DNA of 32,000 nt. It comes from an uncultured Candidatus Saccharibacteria bacterium (GTDB lineage: Bacteria > Patescibacteriota > Saccharimonadia > Saccharimonadales > Saccharimonadaceae). The stretch is taken from contig CAYOSV010000003.1 in the NCBI GenBank assembly GCA_964406725.1, positions 9,962 through 41,961 on the forward strand, written 5' to 3'. Position numbers and translations under genes: made by a program. The number at the start of each line of letters is the position of its first letter. Within the stretch, counting starts at the first letter, position 1. The notes beneath the pieces are model-generated. The model searched no databases. It saw only the letters and a program-made list of their open reading frames with translations, and had not been told where the DNA came from. This document shows positions 1 through 32,000 of the stretch, in pieces.

Positions 1-27
1 ATTGTTTTTTAAAAAGGAGGTGGTAAA

Positions 28-657
28 ATGATTGGAAAATTTCCCGATGACAAATACAGGATTAGCCTCGCTATGGAAGAATACGAACGGTATCTTGATG
101 AGCGAGATCGTCGTCTCTACCTTACGTCCCCTATTGATGGCAATGACTATGATTATAATATGTCAATGGGTACGCAGATAGTGGATAGCATTATAGCATT
201 TAACCGCGAGGACAGAGATATTCTTATAGAAGAGCGTAAACCTATTCGCATGTACATTAATTCGCCCGGCGGCGATATTATAGATGGATTTGCAATAGTT
301 GGCGCAATCAAAGTCAGTAAAACCCCAATTTATACCATTAATGTCGGACAATGGAGTTCCATGGCATTTCTAATCGGTATTACCGGCCATAAGCGCTTTT
401 CGCTTCCCGACATGACTTTCTTGATGCATGATGGGCATAGCTATACATTTGGTACTGCTAATAAAGTCATTGACAAAGCCGAGTTTGACAAACGCTATGA
501 AAAAGAAGTTATTAGAGAGCATGTTCTGAAATACGGCAAAATGGCTGCCGAAGAATATGATCGCCGGGTTCGTGAAGAAATTTATATGTTACCAAAAGAC
601 GCTCTTGAATATGGCTTCATTGATGAAATCGTCAAAGATGTTGACGATATTTTGTAA
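28..657 (+). CDS. ClpP-family (peptidase S14) protease subunit, divergent N-terminus
   Basis: SD aaggagg just upstream of the ATG. Motifs YINSPGGDI, GQWSSMAF (Ser), LMHDG (His) and C-terminal ALEYGFIDEIV align with ClpP. The first ~60 aa are atypical. Confidence 0.8.
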   Translation: MIGKFPDDKYRISLAMEEYERYLDERDRRLYLTSPIDGNDYDYNMSMGTQIVDSIIAFNREDRDILIEERKPIRMYINSPGGDIIDGFAIVGAIKVSKTPIYTINVGQWSSMAFLIGITGHKRFSLPDMTFLMHDGHSYTFGTANKVIDKAEFDKRYEKEVIREHVLKYGKMAAEEYDRRVREEIYMLPKDALEYGFIDEIVKDVDDIL

Positions 658-671
658 ATCACCTCCCTTTA

Positions 672-698
672 GGCGGGCTTTTAAAGCCCGCCTTTTTT
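672..698 (+). terminator. Rho-independent terminator after the ClpP-like gene
   Basis: Stem ggcgggctt (672-680) / aagcccgcc (684-692), 3-nt loop, then T6 (693-698). Confidence 0.85.
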
Positions 699-733
699 CT
701 TGTGCCTTTTCTCTTTACTTTTTTCAAAATCTC

Positions 734-742
734 TGATATAAT
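734..742 (+). promoter_or_regulatory. Extended -10 promoter (TGATATAAT) for rpmE2
   Basis: Exact TGATATAAT sits 11 nt before the ATG at 754. A weak -35-like tttact lies 17 nt upstream. No SD, so the leader is very short. Confidence 0.55.
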
Positions 743-753
743 TAGTCCTAATT

Positions 754-1098
754 ATGAGTAAAACAGATTTACATCCTAAAGATTATCGTTTTGTGGTCTT
801 TTCGGACGAAGCCGCTGGTTTTTCGTTCTTGACCAAATCGACCGCAAAGAGCGATGAAACTATCAAATGGGAAGATGGTAACGAATATCCTTTGGTTAAG
901 GTGCAAATATCCTCAGCTTCTCACCCGTTCTTCACTGGCGAAGAAAAGATTATCGATACCGAAGGTCGCGTCGATCGCTTCAAGGCTCGTGCTGCTAAAG
1001 CCGCCAAGCTTCGTGATTCTCTCGGCAACAAAGCCAAGAAAGCCGCTAAAGAATCCGACAAAAAAGAAAAGAAAGCCGCAGCCGCAATCGAAAAATAA
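754..1098 (+). CDS. rpmE2: 50S ribosomal protein L31 type B with Lys/Ala-rich C-terminal tail
   Basis: [12 protein letters not shown]...[28 protein letters not shown]...GRVDRF matches L31. The absence of Cys residues indicates the zinc-free type B. There is a ~35-aa KA-rich extension. Confidence 0.9.
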
Positions 1099-1103
1099 TA
1101 ATC

Positions 1104-1142
1104 AAAAATGAATCGAAAGCCAACTTCGATTCATTTTTTTTC
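1104..1142 (+). terminator. Rho-independent terminator, potentially bidirectional
   Basis: Stem atgaatcgaa (1108-1117) / ttcgattcat (1125-1134), preceded by an A-run and followed by T8. Confidence 0.8.
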
Positions 1143-1159
1143 TTGAATAAGGGAGGGAT

Positions 1160-1259
1160 ATCGTATTCGGTATCCTCGCAGTTTGCGATATCGAATACGA
1201 TTCTTCCTTTGATCACGGAGTGTAGCTACATAGGATAACACACTAACCCTATGTAGCTA
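1160..1259. repeat. Two hairpin-forming inverted repeats in a convergent intergenic region
   Basis: atcgtattcg (1160-1169) / cgaatacgat (1192-1201), and tagctacatagg (1223-1234) / cctatgtagcta (1248-1259). The second lies 8 nt past the stop of the minus-strand gene. Neither has a U-tract. Confidence 0.6.
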
Positions 1260-1266
1260 TTTGAGA

Positions 1267-2691
1267 TTAACGGTTGTTCTTCCGATTTCTCTTTACAATC
1301 CAAAACGCTACTGTACCTATCACCACGAATACAACCAAACCAGTAATCAAGTAATCTTCTCTAGTCATATTAAGTCCTTGGAAGAAGCTACCAGTATCTG
1401 GAACAACGATCGATTGCTCATAATAGTGAATTATAATCGGTTTGCTATCCCCTACCAATTTGCCCTCAGCGTTCCTATACATAATTAGACCTGTATAGTC
1501 TCCATATGCCAAACCTTCCATAGGAATAACCATATTGTCATCGGAGTAAGCATTGTCAAGGGTGAACAGCAAATTCTCATCTGCATCGTAAACGCTTACT
1601 TTTCCAGTTGCACGATCTGCTCTTACTATTCTAACTAAATTTCCATTAGGCCCATAAATATAAATCTCTACAGTGGTTACGGTATCTACTTTCTGTACTA
1701 TATCTACATCCATTTGACCATCTTCGGTTTTTGTAATAGTCTGAGTGGTGGTAGCGATTTTTTCGTCATCAGAATTGTAGTAGTCGGTGATAATTGTATA
1801 TACACCCGATGGCAAATCGGTAAGGTCGATCGGCACAGTGGTCCCTGGTGTTGGATTTGGGAAGGTTTGGGGGGGTATCACTACATCACCATTACTATTT
1901 TTTACAGTAATTATCACATGATCAATTTCCTGGCCCTGATCTTCAATCTCTACCGGAGTATTATAACCGTCCCCGATGACAATCGTAGTAGTCTTTATAT
2001 CGGTGATGTTGCCATTCTTATCTCTAGTAATCGTCTCCATCGTATAAATACCATCATAAATAGGATCAGGTGGAGCCATCAAATCAAGACTTTCCACGGC
2101 ACTTGGGTCAGTAAAGTTATAATGTTTGACCAATGCACCAGTGTCGTCATAAATATTTATTTCTACGGTTTTCGTAACCGCTTCTGGCACATCTGGATCC
2201 ACCGTAGGTTTATCATCTTCTGGTTCAATTGGTGCCGGCGCCACATCTTGATAACTCACTGTTATGATTTTTTCTACCGGTACCCCATCTCTATTGGTAC
2301 CAGTAACAGTAATGGTAAAATCACCTTTCCCGTTGTAATTGTCAAGGTTTAGATTTACCGTTTTTTCTCCTGGGCTAGTAACAGCCTCATCAAAGAGGTC
2401 TTCTTCCCAAGTCACTGTCCCATCCGCATTGCGGTTTACCAAAGTGGCTTTTAAATTTGAAACATTATTGTAGGATACAGTAAAACTGTAGTCCGGACTA
2501 GTGACTACACTGCCACTAGTTGATGTAACGCTTACCTCTGGATCAGCAGAGAGCACTTGCACCTGAAGCTGATCAGATGTCGAAGATAGCGCATAGGCTC
2601 CTGGCACTTGCGTAGTCGCCGCAAAAGTAGTTACTGCAGCTACTAAGCCAAGTCCCGTAAAGCCGAGTATTTTTTTGTGTGTTTTTTTCAT
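1267..2691 (-). CDS. Secreted repeat-rich surface protein with a sortase-type C-terminal sorting signal (VPDTG, hydrophobic segment, KRNRKNNR)
   Basis: N-terminal signal peptide (MKKTHKKILGFTGLGLVAAVTTFAATTQVPGAYA). Recurring beta-rich segments (TVEINIYDDTGALV / TVEIYIYGPNGNLV). C-terminus has VPDTG, then a TM helix, then a basic tail. SD ggag upstream. Confidence 0.7.
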   Translation of the reverse strand: MKKTHKKILGFTGLGLVAAVTTFAATTQVPGAYALSSTSDQLQVQVLSADPEVSVTSTSGSVVTSPDYSFTVSYNNVSNLKATLVNRNADGTVTWEEDLFDEAVTSPGEKTVNLNLDNYNGKGDFTITVTGTNRDGVPVEKIITVSYQDVAPAPIEPEDDKPTVDPDVPEAVTKTVEINIYDDTGALVKHYNFTDPSAVESLDLMAPPDPIYDGIYTMETITRDKNGNITDIKTTTIVIGDGYNTPVEIEDQGQEIDHVIITVKNSNGDVVIPPQTFPNPTPGTTVPIDLTDLPSGVYTIITDYYNSDDEKIATTTQTITKTEDGQMDVDIVQKVDTVTTVEIYIYGPNGNLVRIVRADRATGKVSVYDADENLLFTLDNAYSDDNMVIPMEGLAYGDYTGLIMYRNAEGKLVGDSKPIIIHYYEQSIVVPDTGSFFQGLNMTREDYLITGLVVFVVIGTVAFWIVKRNRKNNR

Positions 2692-2772
2692 AACACTCCA
2701 ACTTTCCTTTTTATTTTTATGTTAATATTTTTGTTTTGGTTTCGCAAATCCCTAAATTTCAGGGAAATCGGC

Positions 2773-3783
2773 CTAAACCATGAATTTGGACCGACGCTCT
2801 TTGCGCTTCCTAACTACGATTGTAATCCATATAATTACTATTGTCAATAGCAAAAGCACAATAATTATCACCGCTATTGGCATAATAATTACAAATTTAG
2901 TGATAGTCTCACCCGGCTGATCATTAGCAAAAACCGTCCATTCTACATTAAACATTCCAAAGAAAGGCGTGTCCTTCCAGCTATCGGATACGGAAAGCTC
3001 TGTATCAGGGATAATCGATATGCGCGCAGCTGTAGAATTAGCCGGCGTCTCGTAATATACATTTCCAAAAATACCCGTTACTTTCATCTTGCCAGTAGCC
3101 ATAAAATCCACATTCCCAGTGTTTTTTACTTTTCCAACCGCATTAATAAGGGTTTTTTCTTCCCCATCCACTGTCATATTGTTATTGATGGCAAGACCAG
3201 AAATCTCGCTGGCGACAATCGTCTCCCCAGCAGCTCGCCCATAGACTACTAGACCTGGACTAGCTTCGGTTTTGATCCCGCTAGAATCTACCGTCCCAGA
3301 AAGCGTGTGTGCAAACAGCACGGCATATTGACCACCAGCCGGTATGCTTTCAGGTGTAGTGATACGGTACATCACCTCTACGTCACTTTTTGGCGCCGCT
3401 GTAAAAGTGGTCTTTTCTACGTAATTACCGCTAGCGTCTTTAAAAGTAATCCATCTGGTAATCTGGGTGAAATTATTTTCCTTGTTGAAGCCAAGCCTAT
3501 AGGCGTCTTCATTCTCGGAATAGATGTAGGCATATGGTGCAGCATAGACTTCAAACTCCATTGGAGAATTACTGTTGTTGCTTACTTTAAATACTGCATC
3601 GTAAGTAGAGCTTGGCGACAATTGCAAAACTTCACTAACGGGACTAATGCTAATGCTGGTGGCCGCATCTGAAGCTCCCGTATCTTCTGATTCGTCTGCG
3701 TAGGTATTGCCACCAAACAATACCACACATGCTACCGCAGTAGTCAGCACCAGCATTGAAATTTTTTTAATTAAACTCCTCAT
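2773..3783 (-). CDS. Secreted cell-surface protein with C-terminal TM anchor (architecture resembles DUF916/DUF3324 proteins of WxL-type loci)
   Basis: Signal peptide, then two beta-rich domains, then a C-terminal helix IAVIIIVLLLLTIVIIWITIVV followed by RKRKERR. SD aaggagg upstream. The family call is by architecture only. Confidence 0.6.
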   Translation of the reverse strand: MRSLIKKISMLVLTTAVACVVLFGGNTYADESEDTGASDAATSISISPVSEVLQLSPSSTYDAVFKVSNNSNSPMEFEVYAAPYAYIYSENEDAYRLGFNKENNFTQITRWITFKDASGNYVEKTTFTAAPKSDVEVMYRITTPESIPAGGQYAVLFAHTLSGTVDSSGIKTEASPGLVVYGRAAGETIVASEISGLAINNNMTVDGEEKTLINAVGKVKNTGNVDFMATGKMKVTGIFGNVYYETPANSTAARISIIPDTELSVSDSWKDTPFFGMFNVEWTVFANDQPGETITKFVIIMPIAVIIIVLLLLTIVIIWITIVVRKRKERRSKFMV

Positions 3784-3803
3784 CTACCTCCTTGTTTCAC
3801 TCT

Positions 3804-3812
3804 ATTATAGCA
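3804..3812 (-). promoter_or_regulatory. Extended -10 promoter (TGCTATAAT on minus strand) for the surface-protein genes
   Basis: Reverse complement of attatagca is tgctataat. It lies about 20 nt upstream of SD aaggagg and the ATG at 3783. Confidence 0.55.
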
Positions 3813-3829
3813 CATAATTTAAAAAAGTG

Positions 3830-3838
3830 TGATATAAT
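3830..3838 (+). promoter_or_regulatory. Extended -10 promoter (TGATATAAT) for tRNA-Leu
   Basis: Exact TGATATAAT ends 10 nt before tRNA position 1 (3849). Confidence 0.65.
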
Positions 3839-3848
3839 ATAAATACAA

Positions 3849-3939
3849 GCGCGCGTGGTGGAATTGGTAGACACGCTACCTTGAGGTGGTAGTGGCCACA
3901 TTTACGGCTGTGCTGGTTCAAGTCCAGTCGCGCGCACCA
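3849..3939 (+). tRNA. tRNA-Leu (anticodon GAG), class II long variable arm, CCA encoded
   Basis: Acceptor gcgcgcg/cgcgcgc. D-arm gtgg-aattggtaga-cac. Anticodon stem ctacc/ggtag with loop ttGAGgt. 20-nt variable arm. T-arm gctgg-ttcaagt-ccagt. Discriminator A plus CCA. Confidence 0.93.
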
Positions 3940-4283
3940 GACCGAAATTCTTCGGTTGAAGCATTGCTAAATATGTGCTTTAGAGGTTTCTTCCATCTGA
4001 AAGAGACCTCATTTTTGTTGTTGATTTCTAGGTTCGTAAGCATATTTCTGGCCAACTGGTCTTTTTGCCAGGAATCGCCAGATTTCATCTTGTCACCGAT
4101 GGAATCCAGCTGGTTCGTAAGCTCATCCAGAATTTCGCGAACTTGGTCTGGATCGAAGATTTTAGCCTCAATCTCATCACGCTCAGTTTGCAAAGTTGCT
4201 ATATCGTTCCGGCATTCTTCAAGCTGTTCACCCACCATCTGTTTAGCCTCTTTTGGCGCATCTTTGCCTAAATGTCTGTTCCA
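3918..4283 (-). pseudogene. Start-less remnant of a coiled-coil protein (possibly the C-terminal part of a recombinase) running into the tRNA 3' end
   Basis: The frame is open from 4283 with its only Met at 4238 and no RBS. It has a heptad-like acidic coiled coil, then LEINNKNEVSFRWKK. The last ~7 codons are encoded by the tRNA 3' end, and a small hairpin (3941-3956) also lies inside it. Confidence 0.3.
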
Positions 4284-4297
4284 TTATTTCTTTTATT

Positions 4298-5869
4298 CTA
4301 TTTTCCATCCTTTTTCTCCACTATGTAATTATTATTATACTTCAACGGTTTAGTTAGCGTGTATTTGAAACGCTGAACCTCACGAGAATGATTTGGAACT
4401 TTTCGAAATCCATTATCACTATAGAATGTTTTAGTCTGCTCGTTCTTTTTGCTATCTATATACTCACCTATGACCGTTTTGACCCCTAATGTCTTTAGTT
4501 CATTTAATACGATTTTTAGAAATTCTCGCTCAATTTTTCGGCCTAATATTCTGCAACTCATTAAAAATGTATCTATAGTCGCTTCTTTTTTGTTTTTTCT
4601 AACTATTGCAACTCCGGTAAGGCCAAGATCTCCGAATTTATCACTTACTTTTATTGCTATTATTAGCGCGTCAGTCATATTAGCTAATTCGGTTTTACCG
4701 TAACGCCTAGTTGTTAAATTGAACTGATTCGTTTTATTGATCAGCTGAGCGATTCTGTCGCTATTATTGTCGTTTATGGTCTCGTAGGCTATTTTGATTT
4801 TCAATTTTTTTATAAACTCATCCTCGTTTTCGACTCTTCTTCTCAACTCTTCACTTTCCGTTTTATGTTTATAGTAAATATTTTTATTTACGTCGTCTTC
4901 TGTTAGTAGATATGTTCCGAAATATCTATAAAAATCTTTGGCGAAATGTCCAACCATTTTATAGGGTGAATCTGGGAAGTCTAAGACTGTAACTCCATCC
5001 AATGCTTTTACGTTTTCTCTTTCTACTGGGCTATCATCTATAAAAACAATGCTATCTAAACCGATATTCAGTTCATCAGCTAATTCAGAAATATTAAGTC
5101 TTTTCTCTGACCAATTTATCTTTTTAGCAGCAAAATCATCCAGAGACAATACTAAATCATCTCTTTTTTTGAAACACAGAGCTACATCATCATAGTTATT
5201 TTTGCTGCAAATCCCTAGCAGAATACCTTGATTTTTTAGCTCTAAAACCATTTGTTGAAAACTATGGAAACAATTGCCTGGATAGGAGCCGCTGATTTGT
5301 AAATTTGCCAATCCGTCTTCACCCAGAATACCACCCCACAAAGTATTATCTAAATCTAGGATTAGGCATTTTTTTCGAGTTCCTCGAAACAGCGCCATCT
5401 TATCTAAAATAAAACGCCGAAAATCTTTCGCAAGAGACGGGTTTATTATTGCATTATATAAGTAATAATACTTTGGGTTAAATACGTCGTTATGATTATT
5501 ATAAAATGGCGCTATATCTATAACTCTGACATTTTTCTGGCTATATAGATATTCATTATATGAGTTAATAGCTTTCTCTAATTCATTATTTCCGAAAACG
5601 AATGATTCGTAAAAATAATTATGTAGGGTGATTGCAAATATTGTCCTATTTGGATAATTGTTTATGATGTATTTCGCTCGTTCAAAATAGCTATTAATCG
5701 TCGACACTAAATCTTTAATAGAATAATCATATGGTAGCATATAGAAAATCATTATATCTGTGTCGTCGTTCAATAGTTTAATATCACCATATGCGCTATA
5801 CGATATAGTTTCTACGTCTTTGAATAAGTATTCAATTGCGGTATCACGATAACAGTAAATCTTTTTCAT
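4298..5869 (-). CDS. FkbH-like HAD-IIIC family protein (putative glyceryl-ACP forming enzyme) with C-terminal GNAT-like region
   Basis: Signature CLILDLDNTLWGGILGEDG (DxDxT HAD motif I), ICSKN, FIDDSP, and the C-terminal FLMSCRILGRKIEREFL typical of FkbH-domain proteins. Confidence 0.8.
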   Translation of the reverse strand: MKKIYCYRDTAIEYLFKDVETISYSAYGDIKLLNDDTDIMIFYMLPYDYSIKDLVSTINSYFERAKYIINNYPNRTIFAITLHNYFYESFVFGNNELEKAINSYNEYLYSQKNVRVIDIAPFYNNHNDVFNPKYYYLYNAIINPSLAKDFRRFILDKMALFRGTRKKCLILDLDNTLWGGILGEDGLANLQISGSYPGNCFHSFQQMVLELKNQGILLGICSKNNYDDVALCFKKRDDLVLSLDDFAAKKINWSEKRLNISELADELNIGLDSIVFIDDSPVERENVKALDGVTVLDFPDSPYKMVGHFAKDFYRYFGTYLLTEDDVNKNIYYKHKTESEELRRRVENEDEFIKKLKIKIAYETINDNNSDRIAQLINKTNQFNLTTRRYGKTELANMTDALIIAIKVSDKFGDLGLTGVAIVRKNKKEATIDTFLMSCRILGRKIEREFLKIVLNELKTLGVKTVIGEYIDSKKNEQTKTFYSDNGFRKVPNHSREVQRFKYTLTKPLKYNNNYIVEKKDGK

Positions 5870-6285
5870 ATTTCCTCCATTAATTCTATTAGTTTACCGC
5901 TCTTGTACATAAAGCATATCTTGCCATTGAACAATTTAGCTATTTCAATATTAGTGATTAAAGAATAGCCATCTTTTTTGAATACCTTAATGGTGCGATC
6001 AAGATTGTTTATTTTAAAACAGGTGTGGTATTCTTTCTTATAGTTGTTGTGTGACAAATTGAAAACTCGCGATTCTGGATTATCTGTATATATTAGCTCT
6101 ATGCTGTTTTGATTATCCTTACTAAGTAACCGCAACTTAGCCTTTTGCCCGGAGTCATAGACCTCGTTTGTAATTTGATAACCATCCCGCAGATATTCGT
6201 CCGTTAATTCATCTAAATTATTGGTGGCAACCCCTATGTGATGAATTACTAGCCCATTAACGACTCGGCAATTTTGACTTTTCAT
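5866..6285 (-). CDS. VOC/glyoxalase-family protein (methylmalonyl-CoA-epimerase-like fold)
   Basis: N-terminal LVIHHIGVATNNLDE resembles the VOC metal-binding beta-strand motif. Size is 139 aa. 4-nt ATGA coupling on both sides. Confidence 0.55.
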   Translation of the reverse strand: MKSQNCRVVNGLVIHHIGVATNNLDELTDEYLRDGYQITNEVYDSGQKAKLRLLSKDNQNSIELIYTDNPESRVFNLSHNNYKKEYHTCFKINNLDRTIKVFKKDGYSLITNIEIAKLFNGKICFMYKSGKLIELMEEI

Positions 6286-7424
6286 GCTAGCCTCTCTATC
6301 TTTTTTATGAGAGACTTCATATATTCTTCAGTGAATTGATCTCCGTAGTAACCTATACTGATATTTGTCTTATGGGAACATTCTACTATAACTATCGAAA
6401 ATGCACCTAGAGGTTGTTGTATTGATAAGTCTACAAAATCTTTAACTTTAAAATATTTATTGGAATATTCATTTAAATCTATTCTGCCTAAATGCGATAT
6501 GACGGCGCCGACGGAAAATTTATTGTAGTGTCGGTTTGCCATGCATCCAATTTTTATGCCCGTCTTTCGCAACAAACTTGGCATACGACAATAATAATTG
6601 TTCAAAGTATTGCTGATGTTTAACTCTTTGCTGTTCTTCAAACTATACAACAGCTCACCATTAATCTTGGTATAACTATCGCTCTTATCTACATCTAGAA
6701 AAACTGGCAAGGTCAGATTGCCTATATATGGATTGTTGCCGTCGTAACGTCTTAAATCTACAGGCACCATTACTCTTATCCGGTCGCTTTCAAATTCCCG
6801 AGCTAAAAGGCACGAAAGTTTGGCTATAATACCCGAAACATACTTGTCTAATTGTACGACTTGCCACCTTGTCGTGTATTGTTTGATAACCGACGCTTCG
6901 TCATGGATAATTCGGGGTAATTTTGGTTCTTTCTTCTTGTAGTAGTCTAGTTTCTTTAAGAAATCTTTCTCGGAGATAGCTTTTTTGCATTTTAGTGGCT
7001 TTTTTCCGCCTAGTAGATTTACAATGTTTTGCATAAAAAGAAGGGCACTCTTTCCATCCATTGCCGAATGGGCGAATCGAAACACTAAATAATCGCTCTT
7101 GGGCGCCTTCACGAGATAGACTTCCATTGAGTGGCTAATTAAATCTATTTTTTGATTAAATAAATCTAGACTATAGACAATAGAATCTTTGATTTTAATA
7201 TCTTGGATACTGATTGGATGCTGCTGTGGATAAAATTTACCCCTTCTTAGATAGACATTAAATTCTGGGCATTCTTTTATTACTCGCCTAATTACACATT
7301 CAATTATATCTTTATTTTTAATGCTGCTAGTTTTTAGAATGAACTGTATTGCATATGCATTGGTTGCGCTCTGTACATCCTCATATAATTGCTCTATATT
7401 TGTGATTTTTCGAATTGGTTTCAC
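6282..7424 (-). CDS. Stand-alone condensation-domain-type acyltransferase (HxxxDG; PapA5/WS-DGAT/NRPS C-domain superfamily)
   Basis: FRFAHSAMDGKSAL carries the HxxxDG catalytic motif at about residue 120. Downstream VDLRR and GNLT segments resemble C-domain motifs. 380 aa. Confidence 0.6.
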   Translation of the reverse strand: MKPIRKITNIEQLYEDVQSATNAYAIQFILKTSSIKNKDIIECVIRRVIKECPEFNVYLRRGKFYPQQHPISIQDIKIKDSIVYSLDLFNQKIDLISHSMEVYLVKAPKSDYLVFRFAHSAMDGKSALLFMQNIVNLLGGKKPLKCKKAISEKDFLKKLDYYKKKEPKLPRIIHDEASVIKQYTTRWQVVQLDKYVSGIIAKLSCLLAREFESDRIRVMVPVDLRRYDGNNPYIGNLTLPVFLDVDKSDSYTKINGELLYSLKNSKELNISNTLNNYYCRMPSLLRKTGIKIGCMANRHYNKFSVGAVISHLGRIDLNEYSNKYFKVKDFVDLSIQQPLGAFSIVIVECSHKTNISIGYYGDQFTEEYMKSLIKKIERLA

Positions 7425-8989
7425 TTTCCACCTCTCTTTATCTTTAATGTAGTGGTTTTCTCGAATTCATCTTCCTTGATTATGTATTTATTGATACGTT
7501 TATAATCCGGTAATTCTGCATTTATGTCTTTAATAAGTTTACTTATTTTGCTGTCGAGAGACTTATCTTTCCGGTTTTTATCTTCTGGCACTATTGTAGC
7601 GATAATTTGTAAGCCGGATTTCTTTTGAACTCCATTTATGATACTCTCTTTAACTATGTCGCTATAATTAATCAGTGTTTCTAGTTCCTCTGGATAAATG
7701 TTTTTACCGTTACTGGTCACAATGACGTTTTTCTTTCTACCAACTACTTCCAGATTACCATCATTTCTTATTCTGCCTAAATCACCCGTGTAGAGCCAAC
7801 CATTCTTTAAAACCTCTCCCGTAGCTTTTTCATCATCATAATAACCCAACATAACTTGTGGAGCTTTGGCAATAATTTCTCCAATACCAGCCGCATCTGG
7901 ATTGGCTATTTTTAGATGTACGCCATTTAGCGGCCTACCGACGCCAATTTTACTTTTTACAAACATTCCGCGAATGGTTAAAATCGGTGAGCTCTCCGTT
8001 AACCCGTATCCCTGGTAAATATTAAATCCTAAATCGTCCAGGAAGTTAAAAACCCTTTGGTCTAGCTCTGCTCCACCACAAGCGATCATGCGAACCTTGC
8101 CTCCAAATCTGGCGTGAATACTAGAGAATAAGAGCTTTCTTATATCAATATGTAATAGTCTCACTCCTCTTGATATAAAAATTAGTTTTTGCAGAGCCTT
8201 TTCTTTGTGTGTTTTCTTAGCTGTGAGTTTTATATTATTCATAATGTATTCGAGCAGCCTCGGTACCACAACGAGTGCAGTTGGCTGGTAAAAGCACATT
8301 TCTCTCTGCATGTCTTTAATATTTTTGCTAAAACAAATCGAGCATCCATTGGTAATAGGCACCAACACTGCACACATTAGAGTAAGCGTATGATGGAGTG
8401 GCAAAATTGTATAATACCTATCCGTGGATTTTAGCCTAAAAGCGGCGGCTGAAGAATAGGCACAAGAAACTAAGTTTTTTTCGGATAACATGACGATCTT
8501 AGATTTAGACGTTGTGCCGGAAGTTAGAAATAGTGCGGCGCAGTCGCGTTTCGACACTTTTTTGACTTTACGATTTGGCGTCTCTCTGATGATGTCGTCT
8601 ATTTTATTTATATGTTCTGCATGGATATTTTTAGGAAGACAATTTACTTTGTCTTTCGTTAAATCATCATAGAAAATGAAATCCAAACCGATACGCTTAG
8701 CAGATAATGCAAGCTCTTTTTCTGGCAGCTCTTTATCAAGTGGCACTATTGTTCCAACGTCAGCAGCCATGGCAAAGAATAGTAATAGCCAACTATAAGA
8801 ATTAGACGCATAAATACCAATCTTTTTGCCAACTAAACTATTGTCCACAAAGTAACCTGACAATTTTTGGATATCATTATAAAATTCTTCGTAGGTCTTT
8901 GAAAATTTTTCGTCGACGAAGAAAGTTTTCTGCCCATACTTTTGGACACTTTCAGAAATCATCGCAGAGAAATTATTCGCCCTAGTCAT
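7421..8989 (-). CDS. AMP-dependent synthetase/ligase (FadD-like fatty acyl-AMP/CoA ligase)
   Basis: ANL motifs: LTSGTTSKSKIV, YGLTESS, GWLYTGDLG, and a terminal TLKIKRG lysine. Confidence 0.85.
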   Translation of the reverse strand: MTRANNFSAMISESVQKYGQKTFFVDEKFSKTYEEFYNDIQKLSGYFVDNSLVGKKIGIYASNSYSWLLLFFAMAADVGTIVPLDKELPEKELALSAKRIGLDFIFYDDLTKDKVNCLPKNIHAEHINKIDDIIRETPNRKVKKVSKRDCAALFLTSGTTSKSKIVMLSEKNLVSCAYSSAAAFRLKSTDRYYTILPLHHTLTLMCAVLVPITNGCSICFSKNIKDMQREMCFYQPTALVVVPRLLEYIMNNIKLTAKKTHKEKALQKLIFISRGVRLLHIDIRKLLFSSIHARFGGKVRMIACGGAELDQRVFNFLDDLGFNIYQGYGLTESSPILTIRGMFVKSKIGVGRPLNGVHLKIANPDAAGIGEIIAKAPQVMLGYYDDEKATGEVLKNGWLYTGDLGRIRNDGNLEVVGRKKNVIVTSNGKNIYPEELETLINYSDIVKESIINGVQKKSGLQIIATIVPEDKNRKDKSLDSKISKLIKDINAELPDYKRINKYIIKEDEFEKTTTLKIKRGGK

Positions 8990-9506
8990 ATAGTTCCTCT
9001 ATGGCCTCCTCTAATTTATCCGTGAGAATGTCCGCATCTGAATCTTTTTTTATCTCTAATTTGATAGATGTCGCAATCGACTTTATGTCATCCGGAAAAT
9101 CATCATTATTAAGATTAATCCCTACTCCTACTACGACATATTCTAGTGTATCGGCCTTAAAATGCGCCTCAATCAAAATACCACAGACTTTTTTATTATT
9201 AATCTTGATATCATTCGGTAAAACCACTTTGGAATTTACGCCGTATAGTTCATTTAGCTTTTTAGAAATGATAACTGGTATGTGTTCTAAAGCATCTTTC
9301 CTTAACTTTTTGTCTCCACTTTTGTTTTTCAACAGGAAACTAAGAGTAATACTTTTATTTGGTTCGGAAAACCATTTCCTATCGAACTGTCCGCGCCCAT
9401 TCGTTTGGGATTTTGCAATGATTAGAATATTTTCATGCGTTTTGTCTGCTATTTTTTCTGCATGATCATTGGTGCTATTGATGCTTTCTAGAACAATTCT
9501 TTTCAT
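8982..9506 (-). CDS. birA: Biotin--protein ligase, catalytic core only (no HTH, apparently no C-terminal domain)
   Basis: SINSTNDHA, QTNGRGQFDRKW (GRGRxGRxW-type motif), KINNKKVCGILIE. Start placed at the second Met (ATGA overlap with the fabF stop, GGAG 6 nt upstream). The ORF track start is 9518. Confidence 0.8.
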   Translation of the reverse strand: MKRIVLESINSTNDHAEKIADKTHENILIIAKSQTNGRGQFDRKWFSEPNKSITLSFLLKNKSGDKKLRKDALEHIPVIISKKLNELYGVNSKVVLPNDIKINNKKVCGILIEAHFKADTLEYVVVGVGINLNNDDFPDDIKSIATSIKLEIKKDSDADILTDKLEEAIEELYD

Positions 9507-10729
9507 TGCGCGCTCCATTTCTTAAATACCAGACAGGCATTATGGCCACCAAAACCAAATGAATTAGATAGAGCATAGTTAGCGTTGGTCAACCGCTCTT
9601 TTTCAGAGACATTCAAGACACAGTCGTCTTCTAGATCCAACTTGTAAGTACTACCGGGTATAATTCCGCTCCCCAGCATTAATATCGTAGCTATAGCCTC
9701 TACTGCACCGCTAGCGCTAAGCAAGTGCCCGATTTGCGACTTAATCGACGACACGGGTGGACATTCCTTACTCCATATCTCGCGGATGGCTTTTGCTTCA
9801 GTTTTGTCACCCAATATCGTAGATGTGCCATGCGCATTGATATACCCGATATTGTCAGGATTAATCTCGGCGCAGGCAATAGCACCCAACATAGCATCCT
9901 TGCTCGATAGGCCTTCGTAGTCTGGTGATACCATATTAAAAGCATCCGAATTATTAGCGTATCCTACAATCTCGGCATATATCTTAGCCTTTCTTTTTAG
10001 CGCGTGAGATAGCTCTTCCAAAACTAGAACACCAGCACCCTCTCCTATTAGAAAACCACTACGCTTTTTATTGAAAGGAATTGAAGCGCATTTTTTGTCT
10101 TCGCCAGTATATATAGCCCTCATTGCGGCGAAGCCGGCGAGGGTTAGTGGAGTTATAGACGCATCTGCTGCTCCAGCAACGAAAATATTATTATCTCCAT
10201 TTCTGATTTTTAGAAATGCTTCACCTATTGATATGCCACCACTTGCGCAGGCCGCTACATGACACATACTACTCCCTTTAGCACCTAAATCTATTGATAC
10301 TTTTGCTGCGGCCGTATTTGGCAAAACTGATTGTAGGAAATATGGTGAAATTCTGGCTGCGCCTTTTGTGTCTAATTGTCTAACACCGTCACTCAATATC
10401 TCTGGTCCACCAATGCTTGTAGAAATATAAACTCCGACCTTCTTAGCATCTTCTAAAGCCATATCTAGTCCGGAATCATTCCATGCTTCACGTCCGGCAA
10501 TTCTCGCAAAATTTGTAAATCTCGAATCGAATTTTGTATCTCTTTTTGGCAAGGATGATAAGTCTAAATCTTTGACAGTTGCCGCTAACTTTACGGGCGA
10601 CTCGGCGAATTCTTCCGTATCTAAGACACTAATACCATCTTCGCCAGACTTTAGGCTATCCCAGAAGTCTTTTGCATTATTGCCAATAGGAGTAATCGCA
10701 CCTAACCCAGTTACTACCACTCGTCTCAT
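9503..10729 (-). CDS. fabF: Beta-ketoacyl-ACP synthase II (elongating KS, Cys-His-His)
   Basis: RRVVVTGLGAITPIG, active-site ACASGG, HGTST, GHLLSASG, FGFGGHN. Confidence 0.9.
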   Translation of the reverse strand: MRRVVVTGLGAITPIGNNAKDFWDSLKSGEDGISVLDTEEFAESPVKLAATVKDLDLSSLPKRDTKFDSRFTNFARIAGREAWNDSGLDMALEDAKKVGVYISTSIGGPEILSDGVRQLDTKGAARISPYFLQSVLPNTAAAKVSIDLGAKGSSMCHVAACASGGISIGEAFLKIRNGDNNIFVAGAADASITPLTLAGFAAMRAIYTGEDKKCASIPFNKKRSGFLIGEGAGVLVLEELSHALKRKAKIYAEIVGYANNSDAFNMVSPDYEGLSSKDAMLGAIACAEINPDNIGYINAHGTSTILGDKTEAKAIREIWSKECPPVSSIKSQIGHLLSASGAVEAIATILMLGSGIIPGSTYKLDLEDDCVLNVSEKERLTNANYALSNSFGFGGHNACLVFKKWSAQ

Positions 10730-11514
10730 TTTATAATCCTTTCAATATCTTCTAGCGACTCAACTTTCCTTACTCTAGCTCGAACCCCCTTTTCTTTGCA
10801 TATTTGACGAATTAGATTTACCGGCGCAGTTCCAATGCCGATGCTGATAAATTCATCTACTGAGTCATCCAACATATTTTCAATAATGCTTTGGAATTGT
10901 ACCGGGCTCACTAAATGCTTCACCATCGCTCCTCTGACATCTTTGATTATTTTCTTGCCAGTTAAGTTACAATAAATCGGTATAGTAGGCGTTTTCTCGC
11001 AAAAGCTATCTAAAAATCTCCTCATCTTTTCACTGGCACTATTTAAATATGGGGAATGGAAGGCGCCAGTTACTCGCAAATCAATTGTCGATGCGTTTTT
11101 AAATTGCCGGAAAGCATCCTTAAACTCCTTTATTCTTGTCTTTTCTCCTCCGACTACGGTTTGCATAGGTGAATTATAATTTGTAACAAAAAGACCGCAC
11201 CTCGTTGCCATTTTCTCAATTTCTTTTGCCGGCATACCGAGGCACGCCACCATAGAAGTATTTGAGCCTCTTAATGCATCATCCATTATTTTTTGCCTAA
11301 ATATTAGGATTTGCTCTAGCTCTTCAACGTTAAAAACATCCGCAACAGCAAAACACGCATATTCCCCAAGGCTAAGACCTGCTATCGCATCTGGCTTAAT
11401 ATCATTTGCGATTAAAATTTTCGCTAAAGCAATGCTCATCCAAAAAGTGGCTAGCTGAGGATTATGAATTCCCAGTCCTTCTCCTTGTCCAGTAAAAATA
11501 AACGCTCGTTTCAT
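10726..11514 (-). CDS. fabD: Malonyl-CoA:ACP transacylase, shortened
   Basis: FIFTGQGEG, nucleophile elbow GLSLGEY, NSPMQTVVGG, GAFHSPYL. 262 aa compared with about 310 for typical FabD. Confidence 0.8.
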   Translation of the reverse strand: MKRAFIFTGQGEGLGIHNPQLATFWMSIALAKILIANDIKPDAIAGLSLGEYACFAVADVFNVEELEQILIFRQKIMDDALRGSNTSMVACLGMPAKEIEKMATRCGLFVTNYNSPMQTVVGGEKTRIKEFKDAFRQFKNASTIDLRVTGAFHSPYLNSASEKMRRFLDSFCEKTPTIPIYCNLTGKKIIKDVRGAMVKHLVSPVQFQSIIENMLDDSVDEFISIGIGTAPVNLIRQICKEKGVRARVRKVESLEDIERIIK

Positions 11515-13133
11515 TGCTTATCCCAGTTCCTTATTCTATTATACCGTCTATCAAGTAATTGTTTCATATCAAATTTGCTTAAACGTACTAAGGACTCTGC
11601 AAAATAGCGCTCTATTTGCAAAGTGTTATATTCCAATGTACCTTCTTTTAGAATCTCGTCAACTAATCCCTCGTTATATAAATCTTTAGCTGTAAACTTC
11701 ATGTTTGCTAATAATTCTGGCTGGACTTCGGGTTTATTAAAAATAATTGCAGAATAGGATTCAGGTGATATGACGGAGTAAGTTGCTCCACTAAACATTG
11801 CGAGTACGTCCGAAACCGATAAACCCAATGCACCACCGCTACAACCTTCTCCAGTCACTATTGATACTATTGGTGTTTTTGTTTCCAGTAAATTGAGCAT
11901 ACTTTCCGAAATGGCAATACTTTGACAATTCTTTTCTGCAACATCTCCAGGATGCGCCCCAGGACTATCGAGCAATATCAGAACGGGCAAGTGAAACCTT
12001 TCGGCTAATTTTGCTACTCTAATGGCCTTCCTAAAGCCTTCTGGTCTAGTCATTCCGTAATTATTCTCTATATTCTCTCTCAGATTTCTGCCTTTATTCT
12101 GGATGATGAAAGCTGTTTTTATGCCAGATATTTCTCCGAGTCCAGTGAGTAAACTTGGATCATCATAAGAAATTCGATCTCCTTTCAATATTATGGGGTT
12201 GTCAAAAAGTTTAAAGAGATAATCGATTCCAACTGTTTTAGAGTTGTTTCTAATATTTTGGAGAACTATTTCTGGTTTTTTATTGCCATGGTCATATTCT
12301 GGTTTTTCATTCTCAGCTTTAATTGAATTGTTCTTGTTTAGTATAGCTAAAAGCTCAATAATTGTATTCAATATATCTTTTCGCTCGCAAATCATGTCTA
12401 GCCCGCCGCTTCTCAACACATATTTTGCACTTTGAAAATCGTCAGCAACCTGTTCGTGTAATATGTCTTTCACCAGCATCTTGCCGCCGAACCCAATTGA
12501 GGAATTTGGCTCAGCGATATTTATATCACCCATTAATCCAAAAGATGCAGTAGTGCCGCCATAAGTTGGATCCGTTAAAACAGAAATAAACGGCAGGCCT
12601 TTTTTGCGAAATTTCATCAAAGTAGCGTCAATCTTCGCCATTTGTACTAAGCCCACAGCGCCCTCTTGCATACGCACTCCGCCTCCAGCGCAGAAAGCCA
12701 CAACAGGAAGATTACTCTTTGTTGCATATTCGAAGGCTTTCGCGATTTTTTCACCATTTGCCTTCGATAAAGTACCAACCATAAAATATCGTTCCATTAG
12801 TATAGTAATAAAAATTTTACCGTTTACTTTACATTTGCCGACAATGACGGATTCAGAGAGGCCGGTACGATTTTTGTCCCGTTCAAATTTTTCACTATAA
12901 TCATATGTTCTTGAATTATCTATATCGTATTCTGCTAAAAGTTGTTTGAATTTTCCACCATTCTTTCGTATAATTTCTATTCTTTTTAGAGCTGGCATCC
13001 TCTCATGATGTTTGCATTTTTTGCACACTAGAAGCTCGTCCAATTCGTCACCGCAGTTTGAACAGGCTGGCCTATTTAAGATTCTAGCGTTACGCTTCTT
13101 TATTTTTATCTTCTGCTCATCCAGGATACTCAT
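11511..13133 (-). CDS. accD: Fused acetyl-CoA carboxylase carboxyltransferase beta-alpha (AccD-AccA)
   Basis: N-terminal Zn ribbon CSNCG...CKKC and an AccD-like half (VVAFCAGGGVRMQEG). C-terminal AccA-like half (GFRKAIRVAKLAERFHLPVLILLDSPGAHPG, VTGEGCSGGALG). Confidence 0.85.
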   Translation of the reverse strand: MSILDEQKIKIKKRNARILNRPACSNCGDELDELLVCKKCKHHERMPALKRIEIIRKNGGKFKQLLAEYDIDNSRTYDYSEKFERDKNRTGLSESVIVGKCKVNGKIFITILMERYFMVGTLSKANGEKIAKAFEYATKSNLPVVAFCAGGGVRMQEGAVGLVQMAKIDATLMKFRKKGLPFISVLTDPTYGGTTASFGLMGDINIAEPNSSIGFGGKMLVKDILHEQVADDFQSAKYVLRSGGLDMICERKDILNTIIELLAILNKNNSIKAENEKPEYDHGNKKPEIVLQNIRNNSKTVGIDYLFKLFDNPIILKGDRISYDDPSLLTGLGEISGIKTAFIIQNKGRNLRENIENNYGMTRPEGFRKAIRVAKLAERFHLPVLILLDSPGAHPGDVAEKNCQSIAISESMLNLLETKTPIVSIVTGEGCSGGALGLSVSDVLAMFSGATYSVISPESYSAIIFNKPEVQPELLANMKFTAKDLYNEGLVDEILKEGTLEYNTLQIERYFAESLVRLSKFDMKQLLDRRYNRIRNWDKQ

Positions 13134-14395
13134 TACTCATTCTCTCCAAAATAGCTATAGCTACCCACTATATAATCTTCTCGGCTAATAGTCTCGTAGA
13201 GTTCATCAACGTTAGTATGAGCACCTAAAATAATTATTTCATCAAGTGCGAGTTTCATCTTTGAGATCGCCCTCCGCCTTTCCTTGTCGCTTGCTATTAT
13301 TTTTGCAATCAGCGGATCATAATATGGCTTTATTCGGTATCCTTGATAAATATATGTGTCTATTCGCACATCTTTTCCCGTAGGTAAGCTAAATATATTA
13401 AGCTCGCCATTATCCTTAGCAGATAGCCTGCATTCGATGGCGCATTTTTTAGCACTCACTTTCATAGGCAGACGATTCTTCTGACCTGAAGCTATTCTGA
13501 TCTGCTGTTCAACAAGATCTATACCCGTGACCTCTTCTGTTACAGTATGTTCGACTTGTAATCTAGAATTTATTTCAAGAAAATAATAGTTCATCTGTTT
13601 ATCCACCAAAAATTCAATCGTCCCGACACTATCAAATCCAACCTCTTTTATAAGTTTGACGGCGTCTTGTTCCATTTTTTCCAACAGCTCTTTTGGTATA
13701 TTAGACACTGGGGTTTCTTCAATGACCTTCTGATAATGCGATTGCACGGAGCAGTCTCTGGCCGGTAGAATAGAAATTTTGCCGAATTTGTCCGCAACAA
13801 ACTGTATATCTATATGCTTATATAAATCTATTATTTGCTCCAGGAAGAAACTGTCTCCGCTAAACCCAGTGCTCAAATTTAGTTTGGCGGATTTGAGACA
13901 ATAGTCGAAATCCTCTTTGTTTTTTACTGTTTTTATGCCTTTTCCACCACCGCCATAGCTTGATTTAATCATTAGCGGATATTCATCTTTATCGACTGAT
14001 GGGATAACTGGAATTCCTAATTTTCTTGCCATTTCTTTCATCCGGAATTTATTTGCAGTTTTTTCTAAAATGTTGCTTGATGGCCCAATAAATATAATTC
14101 CACTTTCATGGGCTCGTTTTGCAAACTCATCATTTTCGCTTAAAAAGCCATACCCTGGATGCAAAGAATCACATCCCGTATTTTTTGCCGCCTCTAGAAT
14201 TGCTGGAATGTTAAGATACGAGTCTGATGGGCTGCTATCACCAATACAAATCGCCTCATCGGCCAAGAATACCGCCATAGTATCTTTATCGCATTTTGAG
14301 TATGCCACAACCGTTCTAATACCCAAAATACGGCAGGTCTGTATTATTCTTACTGCTATTTCTCCTCTATTTGCAATTAGTACTTTTTGAATCAT
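13133..14395 (-). CDS. accC: Biotin carboxylase
   Basis: KVLIANRGEIAVRII, HPGYGFLSEN, SYGGGGKGI, RDCSVQSHYQKVIEE, EINSRLQVEHTVTE. Confidence 0.92.
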   Translation of the reverse strand: MIQKVLIANRGEIAVRIIQTCRILGIRTVVAYSKCDKDTMAVFLADEAICIGDSSPSDSYLNIPAILEAAKNTGCDSLHPGYGFLSENDEFAKRAHESGIIFIGPSSNILEKTANKFRMKEMARKLGIPVIPSVDKDEYPLMIKSSYGGGGKGIKTVKNKEDFDYCLKSAKLNLSTGFSGDSFFLEQIIDLYKHIDIQFVADKFGKISILPARDCSVQSHYQKVIEETPVSNIPKELLEKMEQDAVKLIKEVGFDSVGTIEFLVDKQMNYYFLEINSRLQVEHTVTEEVTGIDLVEQQIRIASGQKNRLPMKVSAKKCAIECRLSAKDNGELNIFSLPTGKDVRIDTYIYQGYRIKPYYDPLIAKIIASDKERRRAISKMKLALDEIIILGAHTNVDELYETISREDYIVGSYSYFGENE

Positions 14396-14757
14396 ATATA
14401 ATCAACCTCAAAAAGCTTAGAGCCAAATTCTACACTCTCTCCGTTCTTAAAATACGTTTTTCTAATAATCAAATCAGCCGGTGCACAAATTTTATTCATT
14501 ATTTTCATGCTTTCAATGATACATAAAGACTGACCTTCTTTAACTCTTTCGTTTATTTGTATGGTTGGGGATACATCATAATAAGTGCCTACCAGCGGCG
14601 ACAAAATATGTTTATCTGGATAGTCAGTCTTTTCTTGATCCGTTTTAGGACCATTCTTCTTTATAGAAACTCTAAAATCGGCATCCTCGTACTCAAATTC
14701 GGTTGCTTCAGAATTATCGAAATCAGCTAAAATCTTCTTTAGTTTATCAATTGGCAC
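14392..14757 (-). CDS. accB: Biotin carboxyl carrier protein, short form
   Basis: Biotinyl-lysine motif CIIESMKIMNKI in a C-terminal lipoyl/biotinyl fold. 121 aa. Confidence 0.8.
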   Translation of the reverse strand: MPIDKLKKILADFDNSEATEFEYEDADFRVSIKKNGPKTDQEKTDYPDKHILSPLVGTYYDVSPTIQINERVKEGQSLCIIESMKIMNKICAPADLIIRKTYFKNGESVEFGSKLFEVDYI

Positions 14758-14983
14758 TTTCTATACCTTTCTCCGCTAGTAAATCCAAACAATTCTTTAC
14801 GGTCTTTAGTTTAGCGAGTTCGCTTTGCTCTACTTTTATATTGTATTTTTCTTCAAGCGAGAGCACTAATTGCGTAGTCGCCAAGCTATCGATCATCAAA
14901 TCGTCTCTTAGGCTAGTTTCTAATGTAATATCATCGTCTATGCCCAATTCCTCATCTAGAAACTTTTTAAATTCTTTCAACAT
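14747..14983 (-). CDS. Acyl carrier protein (cluster-specific)
   Basis: 78 aa, acidic, with the phosphopantetheine site LMIDSLATTQLV (DSL). Confidence 0.85.
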   Translation of the reverse strand: MLKEFKKFLDEELGIDDDITLETSLRDDLMIDSLATTQLVLSLEEKYNIKVEQSELAKLKTVKNCLDLLAEKGIESAN

Positions 14984-14984
14984 T

Positions 14985-15917
14985 TTATATCTCCATTAAT
15001 AATATATTAGATGTTAACCCTGCCGCAGTCCCACATAGCATTACTTTGTCACTAGTATGGATTTTTCCTTCTTCTAGCATTTTGCATAACATAAATGGAA
15101 CCGAAACGGACACTTGATTACCAAAGCTATCAACGCGATTGACATATTTTTCTTCTGGTATTCCCAATTTTTTCATAATCAAGGGTAATGCCTTACTCGC
15201 CTGATGTGGGATTACTAAGTCTACATCGTTCAATGATAGATTAGCCTCTTTTTTAAAATCATCAAACATTTTTGGTAATTTTCGCGTGCATGCACGTAAT
15301 ATATCGAGCCCCTCCATTTTAAAGTAATATTTGTCTCGGTTTTTATTGTTCATTTTAGTGGCATTAAGTCCAGTTAATCCACCTATAATTTCTGTCGCGT
15401 GCGCGCTTTCTGACCAAGTGCACTGTTTAGAGGCTATTACACCTTGTTTCGTATCATTAGTATGAGAAAGTACAATTGCCGCGGCTCCGTCAGAGAATAG
15501 TTCATAGATTTCTTTTTTATCCTTCGGAAGCCCAGGGCTAGCCAGCTCGCTTGATACAATTAAAATATTTCTATATGTTCCAGCTGCAATTAGATACGAT
15601 GCAATGTCCAGTGCGGTTATAAAGCTAGTACAAGTGGTATTAATATCCATGGCAGGAATATTGCAGTCGTTCATTATTTGTTCATGAATTAAGCTTGCTG
15701 TACAGGGGATTGGTTGGATACCTACTGCTGAAGCGGCTATTATCAAATCAATATTTTCTGGTTTTAGCCTAGCATTTTTCATCGCCTTTTTAGCGGCATC
15801 TGTCGCCATAAAAAGTTGATTTTCCTTACCTGAAGCTCTGTATCTAATTTGACTACCAAATGTCACTATGTTTTTTGGTAAATAATATCCATAGCCCGAT
15901 ATTTTACAATTTCTCAT
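14985..15917 (-). CDS. KAS III (FabH)-like condensing enzyme
   Basis: ISGYGYYLP at the N-terminus. Cys in NTTCTSF, His in IPHQAS, Asn in FGNQVSVS (Cys-His-Asn triad). 310 aa. Confidence 0.85.
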   Translation of the reverse strand: MRNCKISGYGYYLPKNIVTFGSQIRYRASGKENQLFMATDAAKKAMKNARLKPENIDLIIAASAVGIQPIPCTASLIHEQIMNDCNIPAMDINTTCTSFITALDIASYLIAAGTYRNILIVSSELASPGLPKDKKEIYELFSDGAAAIVLSHTNDTKQGVIASKQCTWSESAHATEIIGGLTGLNATKMNNKNRDKYYFKMEGLDILRACTRKLPKMFDDFKKEANLSLNDVDLVIPHQASKALPLIMKKLGIPEEKYVNRVDSFGNQVSVSVPFMLCKMLEEGKIHTSDKVMLCGTAAGLTSNILLMEI

Positions 15918-17191
15918 TTTTTTATCCTTTCCACTCGCTTCATCTTTTTACTAAAATCAGATTCATATTTCTTAAAAGTAGTGGCTGGCATTTTGAAACG
16001 CATTCTCTTAGCGAGAGTTTTTAACTCTTCTTTGATTAGTCTTTGATTTTCAATGTCTATATTATCTAGATAAAAAATGACTTTTTTAGATGATTCTTGT
16101 ACTACTCTATAATTCTTTATTTTGGGCACGTAGAGTACCACTCTGGAAATAAAATCAGGGAATACTTTTATCGTTCTATCATTTACGCCATCAAATTCAA
16201 AAACATCATCCATCCTTCCTTCTATCTTCTTAAGCCTCGTCATGGATGTCCCGCATTTACATGGCCTTCTGTCTTCAACCAAAATATCGTTTAATCGATA
16301 TTTGACAATAGGTTGAGTCGTCCTAACAAAGTCTGTGATAACCGGAGTAAATCTTGTGTCGTCAAGATACTCCTTTTCAACCGCTATAACATCCTCGTTG
16401 AGATGTAGGGAGCCATGCTCGCAAGTGTATCCAAGGAATCCTTCGGTGCATTGATATACTTGGTATATTATCTTTTGCTTGAAAACCCTTTTCAAATATT
16501 GTTCGTCTTTTTCTGTTAATACTTCTGCAACTGATATAATCCTTACCGGATTAATGCTCAGCTTCTTGGCTTTGGTAGCCTCCGCCAGTATGAGCAGTAC
16601 AGATGGCGGTGCGATCAAAATTGTCGGCTGAAACTCCTGTAATTTTATTATATTTTGTTCCATTGGCTTTAAGATGTCAAAAAACTCAAATTTAAGCATC
16701 TTACTGTTTGATGACTCATATAAGTTATTGTCAGCCCGAAGGAAAAACGCAACTTTGGTCCCAAAGATCTTACCTTTCGGTAGCATTTTTGCCATCATGC
16801 CGCCCACCCACGTTGCGATCTCAATGTCGCTAAGGACAAACACCCCACGGTGTCCGCTTGTCCCAGATGACAACCCAACAGAATAGCCATTCAGCTTTTC
16901 CGAAAAATCACGGCTTTTTTCGCTATTAATAGCTAGCTTAAGGGCATCGTCCTTTGATATTCCAGCTGTATTTATTCTGTCAAAATTATCCATCATGACT
17001 TTTTTATTCATATACGGCAACTCTTCAAAAGTTTTGCCACTAAACTTTTGAAAATACGGGGAATGGTGTTCTAGAAAAACTAGTTGTTTTTTTATCTGTT
17101 TTTGCTGATATTTTTCCAGCCTCTTTCGACTTTTAAATTTGTGAAAATAGCGAGCACGAATAAATGTTTTAAGAATTAAGCCTTTATTCAT
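15914..17191 (-). CDS. F390-synthetase-related / PaaK-like adenylate-forming enzyme
   Basis: N-terminal KRLEKYQQKQIKKQL helix. P-loop-like GLSSGTSGHRGVF. Size and layout are as in the F390 synthetase/phenylacetate-CoA ligase clade. Confidence 0.7.
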   Translation of the reverse strand: MNKGLILKTFIRARYFHKFKSRKRLEKYQQKQIKKQLVFLEHHSPYFQKFSGKTFEELPYMNKKVMMDNFDRINTAGISKDDALKLAINSEKSRDFSEKLNGYSVGLSSGTSGHRGVFVLSDIEIATWVGGMMAKMLPKGKIFGTKVAFFLRADNNLYESSNSKMLKFEFFDILKPMEQNIIKLQEFQPTILIAPPSVLLILAEATKAKKLSINPVRIISVAEVLTEKDEQYLKRVFKQKIIYQVYQCTEGFLGYTCEHGSLHLNEDVIAVEKEYLDDTRFTPVITDFVRTTQPIVKYRLNDILVEDRRPCKCGTSMTRLKKIEGRMDDVFEFDGVNDRTIKVFPDFISRVVLYVPKIKNYRVVQESSKKVIFYLDNIDIENQRLIKEELKTLAKRMRFKMPATTFKKYESDFSKKMKRVERIKK

Positions 17192-17982
17192 AGCAGCTCC
17201 TTTTTATTGTTTGCATCATGGCTAAATACCAGATTAACACCTTTTTTCTTTAATAACTTTAAGTTATCTAGGGTATTACGGTATTCTCTCATATTGTCCT
17301 GTATTAATGATGCAGGAAACTTCATATGGTATGATAGATCAATTAAATCATTCCCCCAACATGAGTCTGCTGCTAACAAAATCTTATTATCTATTAGCGC
17401 ACCCAATTGACCGCTAGCGTGACCACCTAGCTTTAATAAAATTAAACTGCCGTCATTAAACAAGTCGTAACCTTTTAGCGCACCAAAAACTTCAGTTACC
17501 ATCATTTTGTCTGAAATTACGTTAGCCCTATCTTCAAAATCGGCAGGAAAGAAATGTTGCATTATTAAATCTCGTATCCTTCTATTTTTGTATGTATTTA
17601 TAGTTTCTTTTGAGACAATAAAATTCGCCTTGCCAAAACTCCTAAGTCCACCAATATGGTCTGGGTGCAAATGCGACAGTATAATTATCTTAATATCCTC
17701 CGGCCGAGTCCCGATCTTACTAAGTTGAAACTTTAGCTCGTCATTTTCTTCTACTGATGTGGGATTAAAGAAATTATAAGCTCTACCAACAAAACCAGTT
17801 TTACAAATATCGACAGAATAACCTGTATCAAAAAGAATCAGCCCATGTTTAGCGTGCTCAATCAAAAATGCTCCGGCTGGGAATTTTCTTTTTTCGCCAC
17901 GCATACCCCTAAAAACTCGACCGAGGTTATTTGTACAATATCCACAACTAAAATACTTAACACTTTTGATGGCTGGTTGCAT
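17188..17982 (-). CDS. MBL-fold metallo-hydrolase (lactonase-like)
   Basis: HxHxDH motif ILSHLHPDHIGG, plus later GGHASG and SHD metal ligands. N-terminal SCGYC segment. Overlaps the SDR stop by 26 nt. Confidence 0.8.
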   Translation of the reverse strand: MQPAIKSVKYFSCGYCTNNLGRVFRGMRGEKRKFPAGAFLIEHAKHGLILFDTGYSVDICKTGFVGRAYNFFNPTSVEENDELKFQLSKIGTRPEDIKIIILSHLHPDHIGGLRSFGKANFIVSKETINTYKNRRIRDLIMQHFFPADFEDRANVISDKMMVTEVFGALKGYDLFNDGSLILLKLGGHASGQLGALIDNKILLAADSCWGNDLIDLSYHMKFPASLIQDNMREYRNTLDNLKLLKKKGVNLVFSHDANNKKELL

Positions 17983-18955
17983 ATTTCTCGATTCCTTCGC
18001 TTAATGTCATCTTTGGTTTATATCCCAAATCTCGCTTCGCTTTGTCAATATTTAAAGTCTGGCTATAGCCCAAAGTGCAGATAGTGTATTTAGTAATTGG
18101 TGGCTCTTTATAAATATGAAAAACCTTATAAATTGATTCTATGGCGGTTGCGGCCGAGATGGCGAATCTTAAGTTAATATTCTTGTATCTTGGTGTTTCG
18201 CCAAGTTGCTTAAATAATTCCTCCAGCAATCCTTTGAATTCTTGCGGCTCATCATTGGTGATATTATAAATCTTATGTGATGACTTTTTACTTTCTGCTG
18301 CGAGCCTCACTGCGTATGCGACATTTTCGACGCACGTCATATCTACATAGTTCTTTCCGCCCCCAAACAAAGGCAATCCTATTTTCTTGTTAGCATGTAT
18401 TAGTCTAGGAACGATACTCGTATCGCCTACCCCAAATAATCCTCGTGGGCGAAGTATTGTCCAATTAATGTCATCATATTTCTCGATAGCTTTCTCGGCT
18501 AGAATTTTACTTTCAATATAGTAGTTCAATTTGTTGTCTCTATCATAATCATCTTCGTCTATATCTAATTTATCGGATCTGCCAGCATAAATACTGGGGG
18601 ATGATATATACACGAGTTTATTAATCTTGTTTTTACGGCAGGCTTCCAAGATGTTTTTAGTACCATCGACATTGGTTTTTAAAAAATCGGATCGTTTACC
18701 CCACACAGTTGAAAGTGCACCGAGATGAGCGACAATATTAATATTTTTCGTAGCCTTTAAGCAATCTGACGAACTACATAAATCTCCGTAAGCCAATTCG
18801 ATTTCCGGATATTGCTGCTTTAAAGCTGACATTTTTTGCTTATTTCTGCCAAAAGCAACGACAGTATATCCGTTATCCAAAAATTCGGCAATAACATACT
18901 TACCTAAAAATCCATAAGCGCCAGTAACTAATACTCTACGTGAGATCCTTTTCAT
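17957..18955 (-). CDS. NAD(P)-dependent epimerase/dehydratase / 3-beta-HSD-type SDR
   Basis: Rossmann VLVTGAYGFLGKYV and catalytic YIESKILAEK (YxxxK). Start moved to MKRISRR (GGAG 6 nt upstream). The ORF-track start at 19000 lies inside a leader hairpin. Confidence 0.8.
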   Translation of the reverse strand: MKRISRRVLVTGAYGFLGKYVIAEFLDNGYTVVAFGRNKQKMSALKQQYPEIELAYGDLCSSSDCLKATKNINIVAHLGALSTVWGKRSDFLKTNVDGTKNILEACRKNKINKLVYISSPSIYAGRSDKLDIDEDDYDRDNKLNYYIESKILAEKAIEKYDDINWTILRPRGLFGVGDTSIVPRLIHANKKIGLPLFGGGKNYVDMTCVENVAYAVRLAAESKKSSHKIYNITNDEPQEFKGLLEELFKQLGETPRYKNINLRFAISAATAIESIYKVFHIYKEPPITKYTICTLGYSQTLNIDKAKRDLGYKPKMTLSEGIEKYATSHQKC

Positions 18956-19128
18956 GATTTTCTCCATACTATCCCCATAACCAAGTGGAACACTCGCCAT
19001 GGAGTGTTCTAGACTTCATTTTTCACAGTAAGCTATCGAGCCAACTGGAGCGAGTGCTCCACGCAGGGTTCGATATTTCACACTACCTTGTTAGGGGTAG
19101 ACTTACCATGAAATTGAAATCTAGAACT
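18956..19128 (-). promoter_or_regulatory. Structured ~170-nt 5' leader of the biosynthetic operon (candidate riboswitch/attenuator, class unknown)
   Basis: Nested helices on the minus-strand RNA, in plus coordinates: 19120-19127 with 19006-19013; 19098-19106 with 19028-19035; 19067-19073 with 19036-19042; hairpin 19047-19060. An alternative hairpin at 18988-19009 excludes the outer helix. Confidence 0.4.
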
Positions 19129-19134
19129 ATCTTT

Positions 19135-19143
19135 ATTATATCA
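19135..19143 (-). promoter_or_regulatory. Extended -10 promoter (TGATATAAT on minus strand) for the 15-gene operon
   Basis: Reverse complement of attatatca is tgatataat. It lies in the only gap (19001-19164) of the cluster. Confidence 0.6.
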
Positions 19144-19164
19144 TACCCACCGCCAAAATTGCGG

Positions 19165-20313
19165 CTATATGTCTAATACTTTTTTATATAATCTTTCGAC
19201 TTTTATACCAAACTCTTCTTTGCTAAAATTATTGGATTTTTTCAAGGAATTTTTATGCATATCATCCATCAACATCTTATTGTTTAATATAGACTCAACA
19301 CCTTCTATAAAATCATCTTCATTTTCAAAAACAAATCCGTTGCTACCTTTTTCTATTATCCTATCTAGACATTTATCTTTTTTGCAGACCATGGGCATCC
19401 CAGATGCTAATGCCTCTACATATGTTAGCCCTTGCGTCTCACTCGTTGATGCTGATACGAAAATATTCCCCAATTGATAATATTTGTATATTTCATCTCG
19501 CAAAATCGCACCGGTAAAAATCACATGGTCACTCATATCCAATTTATTTATTTCCTTAACTAATTTTGTTTTATATGGTCCATCTCCCACTATGATTAGT
19601 TTTATGTCTTTGTCTCTTTTTGTTAATGCTGGCAAGTACCTAAGTAACTCATCTATATTCTTTTCTGCTGCCAATCTGCATACTGTTACTAAATATTTAT
19701 TAGAATTTTGCAAACCTAATTCGGATAAAATTTTCGTTTTTTCTTTTTTGGGCAATCTTTTCTTATAGATATTCATATCTATACCGGAAGGAATGATTTC
19801 TATCGGGCATTTTATACCATATTTTTCCATTACAGCTTTTACCTTTTCCGACGGGACAATTAGCGTCGCCGAAGTGTTATAGATTTTATTGCTCATAATT
19901 TTCACAATTTTCTTGCCAAGTTTCTTGTTTGGGCAAAAATATTCAGTATAATCTTCGTATAATGTATGGCATGTTGCCACAAATGGAATATTGAGGGTTT
20001 TTATTATTTTATTTGCAAGAATTTTAGTGGTAAATTCTGATTGAGCATGGACAATATCGGGTTTCCAATCTATGATTTTTTGTATCAACTTATCATGTGT
20101 TTTTAAACTAAACCTTGCCCCCGGATAAACCGGAATCGGCTTAGACGCAATATAATAATTATTATCCTTAAAATATGATTTACCGTTTGGAGATAAAACA
20201 AGCATCCGGACATCATGCCCCAGTTTTCTTAGCTCATCTTTTAATGCAGCGTTTGAATTATGAGCCCCGCTTATTTGGTATTCACACACGTCAGATGAAA
20301 ATAATATTTTCAT
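19165..20313 (-). CDS. GT4-family glycosyltransferase (resembles glycosyl-diacylglycerol/glycolipid synthases)
   Basis: N-terminal MKILFSSDV...ISGAHNSNAALKDELRKLGHDV pattern, as in MGS/CpoA-type GT4 enzymes. E-x7-E motif in STSETQGLTYVEALASG. Confidence 0.75.
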   Translation of the reverse strand: MKILFSSDVCEYQISGAHNSNAALKDELRKLGHDVRMLVLSPNGKSYFKDNNYYIASKPIPVYPGARFSLKTHDKLIQKIIDWKPDIVHAQSEFTTKILANKIIKTLNIPFVATCHTLYEDYTEYFCPNKKLGKKIVKIMSNKIYNTSATLIVPSEKVKAVMEKYGIKCPIEIIPSGIDMNIYKKRLPKKEKTKILSELGLQNSNKYLVTVCRLAAEKNIDELLRYLPALTKRDKDIKLIIVGDGPYKTKLVKEINKLDMSDHVIFTGAILRDEIYKYYQLGNIFVSASTSETQGLTYVEALASGMPMVCKKDKCLDRIIEKGSNGFVFENEDDFIEGVESILNNKMLMDDMHKNSLKKSNNFSKEEFGIKVERLYKKVLDI

Positions 20314-20343
20314 ATTAAGTTTATTCTTTGTTATCTCTTACGT

Positions 20344-20352
20344 ATTATATCA
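20344..20352 (-). promoter_or_regulatory. Extended -10 promoter (TGATATAAT on minus strand) for the GT4 gene
   Basis: Reverse complement of attatatca. It lies about 30 nt upstream of the ATG at 20313. Confidence 0.55.
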
Positions 20353-20376
20353 TAATCCAGCTTCTTAGAATTTATT

Positions 20377-20418
20377 ATGTAACGAAAACTACCCAATTTT
20401 CGTTACATAGAGTATAAT
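20377..20418 (+). promoter_or_regulatory. abiE promoter with 12-bp perfect inverted repeat (candidate AbiEi operator)
   Basis: atgtaacgaaaa (20377-20388) / ttttcgttacat (20397-20408), 8-nt spacer, directly followed by tataat (20413-20418), SD aaggag (20425-20430) and the ATG at 20437. Confidence 0.6.
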
Positions 20419-20436
20419 GGATTTAAGGAGAAAAAT

Positions 20437-21036
20437 ATGAGCAATCACGAATTAGCTGAAAAAAGAATTATAGATATGCCAGACGGTAGTGTTTTCACGA
20501 CCTCTGATTTTGCTGATATAACAGCAGATAATAATCTTCGCCAAATCTTTTCTCGTCTCGAAGGCGAAGGTAAGATTCGTCGAATTTTACCAGGCATTTA
20601 CGATAAACCGGCCTTTTCTGAAATCCTACAGGAAAATTCAGCGCCAGACATTAATGCTGTTGCTGAGACAATCGCACGCAAGAATAACTGGACTATCGCT
20701 CCAGACGGCAATACGGCCTTAAACTTACTCGGCCTTTCAACGCAAGTTCCAGCAAAGTGGGAATATCTTAGCAGTGGCGACTCGAAAAGCTATCAAATCG
20801 ATAATCGTTCCATCAACTTTATCCACCGTGCAGATCGAGAACTAAATGGTATGTCGAGAAAAACAATGCTTATCATACAGGCTATTAAGGCTTTGGGGCC
20901 TGAGCATGCCTCGAAAGATATTATTGAGCAGTTAGCTGGAAAAACTTCGGTTGCGGAAAAAGAGAAACTACTAGCCGAAGCAAAGCCTACTACAAATTGG
21001 ATTTACGAAGTAATAAAGAAGATTTGCGAGGTTTAA
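20437..21036 (+). CDS. abiEi: AbiEi-family type IV antitoxin / transcriptional regulator
   Basis: N-terminal FTTSDFADI...LRQIFSRLEGEGKIRRILPGIYDKP winged-helix pattern typical of AbiEi. Its stop is 1 nt before the partner gene start. Confidence 0.75.
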   Translation: MSNHELAEKRIIDMPDGSVFTTSDFADITADNNLRQIFSRLEGEGKIRRILPGIYDKPAFSEILQENSAPDINAVAETIARKNNWTIAPDGNTALNLLGLSTQVPAKWEYLSSGDSKSYQIDNRSINFIHRADRELNGMSRKTMLIIQAIKALGPEHASKDIIEQLAGKTSVAEKEKLLAEAKPTTNWIYEVIKKICEV

Positions 21037-21037
21037 G

Positions 21038-22027
21038 ATGTATGATCTAGTAAATCTCCCGAAGGATGAATTATTAATAATCATTGGGAAAGTTTCTGAA
21101 GCTAAAAATTTAAGTCCTGCCATTATCGAAAAAGACCTCTTCGTTTGTGCTATCCTCGACTATCTTTTTACTAAAAGCCCGTGGAAAGATAATCTTGCTT
21201 TTAAAGGCGGCACGAGTTTATCTAAGGCTTTTAATCTCATCGAGCGTTTTTCCGAAGATATTGATTTAATTTTGGATTGGCGCGTAATCGGTTATGAAAC
21301 AAAAGAACCACTAGAGAACCGCTCGAATACAAAACAGGATGCGCTAAATAAGGAATTCGATGTAAAGACTGAGAAATTTTTAAGATCCACATTCATTCCT
21401 AAACTCAAGGAAGATCTTACAAATCTTATAAATCGCGGCATCAATATCGGCTACGAGGATGATGCGGTTATCGTCAGGTATGGGAATGATTATGCAGATG
21501 AGTCTATTCTGCACGTAATTCGGCTCGAAATAGGCGCCAAAGCAGCTTGGACGCCCACTAAGGTCTCCACTATCCGACCGTATATCGCCGAGGTCTATCC
21601 AGCGCAGTTCAGTGATGCTTCTGTTTCGGTCCGCACCACTACACCAGAACGCACTTTCTGGGAGAAGGCAACAATCTTGCATCACGAAGCTAACCGCCCA
21701 GATGATTTGCCTGTCCCTCCGAGAATATCGCGTCATTATTACGACATTTATCGCATGGCGAAACTTGGCGTGCTCGATAAGGCTCTAGCTCAATCTGATC
21801 TGCTAAAGCAAGTTGCTGATTTTAAAGCTAAGTTTTATCCGCGAAAATGGGCAGAGTATGACTCAGCCAGAATCGGTTCGCTCAAACTTATTCCGTCTAA
21901 TATTCACAAGGAAGCTTTAAAGCGTGATTATTCAAAGATGGCAGGCATGATTTATGGTGAACGTCCAGATTTTGATGATTTGATAACTGAACTTGCTGAA
22001 ATTGAAGCCAAAATTAACGGTAAATAA
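21038..22027 (+). CDS. abiEii: AbiEii/AbiGii-family nucleotidyltransferase toxin
   Basis: Hallmark FKGGTSLSKAFNLIERFSEDIDL NTase motif, and later FWEKATILH. 329 aa. Confidence 0.85.
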   Translation: MYDLVNLPKDELLIIIGKVSEAKNLSPAIIEKDLFVCAILDYLFTKSPWKDNLAFKGGTSLSKAFNLIERFSEDIDLILDWRVIGYETKEPLENRSNTKQDALNKEFDVKTEKFLRSTFIPKLKEDLTNLINRGINIGYEDDAVIVRYGNDYADESILHVIRLEIGAKAAWTPTKVSTIRPYIAEVYPAQFSDASVSVRTTTPERTFWEKATILHHEANRPDDLPVPPRISRHYYDIYRMAKLGVLDKALAQSDLLKQVADFKAKFYPRKWAEYDSARIGSLKLIPSNIHKEALKRDYSKMAGMIYGERPDFDDLITELAEIEAKINGK

Positions 22028-22148
22028 TAACATATCTCACCATTTCTCGTCAAGAAAAATTTCTACCCCTGTTTTATGCACGAAACAGACCGAAACACCG
22101 TTTGTGATCAAGTGGATACCCTCCATTGACTTATTGTAGTTTTATTTT

Positions 22149-22589
22149 CTAAAAATCGTTACCATAGCTCGGCGTAATATCGATTGGTTCCGCCCACAAA
22201 AAGCGCTTCTCAACCGACCAACGCCGGACAAAATACATGCGCAAAATCGCCTCGTTTACGTCGCGGTTATTTAGGGCACGTGGGATATAGGCGAGAGAGA
22301 AATAATATTTATCCTCGTCTTCGCGGTCTAAGTGAATATAAATGCGTTTTCCGTAGCCATAACGCATTTCTTTATCCCAAGTTCCAAGCAAAGTCTCGTC
22401 ATCAAACTCCCTAAGCGCCCATTTAGCATCACGAACGCTCGAATCGACGAGCACCATTTCTTTTAAGTCATTATATTGACGCGAGGTGAGTATACCTTCG
22501 TGTTTTTCGTATAATTCGGTTAGTTGCCTTGCGGTGACTTCTATCGGTCCGCCATTCTTTGGCTTCTTGTAGATACGGCTTTTTACCAT
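22149..22589 (-). CDS. Hypothetical protein (no family recognised)
   Basis: 146-aa ORF with plausible upstream signals (tataat near 22641-22646, purine-rich stretch before the ATG). No motif I can place. Confidence 0.5.
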   Translation of the reverse strand: MVKSRIYKKPKNGGPIEVTARQLTELYEKHEGILTSRQYNDLKEMVLVDSSVRDAKWALREFDDETLLGTWDKEMRYGYGKRIYIHLDREDEDKYYFSLAYIPRALNNRDVNEAILRMYFVRRWSVEKRFLWAEPIDITPSYGNDF

Positions 22590-22764
22590 ATTGCCCTTTT
22601 CTCTTAGGGATGCGCTTAAAGCGGTATTATTCCCATTATAACATTGACAATGGAAGCTCTAAAGAGAGCTTTTACGATGACAATGATGGTGTTAGGTTGT
22701 CCTACTTAGCATTATTCACTTATTTTTGTATTACTGGTTCGTAAATGCATTGGCTGTCATAGCC

Positions 22765-22983
22765 CTAATATATAAAATCTCGTTCATTGACAATTATATT
22801 GCTTTCAACTAGAATATAGGTAGGGCGGTAGTCCGAATGCGAAATTATGTAATCAATTGCGTTACAGAGTGGTTCGTAAAGATTTGGATTACGCGCACCA
22901 CATTTATTGCTAAAATCGCCTATCTTGGCGTTTTTTCTTGTTCGCTCGTCCATTAGACGCGCTTCACAAGAAGAAAACACCAA
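22765..22983 (-). CDS. Small hypothetical ORF, possibly a gene fragment
   Basis: 72 codons from a TTG start with no RBS seen. It overlaps the open frame of module A by 27 nt. Confidence 0.25.
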   Translation of the reverse strand: MVFSSCEARLMDERTRKNAKIGDFSNKCGARNPNLYEPLCNAIDYIISHSDYRPTYILVESNIIVNERDFIY

Positions 22984-23077
22984 TCTAGACGATTTTATCT
23001 AACAAACGTTACGATACCAACTTGCCAGCTTCTATTCTCGATTTTTCATGTTTGCTTCATAATAAATAATACTTCCC

Positions 23078-23103
23078 ACGCCATCACCAGTGCTGGAACG
23101 ATA
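23078..23103 (+). repeat. 26-nt box, left copy (5' boundary of module A)
   Basis: acgccatcaccagtgctggaacgata. The reverse complement recurs at 24763-24788 with one mismatch. Confidence 0.8.
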
Positions 23104-23397
23104 GTAAACAAAAGCAGTTCTGACGATACCGGAAATACAAATACAGCAACAGAAAGTATATGCCCAAAAGGGTGGACCTTGCCAAGCAAAAAGCAGGTAG
23201 ATAATAATAGAGACACCGCTAATTTTAGCCCGGTATTGGGTGGAGATTATCACAACGCTATTCATGATCGTGGAGCTATACGCGGAGGTTGGTGGGGGAG
23301 TGAAGTCTTTAATGGTGCGGTACGGGACGACCTGGTTTATAATGGTAGTAGTATGAATACCGGTGGTGGTGCTCGTCAATACGGCTTCTACATCCGC

Positions 23398-23463
23398 TGC
23401 GTTAGTGAAGAAAAGACTGTAACAGACTTAACTTATCTTCAGGATATGACGGGTGAGATTGCA
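23398..23463 (+). repeat. 66-nt inverted repeat, left copy (3' boundary of module A)
   Basis: tgcgttagtgaagaaaagactgtaacag...gggtgagattgca matches the reverse complement of 24403-24468 at 65/66 (mismatch at 23421). Identity ends abruptly on both sides. Confidence 0.9.
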
Positions 23464-23780
23464 GCCCGTTTTTATTTTTTCACAAAAAAATGTTATAATA
23501 ATTTTTGAAGAAGGGTAGTTTATACCAAATTAATGTAAAATTCATTTTTCTAGATAAGGAAGAATATGCTGCAATTTGCCAAGCTAGAGTTATGAGCACT
23601 TCTAGACTATATTCTAAAATCGGGCAAATCCCCAAAATAGATTTAGAAAAAGTCAAAAATGGTTTTGTAAAATTATATAAATAAAAATATGCCCCAATCT
23701 TACAATTGGGGGACGCGGGTATTCCCGAATAACTTCATTATACCAAAAATTGTAGTTTTGTAAAGCCCCATGCACCACCC

Positions 23781-23813
23781 TTTATCCCCCAGTAGCTGTA
23801 GAAGCTATAGACT
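23781..23813 (+). repeat. 33-nt perfect inverted repeat, left copy
   Basis: tttatcccccagtagctgtagaagctatagact is identical to the reverse complement of 24810-24842. It contains an internal dyad tagct-gtaga-agcta. Confidence 0.9.
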
Positions 23814-24402
23814 GGAATAAGCTTATGGAGCCTGGACACAGCGGATGTAGAAGCCATTAGGGCGGCGGTTGCCGCCGGCATATAAGTCACCACCATCATA
23901 ACTCAAGAAGTAACGACTTACACCATTAGACACACTAGAGCCCCACCAACCGCTTATATTTTCATCATTCAAATTGCTATTGTAATAACTTCCACCCGGA
24001 ACTGGGGAAAAGATTGAAATATAAGTAGTGCTACCACTGCTTGATCCTATGCTGCTTATTTGTGTCTTATTTGGCAAAGTCCATCCTTTTGGACAGATGC
24101 TTTCGGTGGCTTTTGCCGTATTAGTAGCAGGATTGCCGGATGTTGTATTTTTATCAACGATAGTACCAGCAGAAGCCAAGGTGTAATTGTACCAATTGGT
24201 AGGTAGGTCTCCGCTTATTGCGATAGTGCCACTGTGGATACAATTATTTCCATATCCAGGTCCCCAACCTTTTTGGCTAGTACCGTTCCATGTTCCATAG
24301 CATTCTTTCCCGCTAGGGCCGTAGGTAACGAGGTCGTAGGTGGTAAGTTCGCGATAGCCGTCGGGTTATGAGACTGGCGGTGGTTCCATCTAGCGTATTG
24401 TT

Positions 24403-24468
24403 TGCAATCTCACCCGTCATATCCTGAAGATAAGTTAAGTCTGTCACAGTCTTTTCTTCACTAACGCA
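24403..24468 (-). repeat. 66-nt inverted repeat, right copy (3' boundary of module B)
   Basis: Reverse complement equals 23398-23463 except at one position (24445). Confidence 0.9.
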
Positions 24469-24762
24469 CCGGACATAGACTCCAAGGCGGCGGGCATCGC
24501 TGCTGGTATATAGGCTACTACCATTGTAACCCAGGCGGTACCGTCTAGTACCATTATAGGCCTCACTCCCCCACCAGTACCCGTTCGTAGCCTCATTGTA
24601 CAGCGTACCATTGACGTAACCCCCGCCCAGAACTAGACTAAAATTAGTAACATCTATATTATTGTCTATTTGTTTGGTGGTCGGTAAGGTCCAGCCTTTT
24701 GGACATACGCTTTCTGTTGCAGTATTTAGATTTCCGCTATCATCAGCATCGCTCTTATTTAT

Positions 24763-24788
24763 TATCGTTCCAGCACTGGCGATGGCGT
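24763..24788 (-). repeat. 26-nt box, right copy (5' boundary of module B)
   Basis: Reverse complement acgccatcgccagtgctggaacgata matches 23078-23103 at 25/26. Confidence 0.8.
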
Positions 24789-24809
24789 AGTTGTATTGTT
24801 AGCTCTGTT

Positions 24810-24842
24810 AGTCTATAGCTTCTACAGCTACTGGGGGATAAA
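24810..24842 (-). repeat. 33-nt perfect inverted repeat, right copy
   Basis: Reverse complement is identical to 23781-23813. Confidence 0.9.
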
Positions 24843-24896
24843 AAATCTATCACTCCTGGTGTGAAATCAATGGTTCACAAGAAACAGATAAAATCC

Positions 24897-26630
24897 TTAC
24901 GGCGTCTGATTCTTGGTTCCCTTGGTCACCCCCCAGTTTTCCACATCCAAAAACCTATCTAGCGCAGTTACGAGTACATTTGAATCGTTATATGTCTGTA
25001 CGTTTTTATTGTATATATAAGTCATATTGGCTTGATAAAGGCCAATGGCCGGCACGTCTGTCGCCCAATACTCCAAAAACTTCTCGTACTTACGAGCCCG
25101 AAGTGCGGTATCCATTGTGCCACGTGCTCCTATCAAAAGATCATCCACTAGCGAATTACGATAATTCGATAAATTTAATCCTGCCGCCTGGGCCTGCGAA
25201 GAATGATAATAGGCCAAAGGATCTGGATCGGCGCCAAGCTCAATGCTATAAACTAGAATATCGTAATTTCTCCGAGATATAATGTTGGCCACAAACTCTT
25301 GACTTTCTGCATAAGTAGATACGCTGCATTCTATTCCTAGAGCCTGCAAATTATCTGCGAGCTTCCCTGCTACCGCTGGCAAATATCCAGAATCAACCGT
25401 CGCAATCTCCAGATGGATTTTTTCACCACTAGATAACTCCTCAATTTTTTCTTTAGCCATCACCTCATCTCCAGTTGGTATCATTGGGTGATTCTCAAGT
25501 AAGATTTGAGAATCCAAAATCGGAAAATCTAGTGCCTTGGTATCTGGTGCCGCCGCCCGAATTTCTGATAAGTTTAATCCTTGTCTAATCGCCCGTCTCA
25601 TGTCGGCGTTAGCGAGTGCTCCTCGTGAATTATTTAAGAATGCAAACGCCCCCGAATTAATACTAGAAAGCCTTTTTGCATAATTGCTGCCAGTAGCCAT
25701 ATTTGCCATCTCACCGTCTAATTCTGCCGTGGCAGTCACTCCTCCGGATTTTAGGGCTGTCTCTACGTCCGCTTTGTCCGCATAGGAATGTATAGCAAAA
25801 CTACCAATCATAGGCTTACCTAGATAATAATTCTGGTTAGCCGTAAGATACACCACTTTTTCGTCTTCGCTACTAGTCTGTATGGCATTAAAATCAAAAG
25901 CCCCACTTGTTACCGGGCTTTTTGAAAAATTAGCTTCCGCCAAAGTCTTTATTGGCGTATCTTTCAAAATATGCTCTGGCACTATCGGTATTACTAGAGC
26001 CGAAGCAAAATCTGCGTAGGCTGACGGCAACTCAAACACGATATCGCCGTTTTCGTCTTCGGATACTTTTGCTCCTTCAAGATTGGCGGTATAAATTGTA
26101 CTTACCGCTGGATTCTGGATTAATTCAACTGTAAAAAGTACATCTTTATTCGTAATCGGCTCTCCATCCGACCAGACCAATCCGTCTCGCAAATGAATTC
26201 GCCAAATTTTGCCGTCATTAGTATGCCTGACGGTACTTGCTAGTTGTGGACCAGGGTGTCCCGAAAAATCATCATAGACCAACGTCGCAAACATCAGCTT
26301 GCTAAGGGCCTTTTCGCTACTGGTGGTCGCAAAAAGTGGATTCAAAGAATTGATACGACCAATCGTGGCCTCAATATAAGTGCCACCAGGCACATAGGTA
26401 TTTACCGCATAAGACTCGCCAAACCAAAAAGCCTGTGCTACCCCCACTAGCACCAAAGCCACAATAAGTAGCGTCCACTCTAGAACCAGCAGGCGGATTT
26501 TTTTGACATGAGAAAGCCGCCCAATAAAATTCTCCTTAATATGTTCCTTGCTATCCTCGCTAGCTTTTAAAGACACTCGTGAAAACTTCTTTACGAATCT
26601 CTGCCCACGTTTTTTGATCGAACTAGCCAT
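24897..26630 (-). CDS. ABC transporter substrate-binding protein, peptide/nickel (family 5, OppA/DppA-like), N-terminally membrane-anchored
   Basis: N-terminal TM LLVLEWTLLIVALVLVGVAQAF, then SBP_bac_5-like segments (LVWSDGEPITNKDVLFTVELI, NYDILVYSIELGADPDP). Confidence 0.8.
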   Translation of the reverse strand: MASSIKKRGQRFVKKFSRVSLKASEDSKEHIKENFIGRLSHVKKIRLLVLEWTLLIVALVLVGVAQAFWFGESYAVNTYVPGGTYIEATIGRINSLNPLFATTSSEKALSKLMFATLVYDDFSGHPGPQLASTVRHTNDGKIWRIHLRDGLVWSDGEPITNKDVLFTVELIQNPAVSTIYTANLEGAKVSEDENGDIVFELPSAYADFASALVIPIVPEHILKDTPIKTLAEANFSKSPVTSGAFDFNAIQTSSEDEKVVYLTANQNYYLGKPMIGSFAIHSYADKADVETALKSGGVTATAELDGEMANMATGSNYAKRLSSINSGAFAFLNNSRGALANADMRRAIRQGLNLSEIRAAAPDTKALDFPILDSQILLENHPMIPTGDEVMAKEKIEELSSGEKIHLEIATVDSGYLPAVAGKLADNLQALGIECSVSTYAESQEFVANIISRRNYDILVYSIELGADPDPLAYYHSSQAQAAGLNLSNYRNSLVDDLLIGARGTMDTALRARKYEKFLEYWATDVPAIGLYQANMTYIYNKNVQTYNDSNVLVTALDRFLDVENWGVTKGTKNQTP

Positions 26631-26631
26631 T

Positions 26632-26862
26632 TTACTCCATCGGGATTATCAAAAGCGCTAGAATTGAAGCTATAAAAATCACTACGAAAACAATTGTCGC
26701 TACAAACAAAGACTTTTCGAGCCCCCGCCGCTGAGTATATAATTCTCCAGAGCTACCAAACCCCGCCCCAAGAGACGCACCGCGCTGTTGTAACAAAATC
26801 AAAAGTATCGACAGAATCGCTGAAATCAAAGTAGTTGCCTGTAAAAAACTTCCTAATTGCAT
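26632..26862 (-). CDS. secG: Preprotein translocase subunit SecG
   Basis: 76 aa with two TM helices flanking LLQQRGASLGAGFGSSGELYTQRRGLEKSL, the SecG signature loop. SD aggag upstream. Confidence 0.85.
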   Translation of the reverse strand: MQLGSFLQATTLISAILSILLILLQQRGASLGAGFGSSGELYTQRRGLEKSLFVATIVFVVIFIASILALLIIPME

Positions 26863-26883
26863 AAAATAAATAACTCCTACTAC

Positions 26884-28137
26884 TTATTTTAGCATAGATT
26901 TTCGTTTTAGCAAAGTGTGATAAGTAATAGCAAACCGATGCGATTCCTCGTCAATCCGAGCAATCAATCTTGCAATATGAGAAGTTTTGTCTAATTTTGT
27001 GAATCTACCATTTACTACAATGTTTACCTCGGCCGACTTTGAATGATCGCCCGACTTGTCTCGTCCAATCACTGGTATACCAAATGACTCTACTAATGGC
27101 AAAATAGCGTTCACTTGGGTAATCCCTCCATCTAAAACGATTAAATCCGGATAGTCCCACTCTTTATGTTTTAATCTCCGTTCAATCACTTCCCTCATGC
27201 TTTTGAGATCGTCTGAGCCCTTACCTCTCAGTTTGAACTTTCGGTATTCACTTCTCGCAGAAGCTCCATTGATAAACACTACCATACTCCCTACCGCATT
27301 CTCTCCTGACTGGTGTGAAATATCATACCCTTCAATCCTTCTCGGTGGTTTTTCTAAACCCAACAACTTCTGAAGCTCCAAAAGCGCCTGATCCGAAGAA
27401 ATATCCAGAAATTCCTTATCCGAAAATACAATTTTTTTCCTGAGTTCGTTTAAACCAAAAAGTTGGTCGCGCGCTTCCGCTGCCAGCTCAAAATCCCCAG
27501 AAGACGCAGCGGTTTTCATCGTCTTATCTAATTCCTTCATCAGTTTGTCTCGTCCGCCCTCAAGATACTTAATCAATTTCCGGAGATTTCGCTTGTAATC
27601 TGCCGGCGTCGAGCGCCCCACTTCAATCCCCGGCGTAAGACCCAGATCGGTATCCAAAGTCTTTTTCCCGTTATAAGGCTTGGTATAATACGGAAAAACC
27701 CGCCTCAAAGTCCTAAGCGCCTTTTCTACTGTCACTTTACCATAAAACGGCCCCACATACTTCGCCCCATCATCTACCGGCGTCCTCGTAAAACTAATAT
27801 ATGGCACCTCGTCCTGCATTGAGACTCTAACATACGAAACGGTCTTGTCATCCCGAAGTAAAATATTCCATTTTGGCATATACCGCTTAATCATTTCGGA
27901 CTCCAGAAACAGCGCATCCATTTCAGTATCCACGACAATCCAATCCGTGTCAAAAATCTCCGCCACCAGTGCTGTAGTCTTGGGGTCTTTTACAGTATTT
28001 TGAAAATACTGCCGCACGCGATTTTTGAGTACCGCCGCCTTTCCTACATATATAATTTCCCCAGCCTCGTTTTTATGAAAATAAACCCCCGGGCTCGCCG
28101 GGAGTTCTTTTAGTTTTTGTTTTAATGCCTCATTCAT
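26884..28137 (-). CDS. uvrC: Excinuclease ABC subunit C, short form lacking the C-terminal (HhH)2 region
   Basis: GIY-YIG (GVYFHKNEAGEIIYVGKA...LKNRV), UVR-like ELAAEARDQLFGL, endonuclease domain IEGYDISHQSG, DEESHRFAITYH near the C-terminus. 417 aa compared with about 600 typical. Confidence 0.85.
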   Translation of the reverse strand: MNEALKQKLKELPASPGVYFHKNEAGEIIYVGKAAVLKNRVRQYFQNTVKDPKTTALVAEIFDTDWIVVDTEMDALFLESEMIKRYMPKWNILLRDDKTVSYVRVSMQDEVPYISFTRTPVDDGAKYVGPFYGKVTVEKALRTLRRVFPYYTKPYNGKKTLDTDLGLTPGIEVGRSTPADYKRNLRKLIKYLEGGRDKLMKELDKTMKTAASSGDFELAAEARDQLFGLNELRKKIVFSDKEFLDISSDQALLELQKLLGLEKPPRRIEGYDISHQSGENAVGSMVVFINGASARSEYRKFKLRGKGSDDLKSMREVIERRLKHKEWDYPDLIVLDGGITQVNAILPLVESFGIPVIGRDKSGDHSKSAEVNIVVNGRFTKLDKTSHIARLIARIDEESHRFAITYHTLLKRKSMLK

Positions 28138-28143
28138 AATGCC

Positions 28144-28172
28144 ATTATATCACACTTATCGCATTTTGTCAA
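28144..28172 (-). promoter_or_regulatory. Consensus sigma-70-type promoter for uvrC (TTGACA, 17 nt, TGATATAAT), predicted leaderless
   Basis: The minus strand reads ttgaca-aaatgcgataagtgtga-tataat-ggcatt-ATG, leaving only 6 nt between the -10 and the start codon. Confidence 0.75.
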
Positions 28173-28205
28173 TAGTAGCACGCTGTCTCGATAAACCAAC
28201 CTAGC

Positions 28206-29921
28206 TTAATTTGTTGTATTATTAGTCAGCAAATCCGTCATTGCACCACTCAAAAGTTGGGACATCGTGATGTAGGTGGTCGGCTCTACTATCTTAAATT
28301 CCTTCGGATATGACAACGAAATGTCTGCTGTAGTTGCCGAGCTGGTGCTGTCATCTTCGCTATTTTTTTGGAAGTAGAAACGAGTAAAATTGTTATCGTT
28401 ATCTACTTCGGCGTACATAGTTGGGAAATTGCCAAAAATCTGTTCAATCATAGTAGCAGTTGTCCCACTATTCGAAGCGGCGCCACCCATACAAGCGTTT
28501 AACTCATTCACAAAACCATTATTGCCCAGCGAATTAGCAAAAGCACTCAGCTTATTAGAGTCAATCGTGAGCCGATAGAGCGTATTGGCTTTTTTGTCAA
28601 TCCCCAGATTCTCGGTCGAAGAATTGATAAACGGATTAGCCTTGTATTTACTCAGGATATCTTTACTGTATTTCGGCAGCGTAGAAAACGTATTAATGAG
28701 GCAAACAGAAGAATTGTCAAATAGATCAAGATCTTCCATCGATCCTGCAAAATCATTTGAAATCAAAATCCAGGTATTGTCTGCGGCTTGGAATAGTCCG
28801 CTAAAACTAGAAATCAAAGAGAGCGTTGGATTATAGGTTGCAGTGCCATCGCCATCTATACAATTAATCACGTCTGGATCTGGACAATCGCAAGGCGCTT
28901 GAATGCACTGACAGCTACTCTCTACTACTGCTGTGCAATTCGTAGTGGTCGTAGTGTCTGTACTGCTACTGTTTGAGGTATCTGCAGTATTGCTACCCGG
29001 TGTGTTTGTTGTAAGCGCATTCATAGCCTTAGTTAGACCCGAAATTTTGAAATACGTATCACCGGTTTTGTTTTGCATTTCTTCTATGGCGAGCGGAATC
29101 ACCTGATCGGCCCCATATTCAAAACTGATGTCTGCCGAAATTTTATTCATGCTTGAGGTAGTGTCAAAAGTGCCGTTAAAATCTATTATCGTATTGGTAG
29201 TGCTTACGGAATCGACTGCTGTACTATCACTATCAGATGTCGCAATGCTTGTTTCTATCTTTCCCTGCGCAGTCACAATGGTTGGCATTTCGCCACCGAA
29301 TACTTTTTCAATCGCTTTGGCAACCCTATCTCCGTTATTATTCATCATTACTACGGCCACTGCTGCTGCCCCACAAATCAATGCAATTGCTAGAAACGCA
29401 AATGCCCCAATCAGAAAAGTTCGTTTTTTATGATTGTCCTTACCGGCTGGCTCCACAATAGAATCTTTGGCGACCAAATCGGGGCCACTAGGTCTATTAA
29501 AATTAGTACTAGCTACTGGTGTCTGCGGGACTTCTGTCCTCGGTGGCTCCTCATTTGTAGCGACAAAATCCTCGGCCAACATATCTATCGTACCATCATC
29601 TATTGATAGTGCATCAAAAGTTTCTTCGGTTAGAGTGGTGGGTTTAACGGTAGTATTATTGGGCTCTACTGCTGGTCTAGCAACATTGTCAGGCGTCGCA
29701 ACTGGTCTATCATGATGACGTGCTACAGAACGCATCATTGGATCGACTGCACCGTAACTATCGGCTTTAATTCTTGGCGCTGCTGCTTTTTCTTCTGGGG
29801 ATGTTTGAGCTGAAGGGGCCGTACTCATCTCCGGCATATTAGAACTCGGCACCTTAGTACCCTCTTTGCTACCAAACATAGGATTGAGGGGGTTTGGCGT
29901 CCCACTATCGCTCCCATCCAT
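28206..29921 (-). CDS. Hypothetical single-pass membrane protein with disordered Pro-rich N-terminus and large extracytoplasmic domain
   Basis: SD aaaggagg. About 165 aa of low-complexity cytoplasmic region, then TM FLIGAFAFLAIALICGAAAVAVVMM, a Ser/Thr-rich stretch and a Cys cluster CTAVVESSCQCIQAPCDCPDPDVINC. Confidence 0.7.
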   Translation of the reverse strand: MDGSDSGTPNPLNPMFGSKEGTKVPSSNMPEMSTAPSAQTSPEEKAAAPRIKADSYGAVDPMMRSVARHHDRPVATPDNVARPAVEPNNTTVKPTTLTEETFDALSIDDGTIDMLAEDFVATNEEPPRTEVPQTPVASTNFNRPSGPDLVAKDSIVEPAGKDNHKKRTFLIGAFAFLAIALICGAAAVAVVMMNNNGDRVAKAIEKVFGGEMPTIVTAQGKIETSIATSDSDSTAVDSVSTTNTIIDFNGTFDTTSSMNKISADISFEYGADQVIPLAIEEMQNKTGDTYFKISGLTKAMNALTTNTPGSNTADTSNSSSTDTTTTTNCTAVVESSCQCIQAPCDCPDPDVINCIDGDGTATYNPTLSLISSFSGLFQAADNTWILISNDFAGSMEDLDLFDNSSVCLINTFSTLPKYSKDILSKYKANPFINSSTENLGIDKKANTLYRLTIDSNKLSAFANSLGNNGFVNELNACMGGAASNSGTTATMIEQIFGNFPTMYAEVDNDNNFTRFYFQKNSEDDSTSSATTADISLSYPKEFKIVEPTTYITMSQLLSGAMTDLLTNNTTN

Positions 29922-29955
29922 ATAAAAAACCTCCTTTTAACACTTATTAACTACC

Positions 29956-29964
29956 ATTATAACA
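29956..29964 (-). promoter_or_regulatory. Extended -10 promoter (TGTTATAAT on minus strand) for the membrane-protein gene
   Basis: Reverse complement of attataaca. It lies about 25 nt upstream of SD aaaggagg and the ATG at 29921. Confidence 0.5.
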
Positions 29965-29984
29965 TAAACATTTAAATTATTTAC

Positions 29985-30021
29985 AAAAAACGAAATGGAA
30001 TTCACTTTCATTTCGTTTTTC
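29985..30021. terminator. Bidirectional terminator-like hairpin between divergent promoters
   Basis: A6, then acgaaatg (29990-29997), an 11-nt loop, catttcgt (30009-30016), then T5. It looks like an intrinsic terminator on both strands. Confidence 0.55.
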
Positions 30022-30069
30022 TTACTAGCTTCTTTGCTGAACTTTCTTTCGAAAAGAAAGTTCAAGCCG

Positions 30070-30078
30070 TGCTATAAT
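30070..30078 (+). promoter_or_regulatory. Extended -10 promoter (TGCTATAAT) for eno, predicted leaderless
   Basis: tgctataat ends 6 nt before the ATG at 30085. Confidence 0.55.
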
Positions 30079-30084
30079 AAGCTT

Positions 30085-31413
30085 ATGAATATTCCGATAA
30101 CAAACGATTTTGTAATCAAATACATCAAGGCTAGGCAAATCTTGGATTCTCGCGGTAATCCTACTGTAGAAGCTGAGGTAGCACTCAAAAATGGTGGTAT
30201 CGGCCGTGCGGCTGTTCCCTCGGGTGCTTCCACCGGTAGCGGTGAAGCTTTGGAGCTTAGAGATGGTGATCCGGAAAGATATGGTGGCAAAGGCGTGGAA
30301 AAAGCCGTCTGGAATATCAATTCCAAAATCAAAGACGTCCTGATCGATAATTCTTCCGAGCAGGCCCAGGTGGACAACCTCATGCGTGAGCTTGATGGTA
30401 CGGATAACAAATCCAGCCTCGGTGCCAACGCGATTCTAGCAGTTTCTCTGGCAAACGCCAAAGCCAATGCTCGGGCCATGAAAATTCCGTTTTATCAATA
30501 CGTCTCCGAACTCGCTGGCGTGACTAACGAAATGTCTATCCCGATGCCGATGATGAACGTCATGAATGGTGGCGAGCATGCTTCTTGGAGTACAGATTTT
30601 CAAGAATATATGATTATCCCCGCCTCCGCCGGTACAATTGAAGAAGCCGTCCGGATTGGTGCTGAAGTTTTTCATGCCTTAAAGGACGTATTAAAAGAAA
30701 AAGGCTATCCTACCACCGTGGGCGACGAAGGCGGTTATGCCCCAAGAGTAAAAGAAGGCAACAACGAACCTTTGGACTGTATTAAAGCAGCCGTCGAAAA
30801 GTCTGGATATAAATTTGGCAAGGATATTTTGATTGCACTAGACATCGCCGCTAGCGAATTTTATGTCAAAGATTCTGCCGACCCGCCCTATGAAAACGGT
30901 CGTTACGAATTAAAAACCAACGGCGATTGGAAGACCGCTGAAGATATGATTAACTGGTATGGATACTTGGTTGATAATTATTCTGTAGTTTCTATTGAGG
31001 ATGGCCTCTCCGAAGATGACTGGGAAAATTGGAAAATCATGACCGAGCGTCTAGGTGACAAAACTCAGCTCGTCGGTGATGATTTATTTGTCACCAATAC
31101 CAAATTACTCAGTCGTGGAATTGAGTCCAAAGTCGCAAACGCTATTTTAATTAAACCAAACCAAATCGGCACCCTCACCGAGACCATTGATGCCGTAATA
31201 ATGGCCAAAAAAGCCGGCTACAAAACCATTATGTCGCACCGCTCTGGCGAAACCGAAGATGTTTCTATCGCTCATCTCGCCGTGGGGCTTGGTACCGGTC
31301 AAATCAAAACCGGTTCCCTTTCGAGAACCGATCGTATTGCGAAATACAATGAGTTGATTCGTATCGCCGATTTTAATCCGCGGCTTTCTCTTTCTCGACC
31401 ATTTCAGCAATAG
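30085..31413 (+). CDS. eno: Enolase (phosphopyruvate hydratase)
   Basis: [70 protein letters not shown]. Start set at Met31 of the ORF track, because the upstream ATG at 29995 lies inside the terminator hairpin and adds a non-homologous 30 aa. Confidence 0.93.
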
Positions 31414-32000
31414 CCCGAGCTTCTTTAAAGCCATCGTAGAAATTCTCGGAAACTTTCGGATGCCCGATTTTGTTTGCGGCATCTACTACTTTTTGGATGT
31501 CATCGGTAATCTCAAAAATTCTTGCATCGTCTGCCTTTACCAACTTCAAATCAATCATCTTTTCAATTACTGCATCAAAGGCCGACCAATAGTCTGCACC
31601 AATCAAAGACACCGGCATCTTCGGCATCTTATTTTCTTGCATGAGACACAAAATCTCGGATAGCTCGTCCATCGTCCCAAACCCACCTGGGAAAAACACA
31701 AATACCTTGGCCGCCATCGCGAGCGACACCTTCCTTGCAAAGAAATACTCAAAGGTATAGCATTCTGAAAGGTAGGGATTCGGAAATTGCTCGTGTGCCA
31801 GCGTAATGTTAAAACCTATCGCACGGCCACCAATCTCATAGCAACCTTTTGACGCCGCCTCCATAATACCAGGGCCACCACCGGTGATTACTGCATGACC
31901 GTTCTTAGCTAGTTCTTCACCCAGCTGTCTAGCCATCTCGCAGTATTTATTGTCTTGAGCAAGTCTCGCCGAGCCAAAAATCGTCACTCCCTGCGGGAAA
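31373..32000 (-). CDS. LOG-family protein (TIGR00730-type, cytokinin riboside 5'-monophosphate phosphoribohydrolase-like), 5' end beyond window
   Basis: [30 protein letters not shown] motifs. The frame stays open to the window edge. The 3' end overlaps the eno 3' end by 41 nt. Confidence 0.85.

Follow-up and report, generated by a model that had tools for sequence, protein, structure and literature searches.

The 16-gene block in the window (the whole 32,000-nucleotide stretch analysed, from an uncultured Candidatus Saccharibacteria bacterium) is the cargo of an integrative island of about 19 kb, which is inserted at the 3' end of a tRNA-Leu gene and covers about 3931-22900. This serine-recombinase-mobilised cargo probably encodes an accessory pathway, type-II FAS/PKS-like, that makes a glycosylated metabolite of lipid type. 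The island is found nearly unchanged in different gut Saccharibacteria and would provide them with the enzymes for a lipid-like molecule that carries sugar, together with a malonyl supply of its own.

The borders and the mobile genes outside of the cargo are as follows:
3849-3939, plus strand: tRNA-Leu(GAG), the integration target (ARAGORN, Rfam)
3931-3939, plus strand: left copy of an att-like direct repeat, CGCGCACCA, the last 9 nt of tRNA-Leu(GAG)
22892-22900, plus strand: right copy of the 9-nt repeat CGCGCACCA, at the right edge of the segment 98% identical to locus L010
3918-4238, minus strand: large serine recombinase remnant, C-terminal 106 residues, with the catalytic N-terminal ~417 residues deleted
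20437-22027, plus strand: AbiEi (DUF6088) and AbiEii type IV toxin-antitoxin pair (Pfam), in the mobile segment
22149-22589, minus strand: hypothetical gene of 146 amino acids in the mobile segment, not assigned to any family

The 9-nt repeat occurs exactly twice in the 32 kb, once at each island end, compared to 0.1 expected copies. The recombinase remnant is 98% identical to residues 418-523 of an intact 523-residue protein with Resolvase, Recombinase and Zn_ribbon_recom domains in a third genome (L092). The island was mobilised by a large serine recombinase that is truncated in the window's copy.

In two other Saccharibacteria species the island shows 97-98% DNA identity, whereas the housekeeping flanks reach 66-74%. 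Positions 5917-22901 are 98.3% identical to Saccharibacteria RGIG5791 (L010), with 98-100% for the AbiEi/AbiEii pair and 100% for the 146-residue gene, while outside the shared segment the SBP5, SecG and UvrC DNA is 67-74% identical and the SBP5 and UvrC proteins 58% and 73%. In L092 the FkbH end of the cargo is 97% identical and is followed by the intact recombinase and a tRNA-Leu, the flanks being 66-69% identical. The island has moved recently between distinct ruminant-gut Saccharibacteria species. The earlier note had proposed horizontal acquisition; this is borne out by the identity gap between island and flanks, the att-like repeat at the tRNA and the recombinase remnant, which together are much stronger evidence than composition. 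The bordering tRNA, 'ORF remnant' and toxin-antitoxin pair of that note correspond to tRNA-Leu(GAG), the last 106 recombinase residues and AbiEi/AbiEii. Its GC contrast holds in direction (36.6% in the block, 42.6% in the flanks; GC3 about 0.30-0.38 versus 0.35-0.49) but was overstated in size, and tetranucleotide usage does not discriminate the block from the flanks.

The ORF list and independent gene calls confirm the 16 genes and their organisation. Neighbours among the fifteen minus-strand ORFs between 4298 and 19000 (or 18955) overlap by 1-26 nt or are 1 nt apart, and the GT4 gene (19165-20313, minus strand) lies beyond this chain. There are 14 copies of an extended -10 motif, TGNTATAAT, where 2.6 are expected, and the motif sits upstream of gene starts. 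Two copies concern the block:
19135-19143, minus strand: extended -10 promoter-like element of the 15-gene operon, TGATATAAT
20344-20352, minus strand: extended -10 promoter-like element of GT4 (motif search)
No minus-strand copy was found by motif scan within the 15-gene block, and the 15 genes share one promoter-like element. The separate promoter suggested before for GT4 is matched by the copy upstream of it.

Pfam and NCBIfam annotation shows that essentially all motif-based gene assignments made earlier were correct. Among the specific NCBIfam models only TIGR02304, FkbH, FabF (PRK07314) and BirA exceed their curated cutoffs. The block begins with the glycosyltransferase and a four-gene core:
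19165-20313, minus strand: GT4 glycosyltransferase (PF00534 and PF13439)
17957-19000, start possibly 18955, minus strand: extended SDR, 3beta-HSD/OleD type (GxxGxxG, YxxxK), core
17188-17982, minus strand: MBL-fold hydrolase, lactonase clade (PF00753; HLHPDH), core
15914-17191, minus strand: TIGR02304 'F390 synthetase-related' PaaK-like adenylate-forming enzyme (539 bits, cutoff 252), core
14985-15917, minus strand: KASIII-type condensing enzyme (best match PRK07204, 279 bits), core

The closest model for GT4 is alpha-monoglucosyl-diacylglycerol synthase (NF049988, 216 bits, under the cutoff of 400). Two OleD models are the top NCBIfam matches of the SDR (207 and 197 bits, below the 580 cutoff), and its top PDB match is NSDHL. 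The MBL protein matches the AttM, 4-pyridoxolactonase and AhlS models of NCBIfam, and nearly all of its named PDB matches at E<1e-6 are lactonases. PaaK structures match the TIGR02304 enzyme at 46 bits; aryl acids are common substrates of PaaK-like enzymes, which means that the starter is not necessarily a fatty acid. The KASIII residues Cys96, His238 and Asn267 are invariant. The chemistry suggested for these cassette members is based on family resemblance.

Carrier, malonyl supply and a second condensing enzyme follow:
14747-14983, minus strand: acyl carrier protein, ACP (PF00550; DSL motif)
14392-14757, minus strand: BCCP (PF00364 and TIGR00531; SMKIM motif)
13133-14395, minus strand: biotin carboxylase AccC (Pfam/NCBIfam)
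11511-13133, minus strand: fused AccD-AccA carboxyltransferase (PF03255 and PF01039; accD and accA models)
10726-11514, minus strand: compact malonyl-CoA:ACP transacylase, FabD (PF00698; GQG, GLSLG and GAFHS motifs; TIGR00128, 136 bits, below model cutoff)
9503-10729, minus strand: FabF-type beta-ketoacyl-ACP synthase II (PRK07314, 445 bits, cutoff 387)
8982-9506, minus strand: minimal biotin-protein ligase, BirA catalytic domain only (TIGR00121, 129 bits, cutoff 83)
More than one explanation fits the role of FabF. As noted before, FabG, FabZ/FabA, FabI, a thioesterase and PlsX/Y/C are absent from the annotated 32-kb window.

Four distal genes complete the block:
7421-8989, minus strand: FadD/MenE-like adenylate-forming enzyme, ANL (PF00501, 200 bits; specific NCBIfam models all below cutoffs)
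6282-7424, minus strand: stand-alone NRPS condensation-fold protein (H119-x3-D123-G124; AF2 and Foldseek)
5866-6285, minus strand: VOC/glyoxalase-fold protein (PF13669, Glyoxalase_4, 40.7 bits)
4298-5869, minus strand: FkbH-like protein, HAD-IIIC phosphatase/glyceryl-transferase type (TIGR01686, 266 bits, cutoff 147; DLDNT motif; PDB match 3slr BF1531)

The second of these had been read as an HxxxDG acyltransferase. The motif is present, and the reading is refined by an AF2 model (pLDDT 89) with an NRPS condensation-domain fold; there is no significant Pfam match, and Foldseek retrieves AzeD, the RzmA starter C domain, LgrA and SrfA-C from the PDB (E 1e-19 to 1e-17). The protein is orthologous to the C part of the 955-963-residue C-A protein of sister islands, with 56% identity to residues 1-378 of a 958-residue protein of L106; the C-A fused form is found in other loci as well. 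The position of the VOC gene is conserved: in L094, L106 and L107 it likewise separates the C(-A) gene from FkbH.

The genes for SDR, lactonase-type MBL, TIGR02304 enzyme and KASIII, in most cases accompanied by one for a glycosyltransferase, make up a cassette that is apparently uncharacterised; no paper characterising the pathway was found in the literature. At least 550 species genomes carry the four-gene core, mitis-group streptococci among them, and the cassette is also found on plasmids and chromids. Synteny of the four genes holds across the related loci that were recovered; most of these have all four, the others being cut by contig ends. A GT1 gene adjoins the core in Streptococcus, Enterococcus, Lachnospiraceae, Campylobacteraceae and Aerococcaceae. 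In E. coli (674 of 5426 complete genomes) the neighbours are PAP2, desaturase and hydroxylase genes, which argue for a lipid product. ACP and FabF are the first additions in intermediate forms, and extended forms in some other lineages add PPTase, ACP, BCCP, AccC, AccDA, FabD, FabF and BirA; L012, L014 and L015 show matching extended gene order by tblastn. A pathway peculiar to Saccharibacteria is contradicted by the wide spread of the core in Firmicutes, Fusobacterium and Proteobacteria and by a Bacilli MAG with the same long gene order as the window. A neighbour-joining tree unites the window with L010 and L009 at 100% bootstrap, and this clade branches among Firmicutes. A fourth Saccharibacteria locus is placed in another part of the tree (100%), and a single clade of the four receives 0% support.

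The window's copy of the island is reduced. Comparison with L092 (blastn and tblastn) identifies the start of one further gene:
4264-4308, minus strand: first 15 codons of a 71-residue carrier-protein gene, next after FkbH in sister islands
A deletion of ~2.9 kb with its junction at 4262-4268 removed the rest of this gene, whose L106 homologue is PP-binding. Sister islands keep a PPTase, this second carrier protein as FkbH partner, the A domain and a second C domain, all missing here. Neither the 32 kb nor the listed gene calls of the 46.6-kb scaffold include a PPTase; both condensing steps would be without holo-ACP if the genome has none elsewhere. The island genes are under purifying selection (dN/dS between island copies 0.14-0.17).

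The gene set points to a carrier-protein-dependent pathway that is not a fatty-acid synthase. In the proposed scheme the TIGR02304 and/or FadD-like enzymes would activate a scavenged acid, which KASIII and FabF would condense with malonyl-ACP; the ACP of the island would carry the resulting beta-keto intermediates. Their beta-keto function may then be reduced by the SDR, and a lactone or beta-hydroxy-acid head group could be formed, opened or released by the adenylating enzyme together with the MBL protein. A glycosyltransferase, GT4 here and GT1 in most other hosts, would add the sugar. FadD, C domain, VOC and FkbH may represent the remainder of an NRPS-like module for tailoring (FadD, C-A, VOC, FkbH, CP, C, PPTase), whose probable role is to add a glyceryl or acyl unit. 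An autonomous acyl-chain route, as envisaged in the earlier note, is not supported, as reductive-cycle enzymes are lacking here and in every extended relative examined. FabG, FabZ and FabI are absent from the fully annotated extended forms (the window, GCA_016648615.1 and the Bacilli MAG), which argues for an accessory pathway needing malonyl- or beta-ketoacyl-ACP rather than de novo fatty-acid synthesis. The fab/acc genes would most likely supply only these; the host presumably lacks a FAS II for malonyl-ACP, which may explain why the acetyl-CoA carboxylase (BCCP, AccC, AccD-AccA), BirA, FabD and ACP are encoded on the island. In the PDB, KASIII is as near to MxnB and CorB (137 and 130 bits), which are pyrone synthases of the head-to-head type, as it is to FabH (Aquifex, 140 bits).

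The biosynthetic genes are organised as a single chain. Fifteen minus-strand ORFs between 4298 and 19000 are linked by overlaps of 1-26 nt or by a 1-nt gap, and the next ORF after the chain (19165-20313) encodes a GT4 glycosyltransferase. None of the 16 ORFs is disrupted, and their translation is tightly coupled. An extended -10 motif, TGNTATAAT, is present in 14 copies in the window compared to 2.6 expected and is nearly always located just 5' of a gene. Example sites at 734, 3830, 19135, 20344, 22635, 28144 and 29956 are without an obvious -35 element. This motif looks like the main promoter signal of this Saccharibacteria genome. Two copies concern the genes analysed here:

19135-19143, minus strand, extended -10 motif TGNTATAAT upstream of the 15-gene block
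20344-20352, minus strand, extended -10 motif TGNTATAAT upstream of the GT4 gene

Within the 15-gene block the minus strand carries no copy. The 16 genes are thus arranged as one long transcription unit and a separately promoted GT4 gene. The ORF listing, public gene calls for the same scaffold and the promoter motif thus agree with the organisation described in the earlier note, i.e. 16 genes comprising a chained minus-strand block and an upstream GT4 gene with its own promoter. A generic promoter and terminator scan gave counts not above those of shuffled sequence. At the head of the chain, gene callers are split on the start of the SDR ORF (347 aa from 19000 or 332 aa from 18955), and a hairpin with a 10-bp stem at 18986-19011 spans the first ATG at 19000, possibly acting in the 5'-UTR or in translational control of the operon.

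Pfam and NCBIfam searches bear out the gene list that had been compiled from motifs, and the diagnostic motifs are present:

19165-20313, GT4 glycosyltransferase; best model alpha-monoglucosyl-diacylglycerol synthase NF049988 (216 bits, under the cutoff of 400, leading other models by about 100 bits)
block, minus strand, extended SDR; the top two NCBIfam models are OleD (207 and 197 bits, cutoffs 580)
block, minus strand, MBL hydrolase; best models are lactonases
block, minus strand, TIGR02304 'F390 synthetase-related' enzyme (539 bits over residues 6-422, above the curated cutoff of 252)
14985-15917, minus strand, KASIII; best match PRK07204
block, minus strand, FabF, AccC, BCCP and ACP (Pfam/NCBIfam)
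11511-13133, minus strand, AccD-AccA as a single 540-aa fusion
10726-11514, minus strand, compact FabD of 262 aa, with GLSLG instead of GHSLG
8982-9506, minus strand, compact BirA of 174 aa, a catalytic domain without the C-terminal domain
block, minus strand, FadD/MenE-like ANL enzyme
block, minus strand, VOC protein (Glyoxalase_4)
block, minus strand, FkbH (TIGR01686, 266 bits, cutoff 147); the HAD motif DxDxT reads DLDNT at residue 172
AbiEi/AbiEii type IV toxin-antitoxin pair (PF19570, 101 bits; PF08843, 139 bits), genes 1 nt apart

FabG, FabZ/FabA, FabI/K/L/V, thioesterase and PlsX/Y/C were not found by family searches of the 32-kb window, as the earlier note had stated for FabG, FabZ/FabA, FabI, thioesterase and Pls. 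An Rfam search of the window returned the tRNA alone. The GC content is 36.6% in the block and 42.6% in the flanks. The direction of the contrast drawn from spot counts therefore holds, but its magnitude (30% against 45-62%) does not, and the contrast is modest. Tetranucleotide usage, which had been proposed as a further comparison, did not separate the island from its flanks.

The window flanks encode ClpP, L31, SecG, a short UvrC and enolase. By NCBI record names the host belongs to Saccharibacteria: an identical TIGR02304 protein and a 96%-identical contig carry the name 'Candidatus Saccharibacteria bacterium', and sheep ileum is the source of one relative. The flanking UvrC (26884-28137) has only 417 aa. 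The 474-aa protein encoded at 1267-2691 gives weak Por_Secre_tail, CHU_C (type IX secretion sorting) and FlgD-Ig matches, unexpected in Saccharibacteria; it may be a surface protein.

The SDR, MBL hydrolase, TIGR02304 adenylating enzyme and KASIII form a core cassette that is found far beyond this genome. In the related loci recovered, drawn from at least 550 species genomes, the four genes are syntenic; most loci have all four, and the rest are cut by contig ends. Hosts include mitis-group and salivarius streptococci, Enterococcus, Aerococcaceae, Lachnospiraceae, Fusobacterium and a Campylobacteraceae MAG, and the cassette resides on plasmids or chromids in Bacillus mycoides, Ketogulonicigenium, Ralstonia and Burkholderia. 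A GT1-type glycosyltransferase adjoins it almost always, and Enterococcus has a GT21 as well. Of 5426 complete E. coli genomes, 674 (12%) have the cassette, located between narI and purU; among them are LF82, NRG857C, ABU83972, UPEC strains and KE48 (NZ_CP141085.1, 5185-12066 of the extracted record). The next genes there encode a PAP2 protein, a 'sterol desaturase family' protein and an acyl-CoA desaturase. Full-text literature searches found no functional description of the cassette, the E. coli form included, and two papers naming an F390 synthetase in Pseudomonas merely list the gene. The claim of an undescribed pathway thus appears correct. The core is, however, not confined to one lineage and occurs in Firmicutes, Fusobacterium and Proteobacteria. 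What Saccharibacteria carry on the island is a self-supplying version of an orphan cassette with a very wide distribution, and neither a lineage-specific invention nor an autonomous fatty-acid synthase. Since the core is common in tractable hosts (mitis-group streptococci, enterococci, Fusobacterium, E. coli), these can serve to find its product.

In an extended layout the genes are arranged as PPTase, core, ACP, BCCP, AccC, AccDA, FabD, FabF, (GT1, GT4), BirA. This layout is found in an Erysipelotrichaceae MAG, a Clostridia MAG, GCA_016648615.1 and others, while intermediate forms have the core with ACP and FabF only, sometimes with FabD. None of the extended or intermediate forms adds FabG, FabZ or FabI. 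Some other lineages thus add holo-ACP machinery, malonyl supply and FabF but never a reductive cycle, and the simplest reading is that malonyl-ACP and a beta-ketoacyl-ACP made by FabF are the only FAS-derived inputs required by the core.

These data also bear on the suggestion that the island confers an autonomous acyl route. Patescibacteria/CPR, including Saccharibacteria, are reported to lack fatty-acid synthesis and to rely on host lipids (PMC12455944), an absence that for the present host is taken from the phylum literature and not from its own genome. A split FAS II, by which a CPR host would make its own membrane acyl chains de novo, would accordingly be of high selective value. ACC, BirA, FabD, ACP, KASIII and FabF are all present and intact, as such a pathway would demand, and the GT4 resembles monoglucosyl-diacylglycerol synthase. 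However, FabG, FabZ/FabA and FabI/K/L/V are absent from the window, from the scaffold flanks and from every extended relative examined, and PlsX/Y/C and PPTase are absent from the window. The SDR is of the OleD/NSDHL type within the extended 3beta-HSD class and not a classical FabG. Streptococcus and E. coli have FAS II; the core is accessory in both, and most complete E. coli genomes do without it. Within the sequence available a complete FAS II is excluded, and we consider a split FAS II very unlikely.

The remaining core enzymes provide further information on the chemistry. Among PDB matches the KASIII scores 140 bits with FabH, 137 with MxnB, 130 with CorB, 77 with PqsD and 54 with OleA, and PqsC is also among the matches. 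The closest families and solved structures of the MBL hydrolase are lactonases, while PqsE is absent from its PDB matches. The TIGR02304 enzyme belongs to the PaaK/F390 subfamily, and its nearest solved relatives are phenylacetate-CoA ligases.

One pathway that these assignments bring to mind is of the Ole/Lst type. Here, the KASIII would act as OleA in the non-decarboxylative joining of two long acyl chains. The SDR would take the part of OleD, the TIGR02304 enzyme that of OleC in beta-lactone synthesis, and the MBL hydrolase would act on the beta-lactone, in the role of OleB or in hydrolysis. The resulting 2-alkyl-3-hydroxy acid, beta-lactone or olefin would then be glycosylated. The four core enzymes correspond one-to-one to these roles, the two top NCBIfam matches of the SDR are OleD, the neighbours of the MBL hydrolase are lactonases, and Ole clusters with a glycosyltransferase are known (PMC7064751). 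OleA-type thiolases are characterized by a catalytic Glu-Pro (Glu117 in X. campestris) that is contributed across the dimer (PMC7064751). At the corresponding position, mapped by spacing and not by structural alignment, 26 of 26 aligned members of the KASIII family have Ile/Leu-Pro, 26 residues before the catalytic Cys96, and residues 55-96 of the KASIII contain no Glu-Pro. OleA structures are, moreover, far more distant than FabH, MxnB and CorB (54 compared to 130-140 bits), the adenylating enzyme is not of the OleC subfamily, an MBL hydrolase stands in place of the alpha/beta-hydrolase OleB, and a non-decarboxylative route would have no need for the ACC, FabD and FabF of the extended relatives. 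An Ole/Lst-type pathway is therefore unlikely. The KASIII family also shows a second cysteine, Cys72, in 25 of 26 members; it belongs to an invariant motif, Q-x-[IL]-P-C, and precedes Cys96 by 24 residues.

The combination of a ligase, a KASIII and an MBL-fold hydrolase follows the logic of PqsA, PqsD and PqsE. In a small-molecule pathway of this kind an aryl or short acid, activated by the PaaK-like ligase, would be extended by the KASIII with malonyl-ACP. The MBL protein would serve as thioesterase in the PqsE role, and the final steps to a small glycoside or signal molecule would fall to the SDR and the GT. Formally the scheme fits: phenylacetate-CoA ligases are the TIGR02304 enzyme's nearest relatives of known structure, PqsD and PqsC are among the KASIII matches, and the need for malonyl-ACP is accounted for. 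Yet the PDB matches of the MBL hydrolase are lactonases without PqsE among them, and PqsD is distant from the KASIII (77 bits compared to 140 for FabH). The E. coli cassette is followed by a membrane desaturase, a hydroxylase and PAP2, Enterococcus has a lipid-type GT21 glycosyltransferase, and the scheme does not explain the role of FabF. We regard this reading as improbable to the same degree as the Ole/Lst-type one.

The block is part of a mobile island. The segment 5917-22901 shares 98.3% DNA identity with the Saccharibacteria contig RGIG5791 (assembly JAFWJH01), while the adjoining DNA encoding SBP5, SecG and UvrC shares only 67-74%. The same contrast is seen for the proteins, with 96-100% identity in the island compared to 58% for SBP5 and 73% for UvrC. 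In a third Saccharibacteria genome (locus L092) the FkbH end of the island is 97% identical to the window and the flanks are 66-69% identical. The exact right end of the shared segment is a 9-nt sequence, CGCGCACCA, at 22892-22900, which repeats the 3' end of the tRNA-Leu at 3931-3939 and has only these two sites in 32 kb compared to 0.1 expected. Together, the segment end and the repeat at the tRNA-Leu define an island of approximately 3931-22900. MAGs with the island include GCA_017406285.1, RGIG5791 and a bin of ERZ28654662. A search for tRNA-derived direct repeats of at least 14 nt in 3700-22700 gave nothing relevant; the 9-nt repeat sits just outside that range. Its further contents are the AbiEi/AbiEii pair and a gene for a 146-aa protein; genes for conjugation or phage functions were not seen in it. 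No empty integration site was found, all contigs of the window's own species carrying the island. Horizontal acquisition, proposed in the earlier note from composition and context, is strongly supported by island identities of 97-98% compared to 66-74% in the flanks, by the repeat at the tRNA end and by near-identical copies in divergent hosts. The contrast of 98% and about 70% identity documents a recent transfer of the island between Saccharibacteria species.

Past FkbH, the order in L092 is a 71-aa carrier protein, PPTase, small ORFs, a 523-aa large serine recombinase, tRNA-Leu, SBP5, SecG, UvrC and Eno. The window ORF at 3918-4238 (106 aa) is 98% identical to the final 106 residues of this recombinase. 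An intact recombinase with Resolvase, Recombinase and Zn-ribbon domains is present in L092 and in the sister island L107, while the window keeps only the last 106 aa. A deletion of about 2.9 kb with its junction at 4262-4268 has removed the recombinase N-terminus, small ORFs, the PPTase and the carrier protein gene except for 15 codons, and the same deleted form is found in every contig of the window's own species, from several samples.

Two further features of the integration site may be mentioned. Between the right end of the island and SBP5, at 22901-24897, the window has 2 kb of small unannotated ORFs, and the RGIG5791 contig has about 0.9 kb of unrelated sequence at the matching spot; this looks like a variable region beside the integration site. 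The tRNA-Leu with the island is oriented oppositely relative to SBP5-SecG-UvrC-Eno in the window (tRNA at 3849-3939) and in L092 (about 6100-6191), with the island at the tRNA 3' end in both, pointing to a local inversion or a differing tRNA arrangement between the two species.

The origin of the cassette was analysed with a neighbour-joining tree of the concatenated core (1290 columns, 200 bootstraps), a distance method with limited sampling. The window, the RGIG5791 contig and the related locus L009 form a clade with 100% support that is nested among Firmicutes sequences, its nearest relatives being the Erysipelotrichaceae/Clostridia extended clusters and Aerococcaceae. A fourth Saccharibacteria locus (L022) joins the unrelated 'bacterium AM_1205' with 100% support, and monophyly of the four Saccharibacteria loci has 0% support. 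This topology indicates at least two acquisitions into the phylum. The donors were most likely of Firmicutes type, the direction of transfer being an inference from this distance tree.

The genes distal to FabF and BirA form a second module, which is more complete in other loci. In the sister islands L106 and L107 and in a Bacilli MAG (GCA_028709685.1) the shared order is FadD, a fusion of NRPS condensation and adenylation domains (C-A protein, 955-963 aa), VOC, FkbH, a PP-binding carrier protein (71-75 aa) and a second C-like protein. L106 and L107 alone have a PPTase next in order; that of the Bacilli MAG lies upstream of the SDR.

L106, 5180-13399, and L107, 5180-15850: FadD, C-A protein of 955-958 aa, VOC, FkbH, 71-aa carrier protein, second C-like protein, PPTase
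L092, 2840-6120: like the window, without the second C-like protein; intact large serine recombinase

The window has a 380-aa protein (6282-7424) that aligns with residues 1-378 of the C-A protein at 56% identity. PDB sequence searches with this protein, both as a single sequence and as a four-sequence profile, returned only noise, and it matches the Pfam Condensation model weakly (E 0.003-0.03). In contrast, its AF2 model (pLDDT 89) has an NRPS condensation-domain fold, with Foldseek matches to AzeD (E 2e-19, TM 0.77) and to many C domains, the RzmA starter C domain being among the top matches. His119, Asp123 and Gly124 of the HHxxxDG-type motif are invariant in the family, which has 16 homologues in a set of 5.8 billion proteins, some fused to AMP-binding domains. 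A 361-aa protein of another locus (L027) was considered as a relative and dropped as it gave no alignment. The carrier protein partnering FkbH is reduced to 15 codons in the window but intact in L092, L106, L107 and the Bacilli MAG, and the window contains no PPTase, nor do the called genes shown for its scaffold include one. The window copy is thus a stepwise-reduced derivative that has lost the A domain, carrier protein, second C domain and PPTase. In the Bacilli MAG the homologous cluster is interrupted in its middle, between FadD and the C-A protein, by a tyrosine integrase with two small ORFs (16677-17663 in extract L103; 4904-5890 in L094/L095), and the contig has another integrase fragment at its start, indicating mobile-element association of the cluster outside Saccharibacteria too.

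FkbH also raises the question of an acyl-tetronate of the RK-682 type, in which a 3-oxoacyl-ACP from FabF and a glyceryl-carrier protein from FkbH would be fused to a tetronate ring by the KASIII. This logic is known from tetronate clusters. The island encodes FkbH, KASIII and ACP together with enzymes for fatty-acid activation and malonyl extension, and a lactonase-like MBL hydrolase would suit a lactone product. Nevertheless, the core with its KASIII is conserved without FkbH in most loci examined, which disfavours the tetronate. FkbH is inherited with the C-A, VOC and carrier protein sub-block and not with the KASIII, and its carrier protein is deleted in the window. Tetronate logic is possible only for FkbH-bearing variants, and we consider it highly improbable.

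The losses may instead mean that the pathway is decaying, non-functional cargo here, kept only by recent arrival and the AbiE addiction module. Compared to the sister islands this copy lacks PPTase, carrier protein, A domain, second C domain and the catalytic domain of the recombinase, and without a PPTase in the window or among the called scaffold genes the pathway may be inactive. On the other hand, the 16 ORFs are intact and tightly coupled, contigs from several samples share the deletion, and a PPTase could be encoded elsewhere in the genome. With dN/dS values of 0.14-0.17 between island copies, the island genes are under purifying selection. Decay is thus less than probable.

The model that we favour, with moderate confidence, is an accessory lipid-type pathway. 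Its adenylating enzymes would activate a scavenged acyl starter, and the affinities of SDR, MBL hydrolase and KASIII suggest beta-keto, beta-hydroxy-acid and lactone chemistry. The GT1, GT21 and GT4 glycosyltransferases and the PAP2, desaturase and hydroxylase genes of E. coli argue for a lipid that is later decorated. The distal module would be an NRPS-style unit whose C domains esterify a glyceryl (FkbH and carrier protein) or acyl unit. In a bolder reading, which we consider unlikely, the core would define an unrecognised, very widespread class of bacterial lipid pathway. Two condensing enzymes acting on ACP would build a lactone or beta-hydroxy-acid lipid, chemically unlike the Ole, Pqs, pyrone and tetronate products, which would then be glycosylated or otherwise decorated. 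With its private malonyl-ACP supply and its FkbH/C-domain module the Saccharibacteria island would let a host without FAS II turn scavenged fatty acids into a glycosylated, possibly glycerate- or glycerol-linked envelope lipid of its own without PlsX/Y/C. The role of the island is probably the remodelling of scavenged lipids and not de novo synthesis. A mobile element provides several gut Saccharibacteria with acetyl-CoA carboxylase, malonyl transfer, two ketosynthases and ACP, and such contents in a phylum of reduced genomes show that carrier-protein lipid/polyketide chemistry is traded horizontally there.

Several known systems share parts of this arrangement. The initiation and condensation set of type II FAS (ACC, BirA, FabD, ACP, FabH, FabF) is recognisable in full, but the island is without a reductive cycle or phospholipid acyltransferases, has compact FabD and BirA and a fused AccD-AccA, and its genes are on a mobile island. 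In Pqs alkylquinolone synthesis, too, a malonyl-extended starter is handled by an ANL ligase, a KASIII and an MBL-fold hydrolase; the island differs in having an SDR and a GT, an MBL hydrolase of the lactonase clade and no PqsBC-type second heterodimer. The OleABCD/LstABCD systems likewise combine a thiolase-fold condensing enzyme, a 3beta-HSD-type reductase, an ATP-dependent adenylating enzyme and a lactone hydrolase role. Ole/Lst is the nearest system in logic, but membership fails on the OleA Glu-Pro, the ANL subfamily and the missing OleB. FkbH-dependent glyceryl-ACP systems (methoxymalonyl-ACP, tetronate) and NRPS starter C domains such as that of RzmA are matched by an FkbH over cutoff and a C fold, and by C-A protein, carrier protein and PPTase in the sister islands. 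However, the A domain of the island family resembles an acyl/aryl-acid ligase and not an amino-acid A domain, a VOC protein is always interposed, and the module of the window is truncated. Similar to tRNA-targeting islands with a large serine recombinase and a toxin-antitoxin pair, the recombinase abuts the tRNA 3' end, a short repeat is present, a toxin-antitoxin pair is aboard and near-identical copies occur in divergent hosts, while the window's recombinase is truncated. Finally, the similarity of the KASIII to MxnB and CorB, head-to-head ketosynthases of alpha-pyrone systems that are considered here together with DarB and StlD, is on a par with that to FabH. The Cys-His-Asn triad does not discriminate between them, and unlike the MxnB/CorB systems the island has neither a trans-AT PKS nor an aromatase. 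A KASIII using beta-ketoacyl-carrier substrates would explain why only ACP, FabD, FabF and ACC have been co-opted.

Follow-up and report, generated by a model that had tools for sequence, protein, structure and literature searches.

An FkbH-type enzyme and its probable partners on a composite thiotemplate gene island of Candidatus Saccharibacteria

The whole stretch of DNA analysed here, 32,000 nucleotides from an uncultured Candidatus Saccharibacteria bacterium (GCA_964406725.1 CAYOSV010000003.1:9962-41961; hereafter the window), carries an FkbH-type gene whose own carrier protein has been lost by deletion. The best explanation of the data, which as a whole we consider probably right, is that this gene closes a composite thiotemplate island of ∼16–20 kb and 16 genes, horizontally mobile, carried by a ruminant-gut Candidatus Saccharibacteria genome and made up of three blocks. 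Every gene and gene remnant of the window described below lies on the minus strand. Block A (20313–14985) encodes a GT4 glycosyltransferase, an OleD-like reductase, an MBL hydrolase, an F390/PaaK-type ligase and a short KAS III; block M (14983–8982) an acyl carrier protein (ACP1), BCCP, BC, a fused CT, a FabD-like protein, FabF and BirA; and block G (8989–4298) a FadD-like ligase, an NRPS C-domain acyltransferase, a VOC protein and FkbH, with a second carrier (ACP2) and a PPTase in relatives. As part of this explanation, the natural partners of FkbH are probably ACP2 and the C-domain enzyme, and not ACP1 and KAS III.

Saccharibacteria are ultra-small episymbionts with reduced genomes. According to the description in PMC12455944, Patescibacteria lack fatty-acid biosynthesis and recycle lipids that other bacteria have made, and streamlined genomes seldom contain biosynthetic gene clusters. 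The proteins bear the name Candidatus Saccharibacteria, and the nucleotide sequence of the island is 97% identical between hosts of different species; the SBP, UvrC and enolase proteins of these hosts are 58%, 74% and 73% identical, respectively, in amino acids. The island shows that gut Saccharibacteria can acquire a complete malonyl-ACP-based pathway, including ACC, biotin ligase, malonyl transferase, ketosynthases, carriers and PPTase, and it offers a testable handle on the possible assembly of a surface lipid or a small molecule by these organisms.

The FkbH-type protein and its carrier

The terminal gene of the island, at 4298–5869, is an intact ORF for an FkbH-type protein of 523 aa, placed exactly where an earlier note on this DNA had put it. 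Among NCBIfam models, TIGR01686 ('FkbH domain') matched residues 166–489 with 265.7 bits (E 5e-79; curated cut-off 146.65, passed) and TIGR01681 (HAD-IIIC) matched with 66.3 bits (cut-off 35.75, passed); a Pfam search gave no match at E ≤ 1e-3. The protein has three domains: an N-terminal domain (∼1–165), a HAD-IIIC phosphatase with DLDNT at 172–176, and a C-terminal GNAT-fold domain carrying Cys439 in the motif MSCR. The sequence LDLDNTLWGGILGEDG corresponds to residues 171–186. In Foldseek searches with the AF2 model (pLDDT 90.7), the N-terminal and HAD domains matched PDB 3slr (BF1531; E 1.6e-22), on which the HAD part superposes, and the C-terminal domain matched GNAT acetyltransferases. 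In 40 homologues, D172, D174, T176, K223, D278, D279, C439 and R440 are invariant, and S222 is invariant or nearly so; an alignment of 16 FkbH types likewise has C439 (in MSCRILGR) throughout. A ZmaN orthologue and the FkbH proteins of methoxymalonate and tetronate-style cassettes share the HAD motifs and the 'MSCR' Cys. Work on OzmB reportedly places the glyceryl thioester on the conserved Cys of the C-terminal domain. The gene thus has all the catalytic motifs of a bona fide FkbH-type enzyme, from which its activity is predicted.

In every close relative, FkbH is followed by its own carrier of 71–75 aa, ACP2, and by a PPTase. In five loci (L001, L004, L005, L006 and L012) the ACP2 gene, whose product has a WDSxxHL motif, directly adjoins the stop codon of FkbH or overlaps it; ACP2 resembles ACP1 weakly and is 46% identical to the carrier adjoining FkbH in a Marinifilum capsule locus. 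ACPs also flank FkbH in a Bacteroidota locus (L011), in cassettes of Bacillaceae and Streptomyces, and on pSymB of S. meliloti. The pairing, mostly with the carrier directly downstream, is conserved in relatives from several phyla.

In the window, a dedicated free-standing ACP beside FkbH is represented by a stub alone. This stub (4243–4308) comprises 21 codons, MENRIKEIMEQTFRQ plus six foreign codons, and is without the Ser attachment site. Blastn comparison aligned window 4262–7147 with 2886–1 of L001, in which the intact ACP2 ORF (71 aa) matches carrier-protein models alone, and weakly, and window 3847–4268 with 6191–5770 of L001. The deletion junction, a 7-nt microhomology GGCAAAG at 4262–4268, fuses the 5' end of ACP2 to the 3' end of a large serine recombinase gene, and ∼2.9 kb is gone as compared with L001: nearly all of ACP2, the PPTase, a pair of small ORFs and the greater part of the recombinase. 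What is left of the last at this end of the island (3918–4238) encodes its C-terminal 106 aa, which are 98% identical to the corresponding residues of the L001 recombinase (540 aa). The earlier note had described a cluster with one ACP; the window does hold one intact ACP, but this state is secondary, the FkbH-cognate second ACP having been lost through the deletion.

With ACP2 and the island PPTase both taken by the microhomology deletion, the FkbH arm of this genome is probably crippled, as may be all the steps that depend on an ACP, unless ACP1 and another PPTase stand in. All 16 window genes are intact despite the deletion, so ACP1 and another PPTase may keep the pathway alive.

In a neighbour-joining tree of 26 FkbH sequences, whose deeper nodes are weak (36–65%), the window clade (97%) is grouped with a Bacteroidota polysaccharide-type FkbH+ACP clade at 99% bootstrap. 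Bacillaceae and Streptomyces FkbH proteins of tetronate-style cassettes, which are context-identified homologues on plasmids rather than the characterised RkD/RkE, Tmn15/16 or ChlM/ChlD1, branch outside this grouping, and the short-form FkbH proteins of methoxymalonate/ZmaN-type pathways form an outgroup. The best plasmid match to the window FkbH (33% identity, residues 29–491) comes from a tetronate-style cassette. The earlier note had named, as a result that would count against its proposal, a grouping among capsule- or LPS-associated proteins that lack ACP-loading activity: the window FkbH does group with polysaccharide-locus proteins, but these relatives have ACPs and the catalytic Cys.

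Three further genes complete block G. The HxxxDG protein at 6282–7424 (380 aa; H119-S-A-M-D123-G124) is, by its predicted fold, a real condensation-fold acyltransferase encoded beside FkbH. Its AF2 model (pLDDT 90.4) matched C, E, Cy and starter-C domains in the PDB by Foldseek (E ∼1e-17 to 1e-15, TM up to 0.74), and H119, D123 and G124 are invariant in the family alignment; in Pfam, Condensation stayed below threshold and AATase alone appeared, with 18.8 bits. This stand-alone enzyme corresponds to the N-terminal domain of C–A proteins of 955–970 aa in relatives, and its family of 1261 representatives consists mostly of ∼1000-aa fusions. Between it and FkbH, at 5866–6285, lies the gene for a VOC/glyoxalase-fold protein of 139 aa (Glyoxalase_4, 40.7 bits), best matched as methylmalonyl-CoA epimerase-like (TIGR03081, 31.9 bits, below cut-off). 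A VOC homologue accompanies FkbH+ACP in L011, and an annotated VOC protein is encoded ∼3.5 kb upstream of the ACP–FkbH pair of S. meliloti pSymB. The gene at 7421–8989 encodes a FadD/MenE-like adenylate-forming ligase of 522 aa (AMP-binding, 199.9 bits), best matched in NCBIfam by a long-chain-fatty-acid-CoA ligase model (201 bits, sub-cut-off).

From these genes we infer an order of steps for block G. FkbH would take up 1,3-bisphosphoglycerate and remove a phosphate in its HAD domain, bind glycerate to Cys439 in the GNAT-fold domain through a thioester, and pass the glyceryl unit to ACP2; the VOC protein could then act on the α-carbon of the glyceryl thioester, and the C-domain enzyme could esterify a glyceryl hydroxyl with a fatty or β-keto acyl thioester. 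Such a route would make ACP2 and the C-domain enzyme the partners of FkbH.

The KAS III cassette and malonyl-ACP supply

KAS III and ACP1, which the earlier note had joined with FkbH in a tetronate-type trio, are both real. KAS III (14985–15917, 310 aa) is a short-form enzyme with both KAS III Pfam domains; C96, H238 and N267, identified by alignment with FabH, are invariant in 26 family members, and its best NCBIfam model, NF005541, scored 279 bits, below the cut-off of 402. It is without ∼18 aa of the N-terminal region, with a gap over residues 20–37 of E. coli FabH, and family members are 308–319 aa long throughout. The N-terminal CoA-binding segment (Trp32/Arg36 of E. coli FabH) is thus missing from KAS III. 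Against PDB sequences it scored 140 bits with Aquifex FabH, 137 with the ketosynthase of 4v2p (presumably MxnB), 130 with CorB and ∼54 with OleA; an insertion around residues 185–215 is common to KAS III, CorB and the 4v2p enzyme.

The proposed trio is not supported. The conserved partner of FkbH is ACP2, deleted here, and KAS III lies 9 kb from FkbH. It scored 106 bits against E. coli FabH and 40–67 bits against four FabH-like enzymes of tetronate-style cassettes, references identified by context and distinct from the biochemically characterised proteins, and it keeps His238 (IPHQAS), whereas all four KAS III proteins adjoining FkbH in such cassettes have Pro at that position (PPQL(S/G)). Instead, KAS III belongs with the OleD-like SDR, the MBL hydrolase and the F390-type ligase, which occur together with it in 62 of 62 informative metagenome loci (those with enough upstream sequence, within ±10 kb). 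ACP1/FabF was found in 6 of 47 KAS III loci, a C380-like gene in 3 of 36 and FkbH in 2 of 36; since the neighbourhoods covered ±10 kb, genomes with the minimal cassette could encode FkbH elsewhere. Relatives of KAS III at ∼50–60% identity sit in cassettes with no FkbH, ACP or FabF nearby, and Aerococcaceae, Fusobacterium and two gut/rumen-type metagenome contigs have the cassette on its own, accompanied by a GT1 or a GT21-type enzyme. Graded versions of the cassette are seen in L029, L039 and L028, and blocks A and M together without FkbH in L039, L037 and L029. In L028, an MMPL transporter is encoded upstream, which, like the affinities of GT4 and the SDR given below, points towards a lipid. 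In gut Firmicutes and Fusobacteria the comparison reveals a widespread, uncharacterised cassette of GT, OleD-like SDR, MBL hydrolase, F390-type ligase and short KAS III; a literature search found no paper on the stand-alone cassette or on the island proteins.

Upstream of KAS III, an F390-synthetase-related (PaaK-like) adenylate-forming enzyme of 425 aa is encoded at 15914–17191 (TIGR02304, 538.8 bits; cut-off 251.9, passed), with phenylacetate-CoA ligases as its best PDB matches. The MBL-fold hydrolase (17188–17982, 264 aa; Lactamase_B, 47 bits) appears lactonase/thioesterase-like and also weakly matches AttM/AhlS/pyridoxolactonase models of NCBIfam. The extended SDR (17957–19000, 347 aa) was matched best by two 2-alkyl-3-oxoalkanoate reductase models (207 and 197 bits, cut-off 580; next family 111), and the GT4 glycosyltransferase (19165–20313, 382 aa) by α-monoglucosyl-diacylglycerol synthase (216 bits, cut-off 400; next match 110), which makes it lipid-GT-like; one FkbH-bearing variant of the island is without a glycosyltransferase. 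The roles that we propose for the VOC, MBL and SDR proteins derive from sub-threshold family matches. KAS III, with its full Cys-His-Asn triad, could catalyse a Claisen step, either decarboxylative or chain-joining, with substrates carried by ACP, and the most likely product of block A would be a glycosylated lipophilic keto- or hydroxy-acyl compound.

Block M contains the FabF, FabD-like and ACC (BCCP/BC/CT) genes that the earlier note had listed as a FabF/FabD/ACC set. ACP1 (14747–14983, 78 aa, 'IDSL' serine; PP-binding, 41.3 bits) is a FAS-type carrier, scoring up to 53 bits with the ACP models of NCBIfam. It is followed by BCCP (14392–14757, 121 aa, SMKI motif; Biotin_lipoyl 48.1 bits, TIGR00531 82 bits), biotin carboxylase (13133–14395, 420 aa; NF006367, 464 bits, and Pfam domains) and a fused AccD–AccA carboxyltransferase (11511–13133, 540 aa; accD at residues 32–270, accA at 284–537). 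The FabD-like malonyl transacylase (10726–11514, 262 aa; Acyl_transf_1 83.4 bits, TIGR00128 136, sub-cut-off) has GLSLGE in place of GHSLGE, a GAFH motif and an internal gap that leaves it ∼50 aa shorter than FabD. A FabF-type KAS II (9503–10729, 408 aa; NF005589, 445.5 bits, cut-off 387 passed) and a biotin–protein ligase consisting of the BirA catalytic domain alone (8982–9518, 178 aa; TIGR00121, 128.8 bits, cut-off 83.1 passed) complete the block. Pfam and NCBIfam searches of the island genes found no KR, DH or ER. Block M would supply malonyl-ACP and one unreduced KS II extension, filling a gap in a host lineage described as without fatty-acid synthesis. As the earlier note had proposed, the set could deliver a β-ketoacyl thioester, which is compatible with a tetronate cassette and non-specific.

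Possible products of the pathway

One possible reading, which we advance tentatively as rather unlikely in its full extent, is that the mobile island gives Saccharibacteria, which are regarded as incapable of de novo synthesis of fatty acids or lipids, a self-contained thiotemplate pathway with its own ACC, BirA, FabD, FabF, PPTase and two carriers, in which scavenged fatty acids are extended and esterified by the C-domain enzyme onto glyceryl-ACP. The same tentative reading would cover two outcomes between them: an acyl lipid or glycolipid with a glycerate backbone, independent of glycerol phosphate; or, if the donor is a 3-oxoacyl thioester, a tetronate, made by a C-domain/Dieckmann route convergent with the FabH-like one. 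The alternative offered by the earlier note, acylation of glyceryl-ACP by the HxxxDG enzyme followed by GT4 glycosylation, fares better than the trio in that it fits gene adjacency, but it is weak in the GT4 step, the glycosyltransferase being part of the KAS III cassette and one variant with FkbH having none. Were the esterification reading true, either outcome would put FkbH chemistry to a new use, and the island would be one of the rare biosynthetic gene clusters of the Candidate Phyla Radiation.

The glycerate unit might instead be a decoration, FkbH and ACP2 (with the VOC protein) making a C3 hydroxy-acyl-ACP that is moved onto a sugar or hydroxyl of the block A glycoside and does not form its backbone. 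The sister Bacteroidota FkbH+ACP pairs, in a capsule locus or a small FkbH–ACP–VOC operon, adjoin Antibiotic_NAT-type acyltransferases; the S. meliloti pSymB pair sits with an MBOAT O-acyltransferase and has a VOC protein nearby; the VOC–FkbH linkage recurs in L011; and the island encodes a glycosyltransferase. However, NAT and MBOAT transferases are absent from the island, whose transferase is an NRPS C domain that would normally use a carrier-bound acceptor; polysaccharide export and polymerisation genes were not found; and one FkbH-bearing variant has no glycosyltransferase at all. We regard decoration as unlikely.

A tetronate pathway of the kind proposed in the earlier note appears more doubtful still. 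There, glyceryl-ACP made by FkbH and a 3-oxoacyl-ACP, built by FabF, FabD, ACC and ACP1 from an activated fatty acid, would be joined by KAS III, and O-acylation with Dieckmann cyclisation would yield a 3-acyl-tetronate or butenolide, as in the RK-682 pathway but with type II enzymes. Every chemical input is encoded, and in the absence of KR, DH and ER the β-ketoacyl-ACP would persist. KAS III resembles CorB, which joins chains and forms rings, and the 4v2p ketosynthase as closely as it does FabH; FkbH of the long form, with its N-terminal domain, is found in tetronate-style cassettes among others, and the best plasmid match is one such protein; and the FkbH–ACP–PPTase order of the relatives is that of Streptomyces RK-682-like cassettes. 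Against this stand the position, His238 and affinities of KAS III, the FkbH-free cassettes of its relatives, and the placement of the window FkbH outside the tetronate-cassette branches. Homologues of Agg4 (E2-like) and Agg5 (α/β-hydrolase) are missing, 2-oxoacid_dh and α/β-hydrolase proteins not being found by Pfam in the 16 island genes, and the C-domain enzyme and VOC protein, tightly linked to FkbH, would be left without a role. With the FkbH carrier deleted and KAS III in a separate conserved cassette, a classical tetronate pathway is unlikely here. For genome mining, the co-occurrence of FkbH, ACP and KAS III in one cluster is by itself no sign of a tetronate.

Use of glyceryl-ACP as a starter for FabF or KAS III, or as a precursor of hydroxymalonyl-ACP, is very improbable: known PKS systems do use FkbH-derived units both to start and to extend chains (PMC7489565), L014 (ZmaN context) and the methoxymalonate loci L017 and L018 being examples of the extender route, and the island has two ketosynthases, but FkbI/FkbK-type dehydrogenases and an FkbG methyltransferase are absent by Pfam and NCBIfam from the island genes, the short-form FkbH of those pathways is an outgroup, and blocks A and M occur without FkbH, so the ketosynthases are independent of the glycerate unit.

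Relation to known systems

The glycerate-utilization cassette of tetronate pathways (RK-682, agglomerin, tetronomycin, tetromadurin) consists of FkbH-like, ACP and FabH-like proteins, with or without Agg4/Agg5 (PMC7489565, PMC4979870). The island resembles it in its long-form FkbH with N-terminal, HAD and Cys-bearing C-terminal domains, in the small dedicated ACP directly downstream with an adjoining PPTase (in relatives), and in a same-cluster route to an unreduced β-ketoacyl thioester. It differs in that its FabH-like gene is non-adjacent, of another clade and tied to the SDR, MBL and F390 genes, in its FkbH lineage and the linkage of FkbH to an NRPS C-domain enzyme and a VOC protein, and in the absence of the E2-like acyltransferase and α/β-hydrolase genes. 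Agg4 is an E2-type acyltransferase and Agg5 a dehydratase; both are optional and missing in RK-682-type clusters.

With the hydroxymalonyl/methoxymalonyl-ACP pathways (FkbG–K of FK520; ZmaN/D/G/E of zwittermicin) the island shares the DxDxT, SKN, DD, TNQxN and SCR motifs and the principle of charging a free-standing ACP with a C3 unit from glycolysis. Their FkbH proteins, in contrast, are ∼350 aa long, without the N-terminal domain and 23–27% identical to the window FkbH, and these pathways have two dehydrogenases and an O-methyltransferase, which the island lacks. The closest sequence relatives are the uncharacterised FkbH+ACP pairs of the sister clade (Marinifilum capsule locus, L011, S. meliloti pSymB), which share the three-domain length (520–535 aa), a homologous ACP (up to 46% identity) and a VOC protein, homologous in L011 and annotated near the pSymB pair; PDB 3slr is the N-terminal part of one such FkbH, BF1531. 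Their partners are Antibiotic_NAT or MBOAT proteins, whereas the island has an NRPS C domain, a fatty-acid ligase and a KS/ACC set. Long-form FkbH+ACP pairs are thus found in at least three contexts, tetronate cassettes, polysaccharide/acyltransferase-linked loci and the C-domain-linked block, which widens the expected uses of glyceryl-ACP in FkbH enzymology.

Block A recalls two systems. Its KAS III is about as close to the α-pyrone enzymes MxnB/CorB as to FabH, and the OleABCD/β-lactone pathway likewise combines a thiolase-fold condensing enzyme, an OleD-like reductase and an adenylate-forming enzyme. Unlike in OleABCD, the island ligase is of PaaK/F390 type (TIGR02304) and not OleC-type, an MBL hydrolase replaces OleB, and the OleA and SDR scores are low (∼54 bits; 207/197 against 580). 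Unlike both systems, the cassette has an attached glycosyltransferase (missing in the one variant), and its family scores for them all fall below curated cut-offs.

Like bacterial type II FAS with ACC, the island has ACP, FabD-like, FabF, KAS III, BCCP/BC/CT and BirA in one operon, but it is without FabG, FabZ/A and FabI and hence has no reductive cycle; its FabD-like protein has GLSLG and an internal deletion, its CT is an AccD–AccA fusion, and it is a mobile island that carries the set, within a phylum reported to be without FAS.

FkbH and its relatives

The 523-residue protein encoded at window 4298–5869 (minus strand) is, as the earlier note had proposed, of the FkbH type. The open reading frame is real, LDLDNTLWGGILGEDG is present in its translation, and residues 166–489 match the NCBIfam model TIGR01686 ('FkbH domain') at 265.7 bits (cut-off 146.65), with the HAD-IIIC model scoring 66.3 bits (cut-off 35.75); a Pfam search of the protein gave no match, and the family assignment came from NCBIfam. 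References were taken from annotated plasmids: a ZmaN orthologue of the zwittermicin cluster (L014), two canonical methoxymalonate cassettes (L017, L018) and four tetronate-style cassettes (L021–L024), the tetronate-type references being homologues identified by context, not the characterised RkD/RkE, Tmn15/16 or ChlM/ChlD1. The DxDxT, SKN, DD, TNQxN and DKFGD motifs and the cysteine of MSCR are common to FkbH and all of these references, and motif positions are unchanged across 40 homologues. The AlphaFold model (pLDDT 90.7) has three domains; PDB 3slr, a structure covering the N-terminal portion of BF1531 from Bacteroides, superposes on the N-terminal domain and HAD (E 1.6e-22), and structure comparison of the model revealed a GNAT fold in the C-terminal domain. 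Family score, common motifs and three-domain model together confirm the identification far beyond chance.

In a neighbour-joining tree (330 columns, 100 bootstraps), the window protein belongs to a clade with 97% support, whose sister comprises Bacteroidota FkbH proteins paired with ACPs in polysaccharide-type loci (joint support 99%). Bacillaceae tetronate-style, Sinorhizobium meliloti MBOAT-linked and Streptomyces RK-682-like proteins lie outside that grouping, and the short ZmaN and methoxymalonate proteins form the outgroup. The grouping with polysaccharide-type proteins, which the earlier note had named as counting against its proposal if they lacked ACP loading, is therefore present in form, but the sister proteins have ACPs and the catalytic cysteine. 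Because these relatives keep both, ACP loading is still expected of FkbH.

Two observations concern FkbH loci elsewhere. The Pseudalkalibacillus hwajinpoensis plasmid NZ_CP156675.1 carries, at 22642–40069 (L021), a complete tetronate-style cassette, unusual outside Actinobacteria, with genes for KAS III, FkbH, ACP, an E2-like acyltransferase, an alpha/beta-hydrolase, KS, reductases and PPTase. In a Marinifilum capsule locus, in a small Bacteroidota operon and on S. meliloti pSymB, long-form FkbH+ACP pairs have MBOAT or Antibiotic_NAT acyltransferases as neighbours; this arrangement implies a seemingly uncharacterised glycerate-derived acyl decoration of glycans.

The operon and the missing FkbH partner

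FkbH is the final gene in a series of 16 on the minus strand that overlap or abut one another and run from 20313 to 4298. These encode, in transcription order, a GT4 glycosyltransferase, an OleD-like SDR, an MBL hydrolase, an F390-synthetase-related ligase (TIGR02304, 539 bits) and KAS III; then the carrier ACP1, BCCP, BC, a fused AccD-AccA carboxyltransferase, a FabD-like transacylase and FabF; and finally a BirA-type biotin ligase (TIGR00121, above cut-off), a FadD-like ligase, a 380-residue HxxxDG protein (C380), a VOC protein and FkbH. Domain and family searches found no KR, DH or ER among the 16 genes. With FabG, FabZ and FabI absent, a type II fatty-acid synthase is rejected, as is a hydroxymalonyl or methoxymalonyl pathway, there being no FkbI, FkbK or FkbG genes and the short-form FkbH proteins being the outgroup. 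The FabD-like transacylase (10726–11514) has GLSLGE in place of the canonical GHSLGE and is missing ~50 residues after its N-terminal GQG motif; this short form (254–266 aa) is kept in the island variants nearest the window (L013, L028, L031–L033), and the proteins of more distant relatives are 305–315 aa long.

Directly after FkbH in all five close relatives (L001, L004, L005, L006 and L012), of which L006 is a 'Bacilli bacterium' MAG, lies a translationally coupled ORF of 71–75 aa with a WDSxxHL motif. This ORF, ACP2, matches carrier-protein models only, and weakly; it shares 46% identity with the small ORF that comes after FkbH in the Marinifilum capsule locus. The Bacteroidota locus L011, S. 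meliloti pSymB and the tetronate-style cassettes likewise have ACPs beside FkbH. In close relatives a PPTase gene also lies downstream of FkbH, with a second C-like gene between it and ACP2 in L005; none was seen in the recovered sequence of L006 and L012.

Comparison by blastn with contig L001, which carries a copy of the island, revealed that 2.9 kb (L001 2887–5769) are absent from the window, the junction being a 7-nt microhomology, GGCAAAG, at window 4262–4268. Lost with this segment are ACP2, the PPTase, two small ORFs and the greater part of a large serine recombinase; what remains is a 21-codon ACP2 stub (4243–4308) joined to the final 106 codons of the recombinase (3918–4238). Since ACP2 was lost in this way, the single ACP on which the tetronate proposal drew is ACP1 (14747–14983, minus strand), a FAS-type carrier adjoining KAS III and showing marginal similarity only to ACP2. 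Without ACP2 and the PPTase, the FkbH arm at least is probably disabled in the window, although every remaining island gene is intact. In the sheep-ileum MAG locus (L003) the PPTase is retained and the recombinase is seemingly decayed.

KAS III, the five-gene cassette and the proposed chemistry

KAS III (14985–15917, minus strand) has the triad C96, H238 and N267. Aligned with Escherichia coli FabH, it is without ~18 residues, among which the E. coli enzyme has the CoA-contacting Trp32 and Arg36. The entire family (308–319 aa) is without the N-terminal segment corresponding to the FabH CoA-contact region, and this family-wide absence suggests that the primer is delivered by an ACP or an enzyme rather than as acyl-CoA. 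A PDB sequence search returned Aquifex FabH (140 bits), the 4v2p ketosynthase, presumably MxnB (137 bits), CorB (130 bits), E. coli FabH (87 bits) and OleA (about 54 bits).

The main reading of the earlier note, that KAS III forms a tetronate from glyceryl-ACP, is not supported and appears improbable. In the four tetronate-style cassettes the KAS III genes directly upstream of FkbH have PPQL(S/G) instead of PHQA(N/S), and their products match the window KAS III at 40–67 bits only, as compared with 106 bits for E. coli FabH. FkbH itself falls outside the tetronate-style branches. Gene context is more decisive still, the cassette to which KAS III belongs occurring mostly with no FkbH nearby. KAS III homologues of 55–60% identity in Aerococcaceae and Fusobacterium form a cassette of GT, SDR, MBL, F390-ligase and KAS III, with no ACP, ACC, FabF or FkbH within 10 kb. 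In a census of 80 metagenome loci of the KAS III family, SDR, MBL and F390-ligase occurred together in all 62 loci with enough upstream sequence; ACP1/FabF were found in only 6 of 47, a C380-like gene in 3 of 36 and FkbH in 2 of 36. Intermediate grades exist: L029 has the cassette with PPTase, ACP, FabD, FabF and ligase, L039 adds ACC, and L028, L031 and L032 add the FkbH arm as well. From the cassette context, census counts and graded variants, we conclude that the FkbH arm is accessory and that the core has no need of glyceryl-ACP.

The cassette (L026, L027, L049, L105 and about 55 more among L040–L109) is common in metagenomes from gut and rumen, and Aerococcaceae and Fusobacterium genomes have it too. 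Its GT varies (GT1, GT21-type or GT4), with a TIGR02304 ligase and a KAS III of 310 aa. Literature searches on an F390/KAS III/MBL/GT cassette returned nothing relevant, and the same was true of searches on FkbH in O-antigen or other polysaccharide loci, on HAD-IIIC proteins together with an ACP, and on Saccharibacteria biosynthetic gene clusters. The cassette is conserved, widespread and apparently uncharacterised, and in this Saccharibacteria host it accompanies the FkbH arm. A strict Ole/beta-lactone reading of these five genes was not adopted; the SDR alone resembles its Ole counterpart (OleD-type 2-alkyl-3-oxoalkanoate reductases, 207 and 197 bits; next family 111), and no score reaches its curated cut-off.

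The alternative in the earlier note, that the HxxxDG enzyme acylates glyceryl-ACP and GT4 glycosylates the product, fits better in its first part. C380 (6282–7424, minus strand) is predicted to have an NRPS condensation-domain fold (pLDDT 90.4), Foldseek matching its model to C, E, Cy and starter-C domains (E about 1e-17 to 1e-15, TM up to 0.74), and H119, D123 and G124 are invariant. Its counterpart in relatives is the N-terminal domain of a 955–970-aa C-A protein, and ACP2 is followed there by another C-like paralogue. A word-indexed search (16 matches) had made C380 seem an orphan family, a view overturned by an exhaustive search, which found 1261 representatives, mostly ~1000-aa fusions; the gene context of a C-A homologue on a Streptomyces plasmid was uninformative. 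The GT4 step is weak: the GT belongs to the stand-alone cassettes and is absent from one FkbH-bearing variant. The nearest family of GT4 is alpha-monoglucosyl-diacylglycerol synthase (216 bits, below the curated cut-off; next family 110). For the VOC protein the top family match is methylmalonyl-CoA epimerase, at a score short of the cut-off; a homologue adjoins the FkbH+ACP pair in L011, and an annotated VOC protein is near that on S. meliloti pSymB.

The analysis shows the motifs, the fold and, in relatives, the conserved FkbH–ACP2 pairing behind a first step in which FkbH would turn 1,3-bisphosphoglycerate into a glyceryl-S-Cys439 intermediate and pass the unit to holo-ACP2, a loading activity that we infer from the characterised family (PMC7489565). 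The VOC protein might then work on C2 of the thioester, and the C-domain enzyme could take a glyceryl hydroxyl as acceptor and an acyl or 3-oxoacyl thioester as donor. That donor would derive from a fatty acid activated by the ligase and carried on ACP1, with a single round of extension by FabF, for which the ACC and FabD encoded on the island would supply malonyl-ACP. Independently or afterwards, the five cassette enzymes would make and glycosylate a keto- or hydroxy-acyl product. The locus represents a variant form of FkbH/ACP thiotemplate chemistry, found in an unexpected host.

Host, mobility and island ends

Exact-sequence look-up returned island proteins named Candidatus Saccharibacteria. 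A search of genome contigs with the fused carboxyltransferase found two loci, both Saccharibacteria from ruminant-gut MAGs (roe deer jejunum, sheep ileum), and indicated no donor lineage. Fatty-acid biosynthesis is described as absent from Patescibacteria, and biosynthetic gene clusters as uncommon in streamlined genomes (PMC12455944); this explains why 'housekeeping' functions such as ACC, biotin ligase and, in relatives, PPTase are aboard the island. One island variant (L028) has an MMPL transporter upstream.

The island (window 3847–24897) is 97% identical in nucleotide sequence to L001 and likewise to L013, whereas the L001 host and the window share amino-acid identities of 58% for SBP, 74% for UvrC and 73% for enolase. 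Given this disparity and the large serine recombinase at the island end, we conclude that the island is mobile among Saccharibacteria species. The recombinase end abuts an SBP_bac_5/SecG/UvrC block in L001, and the opposite (AbiE) end abuts the same block in the window and L013; the island has therefore been inverted or inserted in both orientations.

A repeat scan, run on each island end by itself, found no repeats at the FkbH/recombinase end and only an unrelated invertible-looking region at the other. Inverted repeats are nested in window 23078–24842: a 33-nt pair that matches perfectly (23781–23813 and 24810–24842) and diverged arms of 174–183 nt. They flank ORF fragments of opposite orientation with Fib_succ_major-like C-termini (GWWGS...GFYIRCV), an arrangement resembling an invertible or shufflon-type segment that would serve a surface protein. 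At the GT4 end, window 20437–22027 holds a DUF6088/AbiEii gene pair (type IV toxin–antitoxin, abortive-infection type), 93–98% identical in L013. Window 1267–3783 encodes two surface proteins of 474 and 336 aa with C-terminal membrane anchors. The larger, ending in a VPDTG-type sortase-like motif, a hydrophobic stretch and basic residues, is 31–43% identical between strains, as compared with 93% for the neighbouring L31.

Follow-up and report, generated by a model that had tools for sequence, protein, structure and literature searches.

A Saccharibacterium from the gut carries genes that most likely work as a translationally coupled module for supplying malonyl units, one that includes its own biotin ligase (positions 8982-14983) and lies in an integrative island of about 18.6 kb. 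The window analyzed here is the whole 32,000-nucleotide stretch of an uncultured Candidatus Saccharibacteria bacterium (GCA_964406725.1, CAYOSV010000003.1:9962-41961), and all coordinates are counted from its first letter. Between 8982 and 14983 we identified, with their motifs, an acyl carrier protein (ACP), a biotinyl carrier protein (BCCP), a biotin carboxylase (BC), an AccD-AccA carboxyltransferase, a FabD-like transacylase, a KAS II and a biotin protein ligase (BPL) (Table 1). An earlier note made from the sequence alone had described most of this set; its open reading frames, lengths and families stand, and the KAS II and the ACP had been missed.

Table 1 Genes of the module and neighbouring features of the island, in window coordinates
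Feature	Size	Coordinates	Strand	Remarks
Large serine recombinase of the island, C-terminal remnant		3918..4238	-	476 aa in island copy L006; next to tRNA-Leu 3849-3939
Second ACP	first 15 codons only	4264..4308	-	Rest of the gene and the following 173-aa PPTase deleted
Acyl-AMP/CoA ligase	522 aa	7421..8989	-	Overlaps the stop of the biotin ligase
Minimal biotin protein ligase	174 or 178 aa	8982..9518	-	Catalytic core: GRGQFDRKW, KKVCGIL, GVGINLN
KAS II (FabF-like)	408 aa	9503..10729	-	Cys-His-His triad: ACASG, AHGTST, GHLL; between FabD and ligase
FabD-like malonyl-CoA:ACP transacylase	262 aa	10726..11514	-	GQG, GLSLGE (Ser), FRQK (Arg), GAFHS (His)
Single-polypeptide AccD-AccA carboxyltransferase	540 aa	11511..13133	-	Zn ribbon C24..C27, C37..C40
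Biotin carboxylase (AccC)	420 aa	13133..14395	-	ATP-grasp motifs intact: MIKSS, GGGGKG, EINSRLQVEH, ECR
BCCP (AccB)	121 aa	14392..14757	-	GTG start; biotinyl lysine within ESMKIM, residues 82-87
ACP	78 aa	14747..14983	-	DSL serine at residues 32-34; directly upstream of BCCP
KAS III (FabH-like)	310 aa	14985..15917	-	Cys-His-Asn; last gene of upstream SDR/MBL/F390-like/KAS III cassette

The island and its gene set

The island spans 4262..22901 (18.6 kb). Its bounds follow from two copies that are 98% identical to it in nucleotide sequence; they lie on 64-kb and 123-kb contigs of two other Saccharibacteria MAGs, from other animals. It is of the serine-recombinase type, and a GT4 gene, an AbiE toxin-antitoxin pair and an FkbH-like gene also lie within it. 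A 72%-identical variant has 18 colinear genes and flanks that resemble those of the present genome. The GC content of the island (about 36-39%; whole genome 42.8%) and the nearest named relatives of its AccD-AccA and ligase, which are proteins from Bacilli and Clostridia MAGs, might suggest that a Firmicute island was misjoined to a Saccharibacteria MAG during assembly or binning. We find such an artefact scarcely credible. The island shares one contig with ClpP, L31, tRNA-Leu, UvrC and enolase, the flank at 24900-31900 is syntenic in 25 of 25 genomes of the genus, the two sister copies belong to other Saccharibacteria MAGs, and the flanks of the 72% variant are Saccharibacteria-like. The contig is genuinely Saccharibacterial.

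The gene assignments are based on domain, profile and motif matches. BC matches all three of its domains (PF00289, PF02786 and PF02785). AccD and AccA occupy one 540-aa frame instead of separate polypeptides; AccD accounts for about residues 24-270 and AccA for about 281-536 (TIGR00515, accD, matches residues 32-270; PF03255/NF004344, accA, 287-537). A Zn-ribbon AccD combined with an AccA-type alpha subunit marks the acetyl-CoA-specific type of carboxyltransferase. In the FabD-like protein the motifs lie at residues 9-13 (GQGEG, oxyanion), 46-51 (GLSLGE, serine), 72-75 (FRQK, malonyl-selecting arginine) and 150-154 (GAFHS, catalytic histidine), and catalytic motifs are kept in BC, FabD, BCCP and BPL. 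The ACP of the module is the sole PP-binding protein found in the genome. Equivalog cut-offs of NCBIfam were not reached for accC (447.8 against 626.5), accD (231.3 against 317.45), accA (211.7 against 319.3), BCCP (82.1 against 115.2) or the FabD-like protein (TIGR00128, 136.4 bits against 260.9), thus these proteins are divergent.

A minimal biotin ligase and the biotin enzymes of its host

Of the two possible starts of the ligase, 9506 (8982-9506, 174 aa) is likelier than 9518 (178 aa), because it gives an ATGA stop/start overlap like those at the other junctions and because all database homologues (14 clusters, 49-100% identity) have 172-175 aa. The protein scores 53.6 bits against PF03099 (cut-off 21) and 128.8 bits against the BirA ligase model TIGR00121 (cut-off 83.1), aligning with profile positions 3-167 of 235. 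Its biotin-binding loop (GRGQFDRKW, residues 41-49) differs from GRGRxGRxW by one Gly replaced with Asp, the catalytic lysine lies in KKVCGIL (residues 109-115, pattern KxxGIL), and the columns of both are invariant in the ligase alignment (A2). Island variants with as little as 49% identity keep the length and the motifs. The best structural matches of the AlphaFold model (pLDDT 92.8) are all BPL catalytic domains, with a TMq of 0.84 to S. aureus BPL. The C-terminal SH3-like domain (BPL_C, PF02237) gave no match, and the chain stops directly behind the final helix of the catalytic domain. A class II BirA, which is both ligase and repressor of the biotin operon, was rejected since there is no N-terminal winged helix-turn-helix: no helix-turn-helix family matched, and the alignment to S. 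aureus BirA begins at BirA residue 87.

Class I BPLs such as those of P. horikoshii and A. aeolicus (about 233-235 aa) share with the island ligase the catalytic fold (TMq 0.73-0.84), the GRG..R.W loop, the catalytic lysine and the absence of a helix-turn-helix. Engineered A. aeolicus BPL[2-170], the microID/ultraID core, is active without the C-terminal domain, so that about 170 aa suffice for biotinyl-AMP formation (PMC9253107). E. coli BirA is cited in the same paper as losing nearly all activity when this domain is removed (PMC9253107). Compared with these proteins, the island ligase is without the C-terminal domain naturally and not by engineering, it also lacks about 20 N-terminal residues, and the Trp of KWPND is replaced. 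The shortest protein among the Foldseek matches listed has about 209 aa (H. pylori). Activity of the natural 174-aa ligase on BCCP is assumed from its conservation.

We considered whether the 174-aa protein might be a lipoate or octanoyl ligase, or a promiscuous enzyme that releases biotinyl-AMP, in place of a BCCP biotin ligase. The family PF03099 spans both biotin and lipoate ligases. In E. coli the thumb of BCCP prevents lipoylation, and the thumb of the island BCCP is 5 aa shorter. Truncated class I ligases can turn promiscuous (PMC9253107). Either function appears very improbable given that the protein exceeds the cut-off of the BirA model, that every structural neighbour is a BPL, that the arginine of the biotin-binding loop and the catalytic lysine are retained, and that the island BCCP is the only lipoyl/biotinyl domain above cut-off in the genome.

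The note had argued that a recipient cell could not be relied on to biotinylate the BCCP, and the genome bears this out. In this 0.86-Mb, 95%-complete MAG of 94 contigs, the island genes are the single BPL, the single BC, the single BCCP and the single carboxyltransferase; a search of the remainder for other birA, acc, biotin-dependent carboxylase or bioY genes returned no second set and no BioY (biotin transporter). Among 300 other genomes of the class, none has a PF03099 gene and none a biotin carboxylase domain; at the level of the phylum, PF03099 occurs in 9 of 400. Thus, the main inference of the note is supported, and we attribute the retention of the ligase to a host lineage without biotin ligase or biotin enzymes. 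Like BioY, Pta, CoaE and a PPTase were not found in the 95%-complete, 94-contig genome; as regards the supply of biotin, CoA, acetyl-CoA and holo-ACP, we count this against the malonyl-unit explanation.

Shortened enzymes and Clostridial relatives

FabD, BCCP and AccC are, as had been noticed, shorter than their textbook versions, and the cause is internal deletions or absent domains. Mis-called starts are ruled out, since the alignments to solved homologues begin at residue 1 of each protein. BC is short at its C-terminus and has two internal deletions, one of about 14 aa near residue 135 and one of about 8 aa near residue 338. The FabD-like protein has lost about 45 residues internally, after the GQG motif. 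In addition to its reduced thumb, BCCP has a short linker; its N-terminal, BC-binding part can be aligned with residues 1-38 of E. coli BCCP. Free-standing AccA begins with about 55 residues that the AccA part of the fusion lacks. Shortened BC, FabD and BCCP are a trait of the island lineage; they recur in the 72%-identical island, whose host is another Saccharibacterium-like organism, and in a fragment with 49-56% identity. This fits a long past as a compact module. The proposal that short proteins reflect evolution in reduced genomes is partly supported for these three enzymes; it does not extend to the minimal BirA, because gut Clostridia already have ligases of about 190 aa within complete fab operons.

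The operons of gut Clostridia contain acyl-AMP/CoA ligase, BPL (187-195 aa), FabD, FabG, FabF, AccB, FabZ, AccC, AccD, AccA and ACP. In S. pneumoniae the operon order is fabD-fabG-fabF-accB-fabZ-accC-accD-accA, with acpP. Operons of this Firmicutes type in gut metagenome contigs (L031, L048, L078 and L065) share with the island the families ACP, AccB, AccC, AccD/AccA, FabD, FabF and FabH, and an embedded BPL that adjoins an acyl-AMP/CoA ligase. Once the reductive genes are removed, the order of the L065 type (ACP-AccB-AccC-AccD-AccA-...-FabD-...-FabF-...-BPL) is that of the window. The island differs in having no FabG, FabZ or enoyl reductase, in its fused AccD and AccA, in BC, FabD and BCCP that are 25-50 aa shorter, in being mobile and in a phylum that lacks the pathway, and in protein identities of only 30-46%. 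Fused AccD-AccA proteins with the same beta-alpha order and Zn ribbon are found in Lachnospiraceae and other Clostridia (556-591 aa); the island protein is 35-37% identical to them and 20-50 aa shorter.

Gut Clostridia have a large family of ligases of about 192 aa that lack the C-terminal domain and are encoded in full-length FAS II operons. They stop where the island ligase stops, behind the final helix of the catalytic domain, they have lost the same Trp of KWPND, and they adjoin acyl-AMP/CoA ligase and fab genes as the island ligase does. Unlike the island ligase, to which they are 31-41% identical, they keep an N-terminal leader strand (187-195 aa against 174 aa) and sit in complete FAS II operons with partner enzymes of normal length. 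Common ancestry of the two groups is not rejected; a tree that unites all mini-ligases in a single clade has the better score (lnL +14.3, p-AU 0.85). As the backbone of the BPL tree is not resolved, and as the operons holding the closest ligases have another gene order than the island, Clostridial descent is no more than plausible. Overall, the island module looks like a Firmicutes fab-acc operon without FabG, FabZ and enoyl reductase, and we infer that descent ran from operon to module.

These operons raise the question of whether the ligase is present only through its linkage to the fab and acc genes of the donor, with no special role in the recipient. In gut metagenome contigs, complete fab-acc operons do begin with a mini-ligase of 187-195 aa and an adjoining acyl-AMP/CoA ligase, the family is large, and operon L065 ends with a 261-aa BPL. 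Linkage as the whole cause is nonetheless improbable. With no other BPL in the 300 genomes of the recipient class, the BCCP would remain apo, and the length and motifs of the ligase are conserved among diverged island variants. The ligase has remained, whereas the putative ancestor's reductive fab genes have disappeared. Origin by linkage is compatible with retention by need, and the presence of the ligase probably started as inherited linkage.

Proposed function and the state of this copy

Under the malonyl-unit explanation, the ligase would make biotinyl-AMP and then biotinylate the ESMKIM lysine of the island BCCP, the only biotin acceptor of the cell. BC and the fused carboxyltransferase would convert acetyl-CoA to malonyl-CoA, the FabD-like enzyme would load malonate on the ACP, and condensation by KAS III and KAS II would yield a lipid- or polyketide-like product of the island. 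The activities are predicted from the proteins' families and motifs, and KAS III (14985..15917) probably uses the malonyl units. This is not fatty-acid synthesis, because there is no ketoreductase/dehydratase/enoyl-reductase cycle. Based on tblastn with Clostridial operon proteins, the genome has no FabZ and no FabK/FabI, and only a generic SDR was found, on contig 14. A complete type II fatty-acid synthase was rejected given the missing reductive enzymes and the missing PPTase in the present genome.

The earlier note called the module self-contained, which does not hold for the present copy. The island copies L007, L017 and L006 carry a second ACP and a PPTase, the latter 4-5 kb downstream of the ligase. 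Here a distal deletion has removed the PPTase and most of the second ACP, and neither Pfam (PF01648) nor tblastn detected a PPTase in the genome. Since the complete copies carry both the second ACP and an Sfp-like PPTase, the island normally supplies both cofactor-attaching enzymes, the biotin ligase and the PPTase, of which the present copy has lost the second.

Some polyketide and lipopeptide clusters encode additional ACC subunits or a dedicated Sfp-type PPTase. Like them, the island provides for its precursors and, where the copy is complete, also for activation of the carrier protein. It differs in that its ACC is the only ACC of the cell and not a supplement, and in that it also carries the biotin ligase; in the literature we found no described biosynthetic cluster with its own biotin ligase. 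Tentatively, and with somewhat less than even confidence, we suggest that a mobile island brings the whole of biotin- and phosphopantetheine-dependent carbon-chain building, both attachment enzymes included, to a phylum without either cofactor system. In the same tentative reading, the 174-aa ligase would be the smallest natural BPL, specific for a single substrate and working in the absence of the C-terminal domain that BCCP recognition is believed to require. If this is true, Saccharibacteria with a complete island would make their own acyl or polyketide-like lipid and would not obtain all lipids from the host bacterium.

In the present genome, malonyl-CoA formation may still work, and the ACP-dependent steps are probably non-working. 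The module could even be a recently disabled relic, in which ACP chemistry is dead and the ACC and ligase genes await decay. We consider this rather unlikely, though a serious contender. The recombinase has been lost together with the PPTase and the second ACP that sister copies retain, and few genomes of the class have a PPTase (5 of 150 scored above the cut-off, none in the genus). On the other hand, the genome is a MAG of 94 contigs, so a PPTase may lie elsewhere, and CoA-dependent enzymes could still use malonyl-CoA. All 16 remaining genes are intact, with 96-99.8% nucleotide identity to the complete copies. Values of dN/dS between copies, which mostly reflect the history before the deletion, are 0.1-0.3 for nearly all island genes; the exception is FabD compared with copy L006 (0.82, from only 8 substitutions).

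A recombinase-borne island in a Saccharibacteria genome

Contig C3, which contains the window, is part of a MAG of 855,729 bp in 94 contigs (95% complete, GC 42.8%). Its operon runs on the minus strand from 19000 to 4298, mostly with ATGA or similar overlaps at the gene junctions. ORF, Pfam and NCBIfam readings agree with the gene list and lengths of the earlier note, which had passed over two genes: KAS II, in the gap between FabD and the ligase, and ACP, just before BCCP.

Features of the operon and island, with genes discussed from other loci (window positions unless a locus or contig is named)
Feature	Position	Strand	Basis or remark
GT4 glycosyltransferase	19165-20313		directly upstream of operon
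3-beta-HSD-type SDR	17957-19000	minus	Pfam/NCBIfam
MBL hydrolase	17188-17982	minus	Pfam/NCBIfam
F390-synthetase-related adenylase	15914-17191	minus	TIGR02304, E = 1e-161
KAS III	14985-15917	minus	Pfam/NCBIfam
ACP, 78 aa	14747-14983	minus	Pfam/NCBIfam
BCCP	14392-14757	minus	Pfam/NCBIfam
Biotin carboxylase (BC)	13133-14395	minus	Pfam/NCBIfam
AccD-AccA fusion	11511-13133	minus	Pfam/NCBIfam
FabD-like transacylase	10726-11514	minus	Pfam/NCBIfam
KAS II	9503-10729	minus	Pfam/NCBIfam
Biotin ligase	8982-9518	minus	Pfam/NCBIfam
Acyl-AMP/CoA ligase	7421-8989	minus	Pfam/NCBIfam
Condensation-like protein	6282-7424	minus	Pfam/NCBIfam
VOC protein	5866-6285	minus	Pfam/NCBIfam
FkbH-like protein	4298-5869	minus	Pfam/NCBIfam
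Second ACP, remnant	~4264-4308		first 15 codons
Recombinase C-terminal remnant	3918-4238		
DUF6088/AbiEii pair	20437-22027	opposite	within island
146-aa ORF	22149-22589		within island
Two glycosyltransferases	L006:15710-17958		363-aa GT2, 386-aa GT1/GT28-like
Orphan fused carboxyltransferase	L015:9757-11658 (G587:C4)		
Orphan fused carboxyltransferase	G473:C3:60567-62180		

Two further Saccharibacteria MAGs, one from the jejunum of roe deer and one from sheep ileum, encode an AccDA that is 99% identical to that of the window. The nucleotide identity to these copies is 98%, spans exactly 22901 to 4262 and ends there, and the sharp ends therefore delimit an island of ~18.6 kb. An att-like direct repeat was sought between the tRNA-Leu side and the boundary at 22901 and not found; short matches occur there at chance level only. 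A wholly colinear copy with 72% identity (L017) has flanks whose proteins share 44-70% identity with those of other contigs of this genome; thus, the island has diversified among Saccharibacteria-like hosts. Among the copies, dN/dS is 0.1-0.3 for nearly all genes; the value of 0.82 for FabD against L006, the roe-deer copy, comes from just 8 substitutions. A metagenome scan with very general patterns returned mostly ordinary ACC genes, with L017 and L018 (a fragment with 49-56% identity) as the only close relatives, and the viral contigs scanned with BC gave no match.

The contig of the island also encodes ClpP, L31, tRNA-Leu, UvrC and enolase, and the synteny of its right flank (7 kb) extends to all 25 genomes of the genus compared, at 65-77% nucleotide identity. 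In view of this flank, the copies in other Saccharibacteria MAGs and the Saccharibacteria-like flanks of L017, we rejected contamination, and the island truly belongs to this organism. On the opposite strand, the island carries a DUF6088/AbiEii (AbiE) type IV toxin-antitoxin pair, which may be its addiction module.

The only biotin enzymes found in the genome

The genome holds one gene of the biotin/lipoate ligase family (PF03099), one biotin carboxylase, one biotinyl domain above the cut-off and one carboxyltransferase. The search of the remaining genome recovered no second birA or acc set, and BioY was not found in this 95% complete MAG. Neither PF03099 nor the biotin carboxylase domain was found in any of 300 other genomes of the class, and a close AccDA was found in none of 400 genomes of the family. 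Across the phylum, 9 of 400 genomes have any PF03099 member, four of them in one family with larger genomes. These counts are samples and the source genome is a MAG, so that absence here means not found in the genomes searched. The single-copy result and the class samples strongly support the earlier proposal that the host cannot be relied on to biotinylate BCCP.

Elsewhere in the family, two Saccharibacteria genomes (G587 and G473) encode a lone AccD/AccA-like fused carboxyltransferase of 633-658 aa, 27-34% identical to that of the window. Their neighbours are core genes (L10, thymidine kinase, DnaX, DnaB), and no PF03099 ligase was found in either genome.

Several module proteins are short. 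They align with solved homologues from their first residues, and we therefore judge their starts to be right and their lengths real; mis-called starts do not account for the shortness. In these alignments, BC has two gaps, one of ~14 residues where the lid domain begins and one of ~8 in a loop of the C-domain, and retains the ATP-grasp and catalytic motifs. The FabD-like protein lacks ~45 residues past GQG, with the GQG, Ser, Arg and His motifs retained. BCCP keeps its N-terminal part and the ESMKIM lysine, with a thumb 5 aa shorter and a short linker. In the fusion protein, an AccD part that carries the Zn ribbon precedes an AccA part without the first ~55 residues of the free-standing form. 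The shortening of BC, FabD and BCCP is already present in L018 and is specific to the island lineage. It fits a long history as a compact module and so partly supports the suggestion of evolution within reduced genomes, which does not extend to the minimal BirA.

A minimal biotin ligase and the origin of the module

Starting at ATG 9506, which gives an ATGA-type overlap, the biotin protein ligase (BPL) is 174 aa long, as is every close homologue. It aligns to residues 87-256 of the 323 of S. aureus BirA and thus comprises the catalytic core only, without the HTH and without the C-terminal domain. Its AlphaFold model is confident (pLDDT 92.8, pTM 0.89), and the structural neighbours of the model are without exception BPL catalytic domains (TMq up to 0.84). 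We rejected a lipoate-ligase identity given the match to the NCBIfam BirA model, these neighbours, and BCCP as the sole lipoyl/biotinyl-type domain above the cut-off.

An engineered A. aeolicus BPL of residues 2-170 makes biotinyl-AMP (PMC9253107); according to the same paper, E. coli BirA cut correspondingly has almost no activity. Conserved length and motifs in the island and Clostridial families argue that the natural core of these mini-ligases is active, and transfer of biotin onto BCCP is the predicted activity of the 174-aa enzyme. In an alignment of both mini-ligase groups (A2), the KWPND column corresponds to residues 99-103 of the window ligase, and the otherwise conserved Trp is replaced in both: VLPND in island ligases and K[KSE]PND in Clostridial ones. 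Where the C-terminal domain is present, this Trp may be packed against it. A conserved natural 174-aa ligase and a large ~190-aa Clostridial family, both without that domain, bear on BCCP recognition and on the design of compact proximity-labelling enzymes.

Gut metagenome contigs with ordinary Clostridia- or Firmicutes-type operons offer a comparison. Three (L031, L048 and L078) share the order acyl-AMP/CoA ligase, BPL, FabD, FabG, FabF, AccB, FabZ, AccC, AccD, AccA, with an acyl-AMP/CoA ligase of ~560 aa, a BPL of 187-195 aa without BPL_C, FabD of 313 aa and AccC of 446-452 aa. Past AccA, L048 alone has an unassigned 257-aa ORF and then ACP, whereas AccA/AccD are the last genes in L031 and L078. 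The order recurs in L042, except that its BPL region and FabD read as a single 482-aa frame. A fifth operon, L065, reads ACP-AccB-AccC-AccD-AccA-FabH-FabK-FabD-FabG-FabF-FabZ-x-BPL (BPL 261 aa); without its reductive genes this is the gene order of the window. The Clostridial operons carry reductive fab genes, whereas neither FabZ nor an enoyl reductase was found in this genome.

The ~192-aa ligase family is large (2282 matches); the best 120 of the 2282 are all 189-203 aa, one of them named from a Clostridia MAG. Island and Clostridial mini-ligases stop at the same point in alignment A2. The backbone of the BPL tree is a star and names no donor. A constraint tree placing all mini-ligases together scored better and was not rejected (lnL +14.3, p-AU 0.85), a result that is compatible with one origin of the mini-ligases and goes no further. 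Among named proteins, those closest to AccDA come from a Bacilli MAG (43%) and, as fused forms, from Lachnospiraceae (35-37%). Deeper branches hold AccDA relatives at 43-61% identity and ligase relatives at 49-66%.

We propose that the module descended from a Firmicutes-type fab-acc operon in which a mini-ligase was already linked, and that this operon then shed its reductive genes and grew compact. The ligase would have arrived by linkage and been retained because the new hosts have none. With ~192-aa ligases linked in complete Clostridial fab-acc operons, the minimal BirA is therefore not a mark of genome reduction.

Complete and truncated copies of the island

In L017 and in L007, another complete copy, the FkbH gene is followed by an ACP-like gene (70-71 aa) and an Sfp-like PPTase, the carrier-protein activating enzyme (173-174 aa, PF01648). 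In L006, the PPTase and a 476-aa large serine recombinase stand before the tRNA-Leu remnant. The copy in this genome is truncated: its second ACP breaks off after 15 codons, and a C-terminal remnant is left of the recombinase. Neither Pfam nor tblastn found a PPTase anywhere in the genome, whose sole PP-binding protein is the island's ACP; in the class, PPTases above the cut-off occur in 5 of 150 genomes, none of them in the genus. A conserved 146-aa ORF, at the same position in L006 and L007, was considered as a hidden PPTase and rejected, having no Pfam match.

Because the island's ACP has no known activating enzyme here, the reactions of FabD and the KAS enzymes probably cannot proceed in this genome. 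Pta (PF01515) and dephospho-CoA kinase (CoaE, PF01121) were not found in the whole genome, and acetyl-CoA, CoA and biotin must be supplied from elsewhere, so that the term self-contained, used in the earlier note, is too strong for this copy. For the island family as a whole, the idea is stronger than was stated there, because complete copies bring both cofactor-attaching enzymes.

The general view of Patescibacteria, Saccharibacteria included, is that they cannot make acyl chains themselves and rely on host bacteria for their lipids. For such a cell the island is a one-step route to malonyl-CoA formation and condensing enzymes, and in a recipient without biotin or carrier-protein metabolism the biotin ligase and PPTase must travel along. 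Each component belongs to a known family; fusion of AccD with AccA has precedents, as do ACC subunits and PPTases encoded in gene clusters. The unusual point is that a sole ACC, its own ligase in an extremely reduced form and, where the copy is complete, a PPTase are combined on an island borne by a recombinase, in a class whose sampled genomes yielded neither biotin enzymes nor a biotin ligase, and few PPTases. Our literature search found no paper on ACC or biotin ligase in Saccharibacteria or Patescibacteria, nor on gene clusters with a biotin ligase.

The truncated copy is a natural test of which island parts are dispensable. The island has a modular tailoring end: in L006, two glycosyltransferase genes, followed by the PPTase, take the place of the condensation-like, VOC and FkbH genes. 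Two more homologues of the AMP-binding ligases are encoded in this genome, on contigs C11 and C23.

Follow-up and report, generated by a model that had tools for sequence, protein, structure and literature searches.

Three opposed lectin-fold modules at one locus

The locus lies in a 32,000-nt stretch of DNA from an uncultured rumen Saccharibacteria bacterium (hereafter the window) and holds three modules of FISUMP/DUF1566-like type. Module A (23078-23463, + strand) and module B (24403-24788, - strand) are inverted copies of 386 nt each that align without gaps, and module C (about 23826-24179, - strand) terminates in QAP followed by a stop codon. Our first-pass annotation had described these modules as opposed and start-less, with A and B equal in length, nearly identical at their ends and about two-thirds identical in the core. 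Inspection of frames and start codons bears out the first point for the window allele and alignment confirms the second, A and B being identical at 290 of 386 positions overall (75%), at 25/26 positions of a 5' box, at 65/66 positions of a 3' box and at 200/294 positions of the core (68%).

Module A begins with the 5' box (23078-23103, +), which corresponds to family boundary B1 and encodes AITSAGTI. It continues through a stretch outside the template repeat (23104-23219, +; NKSSSDD...CPKGWTLP...) and a region resembling the variable repeat of a diversity-generating retroelement, or DGR (23220-23397, +; FSPVLGG...YIRC), that aligns without gaps to template repeat TR83, and it ends with the 66-nt 3' box (23398-23463, +; VSEEKTVTDLTYLQDMTGEIA), the truncated start of a next FISUMP domain. 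On the other strand, module B consists of its 5' box (24763-24788, -), preceded by an in-frame TAA, its core (24469-24762, -), with a variable-repeat-like region at about 24463-24634, and its 66-nt 3' box (24403-24468, -). A linker plus the 5' part of C follows (24090-24402, -) and then the rest of C (23826-24089, -; CPKGWTLP...YIRCVQAP), which has a variable-repeat-like region at 23830-24012 and is 100% identical in alleles L008 and L009.

The frame of A is open from 22957 and has no ATG, GTG or TTG before 23179 in the window allele. That of B opens four codons ahead of its 5' box, immediately past the TAA. With none of these codons at the 5' ends of A, B or C, no module is a complete translatable target ORF. 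Module B, the linker and module C form a single reading frame that is interrupted by 28 extra nt (24363-24390), and the same frameshifted junction is found in P0128, P0133, P0136 and P0139. A broken frame propagated among copies would be tolerated in donor sequences and is equally predicted by simple decay.

Upstream of A (22787-22956, +) we find a promoter-like site, TTGACA-17-TAGAAT (22787-22815; 11/12), and a 40-codon leader that starts with ATG (22837-22956) and ends with TAG in frame with A. An open frame without a start codon follows (22957-23077, +) and encodes a basic and then a hydrophobic stretch (RRKHQSRR...CQLLFSIFHVCFII). In allele P0416 the substitution T22954C changes this TAG to CAG and joins A in frame to the ATG at 22837, past the promoter-like site, in a 223-aa ORF. 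By this comparison, a single nonsense codon separates A from a start.

A genomic-island boundary at about 22900 adjoins the locus. The spacer between A and the tail of C (23464-23780) contains an ORF for a MazF/PemK-like toxin fragment (23505-23684, +; PemK_toxin match with E 0.005, below the cut-off) and a terminator-like hairpin downstream of C (23711-23692, -). A scan of the window against Rfam returned one tRNA only. Past the stop codon of C lies a tail characteristic of the family (23781-23825, -), and an orphan copy of this tail, inverted with respect to it, lies 20 nt upstream of B (24810-24842, +). The two form a perfect 33-nt inverted repeat (23781-23813 and 24810-24842) that flanks B plus C and was absent from the first-pass annotation. 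Every QAP-type cassette of this lineage is followed by this tail of about 45 nt, and in the relatives L051 and L021 the tail precedes a 5' box in direct orientation.

The arrangement is not the assembly chimera of collapsed paralogues that had been considered at first. Contigs from different samples are 100% identical over the whole locus (L001/L011 and L002/L015) or over the parts that overlap (L017 and L020), and because independent assemblies contain the same arrangement we reject an assembly artefact.

Conservation of the boxes as DNA

Between A and B, synonymous divergence (pS) reaches 0.60-0.64 in the core but 0.07 in the 3' box. By our own binomial estimate, which is not a tool output, so sharp a drop has a probability of roughly 1e-4 of arising by chance. 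The 66-nt box is invariant across five independent cassettes; with it the next FISUMP domain begins, and it opens a constant region of about 400 nt that is 99% identical among full units. The 5' box is nearly invariant (at most one difference per copy) in five cassettes with unrelated upstream flanks. The proposal that the boxes are conserved as DNA, synonymous sites included, holds over these five cassettes and five flanks, and the boxes are homogenised as DNA. Read directly from the sequence, the 26-nt box is in part a palindrome. We rejected a role of the boxes as hairpin or terminator, their fold not being significant.

A large family of truncated cassettes

The modules belong to a large family found in Saccharibacteria of the rumen and jejunum and are FISUMP/DUF1566 (lectin-fold) domains truncated at the 5' end. 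They score 17-28 bits against FISUMP (TIGR02145 / PF09603), all below the curated cut-offs of 33.9 and 41.65, and the full-length homologue P0164 passes the FISUMP cut-off with 54.7 bits; the modules are therefore incomplete domains of this family. For module C, a predicted structure had a mean pLDDT of 49 and was unusable.

We found 165 homologues, every one of 382 aa or less and nearly all with a junk N-terminus that is attached at one of two sharp boundaries. Many unrelated loci show these same sharp limits at the 5' and 3' sides, and in many strains cassettes meet head to head or tail to tail at fixed boundaries. In two species genomes we counted at least 17 and at least 12 loci, dispersed in each. 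About 2 of the 72 unique domain copies are broken elsewhere than at the recurrent boundaries or at contig or locus ends. In parts outside the template, pS is 0.65 and pN 0.24, and dN/dS is 0.15-0.2.

One of two models proposed at first pass held that A and B are silent donor cassettes for an expression locus elsewhere. The anatomy that it describes, partial copies that lack starts and have conserved blocks on either side of a variable core, extends to the whole family. In practice, the 'hypothetical proteins' of 170-380 aa annotated in these metagenome-assembled genomes include dozens of mis-called cassette fragments.

A retroelement in relatives and its footprint in the window

FISUMP/DUF1566 domains are a known class of DGR target (PMC5758913). 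In a related genome (L083), the full-length family member P0164 (732 aa) has as neighbours a reverse transcriptase, an accessory ORF and a template repeat in inverted orientation. The variable repeat of P0164 differs from the template at 20/61 template-A sites and at 0/160 other sites, and a strong hairpin follows it; the locus is a textbook DGR. A reverse transcriptase adjoins full-length relatives in other genomes as well. Over 14 cassettes, the third-codon mismatch of 52.5% drops to 7.4% across the template boundary and template-A sites differ at 38.7%, and the start-less cassettes in the genome of P0164 carry variable regions written by the DGR. At non-A sites, true template/variable-repeat pairs mismatch by 0-1% and the cassettes of CAZFVK01 and JAFWKW01 are 2-7% from the template. 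The upstream parts of the relatives' cassettes are 23-46% diverged from the expressed gene and thus give no evidence of recent transfer into it. Compared with the dozen or more loci per genome in this family, the 2017/2018 survey listed no DGR with more than 8 target genes in tandem, and its largest set of non-adjacent targets was the 7 of Treponema (PMC5758913).

To describe the window modules we used TR83, which is the best available template but comes from another genome and is non-cognate to them. Against it, 14/17 AAY codons of A differ in their first two positions and 16/17 retain a third-position pyrimidine, and 13/17 AAY codons of B are rewritten and 17/17 retain the pyrimidine; among non-AAY codons 18/44 are changed in A and 8/44 in B. 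Mismatch at template-A sites is 43% in B (23/54) compared to 12% at non-A sites (14/118), 47% in C compared to 26%, and 46% in A compared to about 30%, from which it follows that the footprint in A is old. Non-A distance from the lineage consensus is 25-26% for A and C, and window-type variable-repeat regions have drifted by 9-31% at such sites. The window modules show the AAY-to-NNY codon footprint of a DGR, visible in A and B.

These results divide the diverged core into two parts. Upstream, at 23104-23219, A and B differ with pS 0.60 and pN 0.17, and this stretch shows ordinary old divergence under purifying selection. Much of the core, however, is DGR footprint rather than plain paralogue drift, which the first-pass annotation had missed.

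A Pfam scan of all large ORFs detected no DGR-type reverse transcriptase (no RVT_1) in the 32-kb window, and no template repeat was found there. We compared six template repeats with the window-type cassettes, and all are non-cognate (non-A mismatch 11-36%; the sixth, TR91, has a target of the non-cognate L085 type as judged from its protein sequence only). The reverse transcriptases P0285, P0286, P0290, P0291 and P0293, tried as candidates, each have their own template/variable-repeat pairs, and none of these fits the window-type cassettes. We found no GC hairpin downstream of the variable-repeat-like regions of the window, with fold z-scores of -0.04 for the tail of C and -1.1 for the 66-nt box compared to -3.2 for the genuine variable repeat in L083. 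Such hairpins occur in just 34% of DGRs and the repeat is optional in many (PMC5758913).

Segmental exchange between alleles and the search for an expression copy

The sole difference between the window allele and the allele in L008/L003 is a tract of about 300 nt, 24402-24090, that runs from box to box. Positions 24229-24326 of the replaced tract are identical at 96/98 sites to a polA-adjacent cassette at another locus. Ongoing recombination at the boxes had been suggested from the sharp edges of identity, and this swap supports it; a recent box-to-box conversion tract is present in this very locus. Segmental mosaic transfer with crossovers in conserved blocks is thus seen, between silent copies only. 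In about 10 assemblies, modules B and C do not differ at all and therefore show no sign of ongoing hypermutation.

The expression copy with both boxes that the donor model calls for was not found in two protein collections (5.8 billion clusters at 90% identity and 1.84 billion representatives at 50%), covered by two word-indexed searches and one exhaustive HMMER search (165, 45 and 2634 hits), nor in the GTDB species-representative genomes. JGI metagenome scans with the core of the 66-nt box and with a protein profile gave no matches. Short-read assemblies break at these repeats, and absence from them is not proof.

Neither of the full-length relatives P0164 and P0151 has the boxes as DNA. The second of them, P0151, is a true relative of 959 aa with two domains, but its boxes match at only about 72% and it has no reverse transcriptase nearby. 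We also rejected P0082, the sole hit with a signal peptide, as an expression site: it is a chimeric 1-kb contig in which the module is presumably joined to the N-terminus of a Methanobrevibacter-type adhesin.

A probable reservoir of donor cassettes and its alternatives

We consider it probable that the locus comprises three silent, 5'-truncated cassettes of a FISUMP/DUF1566 (C-type-lectin-fold, 'CLec2') surface-protein family that is a DGR target in rumen Saccharibacteria, with the boxes serving as gene-conversion points and the cassettes as a donor reservoir. On this reading each module has three layers. A short upstream part has diverged slowly as ordinary coding sequence. A variable-repeat region of about 185 nt follows, whose hypervariable codons are AAY-to-NNY rewrites by DGR reverse transcription. 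The third layer is the constant junctions, formed by the 26-nt 5' box, the first 66 nt of the following domain and the tail past the stop codon. Homologous recombination keeps these junctions near-identical among dispersed copies, and it is also at them that crossovers occur when cassettes convert one another segment by segment. The cassettes would be kept as a reservoir for full-length expressed genes, and the retroelement of this lineage would no longer refresh them, or would use a template other than those found.

A stronger version, which we regard as possible but rather unlikely, is a two-tier system that diversifies a lectin-type surface adhesin in rumen Saccharibacteria. Here the DGR would direct hypervariation at adenines both of the expressed gene and of a genome-wide archive of at least a dozen silent cassettes without starts, and homologous gene conversion at the boxes would shuffle variants among cassettes and into full-length genes.

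Equally doubtful in our view, though the most serious competitor, is that the cassettes are debris: dead fragments of DGR targets left by illegitimate and homologous recombination between paralogues and at the edge of a genomic island, with box identity and mosaicism as by-products that have no role. The missing start codons, truncated domains and propagated frameshift would all be expected of debris, as would the island boundary at about 22900, the toxin fragment in the spacer, the drift of 9-31% at non-A sites in window-type variable-repeat regions and the failure to find an expression site in the collections searched. Allele P0416 likewise suggests that a nonsense mutation has inactivated A as a gene in the recent past. 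However, about 70 of the 72 unique copies keep open frames, while in a neutral simulation upstream parts remain stop-free in only 59% of cases at 5% divergence and 15% at 20%. The dN/dS of 0.15-0.2 outside the template also argues against debris, as do identical sharp boundaries at many unrelated loci and the presence of dozens of copies in small genomes, those of Saccharibacteria being expected to reach only about 1 Mb.

Alternatively, A, B and C may be active targets that a reverse transcriptase and template elsewhere in this genome currently diversify in trans, and that are translated from unconventional starts. The closeness of the CAZFVK01 and JAFWKW01 cassettes to their template would fit such activity; a missing hairpin is common among DGRs (PMC5758913), and targets in the candidate phyla radiation (CPR) are often small and without recognisable signals (PMC8144416). 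We nevertheless find this improbable given that B and C are invariant across samples, that the window modules mismatch every template tested at 12-30% of non-A sites and that start codons are absent.

Least likely of all, by a little, is the other first-pass model, inversion between the 66-nt boxes, or more broadly a site-specific system (of shufflon, Hin/Gin or Mycoplasma vsa type) whose recombinase flips segments between the 26-, 33- or 66-nt repeats and so joins one module or another to a constant 5' end: the nesting of inverted repeats that are perfect or nearly so, recurrent opposed junctions at fixed boundaries and the partial palindrome of the 26-nt box are suggestive of it, but no tyrosine or serine recombinase was found in the 32-kb window or in the Pfam lists of about 40 related loci with called genes, every assembly that spans the junctions has a single orientation (a survey of assemblies only), neither inversion product gains a start codon, and the allele difference observed is a replacement tract rather than a flip.

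Saccharibacteria live attached to host bacteria and rely on surface recognition. A selectively maintained reservoir of retroelement-written lectin modules, as in the donor reading that we prefer, would bear on the switching or broadening of host range, on why DGRs are so common in CPR genomes and on why such loci fragment metagenome assemblies and mark synteny breaks.

Comparison with known systems

The variable-region domain of the window family is of the same class as that of DGRs with FISUMP/DUF1566 ('CLec2') targets such as Legionella LdtA, which likewise have an AAY-rich template, NNY rewriting and a variable region at the 3' end of the lectin domain. As in the multi-target DGRs of Treponema denticola, one reverse transcriptase and template serve several copies in the relatives. 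Those relatives have a complete system with hairpin, whereas the window is without reverse transcriptase, template and hairpin. The copies of the window family also differ from DGR targets in being 5'-truncated, start-less, present in both orientations and spread over a dozen or more loci per genome. Many of them are internal domains with a constant box after them, in place of a hairpin and the IMH, the DGR homing site that normally comes after the variable repeat.

Multiple-inversion systems, such as the R64 shufflon (Rci/sfx) and Mycoplasma pulmonis vsa (HvsR/vrs), share with our locus opposed 5'-truncated segments and short conserved sequences at the fusion points. Unlike these systems, the cassettes have no detected recombinase, alternative orientations or adjacent constant 5' gene part, and the copies are scattered round the chromosome rather than clustered.

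Silent-cassette gene conversion is known from Neisseria pilE/pilS, Borrelia vlsE/vls, the 'functional pseudogenes' of Anaplasma msp2/p44 and the MgPa repeats of Mycoplasma genitalium. These systems have, like the window family, multiple partial copies without starts whose frames stay open, a variable core between short blocks identical as DNA, and mosaic segmental replacement with crossovers in the conserved blocks. Here, by contrast, no expression site sharing the blocks was found and exchange is seen between silent copies only, and part of the core diversity comes from reverse-transcriptase hypermutation rather than from stored alleles alone.

Bacteria have two classic routes to programmed surface variation, DGRs and the conversion of genes by silent cassettes, and we found no report of both acting on one gene family in the literature searched. 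If true, the two-tier system would couple hypermutation with a variant memory similar to that of pilS or msp2 in the ultra-small genome of an episymbiont.

Conserved ends of three start-less modules

Module A (23078-23463, plus strand) and module B (24403-24788, minus strand) align without gaps over 386 nt and are identical at 290 positions, with 25/26 matches in the 26-nt box at the 5' end, 65/66 in the 66-nt box at the 3' end and 200/294 (68 %) in the core. The first-pass annotation had described them as inverted copies of equal length with nearly identical ends, and the alignment bears this out. Codon-wise synonymous divergence is 0.07 in the 3' box versus 0.60-0.64 in the core; the box is thus conserved at the DNA level, beyond the protein level, as had been proposed. 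Module C, in a minus-strand frame with its stop at 23826, ends in YIRCVQAP-stop. Inspection of the frames confirmed that all three lack a usable start: A is open from 22957 with its earliest ATG, GTG or TTG only at 23179, B begins immediately after a TAA, and B, linker and C form a single frame broken by 28 extra nt (24363-24390). B plus C are bracketed by a perfect 33-nt inverted repeat (23781-23813 and 24810-24842) that had been overlooked.

In one allele (P0416, 223 aa, 3.8-kb contig) CAG replaces the TAG at 22954-22956, which puts A in frame from an ATG at 22837, with a strong promoter-like site ahead of it (22787-22815, 11/12). The leader gained in this way (22837-22956) has one basic and two hydrophobic stretches. 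The A-C spacer (23505-23684) holds a 59-aa ORF with a weak PemK/MazF C-terminal match (E 0.005, below cut-off), probably a gene fragment.

The locus is not an assembly chimera, since contigs from separate samples carry the whole arrangement at 100 % identity (L001/L011 and L002/L015); overlapping parts in L017 and L020 are also 100 % identical. A rumen metagenome scaffold, again 100 % identical, and the source names attached to homologues place this lineage among rumen Candidatus Saccharibacteria. Many short-read contigs terminate within the locus, and several independent ones stop inside the variable-repeat-like region of C (at 23920, 23949, 24035 and 24089), probably as repeat-induced assembly breaks.

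Genomic setting

The block at 12149-22900 carries a fatty-acid synthesis cluster, a glycosyltransferase, the AbiEii/DUF6088 pair and an ORF of 146 aa. It is shared at 98-100 % identity by lineages in which the other flank is only 67-74 % identical (L012) or wholly different (L013, L014, L016, L019). This looks like recent exchange of an island, with an edge at about 22897-22903 that abuts the cassettes. In L013, which represents strains whose right flank is different, this edge lies against another 5'-truncated FISUMP ORF (8841-9710, minus strand), called as 260 aa from an MQNW motif and running in the same direction as A. Region 9503-15917 holds a full fatty-acid synthesis set (acetyl-CoA carboxylase subunits, KAS II/III, malonyl transferase and ACP), which is unusual for a Saccharibacteria genome. 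Unexpectedly for this phylum, a 474-aa ORF at 1267-2691 (minus strand) matches C-terminal sorting domains of type IX secretion at borderline level (Por_Secre_tail, 28.4 bits; cut-off 27).

A dispersed cassette family

Searching with the repaired B-linker-C protein, we found 165 homologues, each at most 382 aa and many per MAG. Their N-termini are junk, namely antisense or out-of-frame translations of adjacent cassettes or genes, and the junk always meets the homology at one of two sharp 5' boundaries, just before YAIASAGTI (the 26-nt box) or just before (TTYDLV)TYGxSGKEC. The 3' ends are likewise of two kinds, the 66-nt box or a QAP-stop with a conserved tail of about 45 nt behind it, to which the 33-nt repeat of the window corresponds. 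In full units (P0001, P0002, P0004) the next FISUMP domain begins with the 66-nt box, which opens a constant region of about 400 nt with 99 % identity among copies. When one genome per species was scanned, JAFWKW01 had at least 17 loci and CAZFVK01 at least 12, frequently located at contig ends. In these two genomes the domain-bearing stop-to-stop ORFs are all short, and only about 2 of 72 unique domain copies are broken outside recurrent boundaries or contig or locus ends.

One cassette is fused to the 3' end of polA (L098, 6001-6576), where the called ORF starts in another frame of the polA coding sequence. A second, strain-variable locus lies beside tsaB/clpP (L021 9968-11230, L022 4600-6540), with a full unit in one strain versus three mixed-orientation cassettes with a head-to-head junction in the other; the far flank differs between the two, a synteny break.

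A complete retroelement beside full-length relatives

Exhaustive search recovered full-length relatives. P0164, encoded in the cassette-rich genome CAZFVK01, is a 732-aa protein that combines a membrane anchor and a stalk with a single FISUMP domain, 64 % identical to the cassettes; it scores above the FISUMP cut-off. Directly downstream come a 309-aa ORF, a reverse transcriptase of 385 aa and, inverted, a copy of the last 221 nt of the gene. Of the 61 template adenines in this copy, 20 are mismatched to the gene, against none of the 160 other positions. This inverted copy is the template repeat (TR83) of a diversity-generating retroelement (DGR). It has AAC or AAT at variable codons, and an 11-bp GC hairpin follows the gene's own copy (z -3.2). 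The same layout recurs in L085, L088, L089, L090 and L091, and the template/variable-repeat pair of L061, taken as a pair only, is canonical with 0/166 non-A mismatches. Template repeats lie just downstream of the reverse transcriptase, on the strand opposite to it and the target, in L083 (the P0164 locus, 11983-12203), L085 (8914-9133), L089 (3512-3730), L090 (2453-2681) and L091 (7158-7397); the accessory ORF of these five loci encodes 297-317 aa and matches nothing in Pfam or NCBIfam.

P0164 and its template served as references for 14 cassettes of CAZFVK01 and JAFWKW01. These cassettes depart from the expressed gene at 52.5 % of third-codon positions upstream of the template boundary. In the part homologous to the template, mismatch to it is only 7.4 % at non-A third positions and 38.7 % at template adenines. 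Protein-level constraint cannot yield this discontinuity, and so the variable region of these start-less cassettes was templated, whether the retroelement wrote it directly or a diversified copy supplied it by conversion. Internal modules have the same pattern, the template homology ending at RCV, before the SEEK box.

Modules A and B also align gaplessly to TR83, a template from another genome. A has 14/17 AAY codons altered at positions 1-2, with the third-position pyrimidine kept in 16/17, and B has 13/17 altered, with the pyrimidine kept in 17/17; among non-AAY codons 18/44 are altered in A and 8/44 in B. Mismatch at template adenines versus other sites is 43 % vs 12 % in B, 47 % vs 26 % in C and 46 % vs 30 % in A. 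On these patterns about 60 % of the core that the first-pass annotation had called diverged appears to be a DGR footprint; the upstream 116 nt is ordinary old divergence (pS 0.60, dN/dS 0.15). The footprint is old, not fresh: none of the templates tested is cognate to the window modules, A and C are 25-26 % from the lineage consensus at non-A sites, a fold test found no GC hairpin after the variable-repeat-like regions of the window, and B and C are unchanged in about 10 assemblies.

Segmental exchange at the boxes

Five independent type-1 modules (A, B and those of L021, L022 and L051) agree almost completely in their 26-nt and 69-nt boxes, even at synonymous sites, with cores about 70 % identical and mutually unrelated upstream flanks. 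A second allele of the locus (L003-L010) is identical to the window across B and its 66-nt box, and then across the stretch that runs from the TESICPKGW box to the end of C. Between the boxes (24402-24090) the alleles are only about 75 % identical, and the second lacks the 28-nt frameshifting insert. Window positions 24229-24326 match the polA-end cassette (P0039, L098) at 96/98, and that cassette is found with the second allele in the same MAG and samples. The difference amounts to segmental gene conversion between dispersed cassettes: its ends fall in conserved boxes, and the strains involved have identical flanks. This tract lends weight to the earlier proposal of ongoing recombination at the boxes. 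The frameshifted junction is common to at least four other cassettes (P0128, P0133, P0136, P0139) and has therefore been copied around, not produced by sequencing error.

Retained cassettes, debris or inversion

With moderate confidence, we interpret the modules as retained silent cassettes of a DGR-diversified family that are shuffled by homologous gene conversion. Within this reading, a function as donor archive is the weakest, inferred step. The alternative that the cassettes are debris would fit their missing starts and propagated frameshift, the drifted variable regions of the window lineage and the position at a genomic-island edge. Against it, about 70 of 72 copies have kept an open frame, where a neutral simulation lets 59 % survive at a divergence of 5 % and 15 % at 20 %; outside the template region dN/dS is about 0.2; the sharp boundaries recur; and copies are very many for Saccharibacteria genomes, whose expected size is only about 1 Mb.

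The first-pass annotation had also envisaged A and B as donors for an expression locus elsewhere, but no gene with both boxes and a real N-terminus was found in any collection searched. Two candidates were rejected: P0082 (1017-nt contig), most likely an assembly chimera, joins a seemingly Methanobrevibacter-type adhesin N-terminus with signal peptide to a cassette from GDLPTAWYNY, and P0151 is a real two-domain full-length relative that shares the boxes weakly. CAZFVK01 gives no sign of recent transfer into the expressed gene, since its cassettes differ from P0164 by 23-46 % in their upstream parts. Site-specific inversion between the 66-nt boxes, the other model proposed, is not supported, as no recombinase occurs in the window or among the genes listed for about 40 related loci with called genes, every assembly spanning the junctions has one orientation, and neither inversion product gains a start.

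Comparison with known systems

The ingredients of the retained-cassette reading are individually known; our literature search did not turn up the combination, namely at least 12 dispersed start-less DGR-written cassettes, kept in frame and exchanging tracts at homogenised boxes. FISUMP/DUF1566 is a recognised DGR target class, 'CLec2' (PMC5758913). In the same 2017/2018 survey, target numbers peaked at 8 genes in tandem for one DGR and 7 non-adjacent ones for another, and the DGRs of CPR bacteria were mostly single-target (PMC5758913).
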